In this document: in pieces, positions 1 through 64,000 of the stretch
Position numbering within the stretch: the first letter of the stretch is position 1
Layout of the letters: the number at the start of each line of letters is the position of its first letter
IMG/VR virus record: IMGVR_UViG_3300043429_000131
From: a virus
DNA length: 64,000 bases
Strand: one strand, 5' to 3'
Made by a program: the position numbers and the translations under genes
The notes under the pieces: model-generated
The model's database searches: none
The model's input: the letters and a program-made list of their open reading frames with translations, nothing else
Told to the model about the DNA's origin: nothing

Positions 1-428
1 ATGCTAGTTGAGCCGGGGACATTAACGCCGTTTACTTGCAGCCAGACATACAGCTCGTGAATTTGCGACGCGGTGTTAAAAACTTGTAAACTATAGTCAA
101 TCTTATACACCCCGCTATACGTCGGAGTGGCAGTACTGTTTGGGTTGAGCGTGAAACCCAGTTGCGAATCTAATGCGGTCCACAAAACTTTGGTCGCTAC
201 GTTCGTGGCGGTTGCATATTGATCCGTCGAGTCCTGCGCTGCTATGTGGGGGAATGTCAGGAAGTGCCCGCCAGCGTTTGATAGAAGCTGGCCTGTTACG
301 TTGTCCAGCGTATTGAAGTACTGCCGCAGGATGTTGTGGGTGGTGTCCGAATAGGAGCGATCGTACTGAACCGGCGCAAACGGAAGCGCCGGGGCTTTTG
401 TGACATCAAGTTTGTCTCTGCCAGCCAT
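1..428 (-). CDS. tail-associated virion protein, truncated by window start
   Basis: ATG at 428 overlaps TGA of upstream gene (ATGA); frame open to position 1 (MAGRDKLDVTKAPALPFAPVQYD...GVYKIDYSLQV...LYVWLQVNG); not in the ORF track. Confidence 0.7.
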   Translation of the reverse strand, partial: MAGRDKLDVTKAPALPFAPVQYDRSYSDTTHNILRQYFNTLDNVTGQLLSNAGGHFLTFPHIAAQDSTDQYATATNVATKVLWTALDSQLGFTLNPNSTATPTYSGVYKIDYSLQVFNTASQIHELYVWLQVNGVNVPGSTS

Positions 429-2335
429 CAATTGCGGCCATCAGGACGAACATCAATACGGGGGACACCCAACTGCCACTGAGTGCCAATACTATTTGAC
501 TCAACCTTGAACGCCATCTGTCTGCCACGCACCCGGCTATACACAATCTCCGTGAACTGCTGCACGTTGTAGGTAGTCTGACCAGCGTAACTCTGCGCTG
601 AGGTTACATTCGGAGTTGCTGCCACGCCATACGCAGAGCCGGGGTTTTGCTTCGGTCTTACTGTGAAAGTGACAAACGGCTTATCGCTTGTAGCACCCGT
701 GGTATCTGACCCGTCAAACGTAATATCTGGCACGATGCGCCAAACAAATCCGTAGTTGTGCCCGTCGCCAATATCAAAGTCTGAAGACTGTATGTACGCA
801 TTAATCGGGCTAGGTGGGTTAGTACTGCCGTCGTCCACTGCCGCTTCGTGATACACAAGAATATTCCCAGCAGTTGCAGCCATAGGGAACTGACGCAGCG
901 GAGAGTCCAGCCAAGCCGTACGGTCTAACGTACCGTAATACCATACCCGGTCCAGATAGTTAAAAATGACGTAACGGTCTATGACAGTCGAGTTCTTTGA
1001 GCAGTAGTTCCACCAGACTTCTGAGTAACCTTCGTTGGTGCCAGCGTTGAATTGCGCCTCTTGGTCGCGGTTAATGTCGTTGAAGATGAACTGACGCACC
1101 GAGCAGGGTAGCGTCTCTACCCGACCAGAATAGATGTAAAACTTATCGACGCCCATCCAGTACACGACGCCAGCAGCGGTTGCCATAGCATTGGGAGAGA
1201 CGATGGAAATATTGTCAGCAAGCAAAGTGAAGCCGTAGACAAACGGTGGCCCAAGATACTGCATCGAGTAAATAGCAGCGTCCGTCCACACCACGATCTC
1301 TTGGCGGGTTTGCATCGCGCCGATAATTTCTGAACCGTGTGACAAGCGATAACTACCCGCTTGGTTTGTTGCTGCCGGAGTCCAGTTTGTATAGCTCTCT
1401 TGCTCTGTCCAACGAATGAGCAGTGGGTCAAAATCAGCCGTGCCGTATGCACCGTAGTCGCTGCACCCGAATGCAATCACAATTCGTGAGGTGTCCGACA
1501 CCATAATCTGGTTAATTTCGGATGGGACATCCAAGCCAGACACCAAAGTCCCGCGAGTTCCGTATGCAGGGGTTGCGCCACTACCGGGCTGCCATAGGTA
1601 CAACGCGCCGCCGCGTGGAGAAAACAGCAAGTCTTCGCCAAAGTTTGACTGACTCCAGAGGCGCAACTGCAAGCCGAAGCCCGTTGTAAAACCTGAACCC
1701 CACACACCACGAGACCAAGGGCCAGTACCCCAGCCAGTGCCGATAGTATACGTAGCAAAGCCAGTATTGATCTGATAGGCAAGCGTGATTGTCGCAGCGG
1801 CATTAGACCCTGTTGTTGGGGTAGCTAATGTAACTGTGTAGGTGGTGCCTGTGAGAACTTCAGTAATCTGGTACTCACCATTCACGTTCACACCGCCAAT
1901 TGCACCGGCACCAGCAATAGTTACGAAGTCATTAGCCTGTAAGCTGTCCGCTGCGCTGTCAGATATGGTTAGCGTTGTGCCACTGGCAGTAAGTGTAATT
2001 GTGGAAGCATTGACCACAGGCGGGCCAGCAGAGGGCGTGTTGCCGTTTATCTCGCGTAGTGGCGTGATGTCGTAATAGTCACCACCGTCCTCAACATAAA
2101 ATTTTAAGTTAGTACCAACACCTGCTAAGTTATATTGCTTCAGCGTTACCCAATTCCACAACGACCGGCACACACCAAGGAAGGTGTTATAAGAAATAGC
2201 AGCCCAGCCGCCAATCTTCTCGGGGTATCCAGAGCGGAAGCGAATCTTGTCGCAGTCGTACCAGCCTCCCTCGTTAGAGAGCGTCGTGCCTTCGCGGTTT
2301 ACGCCGGGGCGAAACTGAAGTTTTTGTAGTGGCAT
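428..2335 (-). CDS. podovirus tail nozzle/stabilisation protein (P22 gp10/T7 gp12-like)
   Basis: 635 aa, beta-propeller-like W/G-rich repeats, N-term LQKLQFRPGVNRE..EGGWYDCDKIRF, position in tail module. Confidence 0.65.
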   Translation of the reverse strand: MPLQKLQFRPGVNREGTTLSNEGGWYDCDKIRFRSGYPEKIGGWAAISYNTFLGVCRSLWNWVTLKQYNLAGVGTNLKFYVEDGGDYYDITPLREINGNTPSAGPPVVNASTITLTASGTTLTISDSAADSLQANDFVTIAGAGAIGGVNVNGEYQITEVLTGTTYTVTLATPTTGSNAAATITLAYQINTGFATYTIGTGWGTGPWSRGVWGSGFTTGFGLQLRLWSQSNFGEDLLFSPRGGALYLWQPGSGATPAYGTRGTLVSGLDVPSEINQIMVSDTSRIVIAFGCSDYGAYGTADFDPLLIRWTEQESYTNWTPAATNQAGSYRLSHGSEIIGAMQTRQEIVVWTDAAIYSMQYLGPPFVYGFTLLADNISIVSPNAMATAAGVVYWMGVDKFYIYSGRVETLPCSVRQFIFNDINRDQEAQFNAGTNEGYSEVWWNYCSKNSTVIDRYVIFNYLDRVWYYGTLDRTAWLDSPLRQFPMAATAGNILVYHEAAVDDGSTNPPSPINAYIQSSDFDIGDGHNYGFVWRIVPDITFDGSDTTGATSDKPFVTFTVRPKQNPGSAYGVAATPNVTSAQSYAGQTTYNVQQFTEIVYSRVRGRQMAFKVESNSIGTQWQLGVPRIDVRPDGRN

Positions 2336-2336
2336 A

Positions 2337-2561
2337 TCATTCTTTCCACTTGTTCAGAGGGCAGCTATTAGTAACAAAACGCACTTTCACCCATATAGGA
2401 CATGAGCATTCCGTGCACATTGTTTTAGGTGCGTCTGGTATAAGCTTCCCCGCCATATCAACAAAGAAGTACAGCGGGTCTGCACTCATGTCTTTTTGCC
2501 TGTCACAGGCAACGCATATACTCAGCCGTTGAGCAATAATTTCTTTACTTGGAAGGATCAT
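2337..2561 (-). CDS. small Cys-rich protein
   Basis: RLSICVAC...CTECSC...SCPLNKW; ATG at 2561 overlaps stop of tail fibre gene. Confidence 0.6.
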   Translation of the reverse strand: MILPSKEIIAQRLSICVACDRQKDMSADPLYFFVDMAGKLIPDAPKTMCTECSCPIWVKVRFVTNSCPLNKWKE

Positions 2562-3643
2562 CGCAGTTCCGCCCAAACACTGTATCCAAAGCTACCGTTA
2601 ATCTGATATGTAGATCCTGCGGGGACAATAAACGAAAACGGGAAAAATGATATTTGCGCTACACCGCAGCAATCAATTGTGGTTGAATGGTGTACCAGAA
2701 CCCCGTCTACATAAGCGGAAGCATACGTACCAGACTGCGCTCTAGCAGAACAAGTAACCATGATGGGTTTACCTGTTGAATTCGTATACTGCGTATTTAA
2801 AGAACGGCTAGGGTTTTGCCAAGTCTGCCCGACACCAATAGAGCTTACAGTAACCGCGCCAGTTGATCCATTAACAGATGTAACACCTGTATTAGTGATT
2901 GTTGGGTTCCCAGATACACCATCACCGTTTGTTACAGATATACCGGTACCCGCAGTGATTGTTCTAGCTGTTGTAGTGGCCGCAGCAGTGCGCACCAGCA
3001 CACCATTGGAGCCGGGGTCTTGCAGAGCAGTGCCAACTTCTGTACGTACAAAAGCCGTTGTAGCAATCTGTGTTGTATTAGTGCCCGCAACAGCCGTGGG
3101 CGCAATCGGGGTTCCCGTTAGAGTAGGTGATGGTATGTTGCCCGAAACAGTTAGGTTACCAGTCACAGTGGCATTACCCGCAACCGAGACGTTACCGCCA
3201 AAGCTCATGTTGTTTACTACATGGTTGAACTGGTCAAACACGTTGGTGCCGTCGCAGCGTACAAGCACTGATTTACCCGCAGGGATGGCTGTACCTGAAC
3301 CTGCTGCTGTGGTGTTACCCAGCACCGTACTCGCGTAGATGGTAGCGGTGTAGCTTGACGCGTTTTGGACGACATAGAGCTTTGTGACCGGGGGTACATA
3401 AACACTAAACGGGGCTGTAGTCGTTGTAGTCAAAGAAACGGCTGCACATCGCGACTGATCAGCCGCGCCATTAAGCGCGGTCAACGCTTGGTTTGCGCTT
3501 AGTACTGATACCGATGCCAAGCCAGAGATAGCATCCTCGATAATGACCCCGAGGTTGTCGTTGGTGATCGTGCCCCATGTACCGGACTTTTCACCGTTGG
3601 CTATGAGTTCGATCCGTAGATCGGGTGAGTAGGTACTTGGCAT
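2558..3643 (-). CDS. tail fibre protein
   Basis: N-term MPSTYSPDLRIELIANGEKSGTWG; TGTPIAPTAVAGTNTTQIATTAFV fibre motif; VTSVNGSTGAV repeat; C-terminal beta-rich head. Confidence 0.75.
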   Translation of the reverse strand: MPSTYSPDLRIELIANGEKSGTWGTITNDNLGVIIEDAISGLASVSVLSANQALTALNGAADQSRCAAVSLTTTTTAPFSVYVPPVTKLYVVQNASSYTATIYASTVLGNTTAAGSGTAIPAGKSVLVRCDGTNVFDQFNHVVNNMSFGGNVSVAGNATVTGNLTVSGNIPSPTLTGTPIAPTAVAGTNTTQIATTAFVRTEVGTALQDPGSNGVLVRTAAATTTARTITAGTGISVTNGDGVSGNPTITNTGVTSVNGSTGAVTVSSIGVGQTWQNPSRSLNTQYTNSTGKPIMVTCSARAQSGTYASAYVDGVLVHHSTTIDCCGVAQISFFPFSFIVPAGSTYQINGSFGYSVWAELR

Positions 3644-3653
3644 AAGTTTTCCT

Positions 3654-4127
3654 TTAGTTTCTTAGTGCGTTATACGCAGCTTCGCATTTGTTTAGTTCGG
3701 CTTCGAGCTTGGCTGCGTCGGCAGCGTACCCTGCAAGAAATTCTGCATCTCCCCTTGCCAATTCCGAACCGGTCGTTCCAGCACAAGCGGTGGGGGCACC
3801 GGGCACTTCAATGCTGGTGGGGATGGTAACGATTCTTTCGGGGCGGTTGCGCAGCTCACCAAGAGCAGCGTTGAGCTTACGGTTAATACCAGCGACTTCC
3901 ACATTGCGTTTCTCCTGCGCTTGGGCGGCAGAGGCTACCAGCCGCTGTTCTTGCTCCCGATACTTAGTTTCCGTGTCCCGCGCCGCCTTTTCAATCTTGG
4001 CAAGTTCGTCCGTGTGCTTTGCCTGTATTGTCGCTATTTCGTTGCCTAAACGCCAGCCCTGTGTTTTCCACCCTGTCAAAAAACCGACAGCCAATACTAT
4101 TAGTAGAATTATAACGTCCCGGTACAT
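3654..4127 (-). CDS. Rz: Rz-like inner-membrane spanin
   Basis: N-terminal TM helix followed by coiled coil, immediately downstream of endolysin, contains embedded lipoprotein ORF. Confidence 0.85.
   Translation of the reverse strand: MYRDVIILLIVLAVGFLTGWKTQGWRLGNEIATIQAKHTDELAKIEKAARDTETKYREQEQRLVASAAQAQEKRNVEVAGINRKLNAALGELRNRPERIVTIPTSIEVPGAPTACAGTTGSELARGDAEFLAGYAADAAKLEAELNKCEAAYNALRN
3692..3904 (-). CDS. Rz1: Rz1-like outer-membrane lipoprotein spanin, embedded in Rz in another frame
   Basis: signal peptide with lipobox LLVSC, Pro-rich mature part, fully inside Rz. Confidence 0.8.
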   Translation of the reverse strand: MWKSLVLTVSSTLLLVSCATAPKESLPSPPALKCPVPPPLVLERPVRNWQGEMQNFLQGTLPTQPSSKPN

Positions 4128-4567
4128 TGTTTGTACTCCTCCTGACGACGGAGCGTTAGCCCCCTAACAACACGCCCCTGCGCCCGGTCCCAACGCAGTA
4201 TTTCTTTGCAGGCACCCTCGTAGTCTTGGGCATTGAGTTTCTTCACCAGCGTGGACCGGCAGAAGTTACCCGACCCGATATTGTAAGACAGACTGATATA
4301 AGCATCGTATTCGTACTGATACAGGGGCACTTTGACACATTGTTTGACTGCACCTTCGAACCGCTGCACATCCCGCATAGCTTGCTTCAAGGCTTTAATC
4401 GGAGTGGTCTTGTCGCCCATCTTTACACCTTCCGTCGTGCCAAAACCAATCGTTGGCACGTCGCCCGGAATCGGGATATACGCATCGTCGTTGTAACCTT
4501 CATGCGAGACAATCCCCACCAGCGCAAGGGCGGACAAGGTGAGCGCGGCTATTTTGGTTCTGTCCAT
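4109..4567 (-). CDS. GH24 (T4-like) lysozyme with N-terminal SAR-type anchor
   Basis: IAALTLSALALVGIVSHEG (weakly hydrophobic anchor then catalytic E), DVPTIGFGTT, YDAYISLSYNIG, GLTLRRQEE. Confidence 0.92.
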   Translation of the reverse strand: MDRTKIAALTLSALALVGIVSHEGYNDDAYIPIPGDVPTIGFGTTEGVKMGDKTTPIKALKQAMRDVQRFEGAVKQCVKVPLYQYEYDAYISLSYNIGSGNFCRSTLVKKLNAQDYEGACKEILRWDRAQGRVVRGLTLRRQEEYKQCTGTL

Positions 4568-4568
4568 A

Positions 4569-5294
4569 TCAGATCGTATCTATCTTAGTCCAGCCCGGTG
4601 GTGTGTCTGTGTCAATCACTACCCAGCCAGAGTTCGTGTTTGAGTTAATTACCTGCCAGTTCACCGTCTGGTTATCGTCAATCAGTTCCCACAACAGGCG
4701 CTGAACGATGGAGTCAAATGCTTGGGCTGTCTCTGCAACGATGGCAACTGCAATGAGGTTATTGGCAACCGACGCAACGGCTGATCCAGTTTCCGATACG
4801 AAAGCTACAGCGTCCACGGTGTTGGCAACGGAGTCATCTACTTCTGCTGTCTCAGACAGGCTAACTGGCATCACCGCCGTGTTGGTCACAATATCTACTG
4901 CGTCAGAGACTTCGGCGCACACGTCACTAAAGACAGACCCGGCAGTCGTAATCGTCTCAGACACCTGCGCGTAGGGGTCAATGTTTGCCACAGCGTCAAG
5001 CTGGGCTGCTACAGACTCCACACCTTCCAATATCTCAGCAATGGCTGCAACTGCGTCGTTGGTGTTGGCTACTGAGTCTGATACTTCGGCAGTCTCTGCG
5101 ATGTTGACCGGGATGGTGGATACACCCACCACAGAGTCTTGGGCTTCTGCTGTTTCGCTTATGCTGACTGGAATTGTGGATACCCCAACGATAGAGTCCG
5201 TAGCCTCTGCCGTTTCACTGAGCGCAACTTGCCATGTACGTGCAGCCGCCGTAGCAAATGGGGTAGTACAAAACGCGCTGTCAGCGAATAGCAT
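4569..5294 (-). CDS. acidic repeat virion protein
   Basis: tandem ~19-aa repeats V-x-I/L-S/A-E-T-A-E-x-x-D-S; C-terminal W-rich segment. Confidence 0.6.
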   Translation of the reverse strand: MLFADSAFCTTPFATAAARTWQVALSETAEATDSIVGVSTIPVSISETAEAQDSVVGVSTIPVNIAETAEVSDSVANTNDAVAAIAEILEGVESVAAQLDAVANIDPYAQVSETITTAGSVFSDVCAEVSDAVDIVTNTAVMPVSLSETAEVDDSVANTVDAVAFVSETGSAVASVANNLIAVAIVAETAQAFDSIVQRLLWELIDDNQTVNWQVINSNTNSGWVVIDTDTPPGWTKIDTI

Positions 5295-5296
5295 GG

Positions 5297-5830
5297 TTAG
5301 GCCGCGATCTCCATGACTGTGATTATTGTTGGTGTTGAAGCATTAACCACAGAACCGCTTTGCCATGAACCACCAACAATTATTTGTGATCCTGATTCAA
5401 CCGCTACTTGCAACTGATATGTCAACGCTGATGTAGAAGAGGGGCTGTCCAGATACTGGAAAAAATGTTGCGCAGAGTAATTATAATTACCTATTGGCAT
5501 CGCCGTAGCAGCACGTACAGTAGAACCACGCGCATCCCCCTGTACAATAACCGTGCTGTTTCTTGTTACGCGAGTATATAAACCATATGTCCCGGAAGAT
5601 GCGCTTTGAGACAGCGAACAACTGTAAGACACCAAAATTTTACTTGTTGCAGATGTGGGCGTAATTATTACCGAAGCTCCAGTAACGTCTGTAAATGTAT
5701 AGCCGTTGTTATGCGTAAACGTATCTGTCTTAGTCGTACTCACAACCTGCAACACACACCCAGCGGGCAACTGCGCCCGCGTTGGCACACCGCTTGCCAG
5801 CATTCCTGATTGAACTTGTGTTAATGCCAT
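5297..5830 (-). CDS. tail fibre/adhesin module protein (paralog of 6094-6588)
   Basis: VLQVVSTTKTDTF...ITPTSATSKILV...TITVMEIAA, shared with the 6094-6588 gene. Confidence 0.65.
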   Translation of the reverse strand: MALTQVQSGMLASGVPTRAQLPAGCVLQVVSTTKTDTFTHNNGYTFTDVTGASVIITPTSATSKILVSYSCSLSQSASSGTYGLYTRVTRNSTVIVQGDARGSTVRAATAMPIGNYNYSAQHFFQYLDSPSSTSALTYQLQVAVESGSQIIVGGSWQSGSVVNASTPTIITVMEIAA

Positions 5831-5833
5831 GTC

Positions 5834-6097
5834 TTACTCCGGTTTCGGATACTTTGTCTTGACTGCATCAATCGCAGCTTTCCATGCGTCATAGCCGCCG
5901 TGGTAGAGAAGATCGAATTGGTCGGCGAATGACGGGTACTCTGCTGCGCGTTGGTACTTGTAAGCGTTAGGGTTTACCCACGCATTGACTGCGGCTTCGT
6001 CAATCTCAACCTTGTTACCCTGCGCGTCGAACGCGCCTGTGCTGTCATCGATTGTGACTACGTTAGGGTATAGAGCGCGAATAGCATCATGATTCAT
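5834..6097 (-). CDS. tail fibre assembly-like small protein
   Basis: AIRALYP...YQRAAEYPSFADQFDLLYH...IDAVKTKYPKP; sits between fibre modules. Confidence 0.55.
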   Translation of the reverse strand: MNHDAIRALYPNVVTIDDSTGAFDAQGNKVEIDEAAVNAWVNPNAYKYQRAAEYPSFADQFDLLYHGGYDAWKAAIDAVKTKYPKPE

Positions 6098-6588
6098 CCT
6101 GCTATCTCCATTGCAGTTATGGTTGAAACGTAACGCCCCCTGCCCGCAACATCCAAATCATCAGGGCTACGGTTTATATAAGCAGTTCCGCCTTGGATGC
6201 CAACTTGTATTTTGTATGTTATGGCGGAAGTATCCGCAGGTGAGTCAGTAAAAACCATGGTCACCGAACCCATCCCGCCTGCATCACTAGACGGGTATCT
6301 AAAACCAGAGGTAGCCTGAGTTCTTGATCCCGCCGCCGCACCAATACCAATTGCAGTGCTATTTCTTACGTACCGAAGGTAAAGGCTGTTGGACGCACCC
6401 TCAATCGCAGACACTGCTGCAATCAACAGTATTCTGCTGGAAGCACTTGTAGGGGTAATGCTAAGTGACAAGCCTGTTATATCTGTATAAGCCGTAGCCG
6501 AAGAAGAAAACGTATCTGTCTTGGTCGTGCTCACAACCTGCAACACCCCGCCTGATCCGGCTAACGCTGTATTAACTGCGCGTGTCAT
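6094..6588 (-). CDS. tail fibre/adhesin module protein (paralog of 5297-5830)
   Basis: VLQVVSTTKTDTF...ITPTSASSRILL...TITAMEIAG. Confidence 0.65.
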   Translation of the reverse strand: MTRAVNTALAGSGGVLQVVSTTKTDTFSSSATAYTDITGLSLSITPTSASSRILLIAAVSAIEGASNSLYLRYVRNSTAIGIGAAAGSRTQATSGFRYPSSDAGGMGSVTMVFTDSPADTSAITYKIQVGIQGGTAYINRSPDDLDVAGRGRYVSTITAMEIAG

Positions 6589-6591
6589 TCG

Positions 6592-7647
6592 TTACTCCCA
6601 CATGATGTTAATAGTTCCAGCGTCGAAAAACTGCGTTCCATCGATGTAAAGGCGAACTCGGTCTAGTGTTGCCGATAATGCTTTACTACCTGACGTAAAG
6701 TATGTAGAAGCTGCTGCGTCGCTTCTTCCTACTGAACCGGAAGCAGCCCAAGTATTTGTAGCACTATTAAGTAAGCTAATGGTTATTGAGCCATTCACAA
6801 TAACTGTACTAGCCCAATTTGATGTATTAACACCTATTCCAAACCCAGTTGTAAAAAGTGCTTGAGCAGTACCAACAGCAACAACAGTATTTGAACCTGC
6901 ATAACCCGTTGTTTCATACCCACCTGAGTCACCAAGTTGGATCAAAGGCGGCGCAGTACCGTTTGTACTCACACCAGAAAAATTCAACGTAATCCGCTTG
7001 GCCCACGACGGTATGTCAGTAAATTCTGGTGCAGTCTGATTAGTCAGCGTAATTACTGTGCCAGACACCAACGGATAAAGCGTCCCCGTAGGTACAGAAA
7101 AGCTTGTGCCCGATACCGCGCCTGTGAACGTACCGCCGCTTTGTGGGATGGCGTTGGCGATAGAAGTCAGGGTAAAGTAGACAATCGTTACCAAGTCGCC
7201 CGCAGTACAAGCATTTGCCAGTGTTACCGTCGTACCATTAGTCGCAGTAAAGTCAGCCGACCCAAGCCTTGCGCCGTTGCGATACACATCAAGAAACCCA
7301 ACGGTGTAAGAACCGCTCGGCGTAAATACTGTCTGACTGGCAGTTGCAGTGAAATCCTGTGCTGTTCTATAAGCCGTGTTGCCCGGTGACGGTACACCAA
7401 TGACTGGCAGGCCCAGATACAGCACCGAAATATTGTTCGTACCAGATGGTGGAGCAGGTGAAAATGTCAGGGTTGTGCCGATGACTGAGTACAGGTTCGG
7501 GTTCTGCACCACACCGCTGATTGCTACGATGATCGAAGTCGCACTGGCTGGCGCATAGGTCAGCGTAAAAGACGGAGTTGATCCATCACCGCTGAACTGA
7601 TCGAACGGGAACGAGCCGGTAGTTGGTTGTGCGCCGATGTAACTCAT
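6592..7647 (-). CDS. tail fibre protein
   Basis: N-term MSYIG-x-x-PTT shared with 9091-10302; C-term ALSATLDRVR...FDAGTINIMWE shared with 7649-8215. Confidence 0.65.
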   Translation of the reverse strand: MSYIGAQPTTGSFPFDQFSGDGSTPSFTLTYAPASATSIIVAISGVVQNPNLYSVIGTTLTFSPAPPSGTNNISVLYLGLPVIGVPSPGNTAYRTAQDFTATASQTVFTPSGSYTVGFLDVYRNGARLGSADFTATNGTTVTLANACTAGDLVTIVYFTLTSIANAIPQSGGTFTGAVSGTSFSVPTGTLYPLVSGTVITLTNQTAPEFTDIPSWAKRITLNFSGVSTNGTAPPLIQLGDSGGYETTGYAGSNTVVAVGTAQALFTTGFGIGVNTSNWASTVIVNGSITISLLNSATNTWAASGSVGRSDAAASTYFTSGSKALSATLDRVRLYIDGTQFFDAGTINIMWE

Positions 7648-7648
7648 C

Positions 7649-8215
7649 TTATTCCCACATGATGTTTATAGTGCCAGCGTCGAAGGTGTCTGTGCCGTTG
7701 ACGGTGGTGATACGGACGCGGTCTAGGGTTCCGGAAAGAGCTAAATATCCAGCCGTTGCCCCACCTGTGTTTGTTCCGGTATGTACAAAATTGCCTCTAG
7801 CAACCCATGTATTTCCTGTTTGCAAAACAAGATCCAATATGCCGTGGCGAACAGTTGATGATGTAATACTTCCTGACGATTGTTCTATATAAAAACCGCT
7901 TGAAAACGAAGCTATGCCATTAGCTGTGTTAAGAATTGCAATTGCTGCACCAACGTACCCTGTTGTTACTACTGAGCCTGAACCAATTTGCACTTGAGGC
8001 GGGCTTGATCCACTTGTGCTTACTCCACTAAACATCACCGTAATCCGCTTGGCTGTTGCAGGGATACCAGTAAAGTCAACCGACGTACCTGATGCACTGA
8101 CCGCAGTACCAGACGTTATTGTCGTAGCCCACGCGCCGTCACCACGAAAAAAGGTGGACGAACTTGGTGTTCCCGTCGCCTCCATCCCCGCACTTGGTAT
8201 CTTATCTACTGGCAT
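7649..8215 (-). CDS. tail fibre head-like protein (paralog of 6592-7647 C-terminus)
   Basis: DFTGIPATAKRIT...LALSGTLDRVR...FDAGTINIMWE. Confidence 0.6.
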   Translation of the reverse strand: MPVDKIPSAGMEATGTPSSSTFFRGDGAWATTITSGTAVSASGTSVDFTGIPATAKRITVMFSGVSTSGSSPPQVQIGSGSVVTTGYVGAAIAILNTANGIASFSSGFYIEQSSGSITSSTVRHGILDLVLQTGNTWVARGNFVHTGTNTGGATAGYLALSGTLDRVRITTVNGTDTFDAGTINIMWE

Positions 8216-8503
8216 TTATTGCTCCTGAATCACTTCTTCCCACAGGCACGTCTCTTCATTCAGAACGTAATTGCCCTCTGGCTTCGGCGGAATAAACGCA
8301 TCGCGCTCACGGTCGTAGGTATATCCAATACCGGCGTAGTTTTTACGTAGTGGTCTGCCCTCTGGATGCTGACCGCCATACGTGTTGTAGCTGGTTTGAA
8401 TCCACTCGCCGGGGGACGTATCTACGAACGTCTGAAAAAACTCCGGCTCGGCCACGATCACGCTGACCACAATACCGTTTTGTACTTTAGCAAAGTGCGT
8501 CAT
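8216..8503 (-). CDS. small tail-region protein
   Basis: MTHFAKVQNGIVVSVIV...LRKNYAGIGYTYD...AFIPPKP; in tail operon. Confidence 0.6.
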   Translation of the reverse strand: MTHFAKVQNGIVVSVIVAEPEFFQTFVDTSPGEWIQTSYNTYGGQHPEGRPLRKNYAGIGYTYDRERDAFIPPKPEGNYVLNEETCLWEEVIQEQ

Positions 8504-8512
8504 ATTTTTACC

Positions 8513-9094
8513 TTAAAACTCTACCCACCCAGTCAAAATATATTTGGTATTTGATATTGGTGGATTACCTCTGTGCGTATGCGTAAAGCCCCCGGGAAAC
8601 AAAACAAGTTTTCCTGTTTTTGGTTTTATTCTGCACGGGGTATACAAAAATTCTGTTTCGCCGCCCTCAACAATATCGTTTAAATACAATATAAAAGACA
8701 GCAGCCGCGAAGAAGTTTGTCTAGTTGCGCTCTCACAATGCCACGAATGATAGCCCTGACCCACTTCCGTTTTTTGCGCCTTCATATAATAAATAGAATG
8801 CGACGCCAAATCTTTCAAAATACTAAATTTCTTTGCGTAAGCTGGGTAAGCTTTCGCCCAAAACTCTGTTACAAAAGAATCGCAAAGATGTTGCGTGCCG
8901 TCTATCTGTATTGAGTATTCGCCATGCAAAGTCAGTGTTCTGTCGTCAAACACATGGCTTAAAGCTTCCGCAGATCTATCCGCAACAAGCCCAGACGATT
9001 GCATATTTTCAAAATATTGAACGGCATGGTTACACCATTCGACTGGCAAAAACTCGTCAATCTCTAATATAAAATTATTTATTGTGGCGCTCAT
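8513..9094 (-). CDS. 2OG-Fe(II) oxygenase (prolyl-4-hydroxylase-like)
   Basis: GYHSWHCE, LSFILYLNDIVEGGETEF, LVLFP, HTHRGNPP...KYILTGW. Confidence 0.9.
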   Translation of the reverse strand: MSATINNFILEIDEFLPVEWCNHAVQYFENMQSSGLVADRSAEALSHVFDDRTLTLHGEYSIQIDGTQHLCDSFVTEFWAKAYPAYAKKFSILKDLASHSIYYMKAQKTEVGQGYHSWHCESATRQTSSRLLSFILYLNDIVEGGETEFLYTPCRIKPKTGKLVLFPGGFTHTHRGNPPISNTKYILTGWVEF

Positions 9095-10302
9095 GCGGTG
9101 TAGGTTCCTGAAGAATTAAACGTGTGGTAAGTATAACCACCGCTTGACGTAACTGTTCCTCCCGAGCCGCGCTGAACACCAGAATAACGAACTATTACTA
9201 TTCCAGAACCACCGTTCCTGTTTGTCGCGCTTCCACTATTATTTGACCCACCTCCGCCACCAGTATTTGCCGTTCCGGGAGTATTGAATGCGCCGCCGCC
9301 GCCAGTACCACCTACGGAGTTAGTCAAAGCAGAACCACCCCCGCCTCCGCCACCTGCATAAGTTGTGCCATTAAGCCACTGCGTTCCTGCTCCGCCATTA
9401 CCTGTACTGGAACCATCTACACCAACTGCCCCCGCACCACCTCCTCCGCCACCACGAGTTGTATTACCACTTCCAGTAGAAGATCCGCCACGATTGCCCT
9501 GCCCGGTAGTTCCAGCACCAAATGTACCAACAGCATTTTGAGTAGAAGCGCCTCCGCCAGATCCTCCGGATCTACCGCTCTGCGCATCAGCAGTAGCTGG
9601 GTCATTACCACCCCCGCCTCCACCACCTATAGCAACTGCAATAGTGCTTAAAGATGAATTTACCCCATTGCCGCCATATAACGGAACAACGGTCGCGCCC
9701 GCGCCCCCCGCTCCTACAGTAATTGGGTACGGGGTCCCAACACTTAATGTTGCTGATCCTGACAAATACCCACCAGCACCGCCACCGCCACCGTAGTTAC
9801 CGCCAGCGCCGCCACCCGCAACAACCAAATACTCAACAGAATACGTTGCAATAAACTGCTGGCTCCACAACGAGCCGTCCCAATACTCCATCGCATTTAA
9901 TGTGGTATTAAATCTCTGCATCCCTATTACGGGCGCAGAAGGGCGTTGTAATGTTGTGCCCACAGGTATGGACACTCCGCCTGTGCCATTAAAATTTGCA
10001 ATATCCAACTGCGCTTTACCTATGGTTCCTTGGCTGGGCGCAATACTCTGATTCGTCGTACTCAAATACCTAACATACACATTATTCGTTCCAGCAGACG
10101 GAGCCGGAGAGATAGTCAGCGTATTGCCTGATACCGAGTAGTTCGGTGGGTACTGCACCACGTTGTTGACCACGACTTGGATGTCGTTGGTGGAGTTGAC
10201 AAAACGCGACAGCGTGAAGTTCGTAGCCGAACCCGTGCCGTTGAACGAGTCCGTCCCAGCAATGAAGCTCTGTGTCGTTGGGGTGGAGCCGATGTAACTC
10301 AT
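9091..10302 (-). CDS. glycine-rich tail fibre protein
   Basis: EYLVVAGGGAGG...GGGGGAGG glycine-rich domain, G-M-x-RFNTT..EYWDGS fibre segment. Confidence 0.75.
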   Translation of the reverse strand: MSYIGSTPTTQSFIAGTDSFNGTGSATNFTLSRFVNSTNDIQVVVNNVVQYPPNYSVSGNTLTISPAPSAGTNNVYVRYLSTTNQSIAPSQGTIGKAQLDIANFNGTGGVSIPVGTTLQRPSAPVIGMQRFNTTLNAMEYWDGSLWSQQFIATYSVEYLVVAGGGAGGNYGGGGGAGGYLSGSATLSVGTPYPITVGAGGAGATVVPLYGGNGVNSSLSTIAVAIGGGGGGGNDPATADAQSGRSGGSGGGASTQNAVGTFGAGTTGQGNRGGSSTGSGNTTRGGGGGGAGAVGVDGSSTGNGGAGTQWLNGTTYAGGGGGGGSALTNSVGGTGGGGAFNTPGTANTGGGGGSNNSGSATNRNGGSGIVIVRYSGVQRGSGGTVTSSGGYTYHTFNSSGTYTA

Positions 10303-10628
10303 CAGGTGATCTCCAACAGCGAAGCAAAACAGTCCGCAGACGAAGCCGCACTAGTCACAACCTTCAGCACATCAGATGGCTCCAACACTACCTTCTGCTC
10401 ACCGCCCACAATCACCAACGTGCCACCGACTGGCACCACACCCGACTTGATCAGGTAGTAGTCCACCGCAGAGCGAGTCACATAAGCGTCTGCTGTAATA
10501 GGTGAGGCCGAAGTGTTTGCCACCGACAAGCCGATCAGTGTGGTTTGTGTCGCAGCAGGGCAGGTATATACGGTCGCCGGTGATGTACCGACATCTTTAC
10601 TTGGATATGATTTAAATAGATTTGCCAT
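10302..10628 (-). CDS. tail-region virion protein
   Basis: 108 aa, coupled stop/start with neighbours. Confidence 0.55.
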   Translation of the reverse strand: MANLFKSYPSKDVGTSPATVYTCPAATQTTLIGLSVANTSASPITADAYVTRSAVDYYLIKSGVVPVGGTLVIVGGEQKVVLEPSDVLKVVTSAASSADCFASLLEIT

Positions 10629-10632
10629 GTTC

Positions 10633-11013
10633 TCAGCCCAAAGCTATGGATAAGGCCACTGCCGTCCCCGCCGGGTCAAATGGCGGCTCGTTTGCGGCGT
10701 TGTAGTACACAGCACGTTCGGACGGATACACCACAAACACATCCTTGATACCCGCAGAGAAAGTCACCAGCGACCCCGCATTTGAGGAAGACAGGACTGT
10801 GTCTCTGCTTAGTGTTGTACCAGATGAAGTGTATGTGCCGATGCCCACTTCCCACTCGGAAGTGCCCTGACCTGCGATGGTGTAATACGTGACATTGCCA
10901 TCACCAACCGCAGCAAAAGACTGAAAGCCAACAACCGCACCGTCAAGCGTAATAGCGCCTGTACCAGCAGTGGTTGTCGTCTCCCTAACGCGATCAGCAA
11001 GGACAAGAGCCAT
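10633..11013 (-). CDS. tail fibre anchor-like protein
   Basis: MALVLADRVRETTTTAGTG...WEVGIGTY N-terminal fibre-attachment-type motif. Confidence 0.6.
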   Translation of the reverse strand: MALVLADRVRETTTTAGTGAITLDGAVVGFQSFAAVGDGNVTYYTIAGQGTSEWEVGIGTYTSSGTTLSRDTVLSSSNAGSLVTFSAGIKDVFVVYPSERAVYYNAANEPPFDPAGTAVALSIALG

Positions 11014-11591
11014 TACGGTGCTTCCAGAGTGAAGGTATAAGTCACGTTCAGTGTATCGCCCGACTGAAGCAGTCGATCTCCGCCGGTAAAGTCACTTGCT
11101 GAGAACAGCGTACCAGCCGTGCCGCCCTTGGTGTTGTCAGTCGTCAGAAACGCACCAGCCACCGTGGTTGTGCCGTTAATCGAGAACGAAGTCGCAGTCG
11201 TTGCAATCACCGAGGGGTCAGCCAGTGTGGCAGAGCCAAACGTCACCTGTGGTCGAGTTGCGTTGGAGTAGGTCGTGTCTTCTGTCCAGCCACCGTGGGA
11301 GAGCATTGTATCCGCAGCATTGAATGTCGTACCAGACGAAGGGCCGGTAATCAGGCCCAGATACCAAGCAGCCGTGTACGTGGTGCCGTCAAAGAAGGTG
11401 TCGTTCATCAACTGCAAACCAGAGTTGACCACCAGATTGGGGAACTCATCGCGCCACTTCTCAACACCATCAGCGCCAATACATACCACGGTATATACAC
11501 CGGATGCGCCAGCGCCTTGTCTCAGATTCCCGCCAGCAACAAGCGAAGCACCGACGCTATCTGCCAAGTTGGATTTCTCTTTTGTGCTCAT
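11013..11591 (-). CDS. tail-region virion protein
   Basis: 192 aa beta-rich (FPNLVVNSGL...GDTLNVTYT), operonic. Confidence 0.55.
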   Translation of the reverse strand: MSTKEKSNLADSVGASLVAGGNLRQGAGASGVYTVVCIGADGVEKWRDEFPNLVVNSGLQLMNDTFFDGTTYTAAWYLGLITGPSSGTTFNAADTMLSHGGWTEDTTYSNATRPQVTFGSATLADPSVIATTATSFSINGTTTVAGAFLTTDNTKGGTAGTLFSASDFTGGDRLLQSGDTLNVTYTFTLEAP

Positions 11592-11600
11592 AACTACCTC

Positions 11601-12032
11601 TCAAGGAAAACGAATTAGCGCCGTCGTCGCCGTGTTTACTGGCATCGTGACGGTATTGTTGGTCGAAGTAAAGGTCTTGTCTGAACCAAAGTCCAATACA
11701 GCCACCGACTTGTTGCTACGAGTTACGTTGTAGATCAAAGCCCCACGAGCAGTAAAACTTGCTCCGGGCCAAGAAACATCTGCGAAGTCCACATATACAG
11801 TCCCAGCGTTCGGGCCTGTGGTTTCCGTGCTGATTGTCGCACCGGTTACTGCAACGCCACCTGCTACATACCCTGTACCCGTTACTTCATTTGCTGTTGT
11901 GTACACAGTAGTCAGTGGTCCGATATCAGAAAAGGCGGTATACAGGGCCATCTTCAGCGTATCAGTTGCCAAGTTCTGCCCCGCTTGGAGCATCTCTTGC
12001 TTGAAGCTGTTTGTCAGTCCTTGCTGGATCAT
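11601..12032 (-). CDS. tail-region virion protein
   Basis: SFKQEML...DTLKMALYT...TANEVTGTGYVAGG...LDFGSDK. Confidence 0.6.
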   Translation of the reverse strand: MIQQGLTNSFKQEMLQAGQNLATDTLKMALYTAFSDIGPLTTVYTTANEVTGTGYVAGGVAVTGATISTETTGPNAGTVYVDFADVSWPGASFTARGALIYNVTRSNKSVAVLDFGSDKTFTSTNNTVTMPVNTATTALIRFP

Positions 12033-12742
12033 GGGTTAACCTTAATCTTTGCCTGACCATCGCGGTATGCGTCACCACGCTCCAGACCTGTGCCCAGACG
12101 ATTCAACTGCGCCATAGCCTCGTCGTACTTAGCTTTGTAAGTCGCCATCATATCGGTCTCGCCCTTCAGGAATACGTATGCTTCAAGCATCGTGCCATAC
12201 AGCAGAACCGGCGAGTAGTTGTCGCCAAGCCATGTGCGTCCGTCAGCAGCGACTGTGATTGATTCTGGGTAGGCGTAGTAGTGAAGCTCGACGTTGTAAA
12301 TCGCGTCTGGTGTGGGTCCGAGGATAAAGCTCAACTCGTCGGTAATAACACTGGTCACAACTGTTGGGCCAAACAACGCGTAGTACTCAGGTCTGCCTGT
12401 ATCTGATGGGTTTGGGTAGGCTGCGCGGATGAAGTTCACATCCTTGTTTAGCAGATAGTCATAACCGCCATCAGTGACTGCTATAGAAAAAACCGACATA
12501 AAGTCGGATGGGCAGGACAAATACTTATTCCCCGCAGTGGTGGTGCCCGTGACGTTTTTCCGCAGTGGTGGAATCTGAACGCTGTTATATATGCGCTCTT
12601 CGGCCTGCGTAATAAACAAGTTGATCTGGTTAGTGCCGTTAGACGTGGTCGTGCCTGTACCTGCTACGTCCGTCCAAGTATTCGTTGGAAAGTCGTTTTG
12701 CAGGTAGTTCTTAACAGCAATAAACAGTTCGTTATACGTCAT
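12029..12742 (-). CDS. head-tail adaptor / tail tubular protein
   Basis: MTYNEL..AVKNYL...FITQAEERIYN...ILGPTPD..Y.VELHYY...LLYG..LEAY; size and position. Confidence 0.65.
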   Translation of the reverse strand: MTYNELFIAVKNYLQNDFPTNTWTDVAGTGTTTSNGTNQINLFITQAEERIYNSVQIPPLRKNVTGTTTAGNKYLSCPSDFMSVFSIAVTDGGYDYLLNKDVNFIRAAYPNPSDTGRPEYYALFGPTVVTSVITDELSFILGPTPDAIYNVELHYYAYPESITVAADGRTWLGDNYSPVLLYGTMLEAYVFLKGETDMMATYKAKYDEAMAQLNRLGTGLERGDAYRDGQAKIKVNP

Positions 12743-12744
12743 GA

Positions 12745-13002
12745 TTAACCCATCGGGCCACGAGCCATTACACCCTTAGTTGCAGCACCCGTACCACGGA
12801 TTTTAATACCCGAAGTCTTGGCCTCTTTGTAGTTGCCCTTAGACAAGCCCGCAACTGACGGGTTCATCTCGTTTATTACTTTAGCACCTGCTGTGTAGGG
12901 CAGGTCAGCTTTAACTTTTTTACCGTCCATGGTGTGTGGCTCCGCGTAAACAGCAGCTTGGCCTACTTCTTTGCCGCCCTGCTTTTGTGAATATTTAGCC
13001 AT
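12745..13002 (-). CDS. small basic protein
   Basis: 85 aa, C-term KIRGTGAATKG..ARGPMG. Confidence 0.6.
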   Translation of the reverse strand: MAKYSQKQGGKEVGQAAVYAEPHTMDGKKVKADLPYTAGAKVINEMNPSVAGLSKGNYKEAKTSGIKIRGTGAATKGVMARGPMG

Positions 13003-13004
13003 GC

Positions 13005-13160
13005 TTAGCCCGATTTTTGGTTCGCGGCCCGAGCCAGATTGCGGCCCATAGCCTTCATCTGTTCTGAAGTCACGCCGCCCTTAGCCATCTTCTTGGCACC
13101 GTGCATACGCTTCTCGTGAGCCTTAACTTCCGCTTTGGCTACTTTCTTCATGTTGTCCAT
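13005..13160 (-). CDS. small basic protein (51 aa, not in ORF track)
   Basis: MDNMKKVAKAEVKAHEKRMHGAKKMAKGG...ANQKSG*; RBS AGGAG upstream; fills the intergenic gap. Confidence 0.7.
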   Translation of the reverse strand: MDNMKKVAKAEVKAHEKRMHGAKKMAKGGVTSEQMKAMGRNLARAANQKSG

Positions 13161-13168
13161 ATCAACTC

Positions 13169-13576
13169 CTAAGTAATTGTCACACTGCCTATCTGCGCGG
13201 ACGACGTTAAAGCGTTTGGTGTCAACCCCACATCATTTGCACTCGCCCCGCCTACCGGAGCCCAGCCCCACTGGAATACCCGACTACCACCAGACGGATC
13301 ACCAAAGTCTGTATTTACCGTCAACTGCAAGCCTGTGTAGCCCGCCTGCCTGTAACTGTTATCTGGCCGTGGTTCCCGTACTGCTTGCGGGTCGTCCACC
13401 GGGTACATACCTAATTGTAACTGTGGCTGGTCAGGTTCCCAACATGTGGGGCACACTTTAATCGTAACCTGCTTAGTCTTAATGACAAGCTTTTTCAGGA
13501 CCTTCAGCTTATAGCGAAATCCGCATCGATCACATTCCGAGATCGCATTTTTACCTGAACTGAACCTGTTACCCAT
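13169..13576 (-). CDS. Zn-ribbon-containing head-tail region protein
   Basis: CDRCG...VCPTCWEPDQPQ. Confidence 0.6.
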   Translation of the reverse strand: MGNRFSSGKNAISECDRCGFRYKLKVLKKLVIKTKQVTIKVCPTCWEPDQPQLQLGMYPVDDPQAVREPRPDNSYRQAGYTGLQLTVNTDFGDPSGGSRVFQWGWAPVGGASANDVGLTPNALTSSAQIGSVTIT

Positions 13577-13578
13577 CG

Positions 13579-14322
13579 TTAAGCAATAAAGAACTCACGT
13601 GGCACCAGACGGTCAGCCGCCTTCTCGCGGTCTTCACTTGCCGCCAACTCCCATGCCTCGTCATACATAAGCTTCAGTGCCATCAGGCGATCCGGAGACA
13701 CCTCGGGTTTCTTTACCGCCAGCATATACGCCAAGCCTGCAACCATGCAGTTCTGGAAGCGGAACGGAATATCGACCACGTTCACACCGTTGCCAGCGTC
13801 GTAGATGCGCTTCAACCGCCAGTAATAAAATACGTAATACGGGTTTTGCTGCGTACCCTGATCCGGAGCTGGCCACACGTTAATCTGCGGATACGACGGG
13901 GTTGCACCCAACAAGTCGGTGGTTTGGCCTGACTGCCGGTTAATCCAGACCTGAATCGGACGACCCTGCGCTAGTTTGTTTGGGATGGTCGAGTAGGTGG
14001 ATACGCTAATCCGAGTGATATTGAGATCAGTCTGGTTGGGACCATTGCCAGAATCGGTACGTATAACGTGCTCAATAAGATCAACGGTGTCGTTAGGAAG
14101 ATCATAGGTCACCTGCCCCTGCACCATATTGATGGAGCCCTGCTCAATAGTCCACAGGTTGATACCCCGGTTTGCCCACTCACCTAGCAGGAAGTTTAAG
14201 CTGCGCCGAGCCGTACGGAAATCGTAACCAGTCCGTAGCTCCAAGCCGCAACGCTCAAACGCCTCTTCAAATATCTCGTTGAGGTTGGGGTTAAACGCTG
14301 TTGTCGATGTAGTTACGGCCAT
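13579..14322 (-). CDS. head-to-tail connector protein
   Basis: EEAFERCG..LRTGYD..TARRSLN.L..EWANRG.NLW; VWP.PD; position. Confidence 0.65.
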   Translation of the reverse strand: MAVTTSTTAFNPNLNEIFEEAFERCGLELRTGYDFRTARRSLNFLLGEWANRGINLWTIEQGSINMVQGQVTYDLPNDTVDLIEHVIRTDSGNGPNQTDLNITRISVSTYSTIPNKLAQGRPIQVWINRQSGQTTDLLGATPSYPQINVWPAPDQGTQQNPYYVFYYWRLKRIYDAGNGVNVVDIPFRFQNCMVAGLAYMLAVKKPEVSPDRLMALKLMYDEAWELAASEDREKAADRLVPREFFIA

Positions 14323-14555
14323 TATCTAAACCCCGCTGTTTTCTTCGCAATGCTCTTAGGCTGCGCGACGAACTGCTTCCCTGCTTTCTTCCCTGCCCGC
14401 TTTGCCCTCGTTGTGGCGGCATACTCGGCTGGGCTTAGTGCCTTTATCGCCTTTTCCGGGAGGTAACGCTCCCCGGTCTTTGACGACGGCTTTCCGCTTT
14501 TGGTTCGCCATTTCTGGTCTCCCCAGTTTTTTAGCGATTGCTGTGGCGCTTTCAA
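14322..14555 (-). CDS. small Lys-rich protein
   Basis: SLKNWGDQKWRTKSGKPS..TGERYLP. Confidence 0.7.
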   Translation of the reverse strand: MKAPQQSLKNWGDQKWRTKSGKPSSKTGERYLPEKAIKALSPAEYAATTRAKRAGKKAGKQFVAQPKSIAKKTAGFR

Positions 14556-14827
14556 TCTCTGTACCCACCGCCAGCGGCCTTGTACTTCTTAGCCACCAAC
14601 TGTGCCTTGCGAGCACTCCACTGACCTGCGCCGGTGCCATGAGTTGCTGCGGCTTTCACCTGTGACACGATCCGCTTACGCAGACCGGGCTTGGTGTAAT
14701 TACCAGCAGCATTGACCTTCCCACCTTCTTTGTACTGCGTAAAGTCGGTGTCGTCCCGACGGGCTTTCTTCTTCCCGCCGGGCATCTTGGATGGGTTAAT
14801 TGCACCCATACCGCGTGAGGCCATCAT
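14552..14827 (-). CDS. small Lys-rich protein
   Basis: GQWSARKAQL..KKYKAAGGGY; YKEGG motif. Confidence 0.7.
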   Translation of the reverse strand: MMASRGMGAINPSKMPGGKKKARRDDTDFTQYKEGGKVNAAGNYTKPGLRKRIVSQVKAAATHGTGAGQWSARKAQLVAKKYKAAGGGYRD

Positions 14828-14828
14828 C

Positions 14829-15242
14829 TCAGCACTTCCCGCCGTACTTCATCTTGGTCATGCCGCCTTTTTTCATACCGGTCGAGCCAGCCATCTTGAT
14901 CTCTTTGCCCTTGGTTTTACCCTTGGTAGCAACGCCATCAGCCGACTTATGGCCAGCAGCCAGACCGCCAGAAGCCATCTTCTTCATACCAGTCTTCAGC
15001 TCACCAACGATACGCTTCTTCTCTGCGGCCAGATTGCTTTTGCCCTTAGCTGTCTTCGCCTTCTCAGCGTTAACACGACCCAGCTCTTCCAGTCGATTCA
15101 TACGTGATGTATTAGCCATACCGCCTCCTGATTTAGTAAATTCCTTACCCACACTTGTCGGAACACCGACCTTCTTTGCAAATTTGGGGTTGTTCGCCAC
15201 GGCTTGCATGAACCGCTCTTGCTTTGCTGACTTGGCAGGCAT
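14829..15242 (-). CDS. small Lys-rich protein
   Basis: MASGG, MKKGG, MKYGG and ADGVATKGKTKG motifs. Confidence 0.7.
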   Translation of the reverse strand: MPAKSAKQERFMQAVANNPKFAKKVGVPTSVGKEFTKSGGGMANTSRMNRLEELGRVNAEKAKTAKGKSNLAAEKKRIVGELKTGMKKMASGGLAAGHKSADGVATKGKTKGKEIKMAGSTGMKKGGMTKMKYGGKC

Positions 15243-15475
15243 CAGACTATCTTCCCACGAGTTTTACCACGCTGGGCACAGCCGTCTGCCGCCCGGACGT
15301 AGCCACCTTTTTTCTTACCGGTGACAGTCTTGACGACCTTGTTGATCTTGGCAGGCATGGACTCAGGGTTCTTTTTATCCCGCTCTTCCATGCGCTTTTC
15401 AGCCTCAGCGTTCTGCTCAGGTGTACCCATGACGTTCTCGTACATCCGACGAGCCATTGATTTATCAGCCATCAC
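15242..15475 (-). CDS. small Lys-rich protein
   Basis: KKKGG...ADGCAQRGKTRGKIV. Confidence 0.65.
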   Translation of the reverse strand: MMADKSMARRMYENVMGTPEQNAEAEKRMEERDKKNPESMPAKINKVVKTVTGKKKGGYVRAADGCAQRGKTRGKIV

Positions 15476-16239
15476 AGCACCTTTCCACGAGTTTTACCGC
15501 GTTGTGCGATACCGTCAGCACGCTTGGATGCTGAACCAACTGAACCACCAGCAGCGTACTTCTTAACCGCGCCGCCCTTCTTGATGCCGCGACCCAGTTC
15601 TGCTTCTTTGTGAAAACGGTTTTTCCGCATTATTTCTTCCCGACCGCTTGACGCGTACGGAGCCATACCTTGACCTTTTTTACGCTCAGCATCAGCTTTC
15701 TTCTTTTCCGCAGCAACTGCTGGGTAGGACTTGGACTCGCGCTGTTCGTTAGGCTTACCCTTGATAGGTGCAGTTTTGCTCTGCGGTACCTTTGTAGCTG
15801 CTTCGATGACTGGTGAAGACTTAAACTTACTGGTTGCAGTCATGGGGGGTTTGACTTCGCCAGATGTATCAGATGCAGGGGTTTTGGCAGAGGACGTAGC
15901 TTTTACAGAGGGCGCAGTTTTCTTAACTGCAGGTGTCGTAGTCCTCTTGGTTGTGATGTCGTCGTTCGTCGCATCGCCCATCTCCGGACGTCCCTTCGAC
16001 GCAGCTAACGCACGTTGTTTAGCAGCATCGTCTCCGCCGGTTACATCCTCACCCATGGCGGACCTAGCCACCATAGTCTTAGCTGCATCCGGTGCGCCTT
16101 CTTTACCCGCTTCACCCTTCTTCTTACGTGACAGAAGATAGGCCAGTGTGCCCAGTCCAGCCAGAGCACCGACAGTGCCACCGACATCAAACTTCTTCAC
16201 GCGGGCCGAACCCTTAGCGGGCTTAGTTTTACTCTTCAT
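15472..16239 (-). CDS. Lys/Ala-rich protein
   Basis: FDVGG, IKKGG, YAAGG and ADGIAQRGKTRGKVL motifs. Confidence 0.7.
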   Translation of the reverse strand: MKSKTKPAKGSARVKKFDVGGTVGALAGLGTLAYLLSRKKKGEAGKEGAPDAAKTMVARSAMGEDVTGGDDAAKQRALAASKGRPEMGDATNDDITTKRTTTPAVKKTAPSVKATSSAKTPASDTSGEVKPPMTATSKFKSSPVIEAATKVPQSKTAPIKGKPNEQRESKSYPAVAAEKKKADAERKKGQGMAPYASSGREEIMRKNRFHKEAELGRGIKKGGAVKKYAAGGSVGSASKRADGIAQRGKTRGKVL

Positions 16240-16417
16240 CTTTTTTCCCCTTGCGCAGAAGTTTCTGCACAGTGTCGGTTTCGTAGATACGAATGCCAGT
16301 CCAGATTATTGTGAACAAAGCCGCCACGGCGGGCAGCACTTCCATAAGCGTACCTACCACAGTCGCAATCGAAAGCGCATCTGCGACGTTCTTCGCAGTA
16401 TCGTGATGGTTTTCCAT
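16229..16417 (-). CDS. small membrane protein, possible holin
   Basis: 62 aa, hydrophobic core, basic C-terminus; no other holin candidate seen near the endolysin. Confidence 0.45.
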   Translation of the reverse strand: MENHHDTAKNVADALSIATVVGTLMEVLPAVAALFTIIWTGIRIYETDTVQKLLRKGKKDEE

Positions 16418-16672
16418 TTAACACTTCCACGCACGTAAAGATTTATTAATGCGGCTATTTGGGTCGTTCGCGGTTTTCGACGAGGTGAGCTTCTTTTTCA
16501 TTCCAGACATCCGGGCGCAAAACGACTTTTTCCTTGCGCCGCCTTCCGGCTGGGGGGCTTTCAACCCCGGCTTCCCCGGATTCGCTGCGTTGTAAGAAGC
16601 TCTCCCTTTGGCGTTTAGACCACCCTTGGGATTTTTGCCCTCTTTCCTCGTCCATGCCGGAGTCTTAGCCAT
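16418..16672 (-). CDS. small basic protein
   Basis: MAKTPAWTRKEGKNPKGGLNAKGRASY...RKKSFCARM...INKSLRAWKC; ATG at 16672. Confidence 0.7.
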   Translation of the reverse strand: MAKTPAWTRKEGKNPKGGLNAKGRASYNAANPGKPGLKAPQPEGGARKKSFCARMSGMKKKLTSSKTANDPNSRINKSLRAWKC

Positions 16673-16940
16673 AGAACACCGTCGCCGTTGCGTTAGACAG
16701 AGTCGCATACACGTTGGTCGAGAAAAGCACGCCTTCGCCCGGAATGATTACGTTGAACGTCTCGCCCTGAGCTACGGTATCAATCGTCATGATTGTCGTG
16801 CCGCCTGACCCGCCGTCTTTGAGAATGACGCTCCCAGCACTTGCGCCGGGAGTAATCACCAGACCACGAACACGGGTACGGTCGCCAAAAACGCTCCCAG
16901 AAACGGAAACGCTTTTCGCTTTAACGTCTGTTTGCATCAT
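16665..16940 (-). CDS. small virion (head-associated) protein
   Basis: 91 aa beta-rich (RVRGLVI...VILKDGGSGG...IPGEGVLF). Confidence 0.55.
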   Translation of the reverse strand: MMQTDVKAKSVSVSGSVFGDRTRVRGLVITPGASAGSVILKDGGSGGTTIMTIDTVAQGETFNVIIPGEGVLFSTNVYATLSNATATVFYG

Positions 16941-16956
16941 GGTGATGCCTCCTTAA

Positions 16957-17406
16957 TTAGACGTTTTGCTGACCGGTCAGCGGATCGACAACGAAGTAAG
17001 TGATGTAGCCACCAACAGTGCCGCTACCCGAAGTGTCGTCACGCGAAGTCACGTAAGCCATCTCGGTCGATGCAGTCAGGGTCAGGCCGCTGGTAACCAC
17101 GCCAGCCGAAGCCACAGACAGGTTGTTAGCGATGGCAGCAGGAGTAGCCGTACCAGAGGTGAAGCCAGTTGTGCCAAGGTCGATAGAACCAGCGCCAGCA
17201 TTGTTGATTACAACAGACAGGACCACTGCACCAGCAGGCAGGATCAGGTTTGGAGCGCCAGTAGCCGAAGAGACCTTGACGTTGCCAGCCGCCGAAGCGT
17301 CAGCAACATAGAATTCAGCAGCCATGACGCCGGAGCCACAATAAGCGGTACGAGTTTGATCGCCGCCGCCCGAACGCCAGATGCTTTGGGTAGTAGAAAG
17401 TGCCAT
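16957..17406 (-). CDS. virion (head decoration-like) protein
   Basis: ATG at 17406 with GAGG RBS; downstream of its own promoter after the capsid gene. Confidence 0.55.
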   Translation of the reverse strand: MALSTTQSIWRSGGGDQTRTAYCGSGVMAAEFYVADASAAGNVKVSSATGAPNLILPAGAVVLSVVINNAGAGSIDLGTTGFTSGTATPAAIANNLSVASAGVVTSGLTLTASTEMAYVTSRDDTSGSGTVGGYITYFVVDPLTGQQNV

Positions 17407-17502
17407 TTGAGTTGTCCTCACATGCGAGTTAAGCGCAAACGATCTGCATGTCGTCAGGCCGGGAGCCTGTTCGTAAGCGCCGGATAGTCCCGGATTAGTG
17501 CT

Positions 17503-17531
17503 TTTATACTAGGTGGAGTGTGGGGTGTCAA
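17503..17531 (-). promoter_or_regulatory. sigma70-type promoter for the post-capsid operon
   Basis: TTGACA-17bp-TATAAA on minus strand, overlapping the end of the GIY-YIG gene. Confidence 0.75.
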
Positions 17532-18240
17532 GATATTTAAACGACCAGCCTGTATAGGGACCCCGTTTCAATAATGCACCTGATTTTAGGGCCCGGTTGA
17601 TTGTAGGCGGCTTCATCCCTGACGCTTCCCGTAAGGCTTGGATACTGGCGTATTCTAGGGTTCTGCCGTCCGGACTTGTAGCTATAACGGCCCGGCTTAC
17701 CTTGGCACCGTGGTCAGGACGTTTCTTACCAAACCAGAAATTACCCTCGCCAGATAGGGTGGCGGAGATTTTTGCTTTGGTGGACGAGGCTACATGGTGC
17801 CCGCGCATAGACTTGCGGCGTTTGGCTTTTTCCTCTTCGGTCTGGACCCGCGCTGCTGAGGCTGCGGCAATCTTGGCTTTGGCCTCACCGGTATGGGAGA
17901 AAGTTTTGCCCCACATGGCGTTTCTATCGCCGGACATCCCTAGCTGGGGGGCTGTGGCGTCTGTAGCTAAGTTATAGCAGTAGTCCTTACCTACATGTTC
18001 TTTAAGCCACACATTCTCCGCTGCGAGTATGTCGGCCTCTGGCGGCAACTCCTCCACAATAACAAACGTAAAAGACGGCTCACCATATTTTACCCACGCT
18101 GCTTGGAGATGTTTATTCGCATGGGTGCCGCGCCGCAACATCCACCAATGTTTACGTTTACGTACCGCAAAATCTACGGCACTCCCTACGTAAAACTTGT
18201 TGTTCAGTACATTGATGATCTTGTAGATACCTCGTGCCAT
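17509..18240 (-). CDS. free-standing GIY-YIG homing endonuclease with NUMOD3-like repeats
   Basis: RGIYKIIN...FYVGSA..F..RKRKH; H..E.KAKI repeats; N..FGKK. Confidence 0.92.
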   Translation of the reverse strand: MARGIYKIINVLNNKFYVGSAVDFAVRKRKHWWMLRRGTHANKHLQAAWVKYGEPSFTFVIVEELPPEADILAAENVWLKEHVGKDYCYNLATDATAPQLGMSGDRNAMWGKTFSHTGEAKAKIAAASAARVQTEEEKAKRRKSMRGHHVASSTKAKISATLSGEGNFWFGKKRPDHGAKVSRAVIATSPDGRTLEYASIQALREASGMKPPTINRALKSGALLKRGPYTGWSFKYLDTPHST

Positions 18241-18274
18241 ACACCCTCCAATTCGATACAGGTAAAGTGAGGGT

Positions 18275-18303
18275 AGAATACACTAATGTAACGAGTAACA
18301 CAA
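18275..18303 (-). promoter_or_regulatory. putative promoter of GIY-YIG gene
   Basis: TTGTGT-17bp-TATTCT with TG extension, then GGAGG RBS. Confidence 0.45.
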
Positions 18304-18310
18304 CACATAA

Positions 18311-18334
18311 TTAAAAAGGGGCCGAAGCCCCTTT
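18311..18334 (-). terminator. rho-independent terminator after major capsid gene
   Basis: AAAGGGGC-TTCG-GCCCCTTT followed by T-tract on minus strand. Confidence 0.85.
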
Positions 18335-18362
18335 AAAACCCGCATAAACACTAGGTTTTAGG

Positions 18363-19271
18363 TCAAGCCCCTTGTGACCCGTACATACCCAGTGGATCCG
18401 ACCAGCCAAACGAGTAACGCTCACGAGCCTTGTAACGAACGTTCCCTGTATCGAAATCCCCGTCCATTGATGTAGACATCGGCGTACGAACAAAGTGCTT
18501 CATGCCGTTTGGAACGTCAGTGGTCAGGAACCATGCGTTGTTGTCGGTCAGGAAGTGGTTGATCGTATAGCCTTCTGGGATCGAACCGTTGTTCTTGATC
18601 GCGTTGATGTCGTTGTCGTTAGTACCGACACGCAGCGATGTCTCCAGCAGACGGGTTGCGACGAACTGGAGTGATGGAGGAACAACGAGTTTCTTCGGCT
18701 TAGCTGCGATCAGCAGACCACGTTCATCAGTCCATGCAGCGATCTGAATAACGGCGGCTTCCAGAGAAGTCTCGTTCAGGTCAGCAGGGGTTGATGGAAT
18801 GTTGCTGTTGACGCCACCAGAGACCAGAGGATGGTTAGCCGAGAACAGAGCCACGTTGTCGCCACCGGGGTAGGACGCGGAGAAGCCGTTGTTCAGGACG
18901 TTAGCAGCCTTGACCTGCTTGGTGTAAGCCATGGCACGAGCCAGCGCCTTGGTATAACGAGCCGACAGGCTGTCATACAGGTTGTCTTCGATGGCCTCTT
19001 CGGTCAGCGAGAAACCCAGAGCGATGGTTTCGTGGTTGTATCGAGCGGTCCAAGCTTCCTGCGCGTTGTCATAAGCAATCGCAGAGCCTTCGTTCTTGAC
19101 TGGAGCAGCCGAGAAACCCGACAGTTTTGTTTCTTCTTCGAAGGAACGCTCGGAAGTCTCTGTTTCGTAGATTTGCTTGTGCTCTTCGCCGTAACGTGCG
19201 TACTCCATGCCGAACAAAGCATTCAGACCGGGGAGCAGCTCTTTAAGTAGTTGTGCGCGTGAAATAGCCAT
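18363..19271 (-). CDS. major capsid protein
   Basis: MAISRAQLLKELLPGLNALFG..Y; S.RSFEEE..LSGF..AP.K.EG; follows scaffold; strong terminator downstream. Confidence 0.9.
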   Translation of the reverse strand: MAISRAQLLKELLPGLNALFGMEYARYGEEHKQIYETETSERSFEEETKLSGFSAAPVKNEGSAIAYDNAQEAWTARYNHETIALGFSLTEEAIEDNLYDSLSARYTKALARAMAYTKQVKAANVLNNGFSASYPGGDNVALFSANHPLVSGGVNSNIPSTPADLNETSLEAAVIQIAAWTDERGLLIAAKPKKLVVPPSLQFVATRLLETSLRVGTNDNDINAIKNNGSIPEGYTINHFLTDNNAWFLTTDVPNGMKHFVRTPMSTSMDGDFDTGNVRYKARERYSFGWSDPLGMYGSQGA

Positions 19272-19282
19272 TATTCAGCTCC

Positions 19283-19912
19283 TTAGATGCCGGTGGCGTT
19301 GTCGTACGAGTGGTAGCCGAAGTTGAACTTAACGATCACTTCAACAAAACCAGTCGAGGTTGCGGTGTCAGGCACCATATCTACTACACGCATTGGCAGT
19401 GAAGTCGTTACGCCGTTAGCGTAAATGCCGATGCGGGAGTCACCAGTTGTGGTCGAACCAGTGTTCAACACCAGAGCCACGTTGTTACCCAGAGTGGACT
19501 GTGTCAAAGGCACAGGAACCAAACCAGTAGTGTTAGCAGTATCGCCAACCGACACGACCTTGTAGAGCTGGTCAGGATCGTCTGCGATATAAGCCTTAGC
19601 ATCGGTCACGCCAGAAGCGAAGCCGGGCCAGTACTGGGAGAAAGTCAGTTGCTTAGTTACAGGGTTAGTGTAAGTGCATCCGAGGAATACACCGACAACA
19701 CCAGCAACAGGGGAAGTATCAGTGTCCAGAGTTGCAACGGCCACCACACCATCAGCCGTCAGAGCAACCACGTCACCGTTAAAAATAGCGGTGTTGTAGT
19801 TGACCGAAGCGGTCGTGATAGGGAGTTGGCGTGTTGCACCTGCGAACACCTGACCACCGATCAGATTGATCGGCTTCAAGCCATAGGGCTTGTCAATCGT
19901 AGGATAAGCCAT
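19283..19912 (-). CDS. capsid-associated (decoration/stabilisation) protein
   Basis: PYGLKPINLIGG...AIFNGDVV...GVFLGCTYT..DDPD; directly upstream of the capsid gene. Confidence 0.55.
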   Translation of the reverse strand: MAYPTIDKPYGLKPINLIGGQVFAGATRQLPITTASVNYNTAIFNGDVVALTADGVVAVATLDTDTSPVAGVVGVFLGCTYTNPVTKQLTFSQYWPGFASGVTDAKAYIADDPDQLYKVVSVGDTANTTGLVPVPLTQSTLGNNVALVLNTGSTTTGDSRIGIYANGVTTSLPMRVVDMVPDTATSTGFVEVIVKFNFGYHSYDNATGI

Positions 19913-19929
19913 GAGTAAACTCCAAAAAA

Positions 19930-20382
19930 TTATTTTCCAGAGCCAAAGGTCGTTGACGACTTCTTCTCGTTAAAGAGAGGCATACGCGGATCGCTTTGGC
20001 GCATGAGGTTGTTGTCTACAGCAGTCATCTGGTCGTTTGCTTGTTTCTGGTAATGTGAATTACGCTGTTCCACAAACTCAACCGGGGTCTTGCACAACAT
20101 CAACCCACCAATCACAACGGTATCTTTACTAGCTCCGTCGGCGTCTAAGTGCAAATGTAGTTCAGGATGATCAGATGCCTTAACAGGCTCCCAACCCTCA
20201 CGTCGTTTCGCAGAGAGATTAATAGGGTCTGGCGAGTTCAGTGTTGCAACACGAACCCAACGAAACGCAAAGCCCGGCTCTGGATCAGGCGTAGGCAATA
20301 GTTCGGGGGGTGCCCACATCGCCTTACGTTGACTTTTTGCGCGGCTCTCAAGCTCACGGCTCAAGCGTGTTTCACTAACCAT
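19930..20382 (-). CDS. head morphogenesis protein
   Basis: W.PP..LP.P.P..G..FRWVR...REGWEPV; between scaffold and capsid genes. Confidence 0.55.
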   Translation of the reverse strand: MVSETRLSRELESRAKSQRKAMWAPPELLPTPDPEPGFAFRWVRVATLNSPDPINLSAKRREGWEPVKASDHPELHLHLDADGASKDTVVIGGLMLCKTPVEFVEQRNSHYQKQANDQMTAVDNNLMRQSDPRMPLFNEKKSSTTFGSGK

Positions 20383-21383
20383 TATCTATTCTCCTGTTGT
20401 TCAGCAACCTTTTTGGCGTAAAGTTCCAGAGGTACACCTAAACGTTTCGCAATAGCTACCTGCGAAGCACTTAACTTTACCTTCTTGGGCGACGTGCTAC
20501 GGGTGGCTGGTGCCACTACGGTAGCGGGTTTGGCACGAGGCGCAGCCTGTTGTTGAGGCTCTTCCTCGGTATCATCTTGATCTTCTTGGCTCCTGAAATA
20601 ATCAGGGAAGGTGTTGCGCAAACGGGTATCAAGCTTCTGGTAATACTCGTCTGTTCCTGCATAATTTTGCCCATACTGTTTAACGAGGGCGGAGTGCACG
20701 CCAAGGGCGGTCGCGCTCATAATAGTATGTTGCTCATTACTTTCGTCCCCGTACCAAGGATTTGCAGACATCCACTGCTGGAGTCGATCATTGGAAGGCT
20801 GGGGCCTTTGAGGCGGACTATACTCGGGTTTTTCCTGTACTTCAATAGGTCTAAGATTCTCTGCCTTATCAAGCTTTAAGGTCGCTGCAGCAATCTTAGC
20901 CTGAGCATCTGCCACGGCATCAACATCGCCTTGCTCATACGCGTCTTTGTATTGCTTTTTGGCTTGTTCCAGCTCAAGCTGCGCAGCCGATTTACCTTGC
21001 TCAATAAATATCTTGGAGCCTTCGGACAACTGCTGTTGCAGCCGCTTGTTCTCCTCGTATACCTGACGGGCAAATTCCTCAGCGGCTTCACGCTCCCGCA
21101 ACGCCTCTTCCTTGGCACGGCGCTCGTCGTGGTAGCCCTTTGTAAACTTTTTCAGCCGTTTTTGGACTTTTTCGTCATACGATTTAAGCTCATCCTCGGT
21201 AACTTCCTCGGGCGGCTCGTCCATAGGCTTGCGGCCACGATCCTGTGGTGGGGTATCGTCAACGATCTCAAGGTCAAATTCTGAGTCGTCAGCCGCTGCT
21301 TTGTTAACTTTTTCCTCGGGTGGGGTCTTAGTGCCTACCTCATCCGGGAACTCAAACTCCGTCAGTTCCATCTTATTTGCCAT
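20382..21383 (-). CDS. capsid scaffolding protein
   Basis: acidic, long coiled coil, basic C-terminus (LSASQVAIAKRLGVPLELYAK); position. Confidence 0.65.
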   Translation of the reverse strand: MANKMELTEFEFPDEVGTKTPPEEKVNKAAADDSEFDLEIVDDTPPQDRGRKPMDEPPEEVTEDELKSYDEKVQKRLKKFTKGYHDERRAKEEALREREAAEEFARQVYEENKRLQQQLSEGSKIFIEQGKSAAQLELEQAKKQYKDAYEQGDVDAVADAQAKIAAATLKLDKAENLRPIEVQEKPEYSPPQRPQPSNDRLQQWMSANPWYGDESNEQHTIMSATALGVHSALVKQYGQNYAGTDEYYQKLDTRLRNTFPDYFRSQEDQDDTEEEPQQQAAPRAKPATVVAPATRSTSPKKVKLSASQVAIAKRLGVPLELYAKKVAEQQENR

Positions 21384-21393
21384 TGCTTACTCC

Positions 21394-21798
21394 TCAAGCA
21401 CGTGTAATACCACGGGGGTCTTGGACAACTGCCTCAACCGTATCGTCGTTAATCAACCGGAATTCCCGGCCATGAATCTTCAGGCGGGTGCCTGAATTGG
21501 GGCGGGCCAGAATAAAGTCACCTTCTTTGCACCATGGACCGGTTGGGAACTTCTCCTTGTCCTTGTAGCAATCCGGGCCCATTTTGACCACGAAAAACAC
21601 TGTCGCCAGTACTTCTTCAAATCGACGGGTCTCGTCAGCCTTGATTAAGCCGCTGTCGTACTTCTCTTCCGCTTCGGGAAGCGCCACAAGGATGTGGTAC
21701 CCCGAGGGTTCAGGCAGTTGCTTCGCTTTCTCTTCTGCGGTTTTGTCCATGATGGCGGACAGGTCTACAGCTTGAGATAAGTCAACAGCACTATTCAT
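21394..21798 (-). CDS. groES: GroES-like co-chaperonin
   Basis: LPEPSGYHILV...SGLI...VVKMGPDCY...GPWCKEGDFI...G.EFRLINDD.V.AVV. Confidence 0.85.
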   Translation of the reverse strand: MNSAVDLSQAVDLSAIMDKTAEEKAKQLPEPSGYHILVALPEAEEKYDSGLIKADETRRFEEVLATVFFVVKMGPDCYKDKEKFPTGPWCKEGDFILARPNSGTRLKIHGREFRLINDDTVEAVVQDPRGITRA

Positions 21799-21988
21799 CA
21801 GATTTCTCCAGTCTTTGCACGAGGTCTTCTAGGATTTCCGTAGCCAGTGCTAGACCCCGGATGACTCCGGCTACGTGTTTGTACTCTTCAAGACTGCCTG
21901 CTTTGCCTTCGGCAAGAAACTCGATACGCGACTTCTGCTCTTCGGTAAACTTAGTTTTTAAGTACCCAAGGACGGTTTCCTCTTTCAT
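21791..21988 (-). CDS. small helical protein
   Basis: 65 aa, EYKHVAG.IRGL, coupled to portal and groES. Confidence 0.6.
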   Translation of the reverse strand: MKEETVLGYLKTKFTEEQKSRIEFLAEGKAGSLEEYKHVAGVIRGLALATEILEDLVQRLEKSDE

Positions 21989-24472
21989 TTATTTTTTCTC
22001 CTTTGGCCTTTGCGCCGCTGGTTGTTGTGCACGGCTTGCTTCTCGCCGGTCTTTTGCTGCTTGCATTCCGAGCTTCACGCCTTCTGCCTGCATACGAGCA
22101 GTCAACTCGTTTCTGGAGTGTGTAGTCTTTGCACCTACCTGCATACCAGCGATCTTCTCTTGTGCTGCGATGCGGGCCTGCTCCACTTGTAGTTGCTGCT
22201 GCTTGAGCTGTGCATCGACCATGTCTTTCTGCATCTTGCGCTGAATCTCCTGCTGTTTGAGCTGAAGCTCTTGCATCTGCATCTGTACGACTGGGTCTTG
22301 TGCTGCTTGCTGGGCCTGCTCTTGCGCTGCTTCCTGCTGGTGTTGCATGAGGAGGCGTTGTGCTGCTTGAGCTGACATTTGAGCCACCTGTGCTGCAATC
22401 TCCGGGGGCATATTTTTGTTCTGGTCTTCGGTTGGCAGTGTGACACCCAGAGTTTTCTCAATCTCCTTGCGGTACTGGAAGCCCAAGTGCTCACTAACAT
22501 GTGCCATACCTGCGGCCATCATTGCTTCTGCCATCGGATTGCCCTGCAACATCTGCTGCAACTTAGGGTCTTGGATAGCTGCCATGTGCACAGCGATGTG
22601 TGCCTCGTGATCTTGCTCAATAAACGCTTTGACAGGTTTACCCTTCAGGATGTTTTGGTTCTCCGTGATGGGGTCAACTGGTGTCTGGTCATCTTCTGTA
22701 GGCACAAGCTTAGCTGCGTTCTTCACGCCCAACACCTCGATCATCTGACGGTGCAGGAGCGGGAGGTCATACAGTTGTGGTGCTTGTTGAGCCAGTTGAA
22801 TCACCGCCTGATACTGCACGATCTTTTGCGCCATAGTGGCCGCGTTCGGATCGGATACAGGGATGATGTCTACTTGGTCGTAGTCGCTACGCTTAACTGC
22901 GCGAGTGCCGTCTGTCGGTTGGTAGTCATACTCAGCTGGTGTGTAGTCAGCAATGATGGCCTTCAACAGCTTAAACTCGATCCGCATCGCATAGTGCAGT
23001 CGAGCTTGAACCGCTGTGCTGATCTTCAATGTACGCTCAAGGATAGCGAGTGTAGTACCCACTGGAGCCTGAGTGCTCATGTCGCTGACGTTGATGTCAC
23101 CAGCAGACGCAAAGCTACGACCTTCTTGGATGATCTGATTTAGCAGTTGGAACAGTGTCTGACTTGGCTCTTTATACGGCAACGGCAGGATGTTGTCGCG
23201 TATGGTGCCTGACGCCACATCCACATCACGGAACTCACCCGGAGAGATCGGTGTGTCATCGCCCTTGATGCGCAAGCCTTTGGACTTCATACCACCCGGC
23301 AGGTTACTGAGTGTGCCTGCATCAACCAGCTGACGCATGATGGACGTAGCAGCCTTGGCGTAACCACCGATCAAGTGAATAAAGCCGAAGCCATAGAAGC
23401 CAAAGCCGGGGACGTAGACGTAGTGGACAAAGTGATTGCGCTTTAACTTCAGCACGTCATCCTCGTACCAGTTCCGACGGATAGACAGAATAGTACCGGT
23501 GCCCTTCTCTATAGTGACGACGTAAGGTAGTGCGATACCTGTTGGCTTGTCATCTTTATCCTTGTCCTCGTAACCCGGCAGGTCCAGCTCGACGTGCATC
23601 TCCAAGAGGCGGAACCGATCATCTATATTGCCGGTGTAGCCTTGCTCACGTTCCTTTTCTTTCTCGATGTCGTCCATCACGTTCTGTGGCTCGCCTAAGT
23701 CCACGTCACGATAAAACCCCGCTACCTGCAGCTTGCGCACCTCGTTAGGTGTCTTCCGCATCACGTGAGTTACTCGCTCCGCAGTCTCCAGACTAGACGC
23801 GCCGTACGGCACAACCATGTCTTCAGCGGGAATGAACATAGCTACTTGGCGACCAAGCGATGGGTCGTAGTACACCTTCTTAAATGCAGAGCCTGCCAGT
23901 GGTAGTGAGAACAGCATCTTCTCGTGTTCCGGGCGGTACTCCACCATCTCTTCAGTCAGCTTGTAGTTCATGTCTTCACGAACCCGTGCTGCTGCTTCTT
24001 CCTTGAGCTTGTCGATTGCGCCGACGATCTGAGTCTTAACCGGACCCATGGCTGGGAACGTCTCAACAATAGCCTCGGACTGGAACCGCACAACTGCCTC
24101 GGTTAGCATCGGGTGGAACACACCACATGCGCCAGACCACGGCTCACTGCGCTCTTCTGTCTTCAAGCCCAGCAGTTTTAAGCCTTTGACGTAAGAGTCA
24201 ACCCAGTCTTTGCGGGAGTCTTGGTCCGAAGTAAAGTCGGCAATAAGCTCGTCACCCAAGCCTTGCAGCTCACTGTCGGGGATGTACTCCGCAAGGTTGG
24301 CGTCGAATGCGTCCGGGCCTTCCTCTTCTTTCTCAATCTCTATCTCCATGCCGTCGGCACGGATGCTGACTGACTCCGGGTCTTCGATCTCAATTTCCAA
24401 GTCGGGTTCTGCCGCCGCTGCTTCAGCTATGCCGAGAGGCGCTGCGTACAGCCCTTTATCTATGTCTGCCAT
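21989..24472 (-). CDS. portal protein
   Basis: 827 aa; HPMLTEAVVRFQ, GSAFKKVYYD, GFYGFG.IHLIGG, Gln-rich C-terminal barrel; between terL and scaffold. Confidence 0.9.
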   Translation of the reverse strand: MADIDKGLYAAPLGIAEAAAAEPDLEIEIEDPESVSIRADGMEIEIEKEEEGPDAFDANLAEYIPDSELQGLGDELIADFTSDQDSRKDWVDSYVKGLKLLGLKTEERSEPWSGACGVFHPMLTEAVVRFQSEAIVETFPAMGPVKTQIVGAIDKLKEEAAARVREDMNYKLTEEMVEYRPEHEKMLFSLPLAGSAFKKVYYDPSLGRQVAMFIPAEDMVVPYGASSLETAERVTHVMRKTPNEVRKLQVAGFYRDVDLGEPQNVMDDIEKEKEREQGYTGNIDDRFRLLEMHVELDLPGYEDKDKDDKPTGIALPYVVTIEKGTGTILSIRRNWYEDDVLKLKRNHFVHYVYVPGFGFYGFGFIHLIGGYAKAATSIMRQLVDAGTLSNLPGGMKSKGLRIKGDDTPISPGEFRDVDVASGTIRDNILPLPYKEPSQTLFQLLNQIIQEGRSFASAGDINVSDMSTQAPVGTTLAILERTLKISTAVQARLHYAMRIEFKLLKAIIADYTPAEYDYQPTDGTRAVKRSDYDQVDIIPVSDPNAATMAQKIVQYQAVIQLAQQAPQLYDLPLLHRQMIEVLGVKNAAKLVPTEDDQTPVDPITENQNILKGKPVKAFIEQDHEAHIAVHMAAIQDPKLQQMLQGNPMAEAMMAAGMAHVSEHLGFQYRKEIEKTLGVTLPTEDQNKNMPPEIAAQVAQMSAQAAQRLLMQHQQEAAQEQAQQAAQDPVVQMQMQELQLKQQEIQRKMQKDMVDAQLKQQQLQVEQARIAAQEKIAGMQVGAKTTHSRNELTARMQAEGVKLGMQAAKDRREASRAQQPAAQRPKEKK

Positions 24473-24481
24473 GATTTTTCC

Positions 24482-24757
24482 TTAAAAATTTTTTTGTGTC
24501 GTGCCGCACTTCGCGCAGTCAAACCCTGTCGGAGTGCAGAAAAATAATTGCCCGCCACAGTTGCATTCCCAGCGTTCTGCTGGAGGCTCAACGACGCCCA
24601 TCCACGTACCTTTATGTGTGCCACAACTCGGGCACTCAAAGCACCGTACCCCAACAGGCGCAACTGCCGCCCACTCGTGTTTGCACTCGATGCAGTAACC
24701 CACACCATTTAGTGTTTCTTCCAGCTCAGGCTTTTTAAGCTCTATGACGTTGTTCAT
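24482..24757 (-). CDS. small zinc-finger protein
   Basis: four Cys pairs (CIEC, CPSC, CNC, CAKC). Confidence 0.6.
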   Translation of the reverse strand: MNNVIELKKPELEETLNGVGYCIECKHEWAAVAPVGVRCFECPSCGTHKGTWMGVVEPPAERWECNCGGQLFFCTPTGFDCAKCGTTQKNF

Positions 24758-26304
24758 ACGTTGTAGTAGCCAGCATTGCGCTGCGATTTAAACCACTTAA
24801 TTTCTTCCGGCTCATCCGATGGTAGCCGTATGAAGCCCCCTGCACGGAACCTCATCAACGCAAGTGTCGTCGCATCGACCAAGTCATCATGCTCGCCAGA
24901 TGGGAAGCTTGCTATCTCATCCACTAACTCCTCAGCCCAGCGAGTCTCTGGCACCCATACCTTGCCTGACGCTATCAAGTCCGACACCGAGTTCAACCTC
25001 GTTATCTTGTCATTGCCTTTGCTGGGTGTGTACTCCTGCACCGGTATACCCATCGCCCGGAACTCGTAGATCAGTGGCGCACCCGTCGCCTTCTTCTCTA
25101 TCAATACCCCGTCCGGCTCCCACTCTTGGTAGTGTCGGAACGCTGTTTCCTTCAGCTCGATCCACTCCATCCGCTCTTTAAATGCGTTGAGTAGGATGAT
25201 GTTGGCTTGCCCGTGGTCTTCGTCGTTATAGAAGATACCCCACGTCGTACACGCACTAAAGTCGGCACGGCTGTTCTTTTCGAACGCAGTATCCCACGTT
25301 TGAAGTATGTACTCACACTGCGGGGGGCGCTCATGTGGCCAGACTTTCCACCACTCCCGCTTAATAATTGCTGAGCTATCTGAAGTCGGCTGCTGCTGGT
25401 ACTGCGCCATCCACTTACTATTGGGCAGTTCCGTGTGCAGGGCTTCAAGCTCGTCTTTACTCCAAAACTCAGGCCAGAGGGGATTTCCAGACGGGAGAAT
25501 CGCGGGAAACTCAATGACTTCCCATTCATCACCGCCCCGTGAGGCACTGGATTTGATCACTTGTCCTGTTAAATCACGCAACGACCATCGGGTCATCACG
25601 ATTACGATGGCTCCACCCGGTTGTAAACGCTGCCTCGGACCGGATGTGTACCACTCATAAACCTTATCGTATATATCTGGGTTCACCTGCGCCAGTGCAG
25701 CTTCCTGTTCGGAGTGCGGATCGTCAATTATCAGCACATCAGCGCCCTTACCAGTCACCGCACCGCCCACACCGATAGCGAAGTAGTCGCCACCCTTGCT
25801 GGTGTTCCACCGTCCCGCCGCTTTTGAGTCCGCAGACAGGGACAAGTTGGGGAAAATGCCCCGATACACCTCAGAATCTACCAAATTTCGCACTTTTCGA
25901 CCAAAACCCACGGCCAATTCCGCCGTGTGTGACGCTTGAATCACTTTTTTGTGAGGAAACTTGCCCAGAAACCATGCTGGCAGCAAATATGAGGCGAATT
26001 CTGACTTTGTGTGCCGTGGTGGCATGTTGATAATGAGCCTTTTGCAGGTTCCATTAGCCACTCTTTCAAACGCTTCAGCCATTCTCGCATGGTGTCTCCC
26101 CGCAATGAAGGTCGGCCAGACCGCTTCGACGAATTTTAAGAACCGCTCCTGCTGTAACTCCTTGGCTTTCATCGCCTCCAGCGTGTCCAGCTCGAACAAC
26201 ACCTGCCGCATCTCCTGTTCTGTCAGGTTAGGCAGCACTTTCAACAGGTCGGTTAGGGCGACGTTACTCACTTGGCTGGTCGTCATCCTCTTCCTCGCCA
26301 TCAA
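24754..26304 (-). CDS. terL: terminase large subunit
   Basis: LIINMPPRHTKS (Walker A), VLIIDDPH (Walker B), WDTA, HDDLVDA nuclease motif. Confidence 0.95.
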   Translation of the reverse strand: MMARKRMTTSQVSNVALTDLLKVLPNLTEQEMRQVLFELDTLEAMKAKELQQERFLKFVEAVWPTFIAGRHHARMAEAFERVANGTCKRLIINMPPRHTKSEFASYLLPAWFLGKFPHKKVIQASHTAELAVGFGRKVRNLVDSEVYRGIFPNLSLSADSKAAGRWNTSKGGDYFAIGVGGAVTGKGADVLIIDDPHSEQEAALAQVNPDIYDKVYEWYTSGPRQRLQPGGAIVIVMTRWSLRDLTGQVIKSSASRGGDEWEVIEFPAILPSGNPLWPEFWSKDELEALHTELPNSKWMAQYQQQPTSDSSAIIKREWWKVWPHERPPQCEYILQTWDTAFEKNSRADFSACTTWGIFYNDEDHGQANIILLNAFKERMEWIELKETAFRHYQEWEPDGVLIEKKATGAPLIYEFRAMGIPVQEYTPSKGNDKITRLNSVSDLIASGKVWVPETRWAEELVDEIASFPSGEHDDLVDATTLALMRFRAGGFIRLPSDEPEEIKWFKSQRNAGYYNV

Positions 26305-26893
26305 ACAAGTCTTCCAGCAGAGGTGTCGCGCTTGGTTCCGGCTCAGCTACGCCTAACTCTACATCCAAGCTATCCGTAATGGGGGTCACGTCGATGACGT
26401 TGGAGTTCAGCAGGCGCTTGATCCGCTCTTTAATAGCATCTTCCAGCGAGTCCGAGGTCTTGTGGTTAATAGTGATCTCACTACGCTCAGTGAAGATACC
26501 CACGTCGCTATGCTTACCCAGCAATTCCAAGGCTTTCAACTCATAGCGCGGGTCGCCGCAGTTGGCAATCTCCATCAGTTTGGCCGTAATAGCTGAGCGC
26601 ACCTCGTTGGCGTCGGCTGCAACTTGATTGGCGTATGACTTAAGGAACAATGCGGCGGCGCTTGCCGTACTGGGATTTTTTAGCGCACGCGATGCGGTGC
26701 TGCGGTTGTGATGCTCTGTTAGGTTTTTGAAGGCATCGATGTCGTCTGGCGCTACTTCAATAGTTGCACCCAGCTGGGATAGCAAGTCTGCCGTGTTGGC
26801 AGCGACGGTTACCTCGTCCTTGAAAGTAGCAGGACGTTCTGGACTGGTGTCGTAGGGGACCGGGTGGTCCTTTGTGGGTTCCAGATTAATCAT
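26264..26893 (-). CDS. terS: terminase small subunit (probable)
   Basis: immediately upstream of terL; LKALELLGKHSDVGIFTERSEIT motif. Confidence 0.7.
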   Translation of the reverse strand: MINLEPTKDHPVPYDTSPERPATFKDEVTVAANTADLLSQLGATIEVAPDDIDAFKNLTEHHNRSTASRALKNPSTASAAALFLKSYANQVAADANEVRSAITAKLMEIANCGDPRYELKALELLGKHSDVGIFTERSEITINHKTSDSLEDAIKERIKRLLNSNVIDVTPITDSLDVELGVAEPEPSATPLLEDLFDGEEEDDDQPSE

Positions 26894-27184
26894 TATGCAC
26901 CGTGAGACGGGAGTTGCGAAGTATATACCACTAATTAAGAAGGAGGTAAAGATACTCTTGACGGGGGGTGTTTCGCATGGGGGCTTAGTAAAGCTTGGCA
27001 GAAAAGCGAAGGGGGTGGGGGTAATGTTGTCAATTTAGTTACAGAGTTGTGAAGTGTGGTATCGGTTGTGCAAACTAGTGTGTATGTAGTTGGTAGGAGT
27101 CCCAAGCTGCTGAGTCGATGGGTGGGGGTCGAGTTGCCAGATTGATACTAACAATGTTAGCCTTATTTTCGCTTACAAAAAACA

Positions 27185-27213
27185 ATGCGAATCTAATCTA
27201 ATTGTGTTACATT
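27185..27213 (+). promoter_or_regulatory. putative early promoter P0
   Basis: ATGCGA-17bp-TACATT; shares TTGTGT just before -10 with promoters at 28770 and 31588. Confidence 0.5.
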
Positions 27214-27279
27214 CAAATCATCGAAACAGCGCAGCATTGTCTCGATACTCTTATCAACGTAACTGTAAAGGATTACAAA

Positions 27280-27837
27280 ATGGAAAACGTCAAAAATGTT
27301 AGTACCGCCCCCGCCGCCGCTGCAGTTGTCGATATTCCGAAGGATGTCATTGTTGCACGTAACCGCGTGATCGAAGCAGAAACAAAATCGTACGGTGCGC
27401 GCATCGGTTACGCATCGGCGCTCAATAGCATGGCGGGCTCTGCGTGGTATCGCGACGGCGCGGACAAAGTGATCAGCATTGAAGCGGAGAAGGCTAATCT
27501 TTACGCTGGCTTGAAAAAGGCTAATCACTCAAACCCGTCGAAGGTATGGGGCGATATTAAAAAGTACGCGCTGATCGACGCACAAGAACGCGGCCTGTTC
27601 GGTGAGACTAAGCCCGTCGAAGGCGAAGACGGCGAAGGCGAATCCACCGGCGGCGCAAACGCAAATGCCCCGCGCCCGCTGCAGTTGCGCCTTGTCGAGG
27701 AGTTAACCGCGCTTTACAAAGTGTGTGACAAAGAGAAAGCTTTCCTTACTGATCAGCAGAAAGCAGCATCGCTCTGCATCACTAAGGCGCTGGAATCGCT
27801 GGGCGTGAATCTCGGCCTGATCAAAACCGGCAAATAA
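27280..27837 (+). CDS. first early gene, unknown function (185 aa)
   Basis: ATG at 27280 after AAGGA; followed by GC hairpin 27845-27862. Confidence 0.8.
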   Translation: MENVKNVSTAPAAAAVVDIPKDVIVARNRVIEAETKSYGARIGYASALNSMAGSAWYRDGADKVISIEAEKANLYAGLKKANHSNPSKVWGDIKKYALIDAQERGLFGETKPVEGEDGEGESTGGANANAPRPLQLRLVEELTALYKVCDKEKAFLTDQQKAASLCITKALESLGVNLGLIKTGK

Positions 27838-27883
27838 TCAACGAGCGGGGCGAAAGCCCCGCCTAACAATGTTAGGTTATCAA

Positions 27884-27967
27884 ATGAAAAACTACGGCTT
27901 CGAACTTCTCGCTACAATCTACTGCGCCGTGATGCTGTACTGCGCTGTCCTGATGATGATCGTTTAA
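27884..27967 (+). CDS. 27-aa hydrophobic peptide (not in ORF track)
   Basis: MKNYGFELLATIYCAVMLYCAVLMMIV*, between palindrome 27863 and terminator. Confidence 0.45.
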   Translation: MKNYGFELLATIYCAVMLYCAVLMMIV

Positions 27968-27985
27968 CCCGCCCCGCTTCACCAG

Positions 27986-28007
27986 AACCCGCTTCGGCGG
28001 GTTTTTT
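27986..28007 (+). terminator. rho-independent terminator between convergent genes
   Basis: AACCCGC-TTCG-GCGGGTT-TTTT. Confidence 0.85.
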
Positions 28008-28013
28008 GTTTTG

Positions 28014-28343
28014 TCACTGCCATTCATCGACTATGGTTTTCAGGTCTGCACCTTGTGATAGTTCTCGGGGTCGCTCGGTGGTCTGGTTGCGTTGCGCTTC
28101 GGCTTGGGCACGAATTGCACGTCGCTCTGCGTTCGTCCAGCCGTCAATTCCGACTTTATCGTCGGGGTCTTCGACGGGTTTTGGCGGCGCGACAGCGGGG
28201 GGTTTGGCTTGATGCGCATCCACAAAAGCCTGCAAAGCTTGGCGAGAAATGGTCGAAACATTCGTGTGAAAAATTTGTGCTAAATTTTCGATCTGTTGGT
28301 AAAGGGTTTCGTTCATTTCAAAAGCGATTCGTTTTTTGCTCAT
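28014..28343 (-). CDS. ribbon-helix-helix (CopG/Arc-like) DNA-binding protein, candidate repressor
   Basis: KKRIAFEMNETLYQQIENLAQIFHTNVSTISRQALQAFV fits the RHH strand-helix-helix pattern; GGAG RBS 8 nt before ATG; only minus-strand gene I could support in the early arm. Confidence 0.75.
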   Translation of the reverse strand: MSKKRIAFEMNETLYQQIENLAQIFHTNVSTISRQALQAFVDAHQAKPPAVAPPKPVEDPDDKVGIDGWTNAERRAIRAQAEAQRNQTTERPRELSQGADLKTIVDEWQ

Positions 28344-28378
28344 TTTTTTCACTCCGTTTTTTTGAAGAAAGTGTACGA

Positions 28379-28407
28379 ATCATACACAAGGTTCAAAAAA
28401 TTTTCAA
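28379..28407 (-). promoter_or_regulatory. promoter of RHH gene
   Basis: TTGAAA-17bp-TATGAT with TG extension; palindrome variant at 28428 lies 20 bp upstream. Confidence 0.65.
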
Positions 28408-28769
28408 TGGTTTGTAAGCGATTTAACCTAACTTTGTTAGGGAATTTGGCGTTTTTTGACGTTGTTCTTACAATAACAGTCCTTTAAAATCAATGACTTA
28501 CGATGCAATGTTAAGTGTTAGGCTTTTTTGGCGAAGTATATACGCAACTGCGAGCGGAGAAGCAGCCTCGCAAGTGCAAAAAATAAAATTGGGTGGACGT
28601 ATATATATTATTTTTCCTAAACAAATTAACATTAGACAAGCAAAATCTTTCAGATGCCGCACCAGCACTGCGTTTTGCCTGTTAGGTTTTTTGTTAGGTT
28701 CGCAAAATAATCCACAACATTGCCCCTCATTTCCTAAACACCCGCGTGCGCACCAGACCCGCCAAAAGC

Positions 28770-28798
28770 TTGACTTGCCCACTATATTGTGTTATAAT
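28770..28798 (+). promoter_or_regulatory. strong sigma70 early promoter P1
   Basis: TTGACT-17bp-TATAAT. Confidence 0.88.
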
Positions 28799-28854
28799 TA
28801 AAAGAAAACAGCGTGAGAAACCAAAACCTAACAATGTTAGATACGGAGCGAACG

Positions 28855-29043
28855 ATGGCTAAACTTAAGACCTACCTGATGGAGCAGCAGGAACAGCACA
28901 TGAACGACGAAGAAATCGAAACCTACCTTGAACTGCTGCACGAAGAATGGCTCGCTAAACACGAAGCTTACCGTTACGAAGATAACCCTAACCCAAACGA
29001 CACAAACAAAGGGGCTAACAATGTTAGGTGCAGTGATGGCTAG
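28855..29043 (+). CDS. hypothetical early protein
   Basis: MAKLKTYLMEQQE..., GGAG RBS (alternative start 28834 lies inside the palindrome). Confidence 0.6.
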   Translation: MAKLKTYLMEQQEQHMNDEEIETYLELLHEEWLAKHEAYRYEDNPNPNDTNKGANNVRCSDG

Positions 29044-29266
29044 GGTTGAGTGGGTTGTGGCAGAGGAGTGGTGTGACCTGATAGACCACGACAAAAAGTG
29101 GTGGCAGGTGACGTACCGCCAAGCTAGAACAAATTATGCCGTGTGGGAAGTGATGTACCCCGGCACTCGGAACACAGAGTACATACCCATAAAAGACATG
29201 CCAGAACATCAACTGCGCGACCGACTGAGAATGGAATACCTACTACTGAGGGGTGCTGATGACTAA
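29021..29266 (+). CDS. hypothetical early protein, paralog 1 (QLRDRLR.EYLL family)
   Basis: ATG inside palindrome; WCDL..D...W..TYR...PEHQLRDRLRMEYLL. Confidence 0.7.
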   Translation: MLGAVMARVEWVVAEEWCDLIDHDKKWWQVTYRQARTNYAVWEVMYPGTRNTEYIPIKDMPEHQLRDRLRMEYLLLRGADD

Positions 29267-29510
29267 GGTCATATGGAAACGGTGCAAGCCTGACTCAGAT
29301 GGCGTGGTGTGGTGCGACTTGCTTGACCCTGATGCTAATGCTAACGGCGCGTGCTGGGTCATTACGTACCGCGACTATTACGAAAGCTGGCACGTGATGT
29401 GGAACACCCTTATCTCAGACAGACCCGACCATCTAATCAGCAAAACCATACCAGAAAAGCAACTACGCGACCGACTGAGGCTTGAGTACTTATTAACGAG
29501 GGGAGGCTAA
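29259..29510 (+). CDS. hypothetical early protein, paralog 2
   Basis: WCDLLDPD...W.ITYR...PEKQLRDRLRLEYLL. Confidence 0.7.
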   Translation: MTKVIWKRCKPDSDGVVWCDLLDPDANANGACWVITYRDYYESWHVMWNTLISDRPDHLISKTIPEKQLRDRLRLEYLLTRGG

Positions 29511-29512
29511 CA

Positions 29513-29710
29513 ATGTTAGAGAAGGAGCGCATAGCAAAAACGAAACATTGGATACAACACATCATCCTGAGTAAAAAACTAGGCGTAGACATACAGATAC
29601 CCGACGAGGACTGGGACTGGATGGTGTGCAACTGGGGCAGCGAAAGTGGGAACCGCAGCCTGTACGGGCAGCTATGGGACGAAGTAGAAAAGGAGATGCA
29701 CAATGACTAA
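29513..29710 (+). CDS. hypothetical early protein
   Basis: GGAGG RBS, ATG inside palindrome. Confidence 0.65.
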   Translation: MLEKERIAKTKHWIQHIILSKKLGVDIQIPDEDWDWMVCNWGSESGNRSLYGQLWDEVEKEMHND

Positions 29711-29915
29711 CGAAGATGCGCGGTATCTGTGCGTAGTATGCGGTGGCTACATTGCCCACGAGCGGTACAAACTGGGCTATAAAACATGTACCCAGTGCGG
29801 GGAAGACGCAGCCAAGAAAGTCAGACACTGCATCGCTCCGATCAACAAAAGCAACTACATGTACATCAGCGACTTATCACAACTGAAACAACTCAACCCA
29901 AAGAGGACGACATGA
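29703..29915 (+). CDS. C4 zinc-finger protein, TraR/DksA-like
   Basis: CVVCGGYIAHERYKLGYKTCTQC resembles the CxxCGxxIxxxR...CxxC pattern. Confidence 0.55.
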   Translation: MTNEDARYLCVVCGGYIAHERYKLGYKTCTQCGEDAAKKVRHCIAPINKSNYMYISDLSQLKQLNPKRTT

Positions 29916-30298
29916 GCCTAAGACCACAACGCCATATACCGACAATCGAACCTGTCATTGAGTACACCCCGTCGATGTGCGAGTTAGATAGCCCCGAAGG
30001 TGGTCATGCGTTGGACTGGGAGTTAGCAGTTCAGGAAATAGCGAAGCTAACCGAAGCGATTGACCAGTTGTATCACCACAAAGCCAGTGCCCCCGACAAA
30101 CTCAATGCGCTACTTGACGACGCTAATAACGCATGGTGCAGCTACAACCACGCCGAGCCGGAAGATTACGAGCGGTTTGAGGACGACAGGGACATACTGA
30201 AGGCCGAGGTGTACGACTGCATACGCAAAGCCTACATCGACGGTTATATGGTTGGATTCCAACTGCGAATATCAGGGCAACGGTACAGTGACGGCTGA
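29912..30298 (+). CDS. hypothetical early protein
   Basis: GAGG RBS, ATGA-coupled; acidic. Confidence 0.6.
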   Translation: MSLRPQRHIPTIEPVIEYTPSMCELDSPEGGHALDWELAVQEIAKLTEAIDQLYHHKASAPDKLNALLDDANNAWCSYNHAEPEDYERFEDDRDILKAEVYDCIRKAYIDGYMVGFQLRISGQRYSDG

Positions 30299-30329
30299 TA
30301 AACAAAGGCAAACGAAAGGAGACATAACA

Positions 30330-30566
30330 ATGTTAGACCGGCGACCAAGAACCAAGCCCACTGCAACCAAGGATGGGTACAAGATCAGACGCGAGGCGTA
30401 CAGCGCGGCGGCGGCACATAGTCACGAGCTGCAATGCAGTCTGTTCGGCAAGACGTACGAGCCAGTGCCAGAGATACGCAAGCGGCTAGACATGCACTTA
30501 ACTACGCACACAGTAAACAAAATGAAACACGAGATAGATGAGATCAACAAGGAGGGGGGTGCATGA
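30330..30566 (+). CDS. hypothetical early protein
   Basis: AAGGAG RBS, ATG inside palindrome variant. Confidence 0.6.
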   Translation: MLDRRPRTKPTATKDGYKIRREAYSAAAAHSHELQCSLFGKTYEPVPEIRKRLDMHLTTHTVNKMKHEIDEINKEGGA

Positions 30567-30799
30567 CTGACGAGGAGGAAGCCAGAGTGCGGGAGATCAT
30601 AGACCGCGAGGTGCAAGCACTGGTGTTAAAGGTGAAGTTCGAGCACGATGGGTCTGATATATCGTTCGCTGGGGATATGCACTGGCACTACCCAAGAGCA
30701 TACAGGCGCATCAGTGACGAGGTGCTGGCTAAGTACAACCTAACCCGGAAGCAGATGGACAAGCTGCTACAACGACAAAAGGAGCAAGAATGGACATAG
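30563..30799 (+). CDS. hypothetical early protein
   Basis: coupled ORF with RBS. Confidence 0.55.
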   Translation: MTDEEEARVREIIDREVQALVLKVKFEHDGSDISFAGDMHWHYPRAYRRISDEVLAKYNLTRKQMDKLLQRQKEQEWT

Positions 30800-30873
30800 A
30801 TGACGTGGTGACATGGGTGTGCTGGACATTGATAGCACTGCTACCCGTGGTGCTTTACTTGGGGGTGGTATGA
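30790..30873 (+). CDS. 27-aa single-TM peptide (not in ORF track)
   Basis: MDIDDVVTWVCWTLIALLPVVLYLGVV*, GGAG RBS, stop overlaps next ATG. Confidence 0.5.
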   Translation: MDIDDVVTWVCWTLIALLPVVLYLGVV

Positions 30874-31118
30874 CGCACATGACCGAAGAAGAGTGGCGAG
30901 GGTGTATGAGTGTGGCTACGGCGAACACGCCGACTGTGTATAGGCAAGCATTGATAGCGTGGAGGGGTTGGAACCCTGAGTGGCTGCTAGACAAGGTGAA
31001 CGCTGAAGGTGGCGACTCAAGCAAAGCCAAGTTCACCATCGACGAGGTGATGCGGGCCTTCATGGAGGCATACATACTAGGCGTAACCAAGAAGATAACA
31101 GGAGGAGACCATGAGTGA
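30870..31118 (+). CDS. hypothetical early protein
   Basis: MTHMTEEEWRG..., coupled. Confidence 0.55.
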   Translation: MTHMTEEEWRGCMSVATANTPTVYRQALIAWRGWNPEWLLDKVNAEGGDSSKAKFTIDEVMRAFMEAYILGVTKKITGGDHE

Positions 31119-31335
31119 CATAACATTGTTAGGCGTATTAGCTGCGGGGCTGGGGGTGTATTGCTTGTACTTACAGCTACGCGTCAACACACTAAACGCT
31201 GCGGGGAAGTTCATGACCGGGCTGCTTATCAAAACGGTGCAGGGATACACCAACAAGTCCGAGCTTGAGGCAGCAGAAGAAGTACGGCGCATGGCAAAAG
31301 AGCACGCCGCACACGAGGTAGCAAAACATTTCTAA
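31111..31335 (+). CDS. small membrane protein
   Basis: N-terminal TM helix; GGAGG RBS. Confidence 0.6.
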   Translation: MSDITLLGVLAAGLGVYCLYLQLRVNTLNAAGKFMTGLLIKTVQGYTNKSELEAAEEVRRMAKEHAAHEVAKHF

Positions 31336-31345
31336 GGAGAACGAC

Positions 31346-31561
31346 ATGGGTACATACATCGAAGTAAGTCTGGACGAGTTTGATACGAGCGACATCGTGG
31401 AGTACTTGGAGAACCAAGGGTTTAAGGTCTTCGAGGAGGACACCACCGAACAAGATGCCGAGCTGGAGCGCATCTGGGCAGCAATGCGACTCAACCAGAA
31501 CGAGCAAGCACTGGAACTAATGCGCACCTACGTGTGCGACAAGCTGGGGAAAATACTGTGA
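31346..31561 (+). CDS. hypothetical acidic protein
   Basis: AAGGAG RBS; EVSLDEFDTSDIVEYLE. Confidence 0.65.
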   Translation: MGTYIEVSLDEFDTSDIVEYLENQGFKVFEEDTTEQDAELERIWAAMRLNQNEQALELMRTYVCDKLGKIL

Positions 31562-31587
31562 CATGCGCACGTGACCGTGTCACAACC

Positions 31588-31616
31588 TTGACTTGATTAC
31601 TATTTTGTGTTATAAT
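31588..31616 (+). promoter_or_regulatory. strong sigma70 promoter P2 (near copy of P1)
   Basis: TTGACT-17bp-TATAAT; TTGACTTG....ACTAT.TTGTGTTATAATTAA shared with 28770. Confidence 0.88.
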
Positions 31617-31741
31617 TAAGTATAAGTCGGGGAAGTAAACGCAGTAAGTGCAACGCCGCAGTGAAGCCTAACATTGTTAGGTGTATCAAAGCAACAGCAA
31701 CACACGCAACATAATATAAATAACTTTTTAGGAGAATCACG

Positions 31742-32806
31742 ATGTCTGAAATTACTTTCGGTAAGACCGTCTCGCTCGACCAAGCAGCGAACGTAATCCT
31801 GCACACCCCGATGAACCGCTATCTGCTCGAAGGTGAGCCCGGTATCGGTAAGTCAACACTTATTAAAGCAATCGCAGCCAAGCTGCCCACACATGAGGTG
31901 GCGTACATCGACGTGCCGAACATGGACTTGGGCGACATTGCCATGCCTGTCGTTGACCACGAGACCCGCACTACCAAGTACTACCCGAACTCCCGCTTCA
32001 AGCTGCAGACCGGCAAGCCAGCAATCATCATGCTTGATGAGTACACCAAAGGTGCGCAACCAGTTAAGAACATGCTACATCCACTGCTTGAGGTTACTAA
32101 CCCACGGCTAGGCGACATGCCCATACACCCTGAGTCCATCATCTTTCTGACGGGCAATCTCAGCACTGACGGGGTGGGTGACCAGCTACCTGCACACAGC
32201 CGCAACCGCATCATCCCACTACAAGTACGCAAGCCAGACGCGGAAGAGTGGATCAGCTGGGGTATCAACAACGGCATCGAGGCCGAGCTGTTGGCGTGGG
32301 CGCGTCAGTATCCGCATGCCTTCGCGTCATACACAGATGCAGGGCAAGCTGAGAATCCGTACATCTTCAACCCACGCAAGCAACAGAAAGGCTTTGTGTC
32401 TGGCCGCTCGCTGGAACGTGCATCTAACATTGTTAGGATTCGCAAGCTGTTGGATAGCGACACATTGATCGCAGCCATGAGCGGTGCAGTGGGTGAGTCA
32501 GCAGCACGTGACATCCAAGCGTACATCGACTTCTCTTCGCAGCTACCAACGTGGGAGCAGACGATAACTAACCCAATGACAGCGCCTGTGCCTACGTCTG
32601 CTGGTGCATGTGCAGTGGTGGTGTATGGCGCAATCGCTAAGGTGGATAAGCAAACCATCACACCATTTATGCAATACCTTGAGCGGTTCGACCCTGAGTG
32701 GCAAGCATGCTTCGCTATCAACATCGCCAAGTCGAGCAAGCAAAGCATTGCGTTCAGTTGCAAAGCATTCAGTGATTGGGTGAGTCGTAACGAGGATTTG
32801 TTGTGA
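31742..32806 (+). CDS. MoxR-type AAA+ ATPase
   Basis: Walker A GEPGIGKST, Walker B IIMLDE, FLTGN sensor; upstream of VWA partner. Confidence 0.88.
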   Translation: MSEITFGKTVSLDQAANVILHTPMNRYLLEGEPGIGKSTLIKAIAAKLPTHEVAYIDVPNMDLGDIAMPVVDHETRTTKYYPNSRFKLQTGKPAIIMLDEYTKGAQPVKNMLHPLLEVTNPRLGDMPIHPESIIFLTGNLSTDGVGDQLPAHSRNRIIPLQVRKPDAEEWISWGINNGIEAELLAWARQYPHAFASYTDAGQAENPYIFNPRKQQKGFVSGRSLERASNIVRIRKLLDSDTLIAAMSGAVGESAARDIQAYIDFSSQLPTWEQTITNPMTAPVPTSAGACAVVVYGAIAKVDKQTITPFMQYLERFDPEWQACFAINIAKSSKQSIAFSCKAFSDWVSRNEDLL

Positions 32807-32811
32807 GGTGA

Positions 32812-33024
32812 GTGATGCGGATTTATTTTGACCGAAGAAGACGTGCTTGGGTGGGCGCTAAAAATTTACAGCGGCTGCATGACACAGATCACTCGCTTGA
32901 TTTTGACGACGCTACAAGGTTGTATCGGATATGCCGAGAAGATGGAAATACTACACCAGTAACCGATTGGATTCCGTACCAAGAAATGATCCGATATGTG
33001 AAGTTAATCATAGGGGGAGACTAA
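32812..33024 (+). CDS. hypothetical small protein (E..Y.KL C-terminal family)
   Basis: LYRI.R...TPVT...EMIRYVKLI. Confidence 0.6.
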   Translation: MMRIYFDRRRRAWVGAKNLQRLHDTDHSLDFDDATRLYRICREDGNTTPVTDWIPYQEMIRYVKLIIGGD

Positions 33025-33026
33025 CA

Positions 33027-33239
33027 ATGTTAGATGAGGATAAGCATGTGTACTACTGGGCATGGGCTGAGTATGACAACCCTAATGTATACACAAACCC
33101 CAAACTGTACAGGGTGTTTCGATTGACCCCAAAAATGGGTACTAAAGACGAGCCAATCACCGAAGCAATGAGCAAGGTTGAGGCTATCGAGTACTGCAAA
33201 CGCATTGTCAAGCTAACCGGAGGGAGAGAAATCAGATGA
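33027..33239 (+). CDS. hypothetical small protein (E..Y.K C-terminal family)
   Basis: ATG inside palindrome; LYRVFR...EPIT...EAIEYCK. Confidence 0.65.
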   Translation: MLDEDKHVYYWAWAEYDNPNVYTNPKLYRVFRLTPKMGTKDEPITEAMSKVEAIEYCKRIVKLTGGREIR

Positions 33240-34417
33240 GCGAACCAAGAGACAAGGAAGAGCGCAAGCTCAAGAAGGTCAAGATTGCATTGATGCGTAA
33301 CCCACTCTTTGCGCTGTATCAAGGCGTGATGATGGTGGGTAAGACATCGCTGCGTGATGACATTCCGACTGCGTGTACCAACGGACGCGACGAGATATAC
33401 GGACGCACATTCGTCAAGGAGCTAGACGAGAAGGAGCTTGCCTTCGTGGTAATGCACGAGTGTATGCACAAGGTCTATCGTCACCTGACCACATGGAAGA
33501 AGCTGCACGAGGAGAACGCTCTGCTTACTAATGCAGCGTGTGACTACGTGATCAACCTGAAGCTTAAAGACATCGACCCCGATGGTAAGTACATGCGCAT
33601 GCCAATGAAGAACGGCAAGCCATTCGGTCTGATCGACGAGAAGTATCGGGGCATGCACACCAAGCAAGTCTTCGACGCACTAAAGCAAGACGGTGCGGGT
33701 GGTGGGGGTGATGGCTTCGACGAGCACGACTGGGACGGTGCCGAGGAGATGACTGACCAAGAGAAGGAAGAGCTTCACCGCGAGATCGACCGAGCTATCC
33801 GCCAAGGGCAGATTGCAGCTAAGAAAGCAGGTACAGGTGCGGGTGGGCTTGACCGTGAACTGGGTGACTTGATGGAACCCAAGGTGGACTGGCGCGAGGT
33901 GCTGCGTGAGTTTGTGAAATCAATCTGTAATGCAAAGGATGCTTCATCATGGAGACGAGTAAACCGCCGGTTCATCGGCAGCGACATCTACTTGCCCACA
34001 CTTATCGGGGAACGAGTAGGGCATATCGTAATAGGCATAGACACCAGTGGGTCTATCGGGGGCAAGGAGTTAAGCGACTTCCTATCTGAGGTGAAAGGGA
34101 TTGCTGATGAGGTTCGACCGGAGCGCGTTGACTTGCTGTACTGGGATAGCGAGGTGGCAGGGCATGAAGAGTATGACGAGTACAGCGTGGCTAACATTGT
34201 TAGCAGTACGAAACCACGTGGAGGTGGTGGTACGAGCCCTTCATGTGTTACTGCTTATCTTAAGGATAAAGCTATCAAGCCCGAGTGCGTCATCATGCTC
34301 ACGGACGGCTACGTCGGTGATGATTGGGGTGGAGACTGGCCGTGTCCTGTTCTCTGGACTATCGTGGCTGGCAATAGTGACGTTGCCCCAAGCGGCAAAA
34401 CTATTCACATTAACTAA
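33236..34417 (+). CDS. metallopeptidase-like + VWA domain protein (DUF2201-type)
   Basis: TACTNG, HECMH (HExxH), N.A.D..IN; MIDAS IDTSGS, GGGGTS, LTDGY. Confidence 0.88.
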   Translation: MSEPRDKEERKLKKVKIALMRNPLFALYQGVMMVGKTSLRDDIPTACTNGRDEIYGRTFVKELDEKELAFVVMHECMHKVYRHLTTWKKLHEENALLTNAACDYVINLKLKDIDPDGKYMRMPMKNGKPFGLIDEKYRGMHTKQVFDALKQDGAGGGGDGFDEHDWDGAEEMTDQEKEELHREIDRAIRQGQIAAKKAGTGAGGLDRELGDLMEPKVDWREVLREFVKSICNAKDASSWRRVNRRFIGSDIYLPTLIGERVGHIVIGIDTSGSIGGKELSDFLSEVKGIADEVRPERVDLLYWDSEVAGHEEYDEYSVANIVSSTKPRGGGGTSPSCVTAYLKDKAIKPECVIMLTDGYVGDDWGGDWPCPVLWTIVAGNSDVAPSGKTIHIN

Positions 34418-34427
34418 GGAGACAAGT

Positions 34428-34679
34428 ATGAGTAAAGTAATTGTGAACTTGGGGTATAGGTCTATCGTGGTAGACGCAGACAAGGCACTTGCTCTCGCTG
34501 AATTGATACAAGACGCAGAGATGTATCAGTCTAAGTACCACAGCGCACAGGACGGCAAGCCGTCATACAACACGCATCACATATTTCCTGTCGAGCCGGA
34601 CAACGGGTTCACTATGCAGATGCTGACTAACGAGGCGTACAACTTGTACAAGTTAGCAGGTAAGCCGGAGGAGCGATGA
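34428..34679 (+). CDS. hypothetical protein
   Basis: AAGGAG RBS; MSKVIVNLGY...YNLYKLAGKP. Confidence 0.65.
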   Translation: MSKVIVNLGYRSIVVDADKALALAELIQDAEMYQSKYHSAQDGKPSYNTHHIFPVEPDNGFTMQMLTNEAYNLYKLAGKPEER

Positions 34680-34885
34680 GTAGAGCACTAACGTTAGAGG
34701 CCGTAACACGAGAGGCATTGAAGATACTGGAGCAGGGGCTAAGCGGTGGGCCGCGTTACTACAAGGTGCGGGGGTTGGATGGTAAGCACTACATCGCCAA
34801 AAACTTCCCGACTGGCCAGAGTGTCAAGGGTGGGCTTACTGAAGCAGAAGCAGACGCATACCTGAAGCTACTAAGGGAGGAGTGA
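34676..34885 (+). CDS. hypothetical small protein (EA.AY.KLL family)
   Basis: VKGGLTEAEADAYLKLL. Confidence 0.65.
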   Translation: MSRALTLEAVTREALKILEQGLSGGPRYYKVRGLDGKHYIAKNFPTGQSVKGGLTEAEADAYLKLLREE

Positions 34886-35079
34886 TGAGTAGGCACAAGG
34901 TGCTGTACTACAAAAGCGATGACAATGGGGTGTACAAAATAGTTAAGCGCAAGTCTGTTGGGCGCAAGCGAGTGCTGTACAAAGCTGCGGGGACCGCGTG
35001 GAAACTAGTTAAACAAGGTATGAGTGCAAACGAAGCAGAAGCATATATAAAGCTGTTGGGTTTAAAACTTTGGGACTAA
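34885..35079 (+). CDS. hypothetical small protein (EA.AY.KLL family)
   Basis: VKQGMSANEAEAYIKLL. Confidence 0.65.
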   Translation: MSRHKVLYYKSDDNGVYKIVKRKSVGRKRVLYKAAGTAWKLVKQGMSANEAEAYIKLLGLKLWD

Positions 35080-35093
35080 AAAGGAGCAATAAC

Positions 35094-35954
35094 ATGGGTA
35101 TCTCATCAAGCGCAGTATTGGTAGAGCTGAACGTATCCGTCTGGGGTGCAAGCAAGGTAGACCGCGATGCAACCGACGACGTGAACATCCGCAACAACGC
35201 AACACGTGACGCATCCAAGGTCTACAAGAACCTGACCGCAGGTACATCCCTGCGCAAAGACATCAGCGACTACGCTGCAAAGATTCGCCAGTTTCATAAC
35301 CGACAGACTTTACCGTGGACGCATAAAGGTGCTCGACTGCTGCCTACTTCCCACGTACTAGAGTACAAGCAACACATGAATGCAATGGAGCGCCAGTTCA
35401 ATGCGCTGTTGCATAAGTTTTACGTCGAGTACCCTAACATTGTTAGCCAAGCGCAGACTAACTTGCGCGGCATGTTCAAGGCCGATGACTATCCAACCCT
35501 TGAGGAAGTGCAGGAGAAGTTCGGATACAAGCTGGTGTTCTCTCCCCTACCCGAAGCGGGGGACTTCCGTCTGGACGTAGCTAACGAAGAGCTGCGGGAA
35601 CTATCACTCTCTTATGAAGCGGACTTCAACGAGCGTCTGGGTAAAGCTATGCGTGAGCCATGGGAACGACTGCATGAGACGTTGACTCACCTGAGCACTA
35701 AACTGACCGATGCGCAGGATGGTAGCGAGGAAGTTAAGCGCCGTTACCACGACAGTCTTGTGACCAACGCGCAAGGGCTGTGTGAGCTGCTGACTAAACT
35801 AAATATTACGAACGACCCTAAGCTTGAGGAAGCACGCCGCAGTCTTGAGCTAACAATGTTAGGTGTGGACATCGACTCCATCAAAGAGTCACCCGAGGTG
35901 CGACACAGCGTCAAGTCTAGGGTGGATGCAATCCTTGAGAAGTTTGACTGGTGA
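35094..35954 (+). CDS. conserved phage protein, helical (DUF3150-like)
   Basis: SAVLVELNVSVW...TLPW...GARLLP...YP.....KF; AAAGGAG RBS. Confidence 0.7.
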   Translation: MGISSSAVLVELNVSVWGASKVDRDATDDVNIRNNATRDASKVYKNLTAGTSLRKDISDYAAKIRQFHNRQTLPWTHKGARLLPTSHVLEYKQHMNAMERQFNALLHKFYVEYPNIVSQAQTNLRGMFKADDYPTLEEVQEKFGYKLVFSPLPEAGDFRLDVANEELRELSLSYEADFNERLGKAMREPWERLHETLTHLSTKLTDAQDGSEEVKRRYHDSLVTNAQGLCELLTKLNITNDPKLEEARRSLELTMLGVDIDSIKESPEVRHSVKSRVDAILEKFDW

Positions 35955-35964
35955 GGAGAACGAC

Positions 35965-36339
35965 ATGGGCTATCGAAGTGATGTGGCTGCTGTGTTCTAC
36001 GTAAGTAAGGAGAAACATTTTCCTGTACTGAAACTGTGGCTTGACGAGAACTTTCCTATAAAAATGTTTAACGACGCTATACGATGGTTTGATAAGGGTA
36101 TGGTGCTTGAGTGCGAGAACGTGAAGTGGTACGACAATTATCCAGATGTGCAAGCCTTCGAATTTGCTGCCAATAAGTTTATTGAATTATGCAACGCCAC
36201 GGTAAGTGAAGGTACGCCTACGTTCAACTATGAGTTTGTGCGTATCGGTGAGGACTACGATGATGTGGAGGTAGTCAGGGAAGGTATTGCGTATGAGTGT
36301 CTATTGGGGGTGAGTCGCGGTGTAATGGTGGAGGTGTGA
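35965..36339 (+). CDS. hypothetical protein
   Basis: MGYRSDVA...VKWYD.YPDV...EFVRIGEDYDD. Confidence 0.7.
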   Translation: MGYRSDVAAVFYVSKEKHFPVLKLWLDENFPIKMFNDAIRWFDKGMVLECENVKWYDNYPDVQAFEFAANKFIELCNATVSEGTPTFNYEFVRIGEDYDDVEVVREGIAYECLLGVSRGVMVEV

Positions 36340-36342
36340 GAT

Positions 36343-36444
36343 ATGGATGAGGACATGCTGTTGATGATTTGTAAGGCGGCGGTGTTCGCCATCGTGTGCA
36401 TCATGCTGGGTATGGGTTTGGCTCACTGGATTATATGGGGGTAA
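36343..36444 (+). CDS. 33-aa single-TM peptide (not in ORF track)
   Basis: MDEDMLLMICKAAVFAIVCIMLGMGLAHWIIWG*, GGAGG upstream. Confidence 0.5.
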   Translation: MDEDMLLMICKAAVFAIVCIMLGMGLAHWIIWG

Positions 36445-36446
36445 CT

Positions 36447-37430
36447 ATGTTCGGACGATTTAAGGGTGGCGGTATACCCGCACTGAGTAGCTACGCAGAA
36501 GCAATGGCGCACTGGGAGAACGTCAAGCCTATACGTGGGCGCAGGGATGACGAGCGACCACTGGGTGATCGGCGTAAGAGCGAGATGCAGATTGCTCGTA
36601 ACTTGGACACTGTTATATGCGTGCTGTACCACACGAACGTCATTACGTTTCACCCGGACGACACAATAACAGTCAACGTACCGGAGGAGTGGCGCACACA
36701 TACAACTGCGGAGTTTATCCATGCGGTGCTACGCAACTACACCAAGTACGTGGGTATCGCTGATGGTGATGTAGTGATGGCACTCAACGGGCCAACCCCC
36801 GGCTATTTCCGTATGGGTACGAAGACTAGGTTCAAGCTGCACCCCAACAGACTGGAGTTACTCGGGGGTAACATTGTTAAGAACACCCACGCAGTTAACC
36901 GTAAGGCGATGAACGCAGCACGCAAGGAGATCGATGGCTTTCTGACTTACCTACGCGGGGCGCATAAGCTGCGGGATGGGCTCTACTCTTCGGATGAGAT
37001 GCAAATACTTTATGACTTTTTACTTAACCATAAGCAATTAGAAGCAAGCTTTCCGTTTGATTCGTTCATGTCTTCGAACTTTCATTGGTCGTTATCTTTA
37101 CCTTTGACTAATAAATGGGCGGGGCGTGGGACTAGCATAATGACGTGGCACGACAGGGCTAAGTTTGCAATGAAGTTAATGCGTGAGGGTTCACATGAGG
37201 ACTGGTATGCGGTATCGTTGTGGTTAGTTGCGAGTTCTTACCTTGTGGCTCACGGCAAAGATGTAAATGTCCACCTTGGGTCTTTGACTCAAGACATAAC
37301 AGACATGCTACTGGTAACGACACCGGGCGCACTTGTCGCAACACCTGAGCCGTATGGGGTGATCAAGGTAGACAGCAACAGGCAGGTAGCCGAGGTTAGA
37401 AACTATATTGCAGAAGTGGAGGCGAGTTGA
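36447..37430 (+). CDS. hypothetical protein
   Basis: 327 aa from ATG 36447; KPIRGR....RPLGDRR. Confidence 0.75.
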   Translation: MFGRFKGGGIPALSSYAEAMAHWENVKPIRGRRDDERPLGDRRKSEMQIARNLDTVICVLYHTNVITFHPDDTITVNVPEEWRTHTTAEFIHAVLRNYTKYVGIADGDVVMALNGPTPGYFRMGTKTRFKLHPNRLELLGGNIVKNTHAVNRKAMNAARKEIDGFLTYLRGAHKLRDGLYSSDEMQILYDFLLNHKQLEASFPFDSFMSSNFHWSLSLPLTNKWAGRGTSIMTWHDRAKFAMKLMREGSHEDWYAVSLWLVASSYLVAHGKDVNVHLGSLTQDITDMLLVTTPGALVATPEPYGVIKVDSNRQVAEVRNYIAEVEAS

Positions 37431-37723
37431 ACAAGGTCAATCAGGATACGTACGCACGGGCTTTTAAGTTATTGCTAAGCCGCCCTGTATCGGCGCATGA
37501 GATCGTAAAAGAAACAGGCATACACATAGTCACGGCACAGCGGTTGATGCGTACGCTAAAGCAGCACGAGATTATTTATATATGCAACTGGCGGCAAGAT
37601 ACAAAAGGACGGGACGCTATCCCTGTGTACGAGATCGGGTTCCACAAAGATAAACCACGGCGTGCTATGACTCAGGCACAACGACAACAACGATGCAGAG
37701 CTAAGAAGGAGAAGAACGGATGA
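37427..37723 (+). CDS. winged-helix/HTH DNA-binding protein
   Basis: LLLSRPVSAHEIVKETGIHIVTAQRLMRTL; RRAMTQAQRQQRCR. Confidence 0.6.
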   Translation: MNKVNQDTYARAFKLLLSRPVSAHEIVKETGIHIVTAQRLMRTLKQHEIIYICNWRQDTKGRDAIPVYEIGFHKDKPRRAMTQAQRQQRCRAKKEKNG

Positions 37724-37914
37724 ACCCACGCCTACAAGAAATACTACACAACATCACAACGCGACTAGCTGCGCTGGAAGAAGCACAGAAGAAAGAATGG
37801 CAGGGGCTGCCGAACGACGAAGTGATTGAAAGGGCGAATGAGTTTCGTGACCCTGAGACGTACTTACGTGGGGTATTGTGGGCAGAAGCCAAGCTTAAGG
37901 AGAAGAACGGATGA
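37720..37914 (+). CDS. hypothetical protein (EWQGL...EAKLKEKN family)
   Basis: shares C-terminus with 41831-42172. Confidence 0.6.
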   Translation: MNPRLQEILHNITTRLAALEEAQKKEWQGLPNDEVIERANEFRDPETYLRGVLWAEAKLKEKNG

Positions 37915-38819
37915 CACGAGTATGTTTTGCTGATGTCGGGTTCCCGACTAACATTGTTATATCGAACAAGATAGACCAATGGCGCACCAAGGTATTTACG
38001 CTAGACGATGTGGTGTTTGGCAAAATGTCTTCGCAGGTAATACCAGTGGTGGCGAGGATGTTCCCGGCGTGGGAATTCATGGTGACCCACGTTCATACGG
38101 AAGGGTTTTACGAGAAGCGTTGGGTGTTTCCGACGAGAATAATAGTGTCTGAGAAAGGTGTCGAACGGGGCAAGATACAGATCGACAATCCATGGCGTTC
38201 ATACGGCGAGAGCTTAGTCTTTTTAAACCCACGTATTCATAACGCCATGCAACGGGGAAGGTATAAGATCACAACCAAACCCAAGGTAGCTATACAAATT
38301 GTGAAGCAATACTTCACTGACCCACCCATTACAGAAACTATAGCAGTGGTAAGCAAGCAGCTCAAGTCTACTGCGAATATGCAACGGACTACGTTCAAAG
38401 CATCGAGAGACTTAGAGTACCTACGGTTAACAGATTTAGTGCGGCCATACGTTGATGAACACTTAGTAGAGATTGCAAAGCAAGTGCACGAAGTAAACGC
38501 TAACTTCAATGTGCCAAAGTACTTGGAGCTTGTTGAGGACACAAAAATATCTGAGTCTGTTGCTGATGTCCCGGCCAATTCTGCATTGACAGTCATGATA
38601 CGTAATGATAAATATGTGTTACATAGAAGTAATATGCCAGTCTTTGCGCTGACCTCAGAGCACTTACCGGAACAGGTTCGTACGGCGATAGGGCTGCTCA
38701 AGCTGGTAGATGACGGCCAGTTTGTGCGGGATGTAGGGTACAGGCACAAGGCAGATCAATTTTTAGTTGTATACGCTGGGCCATTTAACGAGGAGCTAAC
38801 ATGCAAAACTTCAAGCTGA
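37911..38819 (+). CDS. hypothetical protein
   Basis: 302 aa ORF, AAGGAG RBS. Confidence 0.7.
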   Translation: MTRVCFADVGFPTNIVISNKIDQWRTKVFTLDDVVFGKMSSQVIPVVARMFPAWEFMVTHVHTEGFYEKRWVFPTRIIVSEKGVERGKIQIDNPWRSYGESLVFLNPRIHNAMQRGRYKITTKPKVAIQIVKQYFTDPPITETIAVVSKQLKSTANMQRTTFKASRDLEYLRLTDLVRPYVDEHLVEIAKQVHEVNANFNVPKYLELVEDTKISESVADVPANSALTVMIRNDKYVLHRSNMPVFALTSEHLPEQVRTAIGLLKLVDDGQFVRDVGYRHKADQFLVVYAGPFNEELTCKTSS

Positions 38820-38989
38820 AACTGATTGATAAGAAGAAAGAAGCCAAAGAAGAGTTAAAGAAGGAAAGAGTGACGAGCATTCTGGATGAACGGTTTGCTT
38901 ACACCCCCGCAGCAGAGACTGATCTTGCCTCACGGTTCAAGGCCATGGGGTTCAAAGCTAAACCCAAGAAGCCACGGTTCGGTAAATGA
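38801..38989 (+). CDS. small basic protein
   Basis: ILDERFAYTPAAETDLASRFKAMGF; GAGGAG RBS. Confidence 0.6.
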   Translation: MQNFKLKLIDKKKEAKEELKKERVTSILDERFAYTPAAETDLASRFKAMGFKAKPKKPRFGK

Positions 38990-39246
38990 AGGGCGACAAT
39001 CTAGGCAACCAGCACTCGCGTACGGTTAAGGATGGGAGGCTTACCCCAAGACAAGACTTAGTTATGCGTCTGCTGGCGCAAGGGCTACGCAGTAAGGATA
39101 TTTCCGCAAGGTTAAACGTGAAGCCCAACACCGTTGCATCCATAGTCGAGCGCATATGCGTATCGTTAGATACAAAAACAATGGCACAAGCTATGGCAGT
39201 GTGGGCAGTTGCAGATTACATAGAGGCTAATGAGGAAGACGAATGA
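38986..39246 (+). CDS. LuxR/GerE-type HTH protein
   Basis: LTPRQDLVMRLLAQGLRSKDISARLNVKPNTV...I..SL. Confidence 0.8.
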   Translation: MKGDNLGNQHSRTVKDGRLTPRQDLVMRLLAQGLRSKDISARLNVKPNTVASIVERICVSLDTKTMAQAMAVWAVADYIEANEEDE

Positions 39247-39452
39247 GTATCAGAAGACGCGCCATACGTTTGGCAAACGCATTGGAAGAAGCACCGCGCA
39301 CAGAGAATGACCTTGAGACAGCAGCAATACTACGCCAGCTTGTACGAGTGCATGAGGTGGCGCACGAGGTAGTTTTGGCGAAGACACACGAGGCAAGCAA
39401 AGCAGCGTATTGCGAACTTATAGACTTAATAAAGGGGAAAACATATGAGTGA
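39243..39452 (+). CDS. hypothetical protein
   Basis: coupled ORF. Confidence 0.55.
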   Translation: MSIRRRAIRLANALEEAPRTENDLETAAILRQLVRVHEVAHEVVLAKTHEASKAAYCELIDLIKGKTYE

Positions 39453-39648
39453 GATCAGAACAGCACGACAAAGCATCATCGACTTCCTTGAGAGAAACAA
39501 AGCATTGATGGGTAGCATTGAAGTCGTACAGACACAGGACGGGAGAACCATAGACCTTTCCAACATGACTGACGAAGAAGCAGCAGAAGCGGCTGACATT
39601 CTTATGGTTGCGGGTACGCCAACACGACTAGGCGCGTTAGCAAAATGA
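39445..39648 (+). CDS. hypothetical protein
   Basis: coupled ORF. Confidence 0.55.
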   Translation: MSEIRTARQSIIDFLERNKALMGSIEVVQTQDGRTIDLSNMTDEEAAEAADILMVAGTPTRLGALAK

Positions 39649-39851
39649 AGTGGACTGAAGCTATGGCTGTGGCTTTCGCTATGTGTGTGGCGTTATTCTC
39701 TGTTGTGTTCGGGTACAAGGCGGTAACTACAAACCCGCCGTTGCCTTGTGGTGTGTCAGAAATTAGTCCAGACCTGACTGCTGAAGACAGAGAGAAGTGC
39801 CGTCAGATGAGAGAGCAACGGGCGAAAGAACATAGGGGGCATAAGCTGTGA
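39645..39851 (+). CDS. small membrane-anchored protein
   Basis: N-terminal TM; C..SEISPD....REKCRQ. Confidence 0.6.
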   Translation: MKWTEAMAVAFAMCVALFSVVFGYKAVTTNPPLPCGVSEISPDLTAEDREKCRQMREQRAKEHRGHKL

Positions 39852-40162
39852 AACGCATCCGGCCCGACGCCAACTTTGTAGCAGAGCAAGCAACCAGAAT
39901 GACCGAGCTGCTACAGCAACGTGCAGCCATACCACGTGAGGACTTAGAGTATCTAGTGGAGCGGGCATCGAAGTTAAAAGATGAGCGTATGCAAGGCGCA
40001 ATCGCTGGACTGATTGGGTGGGGCGACGAGGAGCGGGCTGAAGTCGAGACGTTCGTTGCTATTGCTATAGAAATTATGAAGCGCACTAACCTAACAAAGT
40101 TACGTGAAGCTGCGCAGACCGTGGAGATACGGTACCTAACTAAGGAGATGAGAGATGACTGA
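39848..40162 (+). CDS. hypothetical protein
   Basis: coupled ORF. Confidence 0.55.
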   Translation: MKRIRPDANFVAEQATRMTELLQQRAAIPREDLEYLVERASKLKDERMQGAIAGLIGWGDEERAEVETFVAIAIEIMKRTNLTKLREAAQTVEIRYLTKEMRDD

Positions 40163-40400
40163 CAAACAACCCGAAGCCCTGCGGCTGGCTAATGCGATTG
40201 ATTTGGGGAGACCTCGACTGGTTCTAGATTGCATTGATGCCGCCGCCGAACTACGCCGCTTGCATGAGGTGAATGCTGAGTTGGTGGAGGCGTTGAAGAA
40301 AATACAAGATGAATGCCGTAGCTGTCCAGATGAATGCGCCATGATGGGTGCGATTGCCGAAGATGCTATAGCAAAAGCTACAGGAGAACAAAATGGGTGA
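40155..40400 (+). CDS. hypothetical protein (AKATGEQ C-terminus)
   Basis: QPEALRLA...AAAELRRLHEVNAELVEALK...IAKATGEQ. Confidence 0.65.
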   Translation: MTDKQPEALRLANAIDLGRPRLVLDCIDAAAELRRLHEVNAELVEALKKIQDECRSCPDECAMMGAIAEDAIAKATGEQNG

Positions 40401-40623
40401 CTGGGCAGATATGTATGACTATGGCTATGAACCACGCAACGCAAAGCCGCATAAAGAAGTAAGAAATTTAACTTGGAATTGTAAAGATGGAAGTGAAATA
40501 TCCATTGGTGATATGACAGACAGGCATTTGCTTAACGCTTATAAAATGTTTGGTGACGAAGATTTGTTTAAAGAAATGGTTGTTCGTTTATTTGAGGCCA
40601 AAGCTACAGGAGAACAACAATGA
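40393..40623 (+). CDS. hypothetical protein (AKATGEQ C-terminus)
   Basis: W.CKDG.EI.I.DMTDRHL.NA. Confidence 0.6.
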   Translation: MGDWADMYDYGYEPRNAKPHKEVRNLTWNCKDGSEISIGDMTDRHLLNAYKMFGDEDLFKEMVVRLFEAKATGEQQ

Positions 40624-41024
40624 CTGACCGAGAGCTATTAGAACTGGCTGCAAAAGCAGCAGGGTTCAGATGGTGGCAAAGCAAGCATGGATATTGGAAT
40701 GTTAAATATCCAGACGGAAAAGAACAGTTATGTTGTGTTGGTTGGGCAAAGTTTGACCAAAATACCGGAGAGAAATTGCCGGAGCCAACAATAGCTGATG
40801 CTATTGAAGAATGCGGTTGGAATCCGTTTATAAGCGACGGCGCTGCGCTACGACTGGCGGTGAAATTGGGAATGCGTTTGGAGTTAGACAAAGAATGGAA
40901 ACGATCTCATGCCCAACAAATACCAAATGGAGAATGGGTTACTTCCCCGCACAATGACGATCCCTACGCAGCCACACGCCGCGCCATTGTTTGCGCTGCT
41001 GCTGAGATTGGGAGGAAACAATGA
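40620..41024 (+). CDS. hypothetical phage protein
   Basis: MTDRELLELAAKAAG...WNP...DG.ALRLAVKL...ATRRAIV.AAAEIG. Confidence 0.75.
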   Translation: MTDRELLELAAKAAGFRWWQSKHGYWNVKYPDGKEQLCCVGWAKFDQNTGEKLPEPTIADAIEECGWNPFISDGAALRLAVKLGMRLELDKEWKRSHAQQIPNGEWVTSPHNDDPYAATRRAIVCAAAEIGRKQ

Positions 41025-41068
41025 CCATCACACTAACCCGCGAGGAAGATACAGGAGAACAACAATGA
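41021..41068 (+). pseudogene. chimeric 15-codon remnant MTITLTREE-DTGEQQ*
   Basis: 5' 28 nt identical to start of 41273 gene; 3' 19 nt identical to end of 40393-40623 gene. Confidence 0.6.
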
Positions 41069-41265
41069 CACCAAAAGAAATCAACGAATTAAAGAAACTG
41101 CACAACCAATATCAAGAAGAAGGCCAAAAAGTCTACGCCTTAGTGATGGATTTGCATGAGAAATGTATGAACTTGCAAAAAGAGATTCAAGATGCCGAGG
41201 GTGATGACTACGATCCAATCCCGCTGATCTTTGGCGCAGGGTTTTGGATTGATCCAGATCTGTGA
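41065..41265 (+). CDS. hypothetical protein
   Basis: AGGAG RBS, ATG at 41065. Confidence 0.6.
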   Translation: MTPKEINELKKLHNQYQEEGQKVYALVMDLHEKCMNLQKEIQDAEGDDYDPIPLIFGAGFWIDPDL

Positions 41266-41272
41266 GGCCGTA

Positions 41273-41482
41273 ATGACCATCACACTAACCCGCGAGGAAG
41301 CGCAGCAGGTGCTGGATGCGCTAGGTAGTTGCGAAGAAGATTGGATTTACGATGGTGAAGACGAATGTCCGGTAGATGTGTACGACAAAGAAAAGGTGGG
41401 TAAGGCGTTTTCATTTCTGAAAAACCTACTCGCACTACACGACATGAACAAAGCAGCAGAACAGAATGGGGAGGAACTGTGA
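41273..41482 (+). CDS. hypothetical protein (TITLTREEAQQVLDAL family)
   Basis: N-terminus shared with next gene. Confidence 0.65.
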   Translation: MTITLTREEAQQVLDALGSCEEDWIYDGEDECPVDVYDKEKVGKAFSFLKNLLALHDMNKAAEQNGEEL

Positions 41483-41712
41483 TCACACTAACCCGCGAGG
41501 AAGCGCAGCAGGTGCTGGATGCGTTGGAACAATGGAACACGCCTTTGTATAAACGAGGAACCGCAATTAAAACCCTACGCCAAGCCATCGCAGAGGTAGA
41601 GAAGCAAGAGCCGGTGGCGTGGCATGAACCCGGTTCGTACAGTAACGTGACTGTGTATAAAAAATGGGCTGAAGAAAATGGGTGGTTGCCGCTTTATGAG
41701 AAAAGAACATGA
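41479..41712 (+). CDS. hypothetical protein (TITLTREEAQQVLDAL family)
   Basis: GTG start, GAGGA RBS; QEPVAW motif. Confidence 0.65.
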   Translation: MITLTREEAQQVLDALEQWNTPLYKRGTAIKTLRQAIAEVEKQEPVAWHEPGSYSNVTVYKKWAEENGWLPLYEKRT

Positions 41713-41834
41713 ATGACGGCTACTACTGCGTAGTGTGCGGCAGATATATAGAAGCCGATAAGTATGGGGTGATTGTACATGACGACATACCTCACCCCGA
41801 TATGGACTTTGCAGAAGAGGAGAAACCACAATGA
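41709..41834 (+). CDS. 41-aa CxxC peptide (not in ORF track)
   Basis: MNDGYYCVVCGRYIEAD...IVHDDIPHP; ATGA-coupled on both sides. Confidence 0.55.
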   Translation: MNDGYYCVVCGRYIEADKYGVIVHDDIPHPDMDFAEEEKPQ

Positions 41835-42172
41835 AACCCGTAGCGTGGATAAAGATACGAGAACTTACATATATGCAAGCCGTTAAAGCGTATGGCAAAG
41901 ACGATTGGCAGACGAACCTTGGTTTGAAGCCTGAGCCTGATGACGAAGGTTTGTACACCGAGACTCAAGTGCAAGAACTGAAGAGAAGTTTTGAGCAGTC
42001 TGTCACTGACCCCGAGAATCAACCGAGCCAGTACGGAACAGTGCCAATGAAGGAATGGCAAGGGCTGACGGATGAGGAGATTACTGCTTTGAAGCGCAAC
42101 GGCGAGAGATACATCAGTTCGCAAGACTTTGCCCGCGCCATCGAAGCCAAGCTGAAGGAGAAGAACACGTGA
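41831..42172 (+). CDS. hypothetical protein (EWQGLTDEEI...EAKLKEKN)
   Basis: KPVAW N-terminus; C-terminal module shared with 37720-37914. Confidence 0.65.
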   Translation: MKPVAWIKIRELTYMQAVKAYGKDDWQTNLGLKPEPDDEGLYTETQVQELKRSFEQSVTDPENQPSQYGTVPMKEWQGLTDEEITALKRNGERYISSQDFARAIEAKLKEKNT

Positions 42173-42378
42173 ACGAACAGAAAGTAAGACGGGGGCGTGG
42201 GCCCGGCAAAAAGCCACGACACGGCATCACGAGCGTGCGCCTACCAGTGTACGTTCTTGATTATTACCGCCGGAACTTTGACAACAGCACAGCTAAGATG
42301 CGCGAGGTTCTGGTTAACTATGCAGAAGAAAATGGAGCTAACAATGGTAAAGAAAGTAAAGAAGGTATTGAGCCCTGA
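42169..42378 (+). CDS. BrnA-antitoxin-like/RHH DNA-binding protein
   Basis: RGRGPGKKP....TSVRLP..VLDYYR. Confidence 0.5.
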   Translation: MNEQKVRRGRGPGKKPRHGITSVRLPVYVLDYYRRNFDNSTAKMREVLVNYAEENGANNGKESKEGIEP

Positions 42379-42802
42379 AGCATTAGAAACCTTACGGCGT
42401 ACTGCAGCGTACGCAAGACAGGTTCGACAGGAGAAGCGCAAAGAGCGTGAACTGCGGGGTGAGCCACACCCGTACACGCCACCTAAACACAAAAAGAAAA
42501 AAGCAGCGTCAAGCCCCCAGCGCGTAGTGCAGTGGGATGAGATAAAGATACCTATGCACAAGACAGCGCAAATGATACAGGCGGTTACGAGCGGCAAGTC
42601 TGTGCTGCACGACCCAGTCAACCACCCCGCGCACTACACCACGGGCGGCATTGAGACTATCGACTTCATCGAGGCTAAAGGCTTAGGCTATAACTTGGGT
42701 AATGTGGTTAAGTACATAACTCGTGCTGGGCACAAAGGTAACCGCAAGGAAGACCTTGAGAAAGCGCGTTGGTATTTGACGCGAGAGATTGAAACATCGT
42801 AA
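42344..42802 (+). CDS. DUF3310 (SaV-like) domain protein
   Basis: DPVNHPAHYTTGGIETIDFIE...GNVVKYITRAGHK...EDLEKARWYL. Confidence 0.85.
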   Translation: MVKKVKKVLSPEALETLRRTAAYARQVRQEKRKERELRGEPHPYTPPKHKKKKAASSPQRVVQWDEIKIPMHKTAQMIQAVTSGKSVLHDPVNHPAHYTTGGIETIDFIEAKGLGYNLGNVVKYITRAGHKGNRKEDLEKARWYLTREIETS

Positions 42803-42811
42803 GGAGACAGT

Positions 42812-43108
42812 ATGGCTGGTACGCCTGAGAGTAAGGTTAAGTTAGCTGTCGTTAAATTGCTTAAGCAATACGGCGTTTATTTCTTTTTCCCCGCAACTCA
42901 CGGGTACGGACGCTCAGGCGTGCCAGACATCGTATGCTGTATCAACGGTAGGTTTTTAGCTATTGAATGTAAAGCTGGAAAGAACGAGCCCACTGCACTG
43001 CAACAACGAGAAATAAACCAGATACAAGCAGCGGGTGGTATGGCAATGGTGGTCAGAGAAGACCTAACATTGTTAGAATTTTTATTGAAGGAGCTAACGT
43101 ATGAGTGA
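42812..43108 (+). CDS. VRR-NUC (Holliday junction resolvase-like) nuclease
   Basis: TPESKVK...GRSGVPDIV...RFLAIECKAG...T.LQ....I..AGG. Confidence 0.88.
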   Translation: MAGTPESKVKLAVVKLLKQYGVYFFFPATHGYGRSGVPDIVCCINGRFLAIECKAGKNEPTALQQREINQIQAAGGMAMVVREDLTLLEFLLKELTYE

Positions 43109-43601
43109 AATGCAAGCAGAATTACGGGTAGAACTAAGCGAAGGCGTTGCGCTGTTGCTGCAGCGTATGGAGTCGCACCCAGAAGAGTTTAACTCGGAGC
43201 GTGGTAAGTGGAGTCATGTGCTGAGTGTAGTAGAGGAGCGGATGTTTAACCCGCAGAACAAACGCAGGGCTGAGCCGTGGATGACTGACGAAGAAATCCG
43301 TGCCGTATGGGGTGGCTACCAAAAGATCAAGCAAAAAAGCTTTCACGACTTTGTGATGAAGAAGCTGCTGGACGATGGTGAGGGAGAAATAATGACACCT
43401 GAGCTGCGGGCGTTTACAACAAAGCACCCACCTGTCTTAAACCCGAACTACCCCATGCAACCCGGCGGAGTATATCCTTCGTGGGAAACCGCGACATCTC
43501 AAACTTCAACCACATCTTTAGTCACTAGTACCTTTGGGTCAGTAGAGCCTGAACCATCGCCGTCGTTCATCGAAAAAGTTAAAAAGGCACTTGGCCAATG
43601 A
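43101..43601 (+). CDS. hypothetical protein
   Basis: GAAGGAG RBS; LLLQRMESHPEEF. Confidence 0.65.
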   Translation: MSEMQAELRVELSEGVALLLQRMESHPEEFNSERGKWSHVLSVVEERMFNPQNKRRAEPWMTDEEIRAVWGGYQKIKQKSFHDFVMKKLLDDGEGEIMTPELRAFTTKHPPVLNPNYPMQPGGVYPSWETATSQTSTTSLVTSTFGSVEPEPSPSFIEKVKKALGQ

Positions 43602-45424
43602 AAATAATCGCGTTGGATTTTGAGACGTACTACGATAGAGAGTACAGCCTCAGCAAAATAACGACTGAGGAGTACATACGCGATCCACGATTTGAAACTA
43701 TAGGAGTGGGGGTAAAAGAAGATGGACAACCTGCAGTGTGGGTATCAGGTACACACGACAAAATCAAGGCGTTTCTTGAATCGCTCGACCTACATGAGCA
43801 TCTGGTACTCGCTCATAACGCTATGTTTGATGCCGCTATTCTTAACTGGCGTTTTGGTATCCGCCCTCGGGGTTGGCTTGATACGCTTAGCATGGCCCGT
43901 GCTCTACATACCATTGAAGTGGGGGGATCACTGGCTGCACTCGCTGCGTATTACAAGCTGGGTGCGAAAGGTACGGAAGTCATCAACGCTCTTGGTAAAA
44001 GGCGAACGGACTTCACGGCGCAAGAGTTAGCTGCGTATGGCGAGTACTGCAAGAACGACTGTGCACTGACCCTTGACCTGTTCAAGATACTGTCGCAGAA
44101 CTTCGCCAAGGAAGAGTTGAAGCTTGTCGACTTGACCATCCGCATGTTCTCGGAGCCAGTGCTGGAGTTGAGCCCTACTATATTGCACGGGCACTTGGAT
44201 GAGGTGCAGGTAAATAAGAAAAAACTATTAGAGGCTGTGACCATGGTGGACAAAGGCCAGCTCATGTCGAACGACAAGTTAGCGGCAACGCTAAAGCTGT
44301 TGAGGGTGCAGCCACCTACGAAGATAAGCCCAACGACGGGTAAGGAGACCTACGCTTTTGCAAAGAGTGACGAAACATTCAAGCTATTGCTAGAACACCC
44401 TGACGTTCGAGTGCAAGCTATTGTGGCTGCTAGGTTAGGTGTTAAGTCTACGCTGGAGGAGACACGCACTCAACGTTTCATCGAGATTGCTGCGCGGGGC
44501 ACTTTGCCTATCCCTCTGCGCTACTACGCTGCACACACCGGGCGTTGGGGTGGGGACGACAAAGTCAATATGCAGAACCTCCCCCGAAGCTCTCCGCTCA
44601 AACAAGCCATCTTAGCCCCGCCGGGTTACATGATGATTGACGCTGACTCTTCGCAGATTGAAGCGCGAACGCTGGCGTGGCTGGCGGAGCAGAACGATTT
44701 GGTGGAAGCATTCGACCGGGGTGAAGACGTGTATTGCATTATGGCATCTGCCATCTACGGGCGACACATTACCAAGGCTGACAAAAACGAACGATTTGTC
44801 GGAAAGACAACTATTCTGGGTTGTGGCTACGGGATGGGCGCGGCTAAGTTTCAGGCCCAGCTAAAGAACTTCAACGTGGTGTTAGAGCTTGAAGAGTGCC
44901 AGCGCATCATCAACGTGTACCGCGAGACCTACCCCATGATTCCGGCATTCTGGAAAAAGGCTGGCGATGCTCTTGGAACTATCATGTCTAATCAGGCGGG
45001 GGAGCTGGGTAGGGATGGCATCTTAAAAATTGACGGGTTGCAAGGCATTCTTTTGCCAAACGGCATGCGCGTTAAGTACCCCAACCTGCGCAAGGTCATA
45101 AATGATGACGGCAAGACGGAGATGGTGTACGATACAAAGAGGGGGAAAGCAACCATACCGAATAGGATATACGGCGGCAAGGTGACAGAGAACGTTTGCC
45201 AAGCCCTAGCCCGCATCGCAATCGGTAAGCAAATGCTGATGATTGCCAAGAAATACAAGGTTGTAATGACGGTGCACGATGCTGTTGCTTGTATCGTGCC
45301 GGAGAGTGAAGTTGAGACAGCACGGGAATTCGTTGAGATTTGTATGCGTATACGCCCCGAGTGGGCACCTGAGCTGCCTCTTAATTGCGAATCAGGGTAT
45401 GGAAGGAGCTACGGAGAATGTTAG
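43598..45424 (+). CDS. polA: family A DNA polymerase (3'-5' exonuclease + polymerase; no 5'-3' exonuclease)
   Basis: ExoI DFET, HNAMFD; motif A DADSSQIEAR, motif B RFVGKTTILGCGYG, motif C TVHDA. Confidence 0.95.
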   Translation: MKIIALDFETYYDREYSLSKITTEEYIRDPRFETIGVGVKEDGQPAVWVSGTHDKIKAFLESLDLHEHLVLAHNAMFDAAILNWRFGIRPRGWLDTLSMARALHTIEVGGSLAALAAYYKLGAKGTEVINALGKRRTDFTAQELAAYGEYCKNDCALTLDLFKILSQNFAKEELKLVDLTIRMFSEPVLELSPTILHGHLDEVQVNKKKLLEAVTMVDKGQLMSNDKLAATLKLLRVQPPTKISPTTGKETYAFAKSDETFKLLLEHPDVRVQAIVAARLGVKSTLEETRTQRFIEIAARGTLPIPLRYYAAHTGRWGGDDKVNMQNLPRSSPLKQAILAPPGYMMIDADSSQIEARTLAWLAEQNDLVEAFDRGEDVYCIMASAIYGRHITKADKNERFVGKTTILGCGYGMGAAKFQAQLKNFNVVLELEECQRIINVYRETYPMIPAFWKKAGDALGTIMSNQAGELGRDGILKIDGLQGILLPNGMRVKYPNLRKVINDDGKTEMVYDTKRGKATIPNRIYGGKVTENVCQALARIAIGKQMLMIAKKYKVVMTVHDAVACIVPESEVETAREFVEICMRIRPEWAPELPLNCESGYGRSYGEC

Positions 45425-45765
45425 ACATTACATGGGGTGTCGTTGGGCTATCGTGCGGTATCGTCGGTAGTATGGTGTATAGCTGGGTTGAGCAGAAGAA
45501 ACGCAAGGCTGGTGCTAGACCAGAAGAAATTTCCTATGAAACACAGACCGCCATATTGAAGAGCGCCGACCACAACACTACACCCCAGATGCGCGTAGGA
45601 GTGATCGAGGCCATGAACGGACGCATCCTTGAAGTTGCAACCGCCACACAAATACACGGGCACAATCACTACGAGTGGAAGACAGAGATGTACGTGGTAC
45701 CTGAAGACCAAAAGCTGAGTGAAGCTATCGCTGTCGTGATGTTGATGAAGGGTTTGGAGAAATGA
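45418..45765 (+). CDS. membrane-anchored hypothetical protein
   Basis: N-terminal hydrophobic helix; IEAMNGRILEV. Confidence 0.55.
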   Translation: MLDITWGVVGLSCGIVGSMVYSWVEQKKRKAGARPEEISYETQTAILKSADHNTTPQMRVGVIEAMNGRILEVATATQIHGHNHYEWKTEMYVVPEDQKLSEAIAVVMLMKGLEK

Positions 45766-46436
45766 TTCCAGCATGGTCTTACAGCAGCATCAAAACCTTC
45801 GATCAATGCCCGAAGAAATATCATCATCTACGTATACTTAAGGACTTCAAAGATGAGGATTCGACTGCGACGATCTATGGTAAGGAGCTTCATAAAGCGG
45901 CGGAAGATTACATCAAGGAAGGCACTCCGATTCCGCCGAGGTTTGCTTTTCTCCAACCTGTTATGGACTCGCTTAGCAAAATTGAAGGCGAGAAGCACTG
46001 CGAAATAAAACTGGGTATAGCCAAGCGTGACGGTAAGTTTGCGCCGTGCGACTTCTTTGCAAAGGACGTGTGGTGGCGGGGTATTGCCGACCTTCTTATC
46101 ATTAACGAAGAGAAACAGACTGCTTATCTGGTGGACTACAAGACCAGCAAGAACGCTAAGTACGCCGATACCAAACAGCTAGACCTGTTGGCCGGTGCAG
46201 TGTTCACGCACTTTCCCAAAGTGGTAGAGATTAAATCCGCGCTGCTGTTTGTAGTTAGTAATGAGATCGTAAAGAAAAAGCACGAGTTTATGATGCAGAC
46301 TTCGTACCTAAACTCGATGGAGCCGGAGTTGGTTCGGTTGGAAGCCGCAATAAAGACAAACGTGTGGAACCCAGTACCTAGCCCACTGTGCAAGTTCTGC
46401 CCTGTAACAAGCTGTGCACACAATAGGAAAGGATAG
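45762..46436 (+). CDS. PD-(D/E)XK (Cas4-like) exonuclease
   Basis: WSYSSI..F.QCP, HKAAE, RGIADL..VDYKT, QLDL, C-terminal CKFC..SC (Fe-S-type). Confidence 0.88.
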   Translation: MIPAWSYSSIKTFDQCPKKYHHLRILKDFKDEDSTATIYGKELHKAAEDYIKEGTPIPPRFAFLQPVMDSLSKIEGEKHCEIKLGIAKRDGKFAPCDFFAKDVWWRGIADLLIINEEKQTAYLVDYKTSKNAKYADTKQLDLLAGAVFTHFPKVVEIKSALLFVVSNEIVKKKHEFMMQTSYLNSMEPELVRLEAAIKTNVWNPVPSPLCKFCPVTSCAHNRKG

Positions 46437-46438
46437 CT

Positions 46439-46648
46439 ATGACAGACGAAGAAAAGCAACAAACAGAAGCGTATATAAAGTTGCAAGATAACGTACAAAA
46501 ACTGGTAATTAGCGCGGTGTACGATGAGCTGGTTGCTAACCCTTACGGCATGCTGGCAAACCACATAAGAATGATCTTACAAAGCACGATAAACGACGAA
46601 ATGAAGCAGTACCGTATAACCCGTACAGGGCAGACGGCACAATACTAA
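46439..46648 (+). CDS. hypothetical protein
   Basis: AAGGA RBS, operonic. Confidence 0.55.
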   Translation: MTDEEKQQTEAYIKLQDNVQKLVISAVYDELVANPYGMLANHIRMILQSTINDEMKQYRITRTGQTAQY

Positions 46649-46655
46649 GGAGAAG

Positions 46656-47039
46656 TTGATGACTGAAGCTGAAGCACAAAAGTGCATCGACCTAGTACTT
46701 AAAGAGTACCCCGACTTAACTGCAAACGGGTTTAAGTACACAAGCAGGTATGACGGAGATTGGGGTAATGACCACGGGCCTGTCTCACCCGAAGGGTTTA
46801 TTACTGTAGTCGAATGGCTACTTAACTACGATGCGCTTGACCGTAGGAAAACCATCAATACCAGCAGAGGTAGTTACGGATGGAAGCACGTAGTGGAGCG
46901 GGACACTAAGCAGTACGTAAGCAACGGGGACTTTATTTGTGGCGCTTTATATCTCAAATACAATATGAAACGTATGCCCCGTTCCCCCAATGCGTATTTC
47001 AATTTAAGGAAGGAAACATCTCATGCCGTACGTAAATAA
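46656..47039 (+). CDS. hypothetical phage protein
   Basis: SYGWKH.VE....YVSNGDFI motif. Confidence 0.7.
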   Translation: MMTEAEAQKCIDLVLKEYPDLTANGFKYTSRYDGDWGNDHGPVSPEGFITVVEWLLNYDALDRRKTINTSRGSYGWKHVVERDTKQYVSNGDFICGALYLKYNMKRMPRSPNAYFNLRKETSHAVRK

Positions 47040-47316
47040 ACCACGCCCATACAAAAAAGAATACGAAGAGTATCAGGGCACACCAGAGCAGATTAAGAAA
47101 CGCGCCACGCGCAATGCAGCCCGTGCCAAGCTGATGAAGGAAGGCAAAGTCAGCAAGGGTGACGGTAAAGATGTTGCGCACACTAAAGCTTTATCTAAGG
47201 GCGGCACCAACGCAACAGGCCTCAAGGTAGAGAGTGCTGGCGCTAACCGGTCTTTCTTACGCGGTGCTGACCGTAGCCTGAAATCTGAAGTCAGTAAGCG
47301 GGAACGGAAGAAGTGA
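47023..47316 (+). CDS. degenerate HNH-like basic protein
   Basis: RPYKKEY...KKRA.RN.AR...KGDGKDVAH...S.GG.N...NRSF. Confidence 0.6.
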   Translation: MPYVNKPRPYKKEYEEYQGTPEQIKKRATRNAARAKLMKEGKVSKGDGKDVAHTKALSKGGTNATGLKVESAGANRSFLRGADRSLKSEVSKRERKK

Positions 47317-47528
47317 CGATTGATGGGCCCCCCTATGACGACATGACGGTGGAAGAAGCCAAGATGATCTGGCTAACAATGTTAGGTTCTGATTGGGTAG
47401 ACGAAGACATACTGCTAAACGAGCCGTACGGCTCTATGCTTGACGTTGCGGGCATGGTTTTAGAGCAGGAAGGTTTATTGGAATACGACTCTTACAAATA
47501 CAAAATAAAACTCAGATGCAAATCGTAG
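47313..47528 (+). CDS. hypothetical acidic protein
   Basis: GTG start coupled; carries palindrome at 47373 (LTMLG). Confidence 0.55.
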   Translation: MTIDGPPYDDMTVEEAKMIWLTMLGSDWVDEDILLNEPYGSMLDVAGMVLEQEGLLEYDSYKYKIKLRCKS

Positions 47529-49075
47529 ATAACAAAGTCATCGTCATACGTACGAGACGCCCGCACTTGATAACGGAGACGATCAAAAAGAGCAAGGTCA
47601 TCGGTAGACTGCCGGATGATCTGCATGATGTCGCCGTGCATTACGGGTTACCTGAAACCCAAGCACTAGCTAAGCTGAACATAAAGAATGTGCCGTCACC
47701 CATAATCCGAGACTACGACTGGCCGGGCCAGTTCAAACCATTCGAGCACCAAAAGCAAACCGCAGCGTTCCTCACCCTGCGCAAACGTGCGTTCTGTTTT
47801 AACGAACAGGGTACAGGCAAGACGGCTGCTGTTATCTGGGCGGCGGACTATCTGATGAAGCTGGGTCTGGTGCGCCGTGTGCTTATCATTTGCCCGTTGT
47901 CTATTATGAAATCGGCATGGCAGAACGACCTGTTCCGGTTTGCTGTGCACCGTAGCTGCGACATTGCGTATGGCAAGCGCGACCAGCGTAAGTCAGTAAT
48001 CAACGGCGAGGCAGAGTTTGTCATTATTAATTTTGACGGGCTGGATATTGTTAAGGACGAAGTTATGAACGGCGGGTTTGACCTGATCGTCGTAGACGAA
48101 GCCTCGGCATATAAGAACATGCAGACTGCACGCTGGAAAACATTGAAGTCAGTGCTCACTCCGGATACTTGGCTGTGGATGCTGACCGGCACTCCGGCGG
48201 CACAATCCCCTGTGGACGCTTACGGCATAGCAAAGCTGGTCAATCCCGATGGGGTGCCCAAGTTCTTTGGTCAGTTCCGCGACAAGGTGATGGAAAAGGT
48301 AGGCCAGTTCCGTTGGATACCAAGGCCCAACGCGGAAGTCACCGTGCATAACGCATTACAACCGGCAATAAGGTTTGAAAAAGCGCAATGTCTGGACCTG
48401 CCGGAGGTAACCTATACAGAACGGGATGCCCCGCTGAGCCCTCAGCAGAGGTTGTACTACAAGATTCTGAAGGAGCAAATGCTGATCAACGCCGGGGGTG
48501 AGGAAGTTACGTCTGTCAACGCAGCGGTAAACCTGAACAAGCTTCTGCAAATCTCGGGCGGTGCGGTCTACTCTGACACTAAGGAGATCATTGAGTTTGA
48601 TGTGTCCAACCGGCTGAAGGTAGTGCAAGAAGTTATCGAGGAATCAAGCAACAAGGTGCTGGTGTTTGTGCCGTTCACACATACTATTGAGCTACTGATG
48701 AGCCACCTTACAGCTGTTGGTATTACGTGCGACATCATAAGCGGGCAGGTTACGGTCAACAAACGCAACGATGTAATACAAAGGTTTCAAAATAGTAAAG
48801 AGCCAAGAGTGTTAATTATTCAACCACAGGCAGCGTCCCATGGGTTGACATTGACGGCAGCAGATACGATTATTTGGTACGCGCCCGTAACGAGTGTAGA
48901 AACTTACCTACAGGCAAATGCACGGATCAATCGCCCCGGACAGAAGAACGCGATGACTATTGTGCATATCAAAGGCAGCGAGGTGGAGGCAAGGCTTTAT
49001 CGCATGCTGCGCAACAACATAGCTAACCACACAAAAATAATCGATTTATACAAACAAGAGCTTAAAGACGCTTGA
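47516..49075 (+). CDS. SNF2-family (SF2) helicase
   Basis: NEQGTGKT, VVDEAS, LTGTP, KLLQI, HGLTLT, QA.ARI.RPGQ. Confidence 0.93.
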   Translation: MQIVDNKVIVIRTRRPHLITETIKKSKVIGRLPDDLHDVAVHYGLPETQALAKLNIKNVPSPIIRDYDWPGQFKPFEHQKQTAAFLTLRKRAFCFNEQGTGKTAAVIWAADYLMKLGLVRRVLIICPLSIMKSAWQNDLFRFAVHRSCDIAYGKRDQRKSVINGEAEFVIINFDGLDIVKDEVMNGGFDLIVVDEASAYKNMQTARWKTLKSVLTPDTWLWMLTGTPAAQSPVDAYGIAKLVNPDGVPKFFGQFRDKVMEKVGQFRWIPRPNAEVTVHNALQPAIRFEKAQCLDLPEVTYTERDAPLSPQQRLYYKILKEQMLINAGGEEVTSVNAAVNLNKLLQISGGAVYSDTKEIIEFDVSNRLKVVQEVIEESSNKVLVFVPFTHTIELLMSHLTAVGITCDIISGQVTVNKRNDVIQRFQNSKEPRVLIIQPQAASHGLTLTAADTIIWYAPVTSVETYLQANARINRPGQKNAMTIVHIKGSEVEARLYRMLRNNIANHTKIIDLYKQELKDA

Positions 49076-49099
49076 CAATGTCAAAAGTTAGTGTATAGT
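49072..49099 (+). promoter_or_regulatory. promoter of SSB/replication operon; -35 embedded in palindrome TTGACAATGTCAA
   Basis: TTGACA-16bp-TATAGT with TG extension. Confidence 0.65.
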
Positions 49100-49279
49100 T
49101 CAGGTATCAGCGCGCGAGTGCTGGTGGTAGTGGCAGGTTGAATGTTGAAGTGACGACACCCAAGCTGCGTGTGGGGCTAATAACTGCAGCGGCGGGGGCT
49201 GAGCTAAAACCGTAGGATTTTTTCGTTTGCCTATAGGTCTTCCACTCAGTGACCCCGCAATTTTATTGAAGGAGCTACG

Positions 49280-49681
49280 ATGGATATATCGGATTACCCC
49301 GCAGATAAGTTGGCGGAGGTGTATATAAAAATACGAGATAAGCGGGACGAGCTGCAGCGTCAGTTTGACGCGGAATACAAAAGGCTTGAAGAACAACTAT
49401 CGCTCGTGGCAAGCGAAATGTTGGAGTTGTGCAAAGAGAACGGCGCTGATAGCATCAAGACCCCCGCCGGTACCATAATGCGCAGAGTAGATACAAGGTT
49501 TTGGACAAGTGATTGGGATTCGTTCTACGACTTTGTGCAGGAGCATAATGCGTTTGGTCTGTTTGAAAAACGTATTAGTCAAGGTAACATGAAGCAGTTC
49601 CTCGAAGAAAACCCGGATGTACTGCCGAAAGGTCTTATGTCCGATAGTAAGTATAAAATTACCGTAAGGAGAAGCAAATGA
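49280..49681 (+). CDS. conserved coiled-coil replication-module protein
   Basis: LAEVYIKIRD...SIKTPAGT...F...DWDSFYDFV.EH....LFEKRISQ.NM. Confidence 0.75.
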   Translation: MDISDYPADKLAEVYIKIRDKRDELQRQFDAEYKRLEEQLSLVASEMLELCKENGADSIKTPAGTIMRRVDTRFWTSDWDSFYDFVQEHNAFGLFEKRISQGNMKQFLEENPDVLPKGLMSDSKYKITVRRSK

Positions 49682-50598
49682 GCAATGAAGTTTCCATTTT
49701 TAAGTCTGGTGATGTAGCACTCTCAGCAAAGAAAACCCCATCGGCACTGACCCAGTCGCTGATGAAAAAGAAAGCCCTGAAGCGTATCGTTGCTAAGAAC
49801 GGTATTCTGCGCCGACTGGCTAACGGTGAGGAAGTAGGTAAGTTGAAAGCACCTTTGCGTGTGGTCATCGTCAACGCATCTACGGACATCTCCCGCACTT
49901 TCTACGCTAAGACCTATGACCCAAACGCAGAAGCTGCGCCGCCTGACTGCTGGTCACCAGATGGCCGCAAGCCGGATGCAAGTGTGAAGCAGCCACAAGG
50001 TAAAACCTGCGAGACCTGCCCTAAGAATATTGCGGGTTCAGGTCAGGGCAATACCAAGGCATGTCGTTACGGTCGTCGCATCGCTGTAGTCCTGCCAGAT
50101 GATCTGGATACTAACGTGGCTGGTGATGTATATCAGATGCAGTTGTCGGCTAAGTCTATCTTCGGTAAGGGTAGCGGCCATACTTTCCCGTTCAACGCGT
50201 ACATCGACTACATCTTTGCCAACGGCAGTGACCTTGAGTCTGTGGTTACAGAGATTAGCTTTAACGAAGACAACGACAACCAGACGGTGCTGTTTAAGGC
50301 TGTGGACTTCGTTGCTAAAGACCCGCAGCTGGAAGCTATTGTTGCCGAGGCAGCAGTGTCGGAGACTGCACAAAAAGCTGTCGTTATGTCTGTGTATCAA
50401 ACTGATACGGAAGGTAAGACAAGTAATGAGGAGTTTGAGCAATCGCCTGTACCAAAAGCCGAGAAAGCCAAGGCAGAAGCAGTCGAAGCGGAAGAGGTGG
50501 CAGAACCTACGAAGCGTGCTTCTAAACCAAAGGCCGAGGTTTCGGATACGCCTAAGAAATCTCTTGCGGATGTGGTCAGTGACTGGAGCGACGACTAA
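49678..50598 (+). CDS. probable single-stranded DNA-binding protein
   Basis: PDCWS.DG..PD...Q...C..CPKNI.GSG...KACR..RR.AV; acidic C-terminus ending DWSDD. Confidence 0.65.
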   Translation: MSNEVSIFKSGDVALSAKKTPSALTQSLMKKKALKRIVAKNGILRRLANGEEVGKLKAPLRVVIVNASTDISRTFYAKTYDPNAEAAPPDCWSPDGRKPDASVKQPQGKTCETCPKNIAGSGQGNTKACRYGRRIAVVLPDDLDTNVAGDVYQMQLSAKSIFGKGSGHTFPFNAYIDYIFANGSDLESVVTEISFNEDNDNQTVLFKAVDFVAKDPQLEAIVAEAAVSETAQKAVVMSVYQTDTEGKTSNEEFEQSPVPKAEKAKAEAVEAEEVAEPTKRASKPKAEVSDTPKKSLADVVSDWSDD

Positions 50599-50828
50599 TG
50601 AGCTACGGATATAGCCAACGACTTGTTGACCTGAACAAACGGGCTGACAAGAAGCTGCTTGGCGTTATCTTGGGCAAGGCATGTATCGAAGCTGAGTCTC
50701 CGGTACGTGCTGTTGCTGACCAACTGGGGGTGAGCCGTGCTACGGTTTACAACTGGTTCACTGGTCTTTGCGACCCGCATCCAAAACACCACGCAGCAAT
50801 CAACAAACTGCTTAAGCGTTTGAAGTAA
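50598..50828 (+). CDS. small HTH protein
   Basis: VRAVADQLGVSRATVYNWF.G. Confidence 0.8.
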   Translation: MSYGYSQRLVDLNKRADKKLLGVILGKACIEAESPVRAVADQLGVSRATVYNWFTGLCDPHPKHHAAINKLLKRLK

Positions 50829-50852
50829 AGAGTAGGGCACCTAGTGCTTTTT

Positions 50853-50876
50853 GGGGGGAGCGATCCCCCCTTTTTT
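50853..50876 (+). terminator. rho-independent terminator upstream of primase gene
   Basis: GGGGGGA-GCGA-TCCCCCC-TTTTTT. Confidence 0.8.
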
Positions 50877-50895
50877 ACCCTTATACAATAATTAA

Positions 50896-53781
50896 ATGGC
50901 TAACTTCGACTTAATGAATGCTGTGCTGCCCGATGAGGGTTGGTATTGCATTTTGGGGATTAAGGACGACGTAGCGTGGCAGGAGCTTGTACAGACTAGA
51001 GAAGAGGCAGATGATTTTATCAAGCAGTATCTGGATGGTGGGCGCGATGTTTACTTTGGTTGCGCTAAGTTTGAAACCAACGCGAACCGTAAGCAGGATA
51101 ACGCTGCATACTTCCGTGCCCTCTGGATGGATATTGACTGCGGTGAAGATAAAGCAAAGCCAAACCCTAAAAAGAACAACCGGATTGAAGGCTACGTAGA
51201 TCAAGCCACCGGGCTACAAGCACTGAGAGAGTTCTGTTCCACGATAGGACTGCCCAAACCTACAGTCGTTAACTCAGGACGTGGCTGGCATCTGTACTGG
51301 CTGCTTACTGAAACCATAGACAAAGCACGCTGGCAACCATTAGCTAAGCGGCTATCCAAGCTTTGCAATATCCACGGGCTGATTGTGGACCCTTCCGTCT
51401 TCGAGGCGGCTCGGGTGCTGCGCGTACCGGGGACACTGAACTTTAAGGATAACCCACCTAAACCGGTTGAGGTGCTATCCGTTGCACCCGCCATAGAATA
51501 CGAAAAGCTCAAGGAAATTCTGGGTGTAAGTATTGAGGACGAGCAGTACATACCTAAGCGGAGAGGCCCCCCGTCAGCCCTGACCATGGCGCTGATGAAG
51601 AACCGTACGGCGTCGTTTAAGAAGATTATGCTGTTAGGTAACGATGGCTGCGCACAACTAACACACTGCTACCAGAACCAAGAGTCCATAGACTACAACT
51701 TGTGGCGCTCGGCCTTGTCGATTGCGGCGTTCTGTGAGGACTCGTACTCGGCAGTGCATAAAATGTCTATGAACCACCCGCACTATGATCCGGCGGAAGT
51801 GGATGAGAAAGCGCACAACCTACAGTCCACCGGAGCCCCACACCACTGCGAGACGTTTGAGCGGTGGAATCCGGGCGGCTGCAACGGCTGCAAACATAAA
51901 GGCTCATTTAAATCTCCTATTGCTTTGGGCCGGACTATAGCTATTTCCGAAGCAACAGAGGAAGGCTATTTGGTCGAGGCGGACGAAGAGGAAGCCGAAG
52001 ATGAAGGCAGCGTAGCGGTTGCGCCTACTTATATTCCGACATACCCGTTCCCATATATGCGCGGTGCAAACGGCGGGGTTTACCGGGAGGCGATGAAGGA
52101 TGAGGAAGAACCCAAGCTAATTTACGAGCACGACATTTATGTAGTGCAGCGCATGATCGATCCGGAGGTTGGGGAAATTATGCGGATACGGCTGCATCTA
52201 CCCAAGGACGGTGTTAAGGATTTTGTAGTGGCAGCAAGTGCCCTGACGGGTAAGGATGAGCCAAAGAAACTATTGGGTGCTCAGGGCGTACTCGCTCGGG
52301 GTGTGCAGATGGATGAGGTAATTAACTTTTTGCTTAGGTGTGCAAAGGAAATACAGGTAACCACAAAGGCAGACATTATGAGAACACAATTTGGTTGGGC
52401 TGACGGAGACAGCAAATTTATTTTGGGTGACAGGGAGATCACGGCTGACAGCATTTACTACAGCCCCCCTTCGACAGCAACGAAGCATCTGGCACCGTAC
52501 GTCATAGAGTCAGGCACCCTAGAAAAATGGAAAGAAGTATTCAACCTGTACACCCGCCCCGGTCTGGAGCCGAACGCGTTTGCTGCGCTGTCAGCCTTTG
52601 GTGCGCCACTCCTTAAGTTCACCGGACAAAAAGGCGCGATCATTAACTTGGTCTTCCGTGGTTCTGGCTCTGGTAAGTCAACAACCCTCGCTGCATGCAA
52701 TAGCGTATGGGGGCATCCAGACCACCTGATGTGTATTCCGAAGGATACGATTAATGCCAAGATGCTAAAGCTTGGGGTGATGAATAACTTGCCGTTCACG
52801 ATGGACGAGATCACCAACATGATCGCTGAGGAGTTCTCTGATATGTCCTACGGTATGTCTCAGGGCCGCTGGAAAGACCGGTCCAAGGCATCCACCAACG
52901 AACTCCGACTTAACACGACATTCTGGCAGACCATATCTTTGTGCTCAGCCAACGCACACTTTGCGCAAAAGCTGGCGGCACTGAAGGCTACGCCGGACGG
53001 CGAGATGATGCGCTTGATGGAGTACCAGATTGGCTACTCAGATGCTATTAGCGTGGCAGAAGGTAAGCAGTACTTTGACCACCAGTTGCGGGAGAACTAC
53101 GGCGTGGCTGGCGGGATTTACGCACAGTGGCTTGTGGGCAATAAGGAAGAAGCAGTCCAGACCATGCGGGCCATACAAGCCAAGATTGACAAAGAGTTAA
53201 AACTCACCCAGCGAGAGCGGTTCTGGTCTGCTGTTGTTGCATGTAACATCACCGGTGGTTTGATCGCACGTAATCTGGGTCTGATCGACTACGACATGAA
53301 GGCTATTTACAAGTGGGCAACAGACCTGATTAAAGAACTGCGCAAGGAAGGCAGCGCCCCAATGGATGACGGTTCGACCGTACTGGGTGACTTCCTCAAC
53401 CGCCACGTGGACCAGTGCTTAGTTGTCAACGGAGAAGCTGATGCTCGCACTAACCTGAGCCCTGCACCTTTGCGGGAACCCCGAGGTGCGTTGGTTGCGC
53501 GGTATGAGCCCGATACCAAAAAGTTATTTATTCAGTCCAGTGCATTTAAGGATGACTGCGTCAAACGGCAGATTGGCTATAGCGACGTGCTACGGGAGCT
53601 GAAGATTAAAGGGGTGTTCAAGGGGCGGGTCACGCGCCGTCTTGGTACCGGGATGAAGATGGTGACGGCACCTGTGTATGTATTGGAGTTTGACTGCACC
53701 AACCCTGAGTACCTGAACGTCGAAGACTTTGTCCCAGTGGAGAAACCTGATGCGGGTGGAGAAAGTCAGCTACCAGATTAA
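50896..53781 (+). CDS. AEP/RepB-type primase fused to DUF927 superfamily-3-like helicase
   Basis: LWMDIDC, NSGRGWHLYW, ARVLRVPGT.N; Cys cluster C.TF...C.GC; Walker A GSGSGKST, MDEITN. Confidence 0.88.
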   Translation: MANFDLMNAVLPDEGWYCILGIKDDVAWQELVQTREEADDFIKQYLDGGRDVYFGCAKFETNANRKQDNAAYFRALWMDIDCGEDKAKPNPKKNNRIEGYVDQATGLQALREFCSTIGLPKPTVVNSGRGWHLYWLLTETIDKARWQPLAKRLSKLCNIHGLIVDPSVFEAARVLRVPGTLNFKDNPPKPVEVLSVAPAIEYEKLKEILGVSIEDEQYIPKRRGPPSALTMALMKNRTASFKKIMLLGNDGCAQLTHCYQNQESIDYNLWRSALSIAAFCEDSYSAVHKMSMNHPHYDPAEVDEKAHNLQSTGAPHHCETFERWNPGGCNGCKHKGSFKSPIALGRTIAISEATEEGYLVEADEEEAEDEGSVAVAPTYIPTYPFPYMRGANGGVYREAMKDEEEPKLIYEHDIYVVQRMIDPEVGEIMRIRLHLPKDGVKDFVVAASALTGKDEPKKLLGAQGVLARGVQMDEVINFLLRCAKEIQVTTKADIMRTQFGWADGDSKFILGDREITADSIYYSPPSTATKHLAPYVIESGTLEKWKEVFNLYTRPGLEPNAFAALSAFGAPLLKFTGQKGAIINLVFRGSGSGKSTTLAACNSVWGHPDHLMCIPKDTINAKMLKLGVMNNLPFTMDEITNMIAEEFSDMSYGMSQGRWKDRSKASTNELRLNTTFWQTISLCSANAHFAQKLAALKATPDGEMMRLMEYQIGYSDAISVAEGKQYFDHQLRENYGVAGGIYAQWLVGNKEEAVQTMRAIQAKIDKELKLTQRERFWSAVVACNITGGLIARNLGLIDYDMKAIYKWATDLIKELRKEGSAPMDDGSTVLGDFLNRHVDQCLVVNGEADARTNLSPAPLREPRGALVARYEPDTKKLFIQSSAFKDDCVKRQIGYSDVLRELKIKGVFKGRVTRRLGTGMKMVTAPVYVLEFDCTNPEYLNVEDFVPVEKPDAGGESQLPD

Positions 53782-53944
53782 TTGGCAAGCGTTTAAGCCG
53801 GGGGCTTCGTTTTTCATCCCGTGTCTGGACCCGGCTAAAGCAATCCAAGACATTACACGTGTTACGAAAAGACTCAGGTTTAAAACCGTAACACGCGTTG
53901 TTATACAGGAGGGCGTACAGGGGGTGCGAGTGTGGAGGGTCTAG
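53750..53944 (+). CDS. small hypothetical protein
   Basis: INWQAFKPGASFFIPC...GVQGVRVWRV; GGAG RBS. Confidence 0.65.
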   Translation: MRVEKVSYQINWQAFKPGASFFIPCLDPAKAIQDITRVTKRLRFKTVTRVVIQEGVQGVRVWRV

Positions 53945-53958
53945 GTTATACTGCGCCG

Positions 53959-54029
53959 GACGGCACCCTCCGAAGTTAGCTCCTTCTGCCGTCGCTCTCC
54001 TTTTCGCCCCCGCTTAGCCGGGGGCTTTT
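53959..54029 (+). ncRNA. candidate small RNA with anti-Shine-Dalgarno segments
   Basis: -10 TATACT at 53947; hairpin GACGGCA/TGCCGTC enclosing GAAGTTAGCTCCTTC; CTCTCCTT linker; terminator hairpin. Confidence 0.5.
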
Positions 54030-54030
54030 T
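54006..54030 (+). terminator. terminator between convergent arms
   Basis: GCCCCCG-CTTAGC-CGGGGGC-TTTTT. Confidence 0.85.
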
Positions 54031-57000
54031 TATTCCTTGTACGGACTACGCGGGAGTAGGCGCTCTAATGCAGGACGGAGTTTCTCAGATACCCGGATAC
54101 CACGTACAGACATTGCACTTGCTTCAACTTCCCCTTCAACGGCTTTGATGATGGTATCAGCATCCAGCCCAACCATCGGGTTCATACGGTTGAACTCTTT
54201 AAGCGCACGGAATGCCTCGTCTCGACGTGACGGAGTAAACTTCTTGTTGAGGTCTTTAAACAAAGTCAGCACGCGAGTACGATCCGCTTGGATTTTATCC
54301 AGCTCTGCCCTAGCTTGTGCTGCGTCTTCTTGCGTTGCTGCAACCTTAGTGGGGGAGAAGCCCGTAGCAGCGATAGCAATTTCTTTATCGCTTAGCTTGT
54401 CACGAGGAATAATCTTGTCGTCCTTAAGGTTACGCACCCCTTCCTCGTTCAACCTCATAGCCGCTGCAAATCCACGAAGGCCAGCAGGTAGCAACATCTC
54501 TACACCACGCTGAACGTCACCGTCATTTATACGGCGCAGTGCTTCAGATGCGTTTACAGCCAACCCGACGCTGGGGCCCATCATGTTGATCATGAACTCC
54601 TTCAACGCTTCAGGCTCAGACTTACCTGCCTTTAGCTCACGGAACCACAACTGATCCAGCTTCACACGGCTATGGAAGTCGATGTCTGTTGCCCACGAGA
54701 TAGGCCCACGTTCGATAGCTAAGCCTAAGTCTTCGCCAAACTCGTCGCGCAAGAACTTACGGAACCGCAGTTTAGGGTTGCGCTTCTCCGGGTCTTTCTC
54801 ATCTTCACTTGCTAATGACATAGCCCATGTAAGGACTGACACTAACGGCAGACCCAACGCACCCGCAAACATGGCTGTCATACCCAAGGTGCCAATAAAC
54901 TTAGTCGCAGCGGCGCTCCGAACTCCGGGTGGCTGCTTACCAAACATGGCTTTAAAGTTCTTAACCAGATAGAACGTGGTCTGCTGAGCAAACGATTTGA
55001 ACTGCAATATGACGCGGGCTACGTTGCCACGGAAGAATCGGGGCTTATTAAACTCAGAGTAATCAAACATCGCCTCATCAGTTAACCGAGCGGCTTCGTT
55101 CAATCCTTCTTCCATTGCAGTCTTAGCGTCACGCCCAGCCTTAGTAGCACGCTCGTAGGCCAAGTCGTAGGCTGTCATGAACATCACTTCGCGGTTAATC
55201 TTTTCGCTGTGATGGAACAGATAACCCACTGCATTCATTATGCTTACAGTAGACCCACTATATTTTTCCGACGGTGTCCGTGCAAGCTGAAGTGTGTCGT
55301 AGGTCAGCGTCGTATCAATCTTACCCCGGCGCAGGGCTTCCATGTACGCATCACGGCGGTGCCCAGCCAACTTAGAGAGCAACGTAGGAAAGGTAAACTT
55401 GCCGTCTTTATCGGTTGTACCAACTGCCTTGAAGATGTTCATGTTCTTGGCAAGTGCCAAGTTAGCTCGTGGGCCAAACTCACCGTTAAGCACAGGCATG
55501 CCGAACACAAACAGACCCGACAAGTTAGTAATTGCCGAGGCCGGAGCACTCATGTAATACAAGAAGCTGGCGCTGCCAAGGAAGTTAGCAAACTTAGTTG
55601 CTGCTGCATCTGACCGGTCTGGAGACAACACATTCTCCACACGATCTTTCATCTCATCAACCAGCGGCCTAAACAGTATTTCCCGTTGGGGCTTGCCTTC
55701 CGTAGCGTCCCAAGCTCGTGTCACAGCACTGCGCAATTTCTGCCCGTACTCAATCTTTGCTAACTGCACCGAGGTATGGAAGCTGGACTTAGCAAAGTTA
55801 CGTAGTGCGTCCGAACGGAAACCCGCTGTGCCTTTACGGTGAATAAAGTGCTTACGGAAGTTCTGTTCAGGCAGCGTAGAAAAGTACAACTGGTGTATCT
55901 CGTCTTTGAGTGCTGGCTTGTCTACCATGTTGGCGTTATCCACCAACTCAAGAATATCTTTTAGCATCTTGGAAGACCGCATACCTTCGTCAACGGCTTG
56001 TTTAAAGTCGTCGCCCATCGCAAAGATATTACTCTCGTCTTCCTTCAGTGCTTCTACAGTAGTGCCAAGCTCCTTAGCCCGCTGACGCACGAAGAAGTTA
56101 CGCTCGCGTGGGTCCTCAAACATGTAGTACTCCATGTTCGGGCTTTTTGGGTTACCGATACGCACCCAGTATTTACCTTCACGCACTAACGGGAAGTACG
56201 GTTGTGGCAGCTTCTCAAAGTCTTTTTCTAGCTTGGCAATAATCTGCGCTTTGGTCGCGTCGTCTGCTTCCGTTTGCGCTATGCGATCCAACAGTATTTG
56301 TTTGTACTGATCAAACCGTGCTTTATAGAAGTCGCGGATGTCGTTGTACAGCTTCTTACCGTCCGCACCCAGCGCCTCATACATTTGCGTAAGCGTAGCC
56401 GACCGTGTGTCTATCGAAGGGTCAAGCTGGTTGATGGTAGAGAGGTGGATGAGCCGGTTCAAAGTGCGGTACTTACCCGGATTGGCGCGTTGCCATTCAT
56501 GCCAGACCTTAGCCATAGCAGCGGTGTCGTCCAGCATCTTGGACTTAGCGCCGTTCATATCTTCTGCGATGCGCAGCACCTCATCTAACAGCGGATTGCC
56601 ATCAGCGTCGGTCATCTGTTTTGCGGCGTTAAGTTCTGTCAGTTGGCGGGTAGTCAACGCCCCCAACAGAGGGCGGCGGAACTGAGACTCTGTGCCGTTG
56701 TATATGTCAGATACCACATCCTTAGCGTCATCCCAGCTACGCACCTTGATAATCTGACCGATAGTGGTAAGGGCTTCTTCAGGGCTTGCTAGTGGTTGCT
56801 TTAACTTTTTGTCAAAGTCTTCTACCTTCTTACCGTTGTTCTTTATTGCAGCCAGCGTATCAGGTGTAGTGGCTATGATGCTCGCATCACGTGGCAGGCG
56901 CTCACTTAGGAGTGCGTCGGTAGTTACAACTAAGTCTTGGAATGCGGACTGGGAGTTAGCGTCAAAGCCAAACAGCTTGCGGATTGCCTCGACAAAACGC

Positions 57001-59789
57001 GAGAACATAGACATCTTCATCCCCGGCACTTCCGTAGCCAAGAACTGCTGCATCATGTTGTCGGTTAAGCCATACGACACAAACTCACGCACGTCGGTAA
57101 ATGCACCCACTTTGTTCAGCGCGTCAAGGTAAGGCGTGGAGCGCCCCTCTGCTTTAGCAACACGATACACAAGCTCAGCCCGGTTCATCGTCTTTTGCAT
57201 CATCTGAGCAAATGCTTGCAAAGCGGGCGCAGTGTCTAGCTCACCACGTTCAGCCAGAGCCAGTGCGTAATCCAAACGCAGTGTAGTAGCAGCGTGCAAT
57301 GCCTCATGCAGAATCGTCGTGTTGTTTACGCCGTTGACATCACCAAAGCTCTCATCCCGCACATAGATAGTCTTGCGAGACTCAGAGTACACACCTTGGG
57401 TGGTGTCTTTAAACGCCTTACTTATTTCTGCGGGTAGCTTAGTATCTGGGCGGATTACGACAAACTGTACACCCTTGACCGCATTCAACAGACGTTGAGC
57501 CAGCAGCTTTTCAAACGGCTTGCCGGTGTTCATTATCCGGCGCAGTGCCTGCTGTGCAGTTGTGGCTGTCCCAAACTTAGGGTCTGCCGTGTCCGACATA
57601 TAAATGCTTGTGGACTTAAGAGGTGCCCTGCCCTGCTCCGCTTTATACGAAGCGTAAAGCTCTTTGTACTGCGCCTGCTCTTGTGGAGTGAACTGCGCTA
57701 CGGCTTCCCGCGCTATCCGACCAGCCTTAGTGTCGCGGCGTGTAGGGTCTACGCTGGCGATGTACAAGTACATCTTGTTGTTCCACAAGTCTTCCTTGCG
57801 GGCAGTCTCGGCTTCTTCGTACGCGGTCTGCGCTTCCTCGGCGCTAACTCCGCGCTTAGCGAACTGCTCGGGGGCCAACCCTAATGATAGTTTCTGGACA
57901 GCCTTAGCCCGGCCCTCGATGTCACGAGCGTCTTGAATTAAATCAGCAGCTTGCGCTTTGCGTTCTTCCGGCGTTTTTGCAATCTCAGACTTTTTGCGTC
58001 CACCACCCGGTGCACGTTTGCGTGCGGGGGTTTCGGCTTGCTCAGCTATGGCTGCGACGGTAGCGGCTGTTTCTTGCGGTCTTTCTTCTTTTGCTTCGAC
58101 GGTTTCAAGGGCTTCAGCGACACGTGGTTCCTCCGTGGGTGTAACGATTTCTTGGGCAGCAGGCTGGGTTACAGGCTCAGCAGCTTCAGGAACAGGCGCT
58201 GCTTCCACCGCTTCGGCTGGGGCAACTTGTACAACAGGCTGTACAGCTTCCGGAGTAACTCCAGCTGCTTCAACGGGGGCTGCTTCTCCCACCATTTCAG
58301 TAGGAGCAATAGGAGCCACAGCAGTAGGTTCAGCCACAGGAGCACGTTGTGCAACGACAAAGCCGCCATCTGGGGCCTCCGTAATTTCTAGCTGTTCTTT
58401 GTTCTCAAGCGTATCCAGCACAGCCTGTGCTTGCTCAAGCGTTGGTAGCGGTGGGGTTAGTGGAGTTGACTGTACTGCTGCTCCAGTAATAGGTTCTCCA
58501 ACAAGTTGCTCAGCAGTAGCCAGTCCAGATGCGAGAGGTGCTTCAACTCCTGCGGCAGCGGCGTCAACTCCTCCGACAGGCATACTAGTGCTAGGCTCAA
58601 CTGCTCCGTTGACAGCTGGTGAAGGTTCGACGACATCAGCAACTCCTTCCTCGGGTACAACAGGACCCATCTCTTGTTCAATCAGTGTTTGCAGGCGGTC
58701 CAGTTCTCTCTGCTCCTGCGTAGCCGCACGGCGTTCCGTAGCAACTTCAGTTACCCCAGTGGTTGCACCAAGACCAGCACCAGCAGCAGCTTCCAACGTA
58801 CCTTGCGCCACAACACCACGCATAGTAGGCACATCAAAGCCTTCTTCTTGGAGAGCAAGGTTCTTGGCCAGTTGTTCTTGTGCGCCTTGGAGGAACTCAG
58901 GACCGGCTTCTTTTGCGGCAGACTTCGCCGCTGTACCCAGATAACCTTTGACAGCTTGCTCGGCTACGTCTTCTGCAATATCTGCTGCACCTTTGCGGGC
59001 AAGCTTATTGGCGATCATGCGGGCAATAGCTGGTTGGGCACCAGTAATAGCTTCAAGCGTACCAAGGCCAGCGCCTGTGGTAATCATGCCCATGTTCTCG
59101 CCAAAGTACTCCTGTGCCTTTACAGCCCGCGCTTCGGCTTCAGCCGGTTTCAAACCAGCCTTAATAAGTTCTTCCGCAACAGTTTCGTAAATAGCACCCT
59201 TGATGGTACCCGCACCCATGACGGAACCCACTGCCGCCGTAGTACCGAGAACAGCAGCCGCAGGCGCACCTGCCAAAGTAGCTGTAAGCCCTGCAATAAT
59301 AGCTGGGCCGGATGTACCTAGCGCGTTGACAATGGTGTCTACTGGAGCAACAGACAAAGCCTTGACACCTGCTACCACTTGATCAGCTATGCCTTTGTCT
59401 TCGGCATCTTTCATGATCCGCGCCATCTCACGCGAGTCTTGTTTGGACTGCGCAGACATCAAACTTGCTAGGTGGTCTTCTACAGAGCGTAGATTCTTAG
59501 ATACAGAAGAGTTTGCGCCAAACGCATCAGAGATAAGCCGAACGCCGGTAACTGCACCTTTTTGAAGTTGCAATGGAATATCCGCAACCTGCCGGAATAC
59601 AGACTGGTCTTCAGGTGTCGGCTCGGCGGTCTTAGTGCGAGCGTCAATGAACTGAGTAGGCTGCGCTTCCTCAAAGGAAAACGACGTGGGTTTAACCGGA
59701 GCTACTGCTTCCTCGAAAGAGAAGGACTGCGGCTGCTGTGGTTGCGGATTGGGCCGCAGCGCATCTTCAAACGAAAAAGAGTTCGCCAT
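54030..59789 (-). CDS. large internal virion/ejection protein (polyvalent type, HExxH metallopeptidase-like domain)
   Basis: 1919 aa; TILHEALHA zincin motif with downstream EFVSYGL; C-terminal half resembles podovirus gp16/LPD-type ejection proteins. Confidence 0.75.
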   Translation of the reverse strand: MANSFSFEDALRPNPQPQQPQSFSFEEAVAPVKPTSFSFEEAQPTQFIDARTKTAEPTPEDQSVFRQVADIPLQLQKGAVTGVRLISDAFGANSSVSKNLRSVEDHLASLMSAQSKQDSREMARIMKDAEDKGIADQVVAGVKALSVAPVDTIVNALGTSGPAIIAGLTATLAGAPAAAVLGTTAAVGSVMGAGTIKGAIYETVAEELIKAGLKPAEAEARAVKAQEYFGENMGMITTGAGLGTLEAITGAQPAIARMIANKLARKGAADIAEDVAEQAVKGYLGTAAKSAAKEAGPEFLQGAQEQLAKNLALQEEGFDVPTMRGVVAQGTLEAAAGAGLGATTGVTEVATERRAATQEQRELDRLQTLIEQEMGPVVPEEGVADVVEPSPAVNGAVEPSTSMPVGGVDAAAAGVEAPLASGLATAEQLVGEPITGAAVQSTPLTPPLPTLEQAQAVLDTLENKEQLEITEAPDGGFVVAQRAPVAEPTAVAPIAPTEMVGEAAPVEAAGVTPEAVQPVVQVAPAEAVEAAPVPEAAEPVTQPAAQEIVTPTEEPRVAEALETVEAKEERPQETAATVAAIAEQAETPARKRAPGGGRKKSEIAKTPEERKAQAADLIQDARDIEGRAKAVQKLSLGLAPEQFAKRGVSAEEAQTAYEEAETARKEDLWNNKMYLYIASVDPTRRDTKAGRIAREAVAQFTPQEQAQYKELYASYKAEQGRAPLKSTSIYMSDTADPKFGTATTAQQALRRIMNTGKPFEKLLAQRLLNAVKGVQFVVIRPDTKLPAEISKAFKDTTQGVYSESRKTIYVRDESFGDVNGVNNTTILHEALHAATTLRLDYALALAERGELDTAPALQAFAQMMQKTMNRAELVYRVAKAEGRSTPYLDALNKVGAFTDVREFVSYGLTDNMMQQFLATEVPGMKMSMFSRFVEAIRKLFGFDANSQSAFQDLVVTTDALLSERLPRDASIIATTPDTLAAIKNNGKKVEDFDKKLKQPLASPEEALTTIGQIIKVRSWDDAKDVVSDIYNGTESQFRRPLLGALTTRQLTELNAAKQMTDADGNPLLDEVLRIAEDMNGAKSKMLDDTAAMAKVWHEWQRANPGKYRTLNRLIHLSTINQLDPSIDTRSATLTQMYEALGADGKKLYNDIRDFYKARFDQYKQILLDRIAQTEADDATKAQIIAKLEKDFEKLPQPYFPLVREGKYWVRIGNPKSPNMEYYMFEDPRERNFFVRQRAKELGTTVEALKEDESNIFAMGDDFKQAVDEGMRSSKMLKDILELVDNANMVDKPALKDEIHQLYFSTLPEQNFRKHFIHRKGTAGFRSDALRNFAKSSFHTSVQLAKIEYGQKLRSAVTRAWDATEGKPQREILFRPLVDEMKDRVENVLSPDRSDAAATKFANFLGSASFLYYMSAPASAITNLSGLFVFGMPVLNGEFGPRANLALAKNMNIFKAVGTTDKDGKFTFPTLLSKLAGHRRDAYMEALRRGKIDTTLTYDTLQLARTPSEKYSGSTVSIMNAVGYLFHHSEKINREVMFMTAYDLAYERATKAGRDAKTAMEEGLNEAARLTDEAMFDYSEFNKPRFFRGNVARVILQFKSFAQQTTFYLVKNFKAMFGKQPPGVRSAAATKFIGTLGMTAMFAGALGLPLVSVLTWAMSLASEDEKDPEKRNPKLRFRKFLRDEFGEDLGLAIERGPISWATDIDFHSRVKLDQLWFRELKAGKSEPEALKEFMINMMGPSVGLAVNASEALRRINDGDVQRGVEMLLPAGLRGFAAAMRLNEEGVRNLKDDKIIPRDKLSDKEIAIAATGFSPTKVAATQEDAAQARAELDKIQADRTRVLTLFKDLNKKFTPSRRDEAFRALKEFNRMNPMVGLDADTIIKAVEGEVEASAMSVRGIRVSEKLRPALERLLPRSPYKE

Positions 59790-59791
59790 AG

Positions 59792-62215
59792 TTAAATAGG
59801 ATCAAATGCAGTGCCGTTCCAGCGTGCTGGGCCTCGTGCAGTATTGTATATCTGCCCTTTTTGCAGTTCTGCTTTGCTTGTAGGCATAGGTAATGCGTTA
59901 GCCGGAGGTGGAGGCGTAGTAGCACCGGGCCCCGGAATCTGGGATTGAATATCCCTAGCGATTTGCGCTTCCCGTGCAGCTATTTGAGCTTGGATTGCAG
60001 GTTTATCTTTCGGGTCAGCTCCCATCAACTGCAGGTTCAGGTCTTTCAGGACAATATCTTTAGCCTTAGCATCAGTAATGCGACCTTGCACTGTAGCTTC
60101 TAAGCGTCCAGCACCGTAAGGATCAACCTTCAACAAGTTAGCTGAGTCACGTGCAGCGTTACCTTCAATGACCGCCATCTGCTGTGCGTTAGGCTGCTGC
60201 CCTGTACGAGCTACAAACTCTGCAACGCCTTGGTTGACCAGTTTACCAAGCACGTCACGGTTGTAATCCAATCTACCCGCAGCCGCACGAGTTGCTGCGA
60301 CCTGAGCCATACCCACTTTCTCAGTAGACGCAATCTGTTCTTTTTTGAGCTGTATGTCGGCCAATGCTTTGTTTTTATCCGCCTCAAGGCCGTACAGTTT
60401 AGCTTTGCGATCCTCTATCCGATCCGCAATCTTATTAGCCTCACCATACCGCTGCATTTTCTCCGCCCGCTCGTAACGCGCTGTGTCCAGACGTAGCTTG
60501 TTGGCTTCCTTCTCGGACTCACGCTTGAGCTTCTCGAACTCTTTCATGTTGCGCCCAGCCGCAGCACCTGCTTTACCCAGTGCAGTAGCAAACGGTACCG
60601 GCTCACCAAACGCCGCCATCATCTCAAATGCCGCAGCAGCCTTAGCGTTAGACTCAGCCTGTGGGCCAAGCTCAGACGCCTTAGCCACTTTTTCAGCCAG
60701 TTCAACTGACCGGTCAGGACCAAGGAACTTCTCCAACCGAGCCAAACCTTTTTCTTCCGCACCGGCCCGCTCTTCTTCCGTCATCAAAGCTTTGGATGGG
60801 TCCAGTGCACGAAGCGCAGCTACGTCGTCCGCAGGGGCGGGGGCGGCTTTAACCTCTTTACCTTTAGCGAACGCCACGATGCCGCCGCCACGCATAGCAG
60901 GTTCTTCTGAGGTTTCGCCCACTGCTGTATCTGCAAACATAGTCGCAGGGAGTGGGGCCGTAGCAATACCCGAGTCAGCAGCTTCATCAGCCGCAACCAT
61001 TTCTTCTTTAATAGTAGATTGGGGGATGGACTCAGCCAGAATATTAGCGTTGCGCATCCGTGCGTTTAGCGACTTCTGTTCCTGCACCAGCGCCAGTGTT
61101 GTAGCGTCACCCGCACCTTGCGCCACCTGATCCAACTGCTCATCAGACATATCGCCCAGTGCAGCACGTAGTTTCTCGATAGGCATCGTATTAGGCACAG
61201 AGCCTTGTGGCGCAGCATCCGCAATACCACCCTCGGCCATCTTGATGATGCCACCATCCTTCTTCATCATCTGCGAGACGCCATAAGCGCCAAGACCCAA
61301 CTGAGCAAGCTGGGATGTTATCGGAGGCGGTGCCTGATACTGCACTTGAGTCTGCTGGCCGAGCGGAACACCGCGCAGGATATCCGACATAAATGCCAAC
61401 TGCTGCTGTGGGTAGCCACGCTGAGACAAGAAGTCTTGGTAGGCTTGGCTAAGTTTCTGCTGTTCCAGACCCTGCTGCTGAGCACCTGCCGCTGCCTGCG
61501 CTTGGATTGCACCTTGTTGCTGACCGAACTGAGTCTGACCTAATTGACCCAGCGTGCCCGCCAGTTGCCCTGCCATACCATAGCCACGAAGACCGATATC
61601 TGCGCCAAACTGCTGAGCCTGACGTGCTTGCTCGTATGCAGTCTGCATACCTCTACCGTAGATGTCAGCCTGTTGCTGGCCTAAGTTACGCTGACGCTCA
61701 GCTTCCATGATCCCAAACCGGGACCCACCAAAAGCACCTGCGCGTACAGCCTGACCTGCGTTTTGTTGGCCCTGAATTGCAGATGCTCGTGCGGCTTCTC
61801 TGAGCGCCGGGGCCATAGCGCCCTCGATATACGGCGACATATACGCCTGCATAGAGCCGGGAGATGTAGCTTGCTGTGCGTACTGCTGACCTGCACCCAA
61901 AGCCCCAAGCCCACCCAACCCCGCGAGTTGTGTACCAACACCAAGTTGTTTTGCGGGGCCAAGATTAGCTGCACCTTGAAAGGCTTGCTCTTGCATCGGG
62001 GTAAAACCAGCTACGCGTTCGCCGCCATATGCCTGATATGGAGACTCTGAAAAAGCCTCGGCCTTACCCAGCATGCGTTCGACATAGGGCCGAGCATACT
62101 CAGGGATCGTCGTTGTGGTTTGTGTAGTGCTTTGGGGTTGGCTACTACCTCCGCCGCCGGGGTAAAGTCTGTTATTGCCGCCGATATAGCCGTTGAATTT
62201 ATTACGGATAATCAT
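59792..62215 (-). CDS. internal virion/ejection protein
   Basis: 807 aa; GGGS..Q.T..TIPEYARPY, GAFGGSR, QLAF.SDILRG Gln/Ala-rich pilot-protein pattern. Confidence 0.7.
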   Translation of the reverse strand: MIIRNKFNGYIGGNNRLYPGGGGSSQPQSTTQTTTTIPEYARPYVERMLGKAEAFSESPYQAYGGERVAGFTPMQEQAFQGAANLGPAKQLGVGTQLAGLGGLGALGAGQQYAQQATSPGSMQAYMSPYIEGAMAPALREAARASAIQGQQNAGQAVRAGAFGGSRFGIMEAERQRNLGQQQADIYGRGMQTAYEQARQAQQFGADIGLRGYGMAGQLAGTLGQLGQTQFGQQQGAIQAQAAAGAQQQGLEQQKLSQAYQDFLSQRGYPQQQLAFMSDILRGVPLGQQTQVQYQAPPPITSQLAQLGLGAYGVSQMMKKDGGIIKMAEGGIADAAPQGSVPNTMPIEKLRAALGDMSDEQLDQVAQGAGDATTLALVQEQKSLNARMRNANILAESIPQSTIKEEMVAADEAADSGIATAPLPATMFADTAVGETSEEPAMRGGGIVAFAKGKEVKAAPAPADDVAALRALDPSKALMTEEERAGAEEKGLARLEKFLGPDRSVELAEKVAKASELGPQAESNAKAAAAFEMMAAFGEPVPFATALGKAGAAAGRNMKEFEKLKRESEKEANKLRLDTARYERAEKMQRYGEANKIADRIEDRKAKLYGLEADKNKALADIQLKKEQIASTEKVGMAQVAATRAAAGRLDYNRDVLGKLVNQGVAEFVARTGQQPNAQQMAVIEGNAARDSANLLKVDPYGAGRLEATVQGRITDAKAKDIVLKDLNLQLMGADPKDKPAIQAQIAAREAQIARDIQSQIPGPGATTPPPPANALPMPTSKAELQKGQIYNTARGPARWNGTAFDPI

Positions 62216-62616
62216 AATTTTGCCCCTACGATCCTATACTTTTCCTCGAACCCATACCGCTTCCACAATCTAGCGATAGATTCTCTGGCAGCGCCTTCAA
62301 TAGCGGTTGCGCCAAACGCCTTAAGCAAGTCAGAAAACTGCTGGAACGTATCCTTGCTAGATATTAACTTGCCACCCATAGCCACAACAAACGCAACCCG
62401 ATCGTTCGGGCGGTTAAAAAACTGCACTGCAGACGCGCCTTTAATCTCTCCTGCCTCGTCTACAGCAACCACAAGAGTCCATGCCCCCGTAGCTATAAAT
62501 ACTTTGACGTGCTCAATCGTGTAATCAGTCTGGTAATCCAGCGCCCAGCGAATGTAATCTTCGACTTTGGGCCAGACTTGGTTTACGTATTCTAAGTGTA
62601 CGTGTTGTATCTTCAT
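62212..62616 (-). CDS. GNAT-like virion protein (T7 gp13-like position)
   Basis: AFVVAMGG...AIEGAARESIARLW.RYGF; located among ejection genes. Confidence 0.6.
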   Translation of the reverse strand: MKIQHVHLEYVNQVWPKVEDYIRWALDYQTDYTIEHVKVFIATGAWTLVVAVDEAGEIKGASAVQFFNRPNDRVAFVVAMGGKLISSKDTFQQFSDLLKAFGATAIEGAARESIARLWKRYGFEEKYRIVGAKL

Positions 62617-64000
62617 GCAGGCAGATGCTTTTCGGATTTGCTATCTACTGCAACCTTACCTTTCCCCACTGATTTACGCCGCCCTTTTTGTACTCGGTCC
62701 ATCATCGCGTAGAGCTTACGGGCACCGGCCTCAGTTGAACCGTTGCCGAGTTCGGAAACAATACGTGCGGGAACCACAAACTCACCATCAGCAAGACGAG
62801 CAGGCTGGCGCTTGCCAATAACAGCAGGGATAGAATCCGAAACTCCATCACCGGGCCCTTTCAAGAGTCGTCCACCATCAGAGTAATCACCAAGGTTAGC
62901 CTCACCACCGACGTTACCACCTCTAGCGTAACCACCGTAACCGCCGTATCCAGCAAGTTGTTGGTTCATGTAGTCGTAGAATCCGCCGAGCCCCAGCTGT
63001 TGTTCAGGCGACTGGTACGCAGGGATGTTTATAGGCGCTGCTTGCTGCGCTTGCGCGGGCCCCATAGCCGGGGTAGCAATACCACCAGAAATCTTAGTGC
63101 CTGAGTTCTTTACTGGTTGTGGTGTGGGTGCCGCATACCCAACACCGCTCATGCCCATAGCACCGCCGATAACCCCGCGACTTGGTATGATAGTAGGCAC
63201 ACTTAGCTGCGTAAACTGCAATGTTTGAGGGTCAAACGAATACTTATAGCCCCCTTCAGTTTTTGCTTCTCCACCCTCGGCAAAGCGTGGTTCTCCTGAG
63301 TAAGCACCCACCCCAGCATCGGCGCTTGGCGCGATCACGTTAGTAGCTTCAGGGCGCTGCATTAATGGGTTTGAATACACAGGTGTGTTAATCCCGGCCA
63401 TTGGGTAGCCTGTGTTTGACCCGACAGCATTCATTGCCGCCATTTGCTCAACTGGACCACCCACTGCGTATGCAGAAGCAATACCACCTTCAGCTTTTTC
63501 AGTGGCTCTGTAGGGTTCCCCGGCAGTATAAGTAGGGTTGAAATACATTCGCTCACTGGTCGAACCCCCCGGTTCATATGCAGCGCCGGTCGCGTTGTAG
63601 TCAAATTCATAAGGCCGGATCATTGCATTAGACTCAGGCGTCTTAACCTTTGACGGTTGCATCAGCTTCGTTACACCCATCGCGCCAAGCCCCGCCATTG
63701 CACTGGTAGCGTAGGGGTGCTCAGTAGCGTAGTCCTTTACACCCTGTATGCTGGGGTTCTGTATCAGATTGCCAAGATTCTGCATGAAGCCTTCACCGGG
63801 CATAACACCAGACATAGCCGATGTATCCGCTGGGAGCGCCGCCGAACCCGCGCTTTTAAGTTGGGCGGTTTGCATTTGCCCTGCGAGGTTGGGAGCTTGT
63901 TGAGATGCAAGTGCCTGCCCTTGCTGAGCGGCGTACCCTGTGGTCTTTGAACCTAACCCCGCTGCGGTTTGTGCCGCCTGTTGTTGCGCCGCCGCAAGTT
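62613..64000 (-). CDS. internal virion protein, 5' end beyond window
   Basis: frame stays open from 63875 to 64000; repeated [FY]AxGG and GPGDGVSDSIPA...LADGEFV motif. Confidence 0.75.
   Translation of the reverse strand, partial: LAAAQQQAAQTAAGLGSKTTGYAAQQGQALASQQAPNLAGQMQTAQLKSAGSAALPADTSAMSGVMPGEGFMQNLGNLIQNPSIQGVKDYATEHPYATSAMAGLGAMGVTKLMQPSKVKTPESNAMIRPYEFDYNATGAAYEPGGSTSERMYFNPTYTAGEPYRATEKAEGGIASAYAVGGPVEQMAAMNAVGSNTGYPMAGINTPVYSNPLMQRPEATNVIAPSADAGVGAYSGEPRFAEGGEAKTEGGYKYSFDPQTLQFTQLSVPTIIPSRGVIGGAMGMSGVGYAAPTPQPVKNSGTKISGGIATPAMGPAQAQQAAPINIPAYQSPEQQLGLGGFYDYMNQQLAGYGGYGGYARGGNVGGEANLGDYSDGGRLLKGPGDGVSDSIPAVIGKRQPARLADGEFVVPARIVSELGNGSTEAGARKLYAMMDRVQKGRRKSVGKGKVAVDSKSEKHLPA

Follow-up and report, generated by a model that had tools for sequence, protein, structure and literature searches.

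What is the function of a short palindrome that is repeated over one arm of a phage genome, and what reads it? We examined CTAACAWTGTTAG in a 64-kb window (the whole stretch of DNA that was analyzed) from an uncultured freshwater phage and in relatives of this phage.

A 13-bp palindrome in the early arm

We found 13 perfect and 7 near-perfect copies of CTAACAWTGTTAG in the window, between 27148 and 47385. A sequence-only reading of this DNA had reported 13 perfect and at least seven near-perfect copies, and our scan recovered the 13 perfect ones at the same coordinates. Shuffling gave an expectation of 0.01 perfect sites, and none of 100 shuffles had more than 1. With up to two mismatches allowed, there were 20 sites compared to 1.26 expected, every one within 27148-47385 and none in 1-27 kb or 47.4-64 kb of the window. 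About one of the three two-mismatch sites (36868, 40091, 42338) could be due to chance. Site density peaks in the first 10 kb of the early arm, beside promoters. The sites, and a small ORF that starts in one of them, are as follows.

27148..27160, perfect site, centre near -65, ~24 bp ahead of the first-gene -35
27863..27875, perfect site, immediately 3' of the first gene with its GC hairpin
27869-27967, 32-aa hydrophobic ORF, starting with the ATG of site 27863..27875
28428..28440, one-mismatch site CTAACTTTGTTAG, 20 bp upstream of the RHH -35
28828..28840, perfect site, 31 nt past the P1 -10; the gene 28855 Shine-Dalgarno sequence follows after 5 nt
29015..29027, perfect site, contains the start codon at 29021
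29507..29519, perfect site, TAA-CA-ATG junction (stop of gene 29253, start of gene 29513)
30324..30336, one-mismatch site with an ATAACA half-site, contains the start codon at 30330
31120..31132, one-mismatch site within gene 31111, 9 nt from its start
31668..31680, perfect site in the AAA gene leader, 53 nt past the P2 -10
32424..32436, perfect site within the AAA ATPase gene, reads N-I-V
33021..33033, perfect site, TAA-CA-ATG junction (stop of gene 32812, start of gene 33027)
34191..34203, perfect site within the VWA/DUF2201 gene, base-for-base the same in ~20 same-class relatives
35434..35446, perfect site within gene 35070-35954, reads N-I-V
35850..35862, perfect site at the 3' end of gene 35070-35954, adjoins the start of gene 35863
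36868..36880, two-mismatch site within gene 36396, may be chance
37948..37960, one-mismatch site (outer base altered) within gene 37911
40091..40103, two-mismatch site, may be chance
42338..42350, two-mismatch site, contains the start codon (42344) of the DUF3310 gene
43064..43076, perfect site within the Hjc/VRR-NUC-like gene 42812-43108
47373..47385, perfect site within small gene 47313-47528, before the SNF2 helicase gene

The central ATG of the palindrome is a start codon, with a Shine-Dalgarno sequence ahead of it, at 27869, 29021, 29513, 30330, 33027 and 42344, and its TAA is the stop codon of the preceding gene at 29507 and 33021. Intragenic copies translate as xN[IN]V or LT[ML]L, with the TAA in the third frame. 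The start-codon overlaps and intragenic peptides had been described before, and a check of reading frames bore them out. Many sites lie on or just before ribosome-binding sites, an arrangement that would suit a role in RNA too and that counts against operators.

Positions of sites are shared with relatives. The site at 27148..27160 is kept in L082, L083, L084, L112, L115, L088, L166 and L167, and the layout at 27863..27875 (after the first gene, with its ATG starting an ORF) recurs in L082, L166 and G002.

Sites and promoter-like sequences

The beginning of the arm and the region ahead of the AAA gene contain the following features. Every promoter here is a consensus match only.

27185..27213, plus strand, inferred first-gene promoter, extended -10 (TGtTACATT) and weak -35
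27280..27837, plus strand, first early gene (185 aa), candidate palindrome-binding dimer, covaries with motif class
27984..28005, plus strand, intrinsic terminator closing the first transcription unit
28014..28343, minus strand, RHH-like accessory gene, not conserved together with the motif
28407-28379, RHH promoter, with site 28428..28440 upstream
28440..28770, non-coding but conserved, contains isolated TGTTAG half-sites and has P1 at its end
28770..28798, plus strand, P1, strong sigma-70-like (TTGACT-17-TATAAT with TG extension), conserved in L082
31588..31616, plus strand, P2, strong sigma-70-like, ahead of the AAA-VWA genes

P1 and P2 each agree with the consensus at 11 of 12 positions. 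At the position of the first-gene promoter, an alignment of seven relatives has TTGAGT-17-TATAAT or TGnTATAAT. The non-coding stretch 28440..28770 is 89% identical to L082 across 392 bp and had no match in an Rfam search. Sites lie ~20-24 bp 5' of the -35 of both the first-gene and the RHH promoters; this placement, and that just downstream of P1 and P2, had been noted from the sequence and stands. In the genomes of relatives that carry the window's 13-bp motif (class A13), 20 of 39 strong promoter-like sites have a palindrome 31-66 nt after the -10.

Lineage-specific palindromes in relatives

We found more than 360 uncultured freshwater relatives of this phage. Every lineage carries a dispersed palindrome of its own. 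These palindromes differ in half-site spacing (0, 1 or 2 bp) or in the half-sites themselves, and they occupy homologous positions, in the early arm only. In one complete 63.6-kb relative, 9/9 sites are inside a 9-kb stretch. In complete relatives of classes F and G all sites are clustered in the early arm, as are 7/8 in class C14, with one outlier. The claim that copies are restricted to the early arm held up: late genes had none in the window, and the motif was missing from them in complete relatives too. In classes F, G, H and I, sites are 10-35 nt ahead of Shine-Dalgarno sequences. Gene content between sites is highly mosaic, and most small early genes have 1-5 homologues among 80 loci.

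Selection on the DNA and symmetry of the sites

In the VWA gene, xCT AAC ATT GTT AGx is kept in all of the ~20 A13 relatives, and relatives with other motif classes have the same N-I-V in different codons. Judging from this codon usage, selection is acting on the DNA sequence. Synonymous-site conservation of intragenic copies, which had been raised as a prediction, is found in this gene and is class-specific.

Variation among copies is symmetric. Of 59 one-mismatch copies, 44 were altered only at position 1 or 13 (C>A, G>T). The core TAACAWTGTTA was invariant, and there was no preference for changes able to keep a wobble pair. Because variation is symmetric and nearly confined to the two outer bases, it points to half-sites that are read on dsDNA and not to an RNA hairpin. 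The predicted hairpin of A13 RNA is weak (-2.6 kcal/mol), and none is predicted for class I.

We also compared the orientation of the center base. Among 174 A13 sites it was A in 108 and T in 66, and the ratio was 82:66 after removal of the 26 sites that carry a start codon. Orientation was 31:10 in class C14. In class G, 18/19 sites had one orientation, a bias that a symmetric dimer does not predict.

Covariation of motif class with the first early gene

Homologues of the first early gene were detected by tblastn at 10/10 A13 loci covering the arm boundary compared to 0/18 other loci, and four further independent A13 genomes agree that the gene goes with the motif. In a screen of genes within ±10 kb of the VWA gene, it was the only family that was class-pure across diverged backbones. 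On the first-gene tree, motif classes need four changes (as few in 0/200 shuffles) and C14 forms a single clade. The well-supported branches of the VWA tree require at least six changes for A13 and at least four for C14. In several classes the first gene is bracketed by sites. By these sequence comparisons, motif class follows the first gene. This gene had previously been only a secondary candidate behind the RHH gene; it is the one that tracks the motif, and the RHH gene lost its place as the hub (below). First-gene proteins of classes A13 and B14 are intermixed on the tree, which leaves the 1-bp difference in half-site spacing without an explanation. Classes F, G, H and I have first genes at the same position, with homology to the 27280-27837 family undetectable.

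The first-gene protein had no Pfam, PHROG or fold match and no recognizable DNA-binding domain. Its family ranges in pI from 4.9 to 9.2, and many members are neutral or acidic overall. The protein is predicted to form a symmetric homodimer. The homodimer prediction scored 0.67 compared to 0.00 for the best control, a mark reached by 20/30 solved homo-pairs and 1/23 single chains. Three runs agreed in at least 70% of contacts, with pLDDT of at least 76. The predicted protein has two dimerizing domains with a flexible linker between them. We put the chance that the first-gene product binds DNA at all at slightly under even.

A proposed dispersed operator network

It is quite probable that some protein binds these palindromes on dsDNA. 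Our preferred reading, held tentatively (probability about 0.48), is that the palindromes are dispersed early-arm operators for a phage-encoded symmetric dimer, probably the product of the first gene. We infer transcriptional control, not DNA organization, as the outcome. The first-gene dimer, at the site ~65 bp upstream of its own weak promoter, would set its own level. At sites 30-65 nt past strong host-type early promoters it would throttle or block host RNA polymerase, and at the sites found at most early-gene junctions it could act as the same roadblock along the arm. In this phage, which looks virulent, the network might then be a device for early shut-off or for timing. The fixed palindrome is also reused as a compact gene junction, in which TAA is the stop and ATG the next start. 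Control of this type is already known; the candidate protein running the network had gone unrecognized.

Other explanations

A considerably less probable explanation is that the palindromes are operators on dsDNA for a different binder, either a phage protein encoded beyond ±10 kb, such as a virion protein that is injected, or one from the host. The first-gene protein belongs to no DNA-binding family, lacks a DNA-binding fold and is often acidic, and just part of each relative's genome was screened. In addition, MtvA, a MazE-like antitoxin on the unrelated Pseudomonas plasmid pPAD8, binds exactly TAACATTGTTA, its single autoregulatory operator (PMC11826091). The core of the present motif is the same 11-bp palindrome, for which binding by a small dimeric regulator has thus been shown, so unrelated small dimers can read this core; the identity itself is probably coincidental. 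Arguing against a different binder, motif class switches between close backbones in step with the first gene, and the small terminase, zinc-ribbon, AAA, VWA and other conserved neighbors show no class pattern. We found no MazE/AbrB-type protein in the window, and no such domain or other conserved DNA-binding domain among ~45 early and middle proteins scanned.

It is unlikely that the same protein-DNA pairs organize DNA, by bridging, condensing or marking the early arm at entry or replication as matS/MatP or Noc might. Restriction of the sites to one genome domain, the many intragenic sites with no obvious use as promoter operators, and two dimerizing domains whose flexible linker could allow bridging of DNA are all consistent with this. 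However, the sites are distributed in a strongly non-random way around strong promoters and gene starts, the densest sites are those beside promoters at the start of the arm, and no MatP or ParB signature was found.

Somewhat less likely again is action in mRNA, as a hairpin or sequence at ribosome-binding sites that is read by a translational repressor or nuclease. Cluster K mycobacteriophage SAS and the targets of T4 RegA and RegB are comparable cases. The motif is confined to the transcribed early arm, 26/174 A13 sites contain a start codon, sites of classes F, G, H and I precede Shine-Dalgarno sequences, and classes G and C14 have an orientation bias. In contrast, the conserved site 5' of the first-gene promoter is where no transcript is expected, and A13 orientations are about equal once start-codon sites are removed. 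Variation among copies breaks base pairs instead of keeping them. The stems are without covariation, one sequence being common to all copies, and the A13 hairpin is marginal while class I forms none.

We consider it improbable that the palindromes are recombination linkers at cassette boundaries, shuffling small early genes with no dedicated binder. The mosaic gene content, the many sites exactly at gene junctions, and the Cluster O phages in which a gene insertion is flanked by their repeat (PMC4351075) would fit. This explanation does not account for strict dyad symmetry, conserved copies in essential-looking genes, fixed placement after promoters, or the concerted change of every copy between lineages.

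The sequence-only reading had centered the network on the divergent RHH gene (28014-28343), whose protein would bind the palindromes. RHH dimers bind short palindromes, a one-mismatch site is next to the RHH promoter, and in PHROG the protein weakly matches a 'transcriptional repressor' family (E 0.003). However, that site is degenerate in L082, a Pfam search gave no result, and a structure model was uninformative. The gene has only four relatives in 5.8 billion proteins and a counterpart in 2 of ~14 motif-carrying (A13) genomes; it is absent from L083, L084, L089, L098, L108, L112, L115 and L167. Co-occurrence of gene and motif thus fails, and this distribution largely refutes the RHH protein as the binder.

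Least likely of all, the palindromes would be promoters in the form of extruded DNA hairpins, used by an injected virion RNA polymerase like that of phage N4. Their 5-bp stem and 3-nt loop fit the N4 format, and a 1919-aa virion protein weakly matches the PHROG 'virion RNA polymerase' family (2.4e-18). However, the match is to a non-catalytic part of the profile, the protein has only LPD39 in Pfam, and it matched no solved RNA polymerase. The arm is already driven by strong, conserved promoters of the sigma-70 type. Sites are in both orientations, within genes and on start codons, and the class I sequence does not fold.

Comparison with known systems

Like matS, the site of E. coli MatP, the motif is a 13-bp palindrome dispersed over one replicon domain. 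The present sites differ in being tied to promoters and gene starts and at 4/10 specified positions. The 9/13 match to matS reported previously is reached with degenerate letters counted, and the resemblance is weak. We detected no MatP-like or MatP-family protein in this phage.

In the Streptomyces phage phiC31, conserved inverted repeats (CIRs) are bound by repressor c. As in the present phage, many inverted-repeat copies are spread over the early region near early promoters, with one phage regulator there. phiC31 is temperate, and its repressor is large and has several isoforms. The lead to this system scored 0.82, below significance, and no detectable homology was shown.

The SAS/ESAS of Cluster K mycobacteriophages are 13-bp repeats in the non-structural half of the genome only, at translation starts; they sometimes enclose the upstream stop codon, and their consensus is subcluster-specific (PMC3203893). 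The lineage-specific consensus in both systems suggests binding proteins that co-evolve with the sites. SAS are asymmetric, contain a Shine-Dalgarno core and have a single orientation (PMC3203893), whereas the present motif is a perfect palindrome that is also intragenic and upstream of a promoter.

Stoperators of Cluster A mycobacteriophages are the best available analogy for function. There, too, many 13-bp sites extend across transcribed DNA beyond promoters, those after promoters could stop elongation, and specificity differs between related phages (PMC9283540). Membership in that family does not hold. Each stoperator is asymmetric and follows the direction of transcription, and the protein that binds it is a monomeric two-domain HTH repressor (gp71-type) of a temperate phage (PMC9283540). 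The present sites are palindromes without orientation, this phage looks virulent, and we found no gp71-type repressor in it.

Cluster O mycobacteriophages have more than 30 copies of a 17-bp dyad repeat, TGTTCGG-N3-CCGAACA (PMC4351075). Both this repeat and the present motif are short inverted repeats with invariant arms, in tens of copies, located between ORFs or at their 5' ends without meaningful orientation, and linked to gene flux. In contrast to the Cluster O repeat, the present sites are confined to one arm, have half-sites 0-2 bp apart and have start and stop codons built in, and the present family has lineage-specific variants together with a covarying candidate binder.

Distribution of the palindromic sites in the window

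We found that the window contains 13 perfect copies of CTAACAWTGTTAG, located where the sequence-only reading had placed them. The mean expected from dinucleotide-preserving shuffles was 0.01. With up to two mismatches allowed, there were 20 CTAACAWTGTTAG sites (1.26 expected), all within 27148-47385 (20 kb). The early-arm restriction claimed in the same reading also held. That is, both virion arms, which are on the minus strand (1-27 kb and 54-64 kb), were free of sites, and the scan allowing two mismatches found none between 47.4 and 54 kb. The features discussed below are as follows.

27112-27135, G-rich tract
27280-27837 (+), first early gene, 185 aa
27869-27967 (+), hydrophobic ORF, 32 aa
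28014-28343 (-), ribbon-helix-helix (RHH)-like gene
28440-28770, non-coding stretch, ~330 bp
28770-28798, promoter P1
29703-29915 (+), C4 zinc-ribbon protein, 70 aa
31588-31616, promoter P2
31742-34417 (+), MoxR-type AAA ATPase and DUF2201 metallopeptidase-VWA gene pair
37427-37723, winged-helix candidate
38986-39246 (+), stand-alone GerE/LuxR-type HTH protein, 86 aa
54030-59789 (-), polyvalent-type virion protein, 1919 aa

A start codon with its preceding Shine-Dalgarno sequence is present at six sites (27869, 29021, 29513, 30330, 33027 and 42344), and two sites (29507 and 33021) hold a complete TAA-CA-ATG stop-start junction. Copies within genes encode xN[IN]V or LT[ML]L peptides, largely in agreement with the earlier description, and their hosts include AAA, VWA/DUF2201 and Hjc/VRR-NUC-like genes. 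Of the perfect sites, 8 have A as the centre base and 5 have T.

Two non-coding regions lie near the first sites. The G-rich tract (GGGTGGGGG...) lies between the divergent arms, immediately before the first site, and GGGTGGGTGGGGG-like runs are kept in the related phage loci L082-L084 and L112. This tract could be a packaging or origin element. The non-coding stretch upstream of P1 is 89% identical to L082, conserved like coding DNA, and has an AT-rich core as well as isolated TGTTAG half-sites; it may be an origin or have a regulatory function. Neither this stretch nor the window as a whole had an Rfam match.

Related phages carry different palindromes at homologous positions

There were no close DNA matches among known phages. 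The nearest isolate is Pseudomonas phage Rollin, with a primase just ~30% identical. IMG/VR contained >360 related contigs of 60-66 kb. DNA of the phage was detected in lake and freshwater metagenomes, and the phage was present in none of the RNA runs searched.

We surveyed motif classes in 80 loci anchored on the VWA gene; in loci anchored on the primase, the number of sites was too small for a class call. Many of the 80 loci have the same 13-mer as the window, in up to 22 copies, and some of the remaining loci have a different dispersed palindrome. At least ten motif variants are found among the relatives.

Table. Motif classes among the relatives (class, motif)
A13 (class of the window), CTAACAWTGTTAG
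B14, CTAACAATTGTTAG
C14, CTAACAWWTGTTAG
D, CTGACAWWTGTCAG
E, GGAACAWTGTTCC
F, TTTCCCACWGTGGGAAA
G, GTTATACSGTATAAC
H, TTCTAACGTTAGAA
I, TTTTAAGSCTTAAAA
J, TGTTTAAACA

Sites occupy homologous positions across classes. For example, nearly every class has one immediately ahead of the VWA gene, and others flank the first early gene or precede ribosome-binding sites. In complete relatives, the class-specific motif is likewise limited to the early arm. The AAA-VWA pair represents the most conserved early genes of the family (AAA in 68/80 loci, VWA in 80/80). The PHROGs label of the VWA protein, 'HNH endonuclease', looks like a misnomer.

Two loci depart from the common pattern. Locus L087 has no dispersed palindrome; the equivalent place (L087:6292-6426) contains nine iteron-like tandem 15-bp repeats (TGTATTGTAAGGTTT), and its first-gene homologue is on a very long branch. 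Locus L104 has two paralogous first early genes (1969-2580 and 3266-3796) and 22 sites whose half-sites accept either C or A as the outer base, with counts that fit independent choice. This freedom suggests relaxed or doubled specificity.

Selection acts on the palindromes as DNA

Intragenic copies are conserved at synonymous positions, and class-specifically, a point that the sequence-only reading had left to comparison with relatives. At the site inside the VWA gene, ~20 A13 loci have an identical xCT AAC ATT GTT AGx amid variable flanking codons, with VWA proteins that are 59-90% identical. Other classes that have the same A/S-N-I-V in VWA encode it differently (AAC ATC GTC, AAT ATC GTC, etc.).

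The variation among sites is symmetric. The A13 genomes contain 167 perfect and 59 one-mismatch copies. Of the mismatches, 44 are at positions 1 or 13 and mirror each other (C>A and G>T), and positions 2, 4, 5, 9, 10 and 12 are invariant. Changes that would preserve pairing through a wobble pair are rare (1 of 18), the predicted RNA hairpin is marginal (-2.6 kcal/mol), and the class I variant does not fold. There is also little orientation: the centre base is A at 108 and T at 66 A13 sites, or 82:66 after removal of the start-codon sites, which make up 26 of the 174 and are all of the A type. Many other sites are inside genes, and a conserved site is upstream of the first-gene promoter. Based on the symmetric variation, the marginal hairpin, the weak orientation and the site upstream of a promoter, we infer that the palindromes are probably read on dsDNA by a symmetric DNA-binding protein rather than functioning as RNA elements. 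Class G (locus L132 / genome G005, e.g. L132:5928-13171) has a feature that a symmetric dimer does not explain: the centre is C on the coding strand in 18/19 GTTATACSGTATAAC sites. The orientation bias of the centre base is weaker in classes C14 and I. The network of operator-like palindromes is real, strongly selected and evolutionarily dynamic.

N4-type hairpin promoters have a 5-7 bp stem and a 3-nt loop, and occur in one orientation and few per genome. The sites here occur in both orientations at 13-22 copies per genome, with a class I variant unable to fold, and we regard such a role as very unlikely. The 1919-aa virion protein, with an LPD39 domain and a DarB-like C-terminal region, was weakly matched by PHROGs to the N4-type virion RNA polymerase profile, in a region of the profile outside the catalytic part. 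Its Pfam match was to LPD39 only, and no solved RNA polymerase was matched by the folded part, which began after the N-terminal 735 aa.

The first early gene varies with motif class

We found that the first early gene follows the motif. By tblastn, homologues were present in 10/10 A13 loci covering the arm boundary and in 0/18 loci of other classes, several of which have closer backbones. Four further independent A13 genomes (G002, L166 with 43% identity, L167 and L169) agree; in each, there is a site ~120-140 bp before the first-gene start and another just after the stop. A profile search extended the family into classes B14 and C14. In an all-against-all screen of ORF families within 10 kb on either side of the VWA gene, the first-gene family was the sole one that was class-pure across diverged backbones.

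The phylogenies agree with this association. On the first-gene tree, the classes need 4 changes (minimum 3), and none of 200 shuffles was as low; C14 forms a single long-branched clade. On the VWA tree, A13 must have changed at least 6 times and C14 at least 4 times to fit the well-supported branches. Classes F to I have a similar-sized, similarly built gene in the same first position, with no homology to the A13/B14/C14 first genes detectable by hhalign (probability 0.2). The best candidate for the reader of the sites is a dimer of the first-gene product, a protein of no recognised family or fold, and we put the probability that this product is the reader at roughly 0.45-0.5.

The first-gene protein had no significant match in Pfam, PHROGs or PDB sequences. 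In its AlphaFold2 model (mean pLDDT 81), an acidic disordered linker connects an N-terminal four-helix bundle to a helical hairpin at the C-terminus. Foldseek searches of PDB and AFDB with this model gave nothing below E = 0.1, the best VIA-align Z (6.9) was within the noise for helical bundles, and Atlas TM-scores were at most 0.35. A symmetric homodimer was predicted with a score of 0.67, compared to 0.00 for the best control; 20 of 30 solved homo-pairs scored this high, as did 1 of 23 single chains. Three runs shared at least 70% of contacts, with pLDDT of at least 76. The dimer model did not support a cryptic RHH in the C-terminal domain. Lys94 and Arg137 are invariant in the family, yet the pI ranges from 4.9 to 9.2, so DNA binding by the first-gene protein is best described as putative.

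The RHH gene and other candidate binders

The sequence-only reading had centred the network on the RHH gene. We rejected this reading because the gene has few relatives (four in a collection of 5.8 billion proteins) and is missing from most motif-bearing genomes. It was found in 2 of about 14 A13 genomes, with a homologue in the same place in L082 and L169, and was absent from L083, L084, L089, L098, L108, L112, L115 and L167, all of which have the motif. RHH-like genes turned up only sporadically in a pattern scan, and an HMM search with a model of the two RHH genes added no further members. In L082, the palindrome next to the RHH promoter is degenerate. The product has an RHH-like sequence pattern and a weak PHROG match (E 0.003) and had no Pfam match; its AlphaFold2 model, built from 5 sequences, is one long helix (pTM 0.29). 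The RHH gene probably encodes an accessory regulator confined to one small subclade.

Other candidates were also rejected. The winged-helix candidate had a weak signal, and its gene is limited to close relatives and class I. The GerE-type gene is present only in the three closest relatives. Its product (Pfam 4e-10) belongs to a PHROG family labelled 'sigma factor'. The zinc-ribbon protein is in all motif classes (36/80 relatives) and does not covary with the motif; it has a conserved C-terminal tail, LKQLNPKRTT. The small terminase had no class pattern, and other conserved neighbours likewise do not track motif class.

Site layout and a possible role in early transcription

A self-contained unit stands at the head of the early arm. 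Its weak predicted promoter, of the extended -10 type, is conserved in relatives and has a site at about -65; the first gene comes next, then a second site and finally a terminator. Between the first gene and the strong terminator is the 32-aa, strongly hydrophobic ORF (MLGYQMKNYGFELLATIYCAVMLYCAVLMMIV), which is conserved in L082 and begins at the ATG in the middle of the second site. P1 and P2 match 11/12 sigma-70 consensus positions and have a TG extension, with a site 31 and 53 nt behind the -10, respectively. Across A13 genomes, 20 of 39 strong promoter-like sequences, including nearly all with 11/12 or 12/12 matches, have a site behind them, at about +30 to +65. Sites are also found at most of the junctions that separate small early genes.

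This layout favours a global regulator of the early arm. Such a regulator would adjust its own synthesis first, and would then hinder the host RNA polymerase at sites close to promoters and at gene junctions. The outcome would be an early shut-off or timing device. We saw no integrase among the proteins scanned (about 45, part of the proteome), and the replication module looks to be of the virulent type. Thus, early shut-off or timing seems likelier than prophage immunity. It is also possible that the network has a DNA-organising role instead of controlling transcription. Any specific downstream function is the least secure step, with odds lower than those for the identity of the binder.

Combining these elements, the first-gene family could represent a new type of dimer that binds specific DNA sequences without having a recognisable fold. 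Its members would retune fast between closely related phages, both in the sequence of the half-sites and in their spacing (0, 1 or 2 bp). The 10-25 sites of each genome, including those inside conserved genes, would all be rewritten in step, and the whole would be a genome-wide roadblock timer for host RNA polymerase in a virulent phage, not an immunity system. We regard this complete scheme as rather unlikely.

Comparison with known systems

The closest descriptive match is to the 17-bp dyad repeats of Cluster O mycobacteriophages, for which the binder is unknown (PMC4351075). Shared features are invariant inverted-repeat arms, tens of copies, location at ORF boundaries or 5' ends, and lack of orientation. 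This is a descriptive class and not a protein family.

The closest functional model is the stoperators of Cluster A phages, one of the two analogies offered in the sequence-only reading. Both systems have many copies dispersed through transcribed DNA beyond promoter operators (gp71; PMC9283540). In symmetry, orientation, repressor type and lifestyle, however, the network here does not belong to the stoperator family. Stoperators are asymmetric (13-14 bp) and fixed in orientation relative to transcription, whereas the site here is a perfect palindrome found in both orientations. The stoperator system has a gp71-type HTH repressor in a temperate phage with an integrase, neither of which was detected among the about 45 window proteins scanned; the only HTH among these was the GerE-type accessory gene.

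The SAS/ESAS of Cluster K are likewise limited to one arm and associated with gene starts (PMC3203893). However, SAS is an asymmetric 13-mer with a Shine-Dalgarno core, in one orientation 3-7 bp before starts; the sites here are palindromic and lack such a core. The proposed likeness to matS was not upheld. The motif differs from the consensus GTGACRNYGTCAC at 4 of 10 specified positions, and the 9/13 agreement cited previously counts degenerate positions. MatP has the Pfam MatP N-terminal bundle and an RHH C-terminal domain. Pfam found no MatP match in the first-gene family or the RHH gene, and MatP was missing from the fold-search lists; the 13-bp palindrome format is all that is shared. A literature search for the motif returned only the operator of the antitoxin MtvA, which binds exactly TAACATTGTTA (PMC11826091). 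We found no MazE-like gene here and therefore take this match as coincidence.

Many phages have dispersed repeat networks (Cluster O repeats, SAS, stoperators, phiC31 CIRs), and to our knowledge the binder and purpose are unknown for most of these. Here, there are >360 natural relatives, at least 10 motif variants at homologous positions, DNA-level selection inside coding regions, and one candidate binder that tracks the variants. With such material, the reader and role of dispersed phage repeats become directly testable. If the candidate is right, then there is a DNA-binding family that matches no known fold and whose specificities have diversified in nature, and stoperator-like control exists also in phages that appear virulent.

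Follow-up and report, generated by a model that had tools for sequence, protein, structure and literature searches.

The c4 RNA of phages P1 and P7 is of similar size to the unit analysed here, has exposed sequences that pair with the ribosome-binding region of icd, the first cistron of its target, and shows matched changes in RNA and target between P1 and P7; it is encoded ahead of its target within one operon and is released by processing. This antisense RNA of immI pairs with the mRNA of the ant operon and represses the operon (PMC12197685). The locus described here would resemble c4 in that a phage RNA is proposed to act on the first ribosome-binding site (RBS) of an operon with coupled cistrons, and RNA and target differ in step from phage to phage. 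Unlike the present RNA, c4 serves the immunity of temperate phages and is not known to carry a pair of 16S-like CUCCUU tracts, and the unit lies 4.7 kb downstream of its target, at the end of the next transcription unit. Enterobacterial small RNAs (sRNAs) derived from 3' untranslated regions (3' UTRs) arise from an internal promoter (DapZ type) or by processing (CpxQ/SroC type); as in the unit, their terminator is also that of the mRNA ahead of them, and a promoter may be embedded where its coding sequence ends, but these are host RNAs and bear no sequence relation to the unit. For alpha-proteobacteria, anti-Shine-Dalgarno (anti-SD) sRNAs with the CCUCCUCCC motif have been described (cuckoo/alpha-r14, NfeR1, and CcsR; PMC4615179, PMC3927594, PMC10746234). 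They too are short RNAs with repeated C/U-rich anti-SD motifs in loops and single strands, end in an intrinsic terminator and are aimed at translation starts, whereas they are chromosomal and stress-regulated, have a longer and different motif and gave no covariance-model match here. Neither by sequence nor by model does the unit belong to any of these three groups. RNA-seq of virulent phages has revealed abundant intergenic transcripts of ~100 nt with a proposed translational role (sRNA1/sRNA2 of PAK_P3 and band C/D of T4; PMC4933390). For these there are expression data and no supported target, whereas the present RNA has comparative support for its target and is known from DNA alone. The unit most likely represents a new family of phage regulatory RNAs of an already known kind.

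The window, i.e., the whole stretch of 64,000 nt that was analysed, represents part of a phage genome and consists of a structural arm (minus strand), an early/replication arm (plus strand, about 27-54 kb) and another minus-strand arm opening with a 1919-aa virion protein; the RNA unit lies at the junction where the last two converge. No integrase was seen in the window, and ARAGORN found no tRNA or tmRNA genes in it. The last plus-strand gene, p64, overlaps the end of a 961-aa primase-helicase gene and is conserved in all relatives (48 distinct orthologues found, 29 aligned), with an invariant C-terminal G-x-R-x-W-R and further invariant residues at W12, F15, S20, and P24-C25. Its AF2 model (pLDDT 90) has a beta-alpha-beta-beta topology, for which the fold search returned no PDB match with E<0.07 and hence no assignment, and searches against Pfam and PHROG gave no match. 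On the opposite strand, the stop codon of the 1919-aa gene (54030-54032) falls in the T tract of the unit's terminator and the base after it. The 1919-aa protein has PHROG matches to a virion RNA polymerase (residues 736-985) and to DarB-like/large virion proteins (C-terminal 800 residues), and is probably an ejected multi-domain protein. The phage sequence was located in freshwater and lake metagenomes, as DNA only. Among the matches listed, DNA contigs from four lake metagenomes showed only strain variants, plus indels at ~53965-53971 and 53996-54002 in a diverged relative; neither variants nor indels were counted as evidence.

The unit opens with a -10-like hexamer 2 nt past the TAG stop codon (53942-53944) of p64 (Table 1). 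All parts listed in the first-pass annotation, namely TATACT, a 7-bp hairpin, a second tract and a terminator between convergent arms, are present. The 7-bp stem of hairpin H1 encloses GAAGTTAGCTCCTTC (53972-53986), and its 21-nt loop contains a CCCUCC tract (53966-53971) plus seed 1, GTTAGCTCCTTC, which is the exact reverse complement of 43087-43098. The accompanying caveat, that part of seed 1 can itself fold, also holds in the window, where GAAG (53972-53975) can form a 4-bp mini-stem with CUUC (53983-53986). The second tract, CTCTCCTTTTC, is followed by the terminator stem (54006-54025) and T6. This terminator is functional in form on the plus strand only, as the hairpin, when read on the minus strand, has GAAAAGG behind it and no U tract; in all relatives it lies on the strand of the RNA and at its 3' end, as expected of a trans-acting sRNA. 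Sense AGGAG is absent from the plus strand of all 53 unique variants of the unit. A minus-strand small ORF behind AAGGAG words was discarded, its start codon being present in only some relatives.

Table 1. Coordinates of the RNA unit, its putative targets and the neighbouring genes (window positions, unless a contig is named)
Feature	Position	Strand	Details
-10-like hexamer TATACT	53947-53952	+	candidate promoter element of small RNA
5' hairpin H1	53959-53993	+	arms GACGGCA 53959-53965 with TGCCGTC 53987-53993; RNAfold
Seed 1, GUUAGCUCCUUC	53975-53986	+	complementary to several translation starts
Seed 2, single-stranded CUCUCCUUUUC tract	53995-54005	+	second CUCCUU tract, kept in class A
Intrinsic terminator	54006-54031	+	7 G-C pairs, 6-nt loop, T6; terminator scan
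Conserved target, SD region GAAGGAGCUA and ATG 49280 of p133	49268-49282	+	10-nt complement in window
Target transcription unit p133-p306-HTH	49072-50876	+	promoter/terminator scan, ORFs
Operon promoter TTGACA-16-TATAGT	49072-49099	+	scan 11/12
p133, first cistron	49280-49681	+	sub-threshold Mu Gam/Gp157-like matches (Pfam/PHROG)
p306	49678-50598	+	stops/starts overlap with neighbours
p76, 76-aa HTH protein	50598-50828	+	Pfam/PHROG
Operon terminator	50853-50870 and T6	+	7 pairs; between operon and primase gene
Candidate target, 166-aa gene upstream of DNA polymerase gene	43087-43103	+	12-nt complement
Candidate target, 115-aa gene, ATG 45418	45402-45420	+	10-nt complement before ATG
Candidate target, 62-aa gene, ATG 38801	38791-38803	+	10-nt complement abutting ATG
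Candidate target, DUF3310 protein (152 aa), ATG 42344	42334-42346	+	9-nt complement before ATG
p64, conserved 64-aa gene	53750-53944	+	ORF list; stop directly precedes unit
1919-aa virion-protein gene, convergent	54030-59789	-	PHROG matches
84-aa predicted lipoprotein gene	L016:4368-4622; L021:2567-2821; L011:1296-1550; L008, same place		between promoter and p133

Related primases are encoded by 367-425 IMG/VR contigs, of which 155 were examined. The unit was found at the same place in 73 of 73 site-covering contigs of a first set and in 69 of 75 of a second, most of the remainder of the latter being cut contigs, and the primase identity among unit-bearing relatives went down to 53%. There is one copy per contig (a 17-nt word of class B, for instance, occurs exactly once in each of 66 contigs), and all share one layout, in which 0-2 nt separate the p64 stop codon from a TA-n-A-n-T/A hexamer and a stretch of RNA-like sequence (30-65 nt) then leads to a G+C-rich terminator with T5-7. 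The 91% relatives have almost 100% identity within the unit, with no more than 2-3 changes close to the terminator, while the coding sequence alongside shows a difference every ~8-10 nt; their convergent gene is unrelated. Across the unique variants, CTCCT is universal (53/53) and CTCCTT nearly so (51/53), and by its architecture the unit can be divided into classes A, B and C. Class A, to which the window copy belongs, displays (U)UGUUAGCUCCUU in the loop of the 5' hairpin and has a second tract, AUUCUCCUUC, after it; class B has a 5' hairpin, a UCCUC linker and then a mini-hairpin, GGAAG-UUAGCUC-CUUCC; class C comprises assorted forms with one to three CUCCUU tracts. Cultured phages gave no nucleotide match by blastn; the best primase match among them, that of Pseudomonas phage Rollin, has ~30% identity, and the Rollin genome has neither a p64 gene nor such a unit at the junction. 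The Rfam search that had been suggested as a check matched no family: in the window and ten relatives, no model of Rfam 15 (C4 antisense RNA and mmgR/alpha-r8 included) reached its gathering score, the best sub-threshold rows having 13-18 bits against thresholds of 41-50 and the nearest row, mmgR, 13.2 bits against 41 (E 2.6).

The hexamer itself was found 0-2 nt past the stop codon in 53/53 unique variants (TATACT 33, TATAAA 7, TAAACT 5, and TACACT 4), and the 6-12 nt after it are unconserved. The sigma-70 scan called no promoter at the 53947 hexamer and found no -35 at a spacing of 16-18 nt; any -35 of the proposed small-RNA promoter would fall inside the 3' end of p64. The same type of hexamer forms the -10 of the target operon's consensus-like promoter in relatives. 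We put the chances of an independent transcript from its own promoter at about even. Further TATACT hexamers occur on the plus strand at 2517 and 17505, both between genes of the structural arm on the minus strand, the former immediately after the palindrome GCCTGTCACAGGC. The word AGTGACCCCGCA was considered as a repeated phage promoter word and dropped, as it occurs a single time.

In the minimum case, the RNA would be the 3' end of the primase-p64 transcript: polymerases that transcribe the replication module on the plus strand have to enter the unit and stop at its terminator, and therefore the seed RNA would be made, and could accumulate, whenever the module is expressed. It may also arise from its own -10-type promoter directly past the p64 stop codon, in which case separate initiation at the base of the hairpin, 6-7 nt past the hexamer, would yield an RNA of 73-75 nt. 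The unit could, on the other hand, be a mere 3' UTR end and terminator of the replication transcript, with a hairpin that guards against 3' exonucleases and tracts that have no partner; its position is exactly where a terminator between convergent arms is expected, and the terminator is strong. This would leave unexplained why CUCCU, looped or single-stranded, is invariant among architectures that have nothing else in common, why the -10-like hexamer is conserved, and why changes are mirrored at the p133 start as described below, and we regard it as quite improbable.

Structural conservation in relatives had been set as a test beforehand, and H1 was found to be retained with compensatory changes. 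RNAalifold on plain MAFFT alignments missed the hairpin because MAFFT misaligned it, and a covariance model built on six class A hairpins was used instead, with which 16 sequences were realigned. In these realigned class A sequences, 92.4% of the cells of H1 were paired vs. 65.8% in shuffled ones (0/500 shuffles reached the observed value), 8/9 pairs had changed on both sides, and controls with slid partners paired in 17-64% of cells. The window copy, which has a larger loop, was missed by the small covariance model and adopts the same fold by RNAfold. In class B, six different 5' stems stand at the same place. Read from these alignments, the covariation of H1 reflects a constraint that acts on the plus strand as RNA (or as a single strand), and we have little doubt that the unit is a functional plus-strand RNA element.

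As for its partners, the first-pass annotation had proposed a phage sRNA that pairs with RBS regions, and ranked the 12-nt exact reverse complement at 43087-43098 highest. This match, which ends 2 nt before ATG 43101, was confirmed. When the 74-nt unit is compared with the 64 kb, however, ~0.2-0.5 matches of one 12-mer are expected by chance (63 words × 64,000-128,000 positions / 4^12, a figure that Shine-Dalgarno enrichment raises further), so that the match has no significance by itself and the case rests on the relatives. Six start regions of the window are matched by 9-12 nt, five by seed 1 and one, 29687, by seed 2 (10 nt); the equivalent tract in G001 has a 12-nt match to another start. 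The shorter matches claimed earlier are real as well (10 nt at 49268, 10 nt at 38791, 9 nt at 42334, and 8 nt at the capsid RBS at 19284 on the minus strand). In terms of whole-region duplex energy, the window targets lie only in the 0.5-14% tail of the genomic background, and ranking by this measure within the window alone did not set them apart. The 43087 site is kept in the 91% relative, is reduced to 9 nt (G001) or 8 nt (G002) in two other genomes and is missing from G003; judged from these genomes, it is a lineage-specific candidate target. The relatives lend support to the proposed RBS-pairing sRNA, with 49268 and not the top-ranked 43087 as the conserved target. Upstream of the two best-matching starts, 43101 and 49280 (43063-43100 and 49259-49279), the sequences share an A/T-rich TTTTATT directly before GAAGGAGCTA, which suggests a common strong-start module.

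Palindrome-associated starts had also been counted as near matches of the seed. These similarities appear coincidental, and the link to CTAACAATGTTAG was not supported. A connection between a GUUAG seed and the 13-bp palindrome CTAACAWTGTTAG was rejected, since G003 and G004 have 17-20 palindromes and no GUUAG in the RNA, and G002 has GUUAG and no palindrome. Overall, three complete relatives contain 17-26 copies, two of them without GUUAG, and there are none in two relatives whose RNA has UUAG-type seeds. In the window, the palindrome (CTAAC-AAT/ATT-GTTAG) has 13 exact copies in both orientations between 27148 and 47385, i.e., in the early region only (e.g., 29015, 29507, 33021, and 35850 on the plus strand; 31680, 32436, 34203, 35446, and 43076 on the minus strand). 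Many copies lie away from plausible gene starts, so that the palindrome has the look of an operator or promoter element acting at the level of DNA, not of a translation signal.

The conserved target is the first start of the three-gene operon p133-p306-HTH, whose p133 orthologue lies 4.4-4.9 kb upstream of the unit in 70/71 loci. It had been labelled the SSB operon; no search that we ran identified p133 as SSB. In the window, the p133 leader is ~170 nt long. The -35 of the operon promoter lies inside a 5-3-5 palindrome, TTGACA-AT-GTCAA (49072-49084), which is conserved at the same place in L031, L042, L053, L036, L049, and L038 with a -10 of the TATACT/TATAAT type and may be an operator overlapping the promoter. 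Many lineages (L038, L045, L183, L189, L195, L207, and others) have a long conserved leader between promoter and start, ~130 nt upstream of the p133 start, with a long-range stem and an internal stem-loop; it differs from the leader in the window (49107-49279) and may be a cis-regulatory RNA. In this large long-leader subclade the small RNA has no more than a generic 5-6-nt SD complement at the p133 start, as is the case in G001, G004, L049, and L036.

Since the operon has its own consensus-like promoter and its own terminator, pairing would be in trans. Alternatively, pairing could be intramolecular, if read-through from the p133 promoter as far as the junction terminator gave a transcript whose 3' end folds back onto its 5' start region: both sites are on the plus strand of one arm, and the scan found no strong promoter belonging to the primase gene. 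Such a transcript would have to pass the good terminator (7 pairs and T6) that separates the operon from the primase gene, pairing in trans is more likely than a 4.7-kb loop, and the conserved -10-like hexamer suggests a separate start, all of which makes this explanation very unlikely.

Evidence for pairing with the p133 start comes from the seeds themselves, and the proposed test of whether seed changes are mirrored in a target RBS gave a positive answer at this first start. In most lineages, the complement between seed and p133 start amounts to 9-15 nt, and changes on one side are mirrored on the other. In classes A and B the seed UUAGCUCCUUC faces the start GAAGGAGCUAA, and seeds extended by CGUCG pair with ACGAAGGAGCUAA over 13 nt; elsewhere the pairs are CUCCUUUUA / UAAAAGGAG (L017-L020), CUAUCUCCUUG / CAAGGAGAUAG (L029), UUUCUCCUUGG / CCAAGGAGAAA (L033), UUUUCUCCUUG / CAAGGAGAAAA (L044), GUCGCUCCU / AGGAGCGAC (L053), UGUUAGCUCCA / UGGAGCUAACA (L218), and further UUUUUCCUUG / CAAGGAAAAA, and the seed UUUCUCCUUGGUUG of L163 has its own 14-nt complement. 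Even the SD core has changed in two cases, from GGAG to GGAA together with CUCC to UUCC in the seed (L181, 10 nt; L228, 15 nt), the 15-nt pair being centred on UUCCUU / AAGGAA. Four lineages have gained, by insertion in front of p133, a gene for a predicted 84-aa lipoprotein whose signal peptide ends in a cysteine lipobox; in these, the start of the inserted gene has an 11-13-nt match and the p133 start has lost its own. The match moves to the inserted first gene, and therefore the target is the first translation start of the operon, whichever gene provides it. Own pairs exceeded swapped pairs both in longest match (8.91 vs. 7.63 nt, 32 seed groups) and in duplex energy (-16.8 vs. -14.3 kcal/mol, 80 groups), with 0/20,000 permutations reaching the observed value in either test, figures that are inflated by shared ancestry and overstate independence. 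The independent mirrored events are the stronger argument.

A broader action would be that of a general anti-SD decoy which mimics the 3' end of 16S rRNA and damps mRNAs with a strong SD, of phage or host, without a dedicated target. CUCCU(U) is indeed the only universal sequence, many lineages have just a 5-6-nt complement at p133, and several unrelated starts match in each genome; a decoy, however, predicts neither the co-variation of flank and core with one particular start nor the transfer of the match to an inserted first gene. We consider a decoy unlikely as the explanation of the unit, and the two modes of action can coexist.

The two sites might also be recognised as double-stranded DNA by one phage protein, for example the HTH protein of the operon, with drift in its specificity producing the co-variation. 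A DNA site is the same on either strand, an HTH gene is part of the target operon and the -35 of the operon promoter is inside a palindrome, all of which would suit such a protein. The shared word, by contrast, is short, asymmetric and SD-centred, its similarity is confined to the 9-15-nt seed, and at the junction it sits in the loop of a hairpin with a covarying stem, an RNA-level signature, followed by a strand-specific terminator. Recognition at the DNA level is in our view exceedingly unlikely. As the similarity of both sites never extends beyond the seed, they are also not a duplicated segment.

The unit probably encodes a ~75-nt regulatory RNA that pairs with the first start of the p133 operon and occludes its RBS, and pairing at this start is, from the comparative evidence, the likely way in which the RNA acts. 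It would consist of a 5' stem-loop, one or two exposed CUCCUU-type tracts like the 3' end of 16S rRNA, a spacer, and the intrinsic terminator. Its seed would pair with the SD region and spacer of p133, in a separate transcription unit 4.7 kb upstream, and thereby exclude the 30S subunit from the first cistron. Translational coupling through the stop-to-start overlaps of the three cistrons should extend the effect to p306 and the HTH protein and so lower expression of the operon as a whole; both this repression by pairing and its timing are what we infer. In the window, the same seed also fits the early/middle starts at 43087, 45402, 38791, and 42334, and seed 2 that at 29687.

The diversified pairs of seed and start may further define specificity groups, in which the RNA of one lineage would silence the replication/recombination operon of a co-infecting relative with the same start. 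The mirrored changes, those of the SD core included, would then record an arms race among related freshwater phages and not mere self-regulation; by analogy with the heteroimmune c4/ant pairs of P1 and P7 this is conceivable, and we hold both parts of the idea to be rather doubtful.

Occlusion of an RBS by an antisense seed is textbook, and the advance lies in a new family and circuit, not in a new principle. To our knowledge, very few sRNAs of non-temperate phages have a supported target. Here, hundreds of environmental genomes hold the neighbouring primase gene, and both the seed and the conserved target of the family are defined, the latter being the start that opens a three-gene operon of the replication/recombination module with an HTH regulator among its products. 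The lineages provide natural sets of cognate and non-cognate seeds and starts that are directly testable in reporters. If confirmed, the family would supply a covariance model for the annotation of these phages, and would be an example of post-transcriptional timing control in an abundant group of uncultured freshwater phages.
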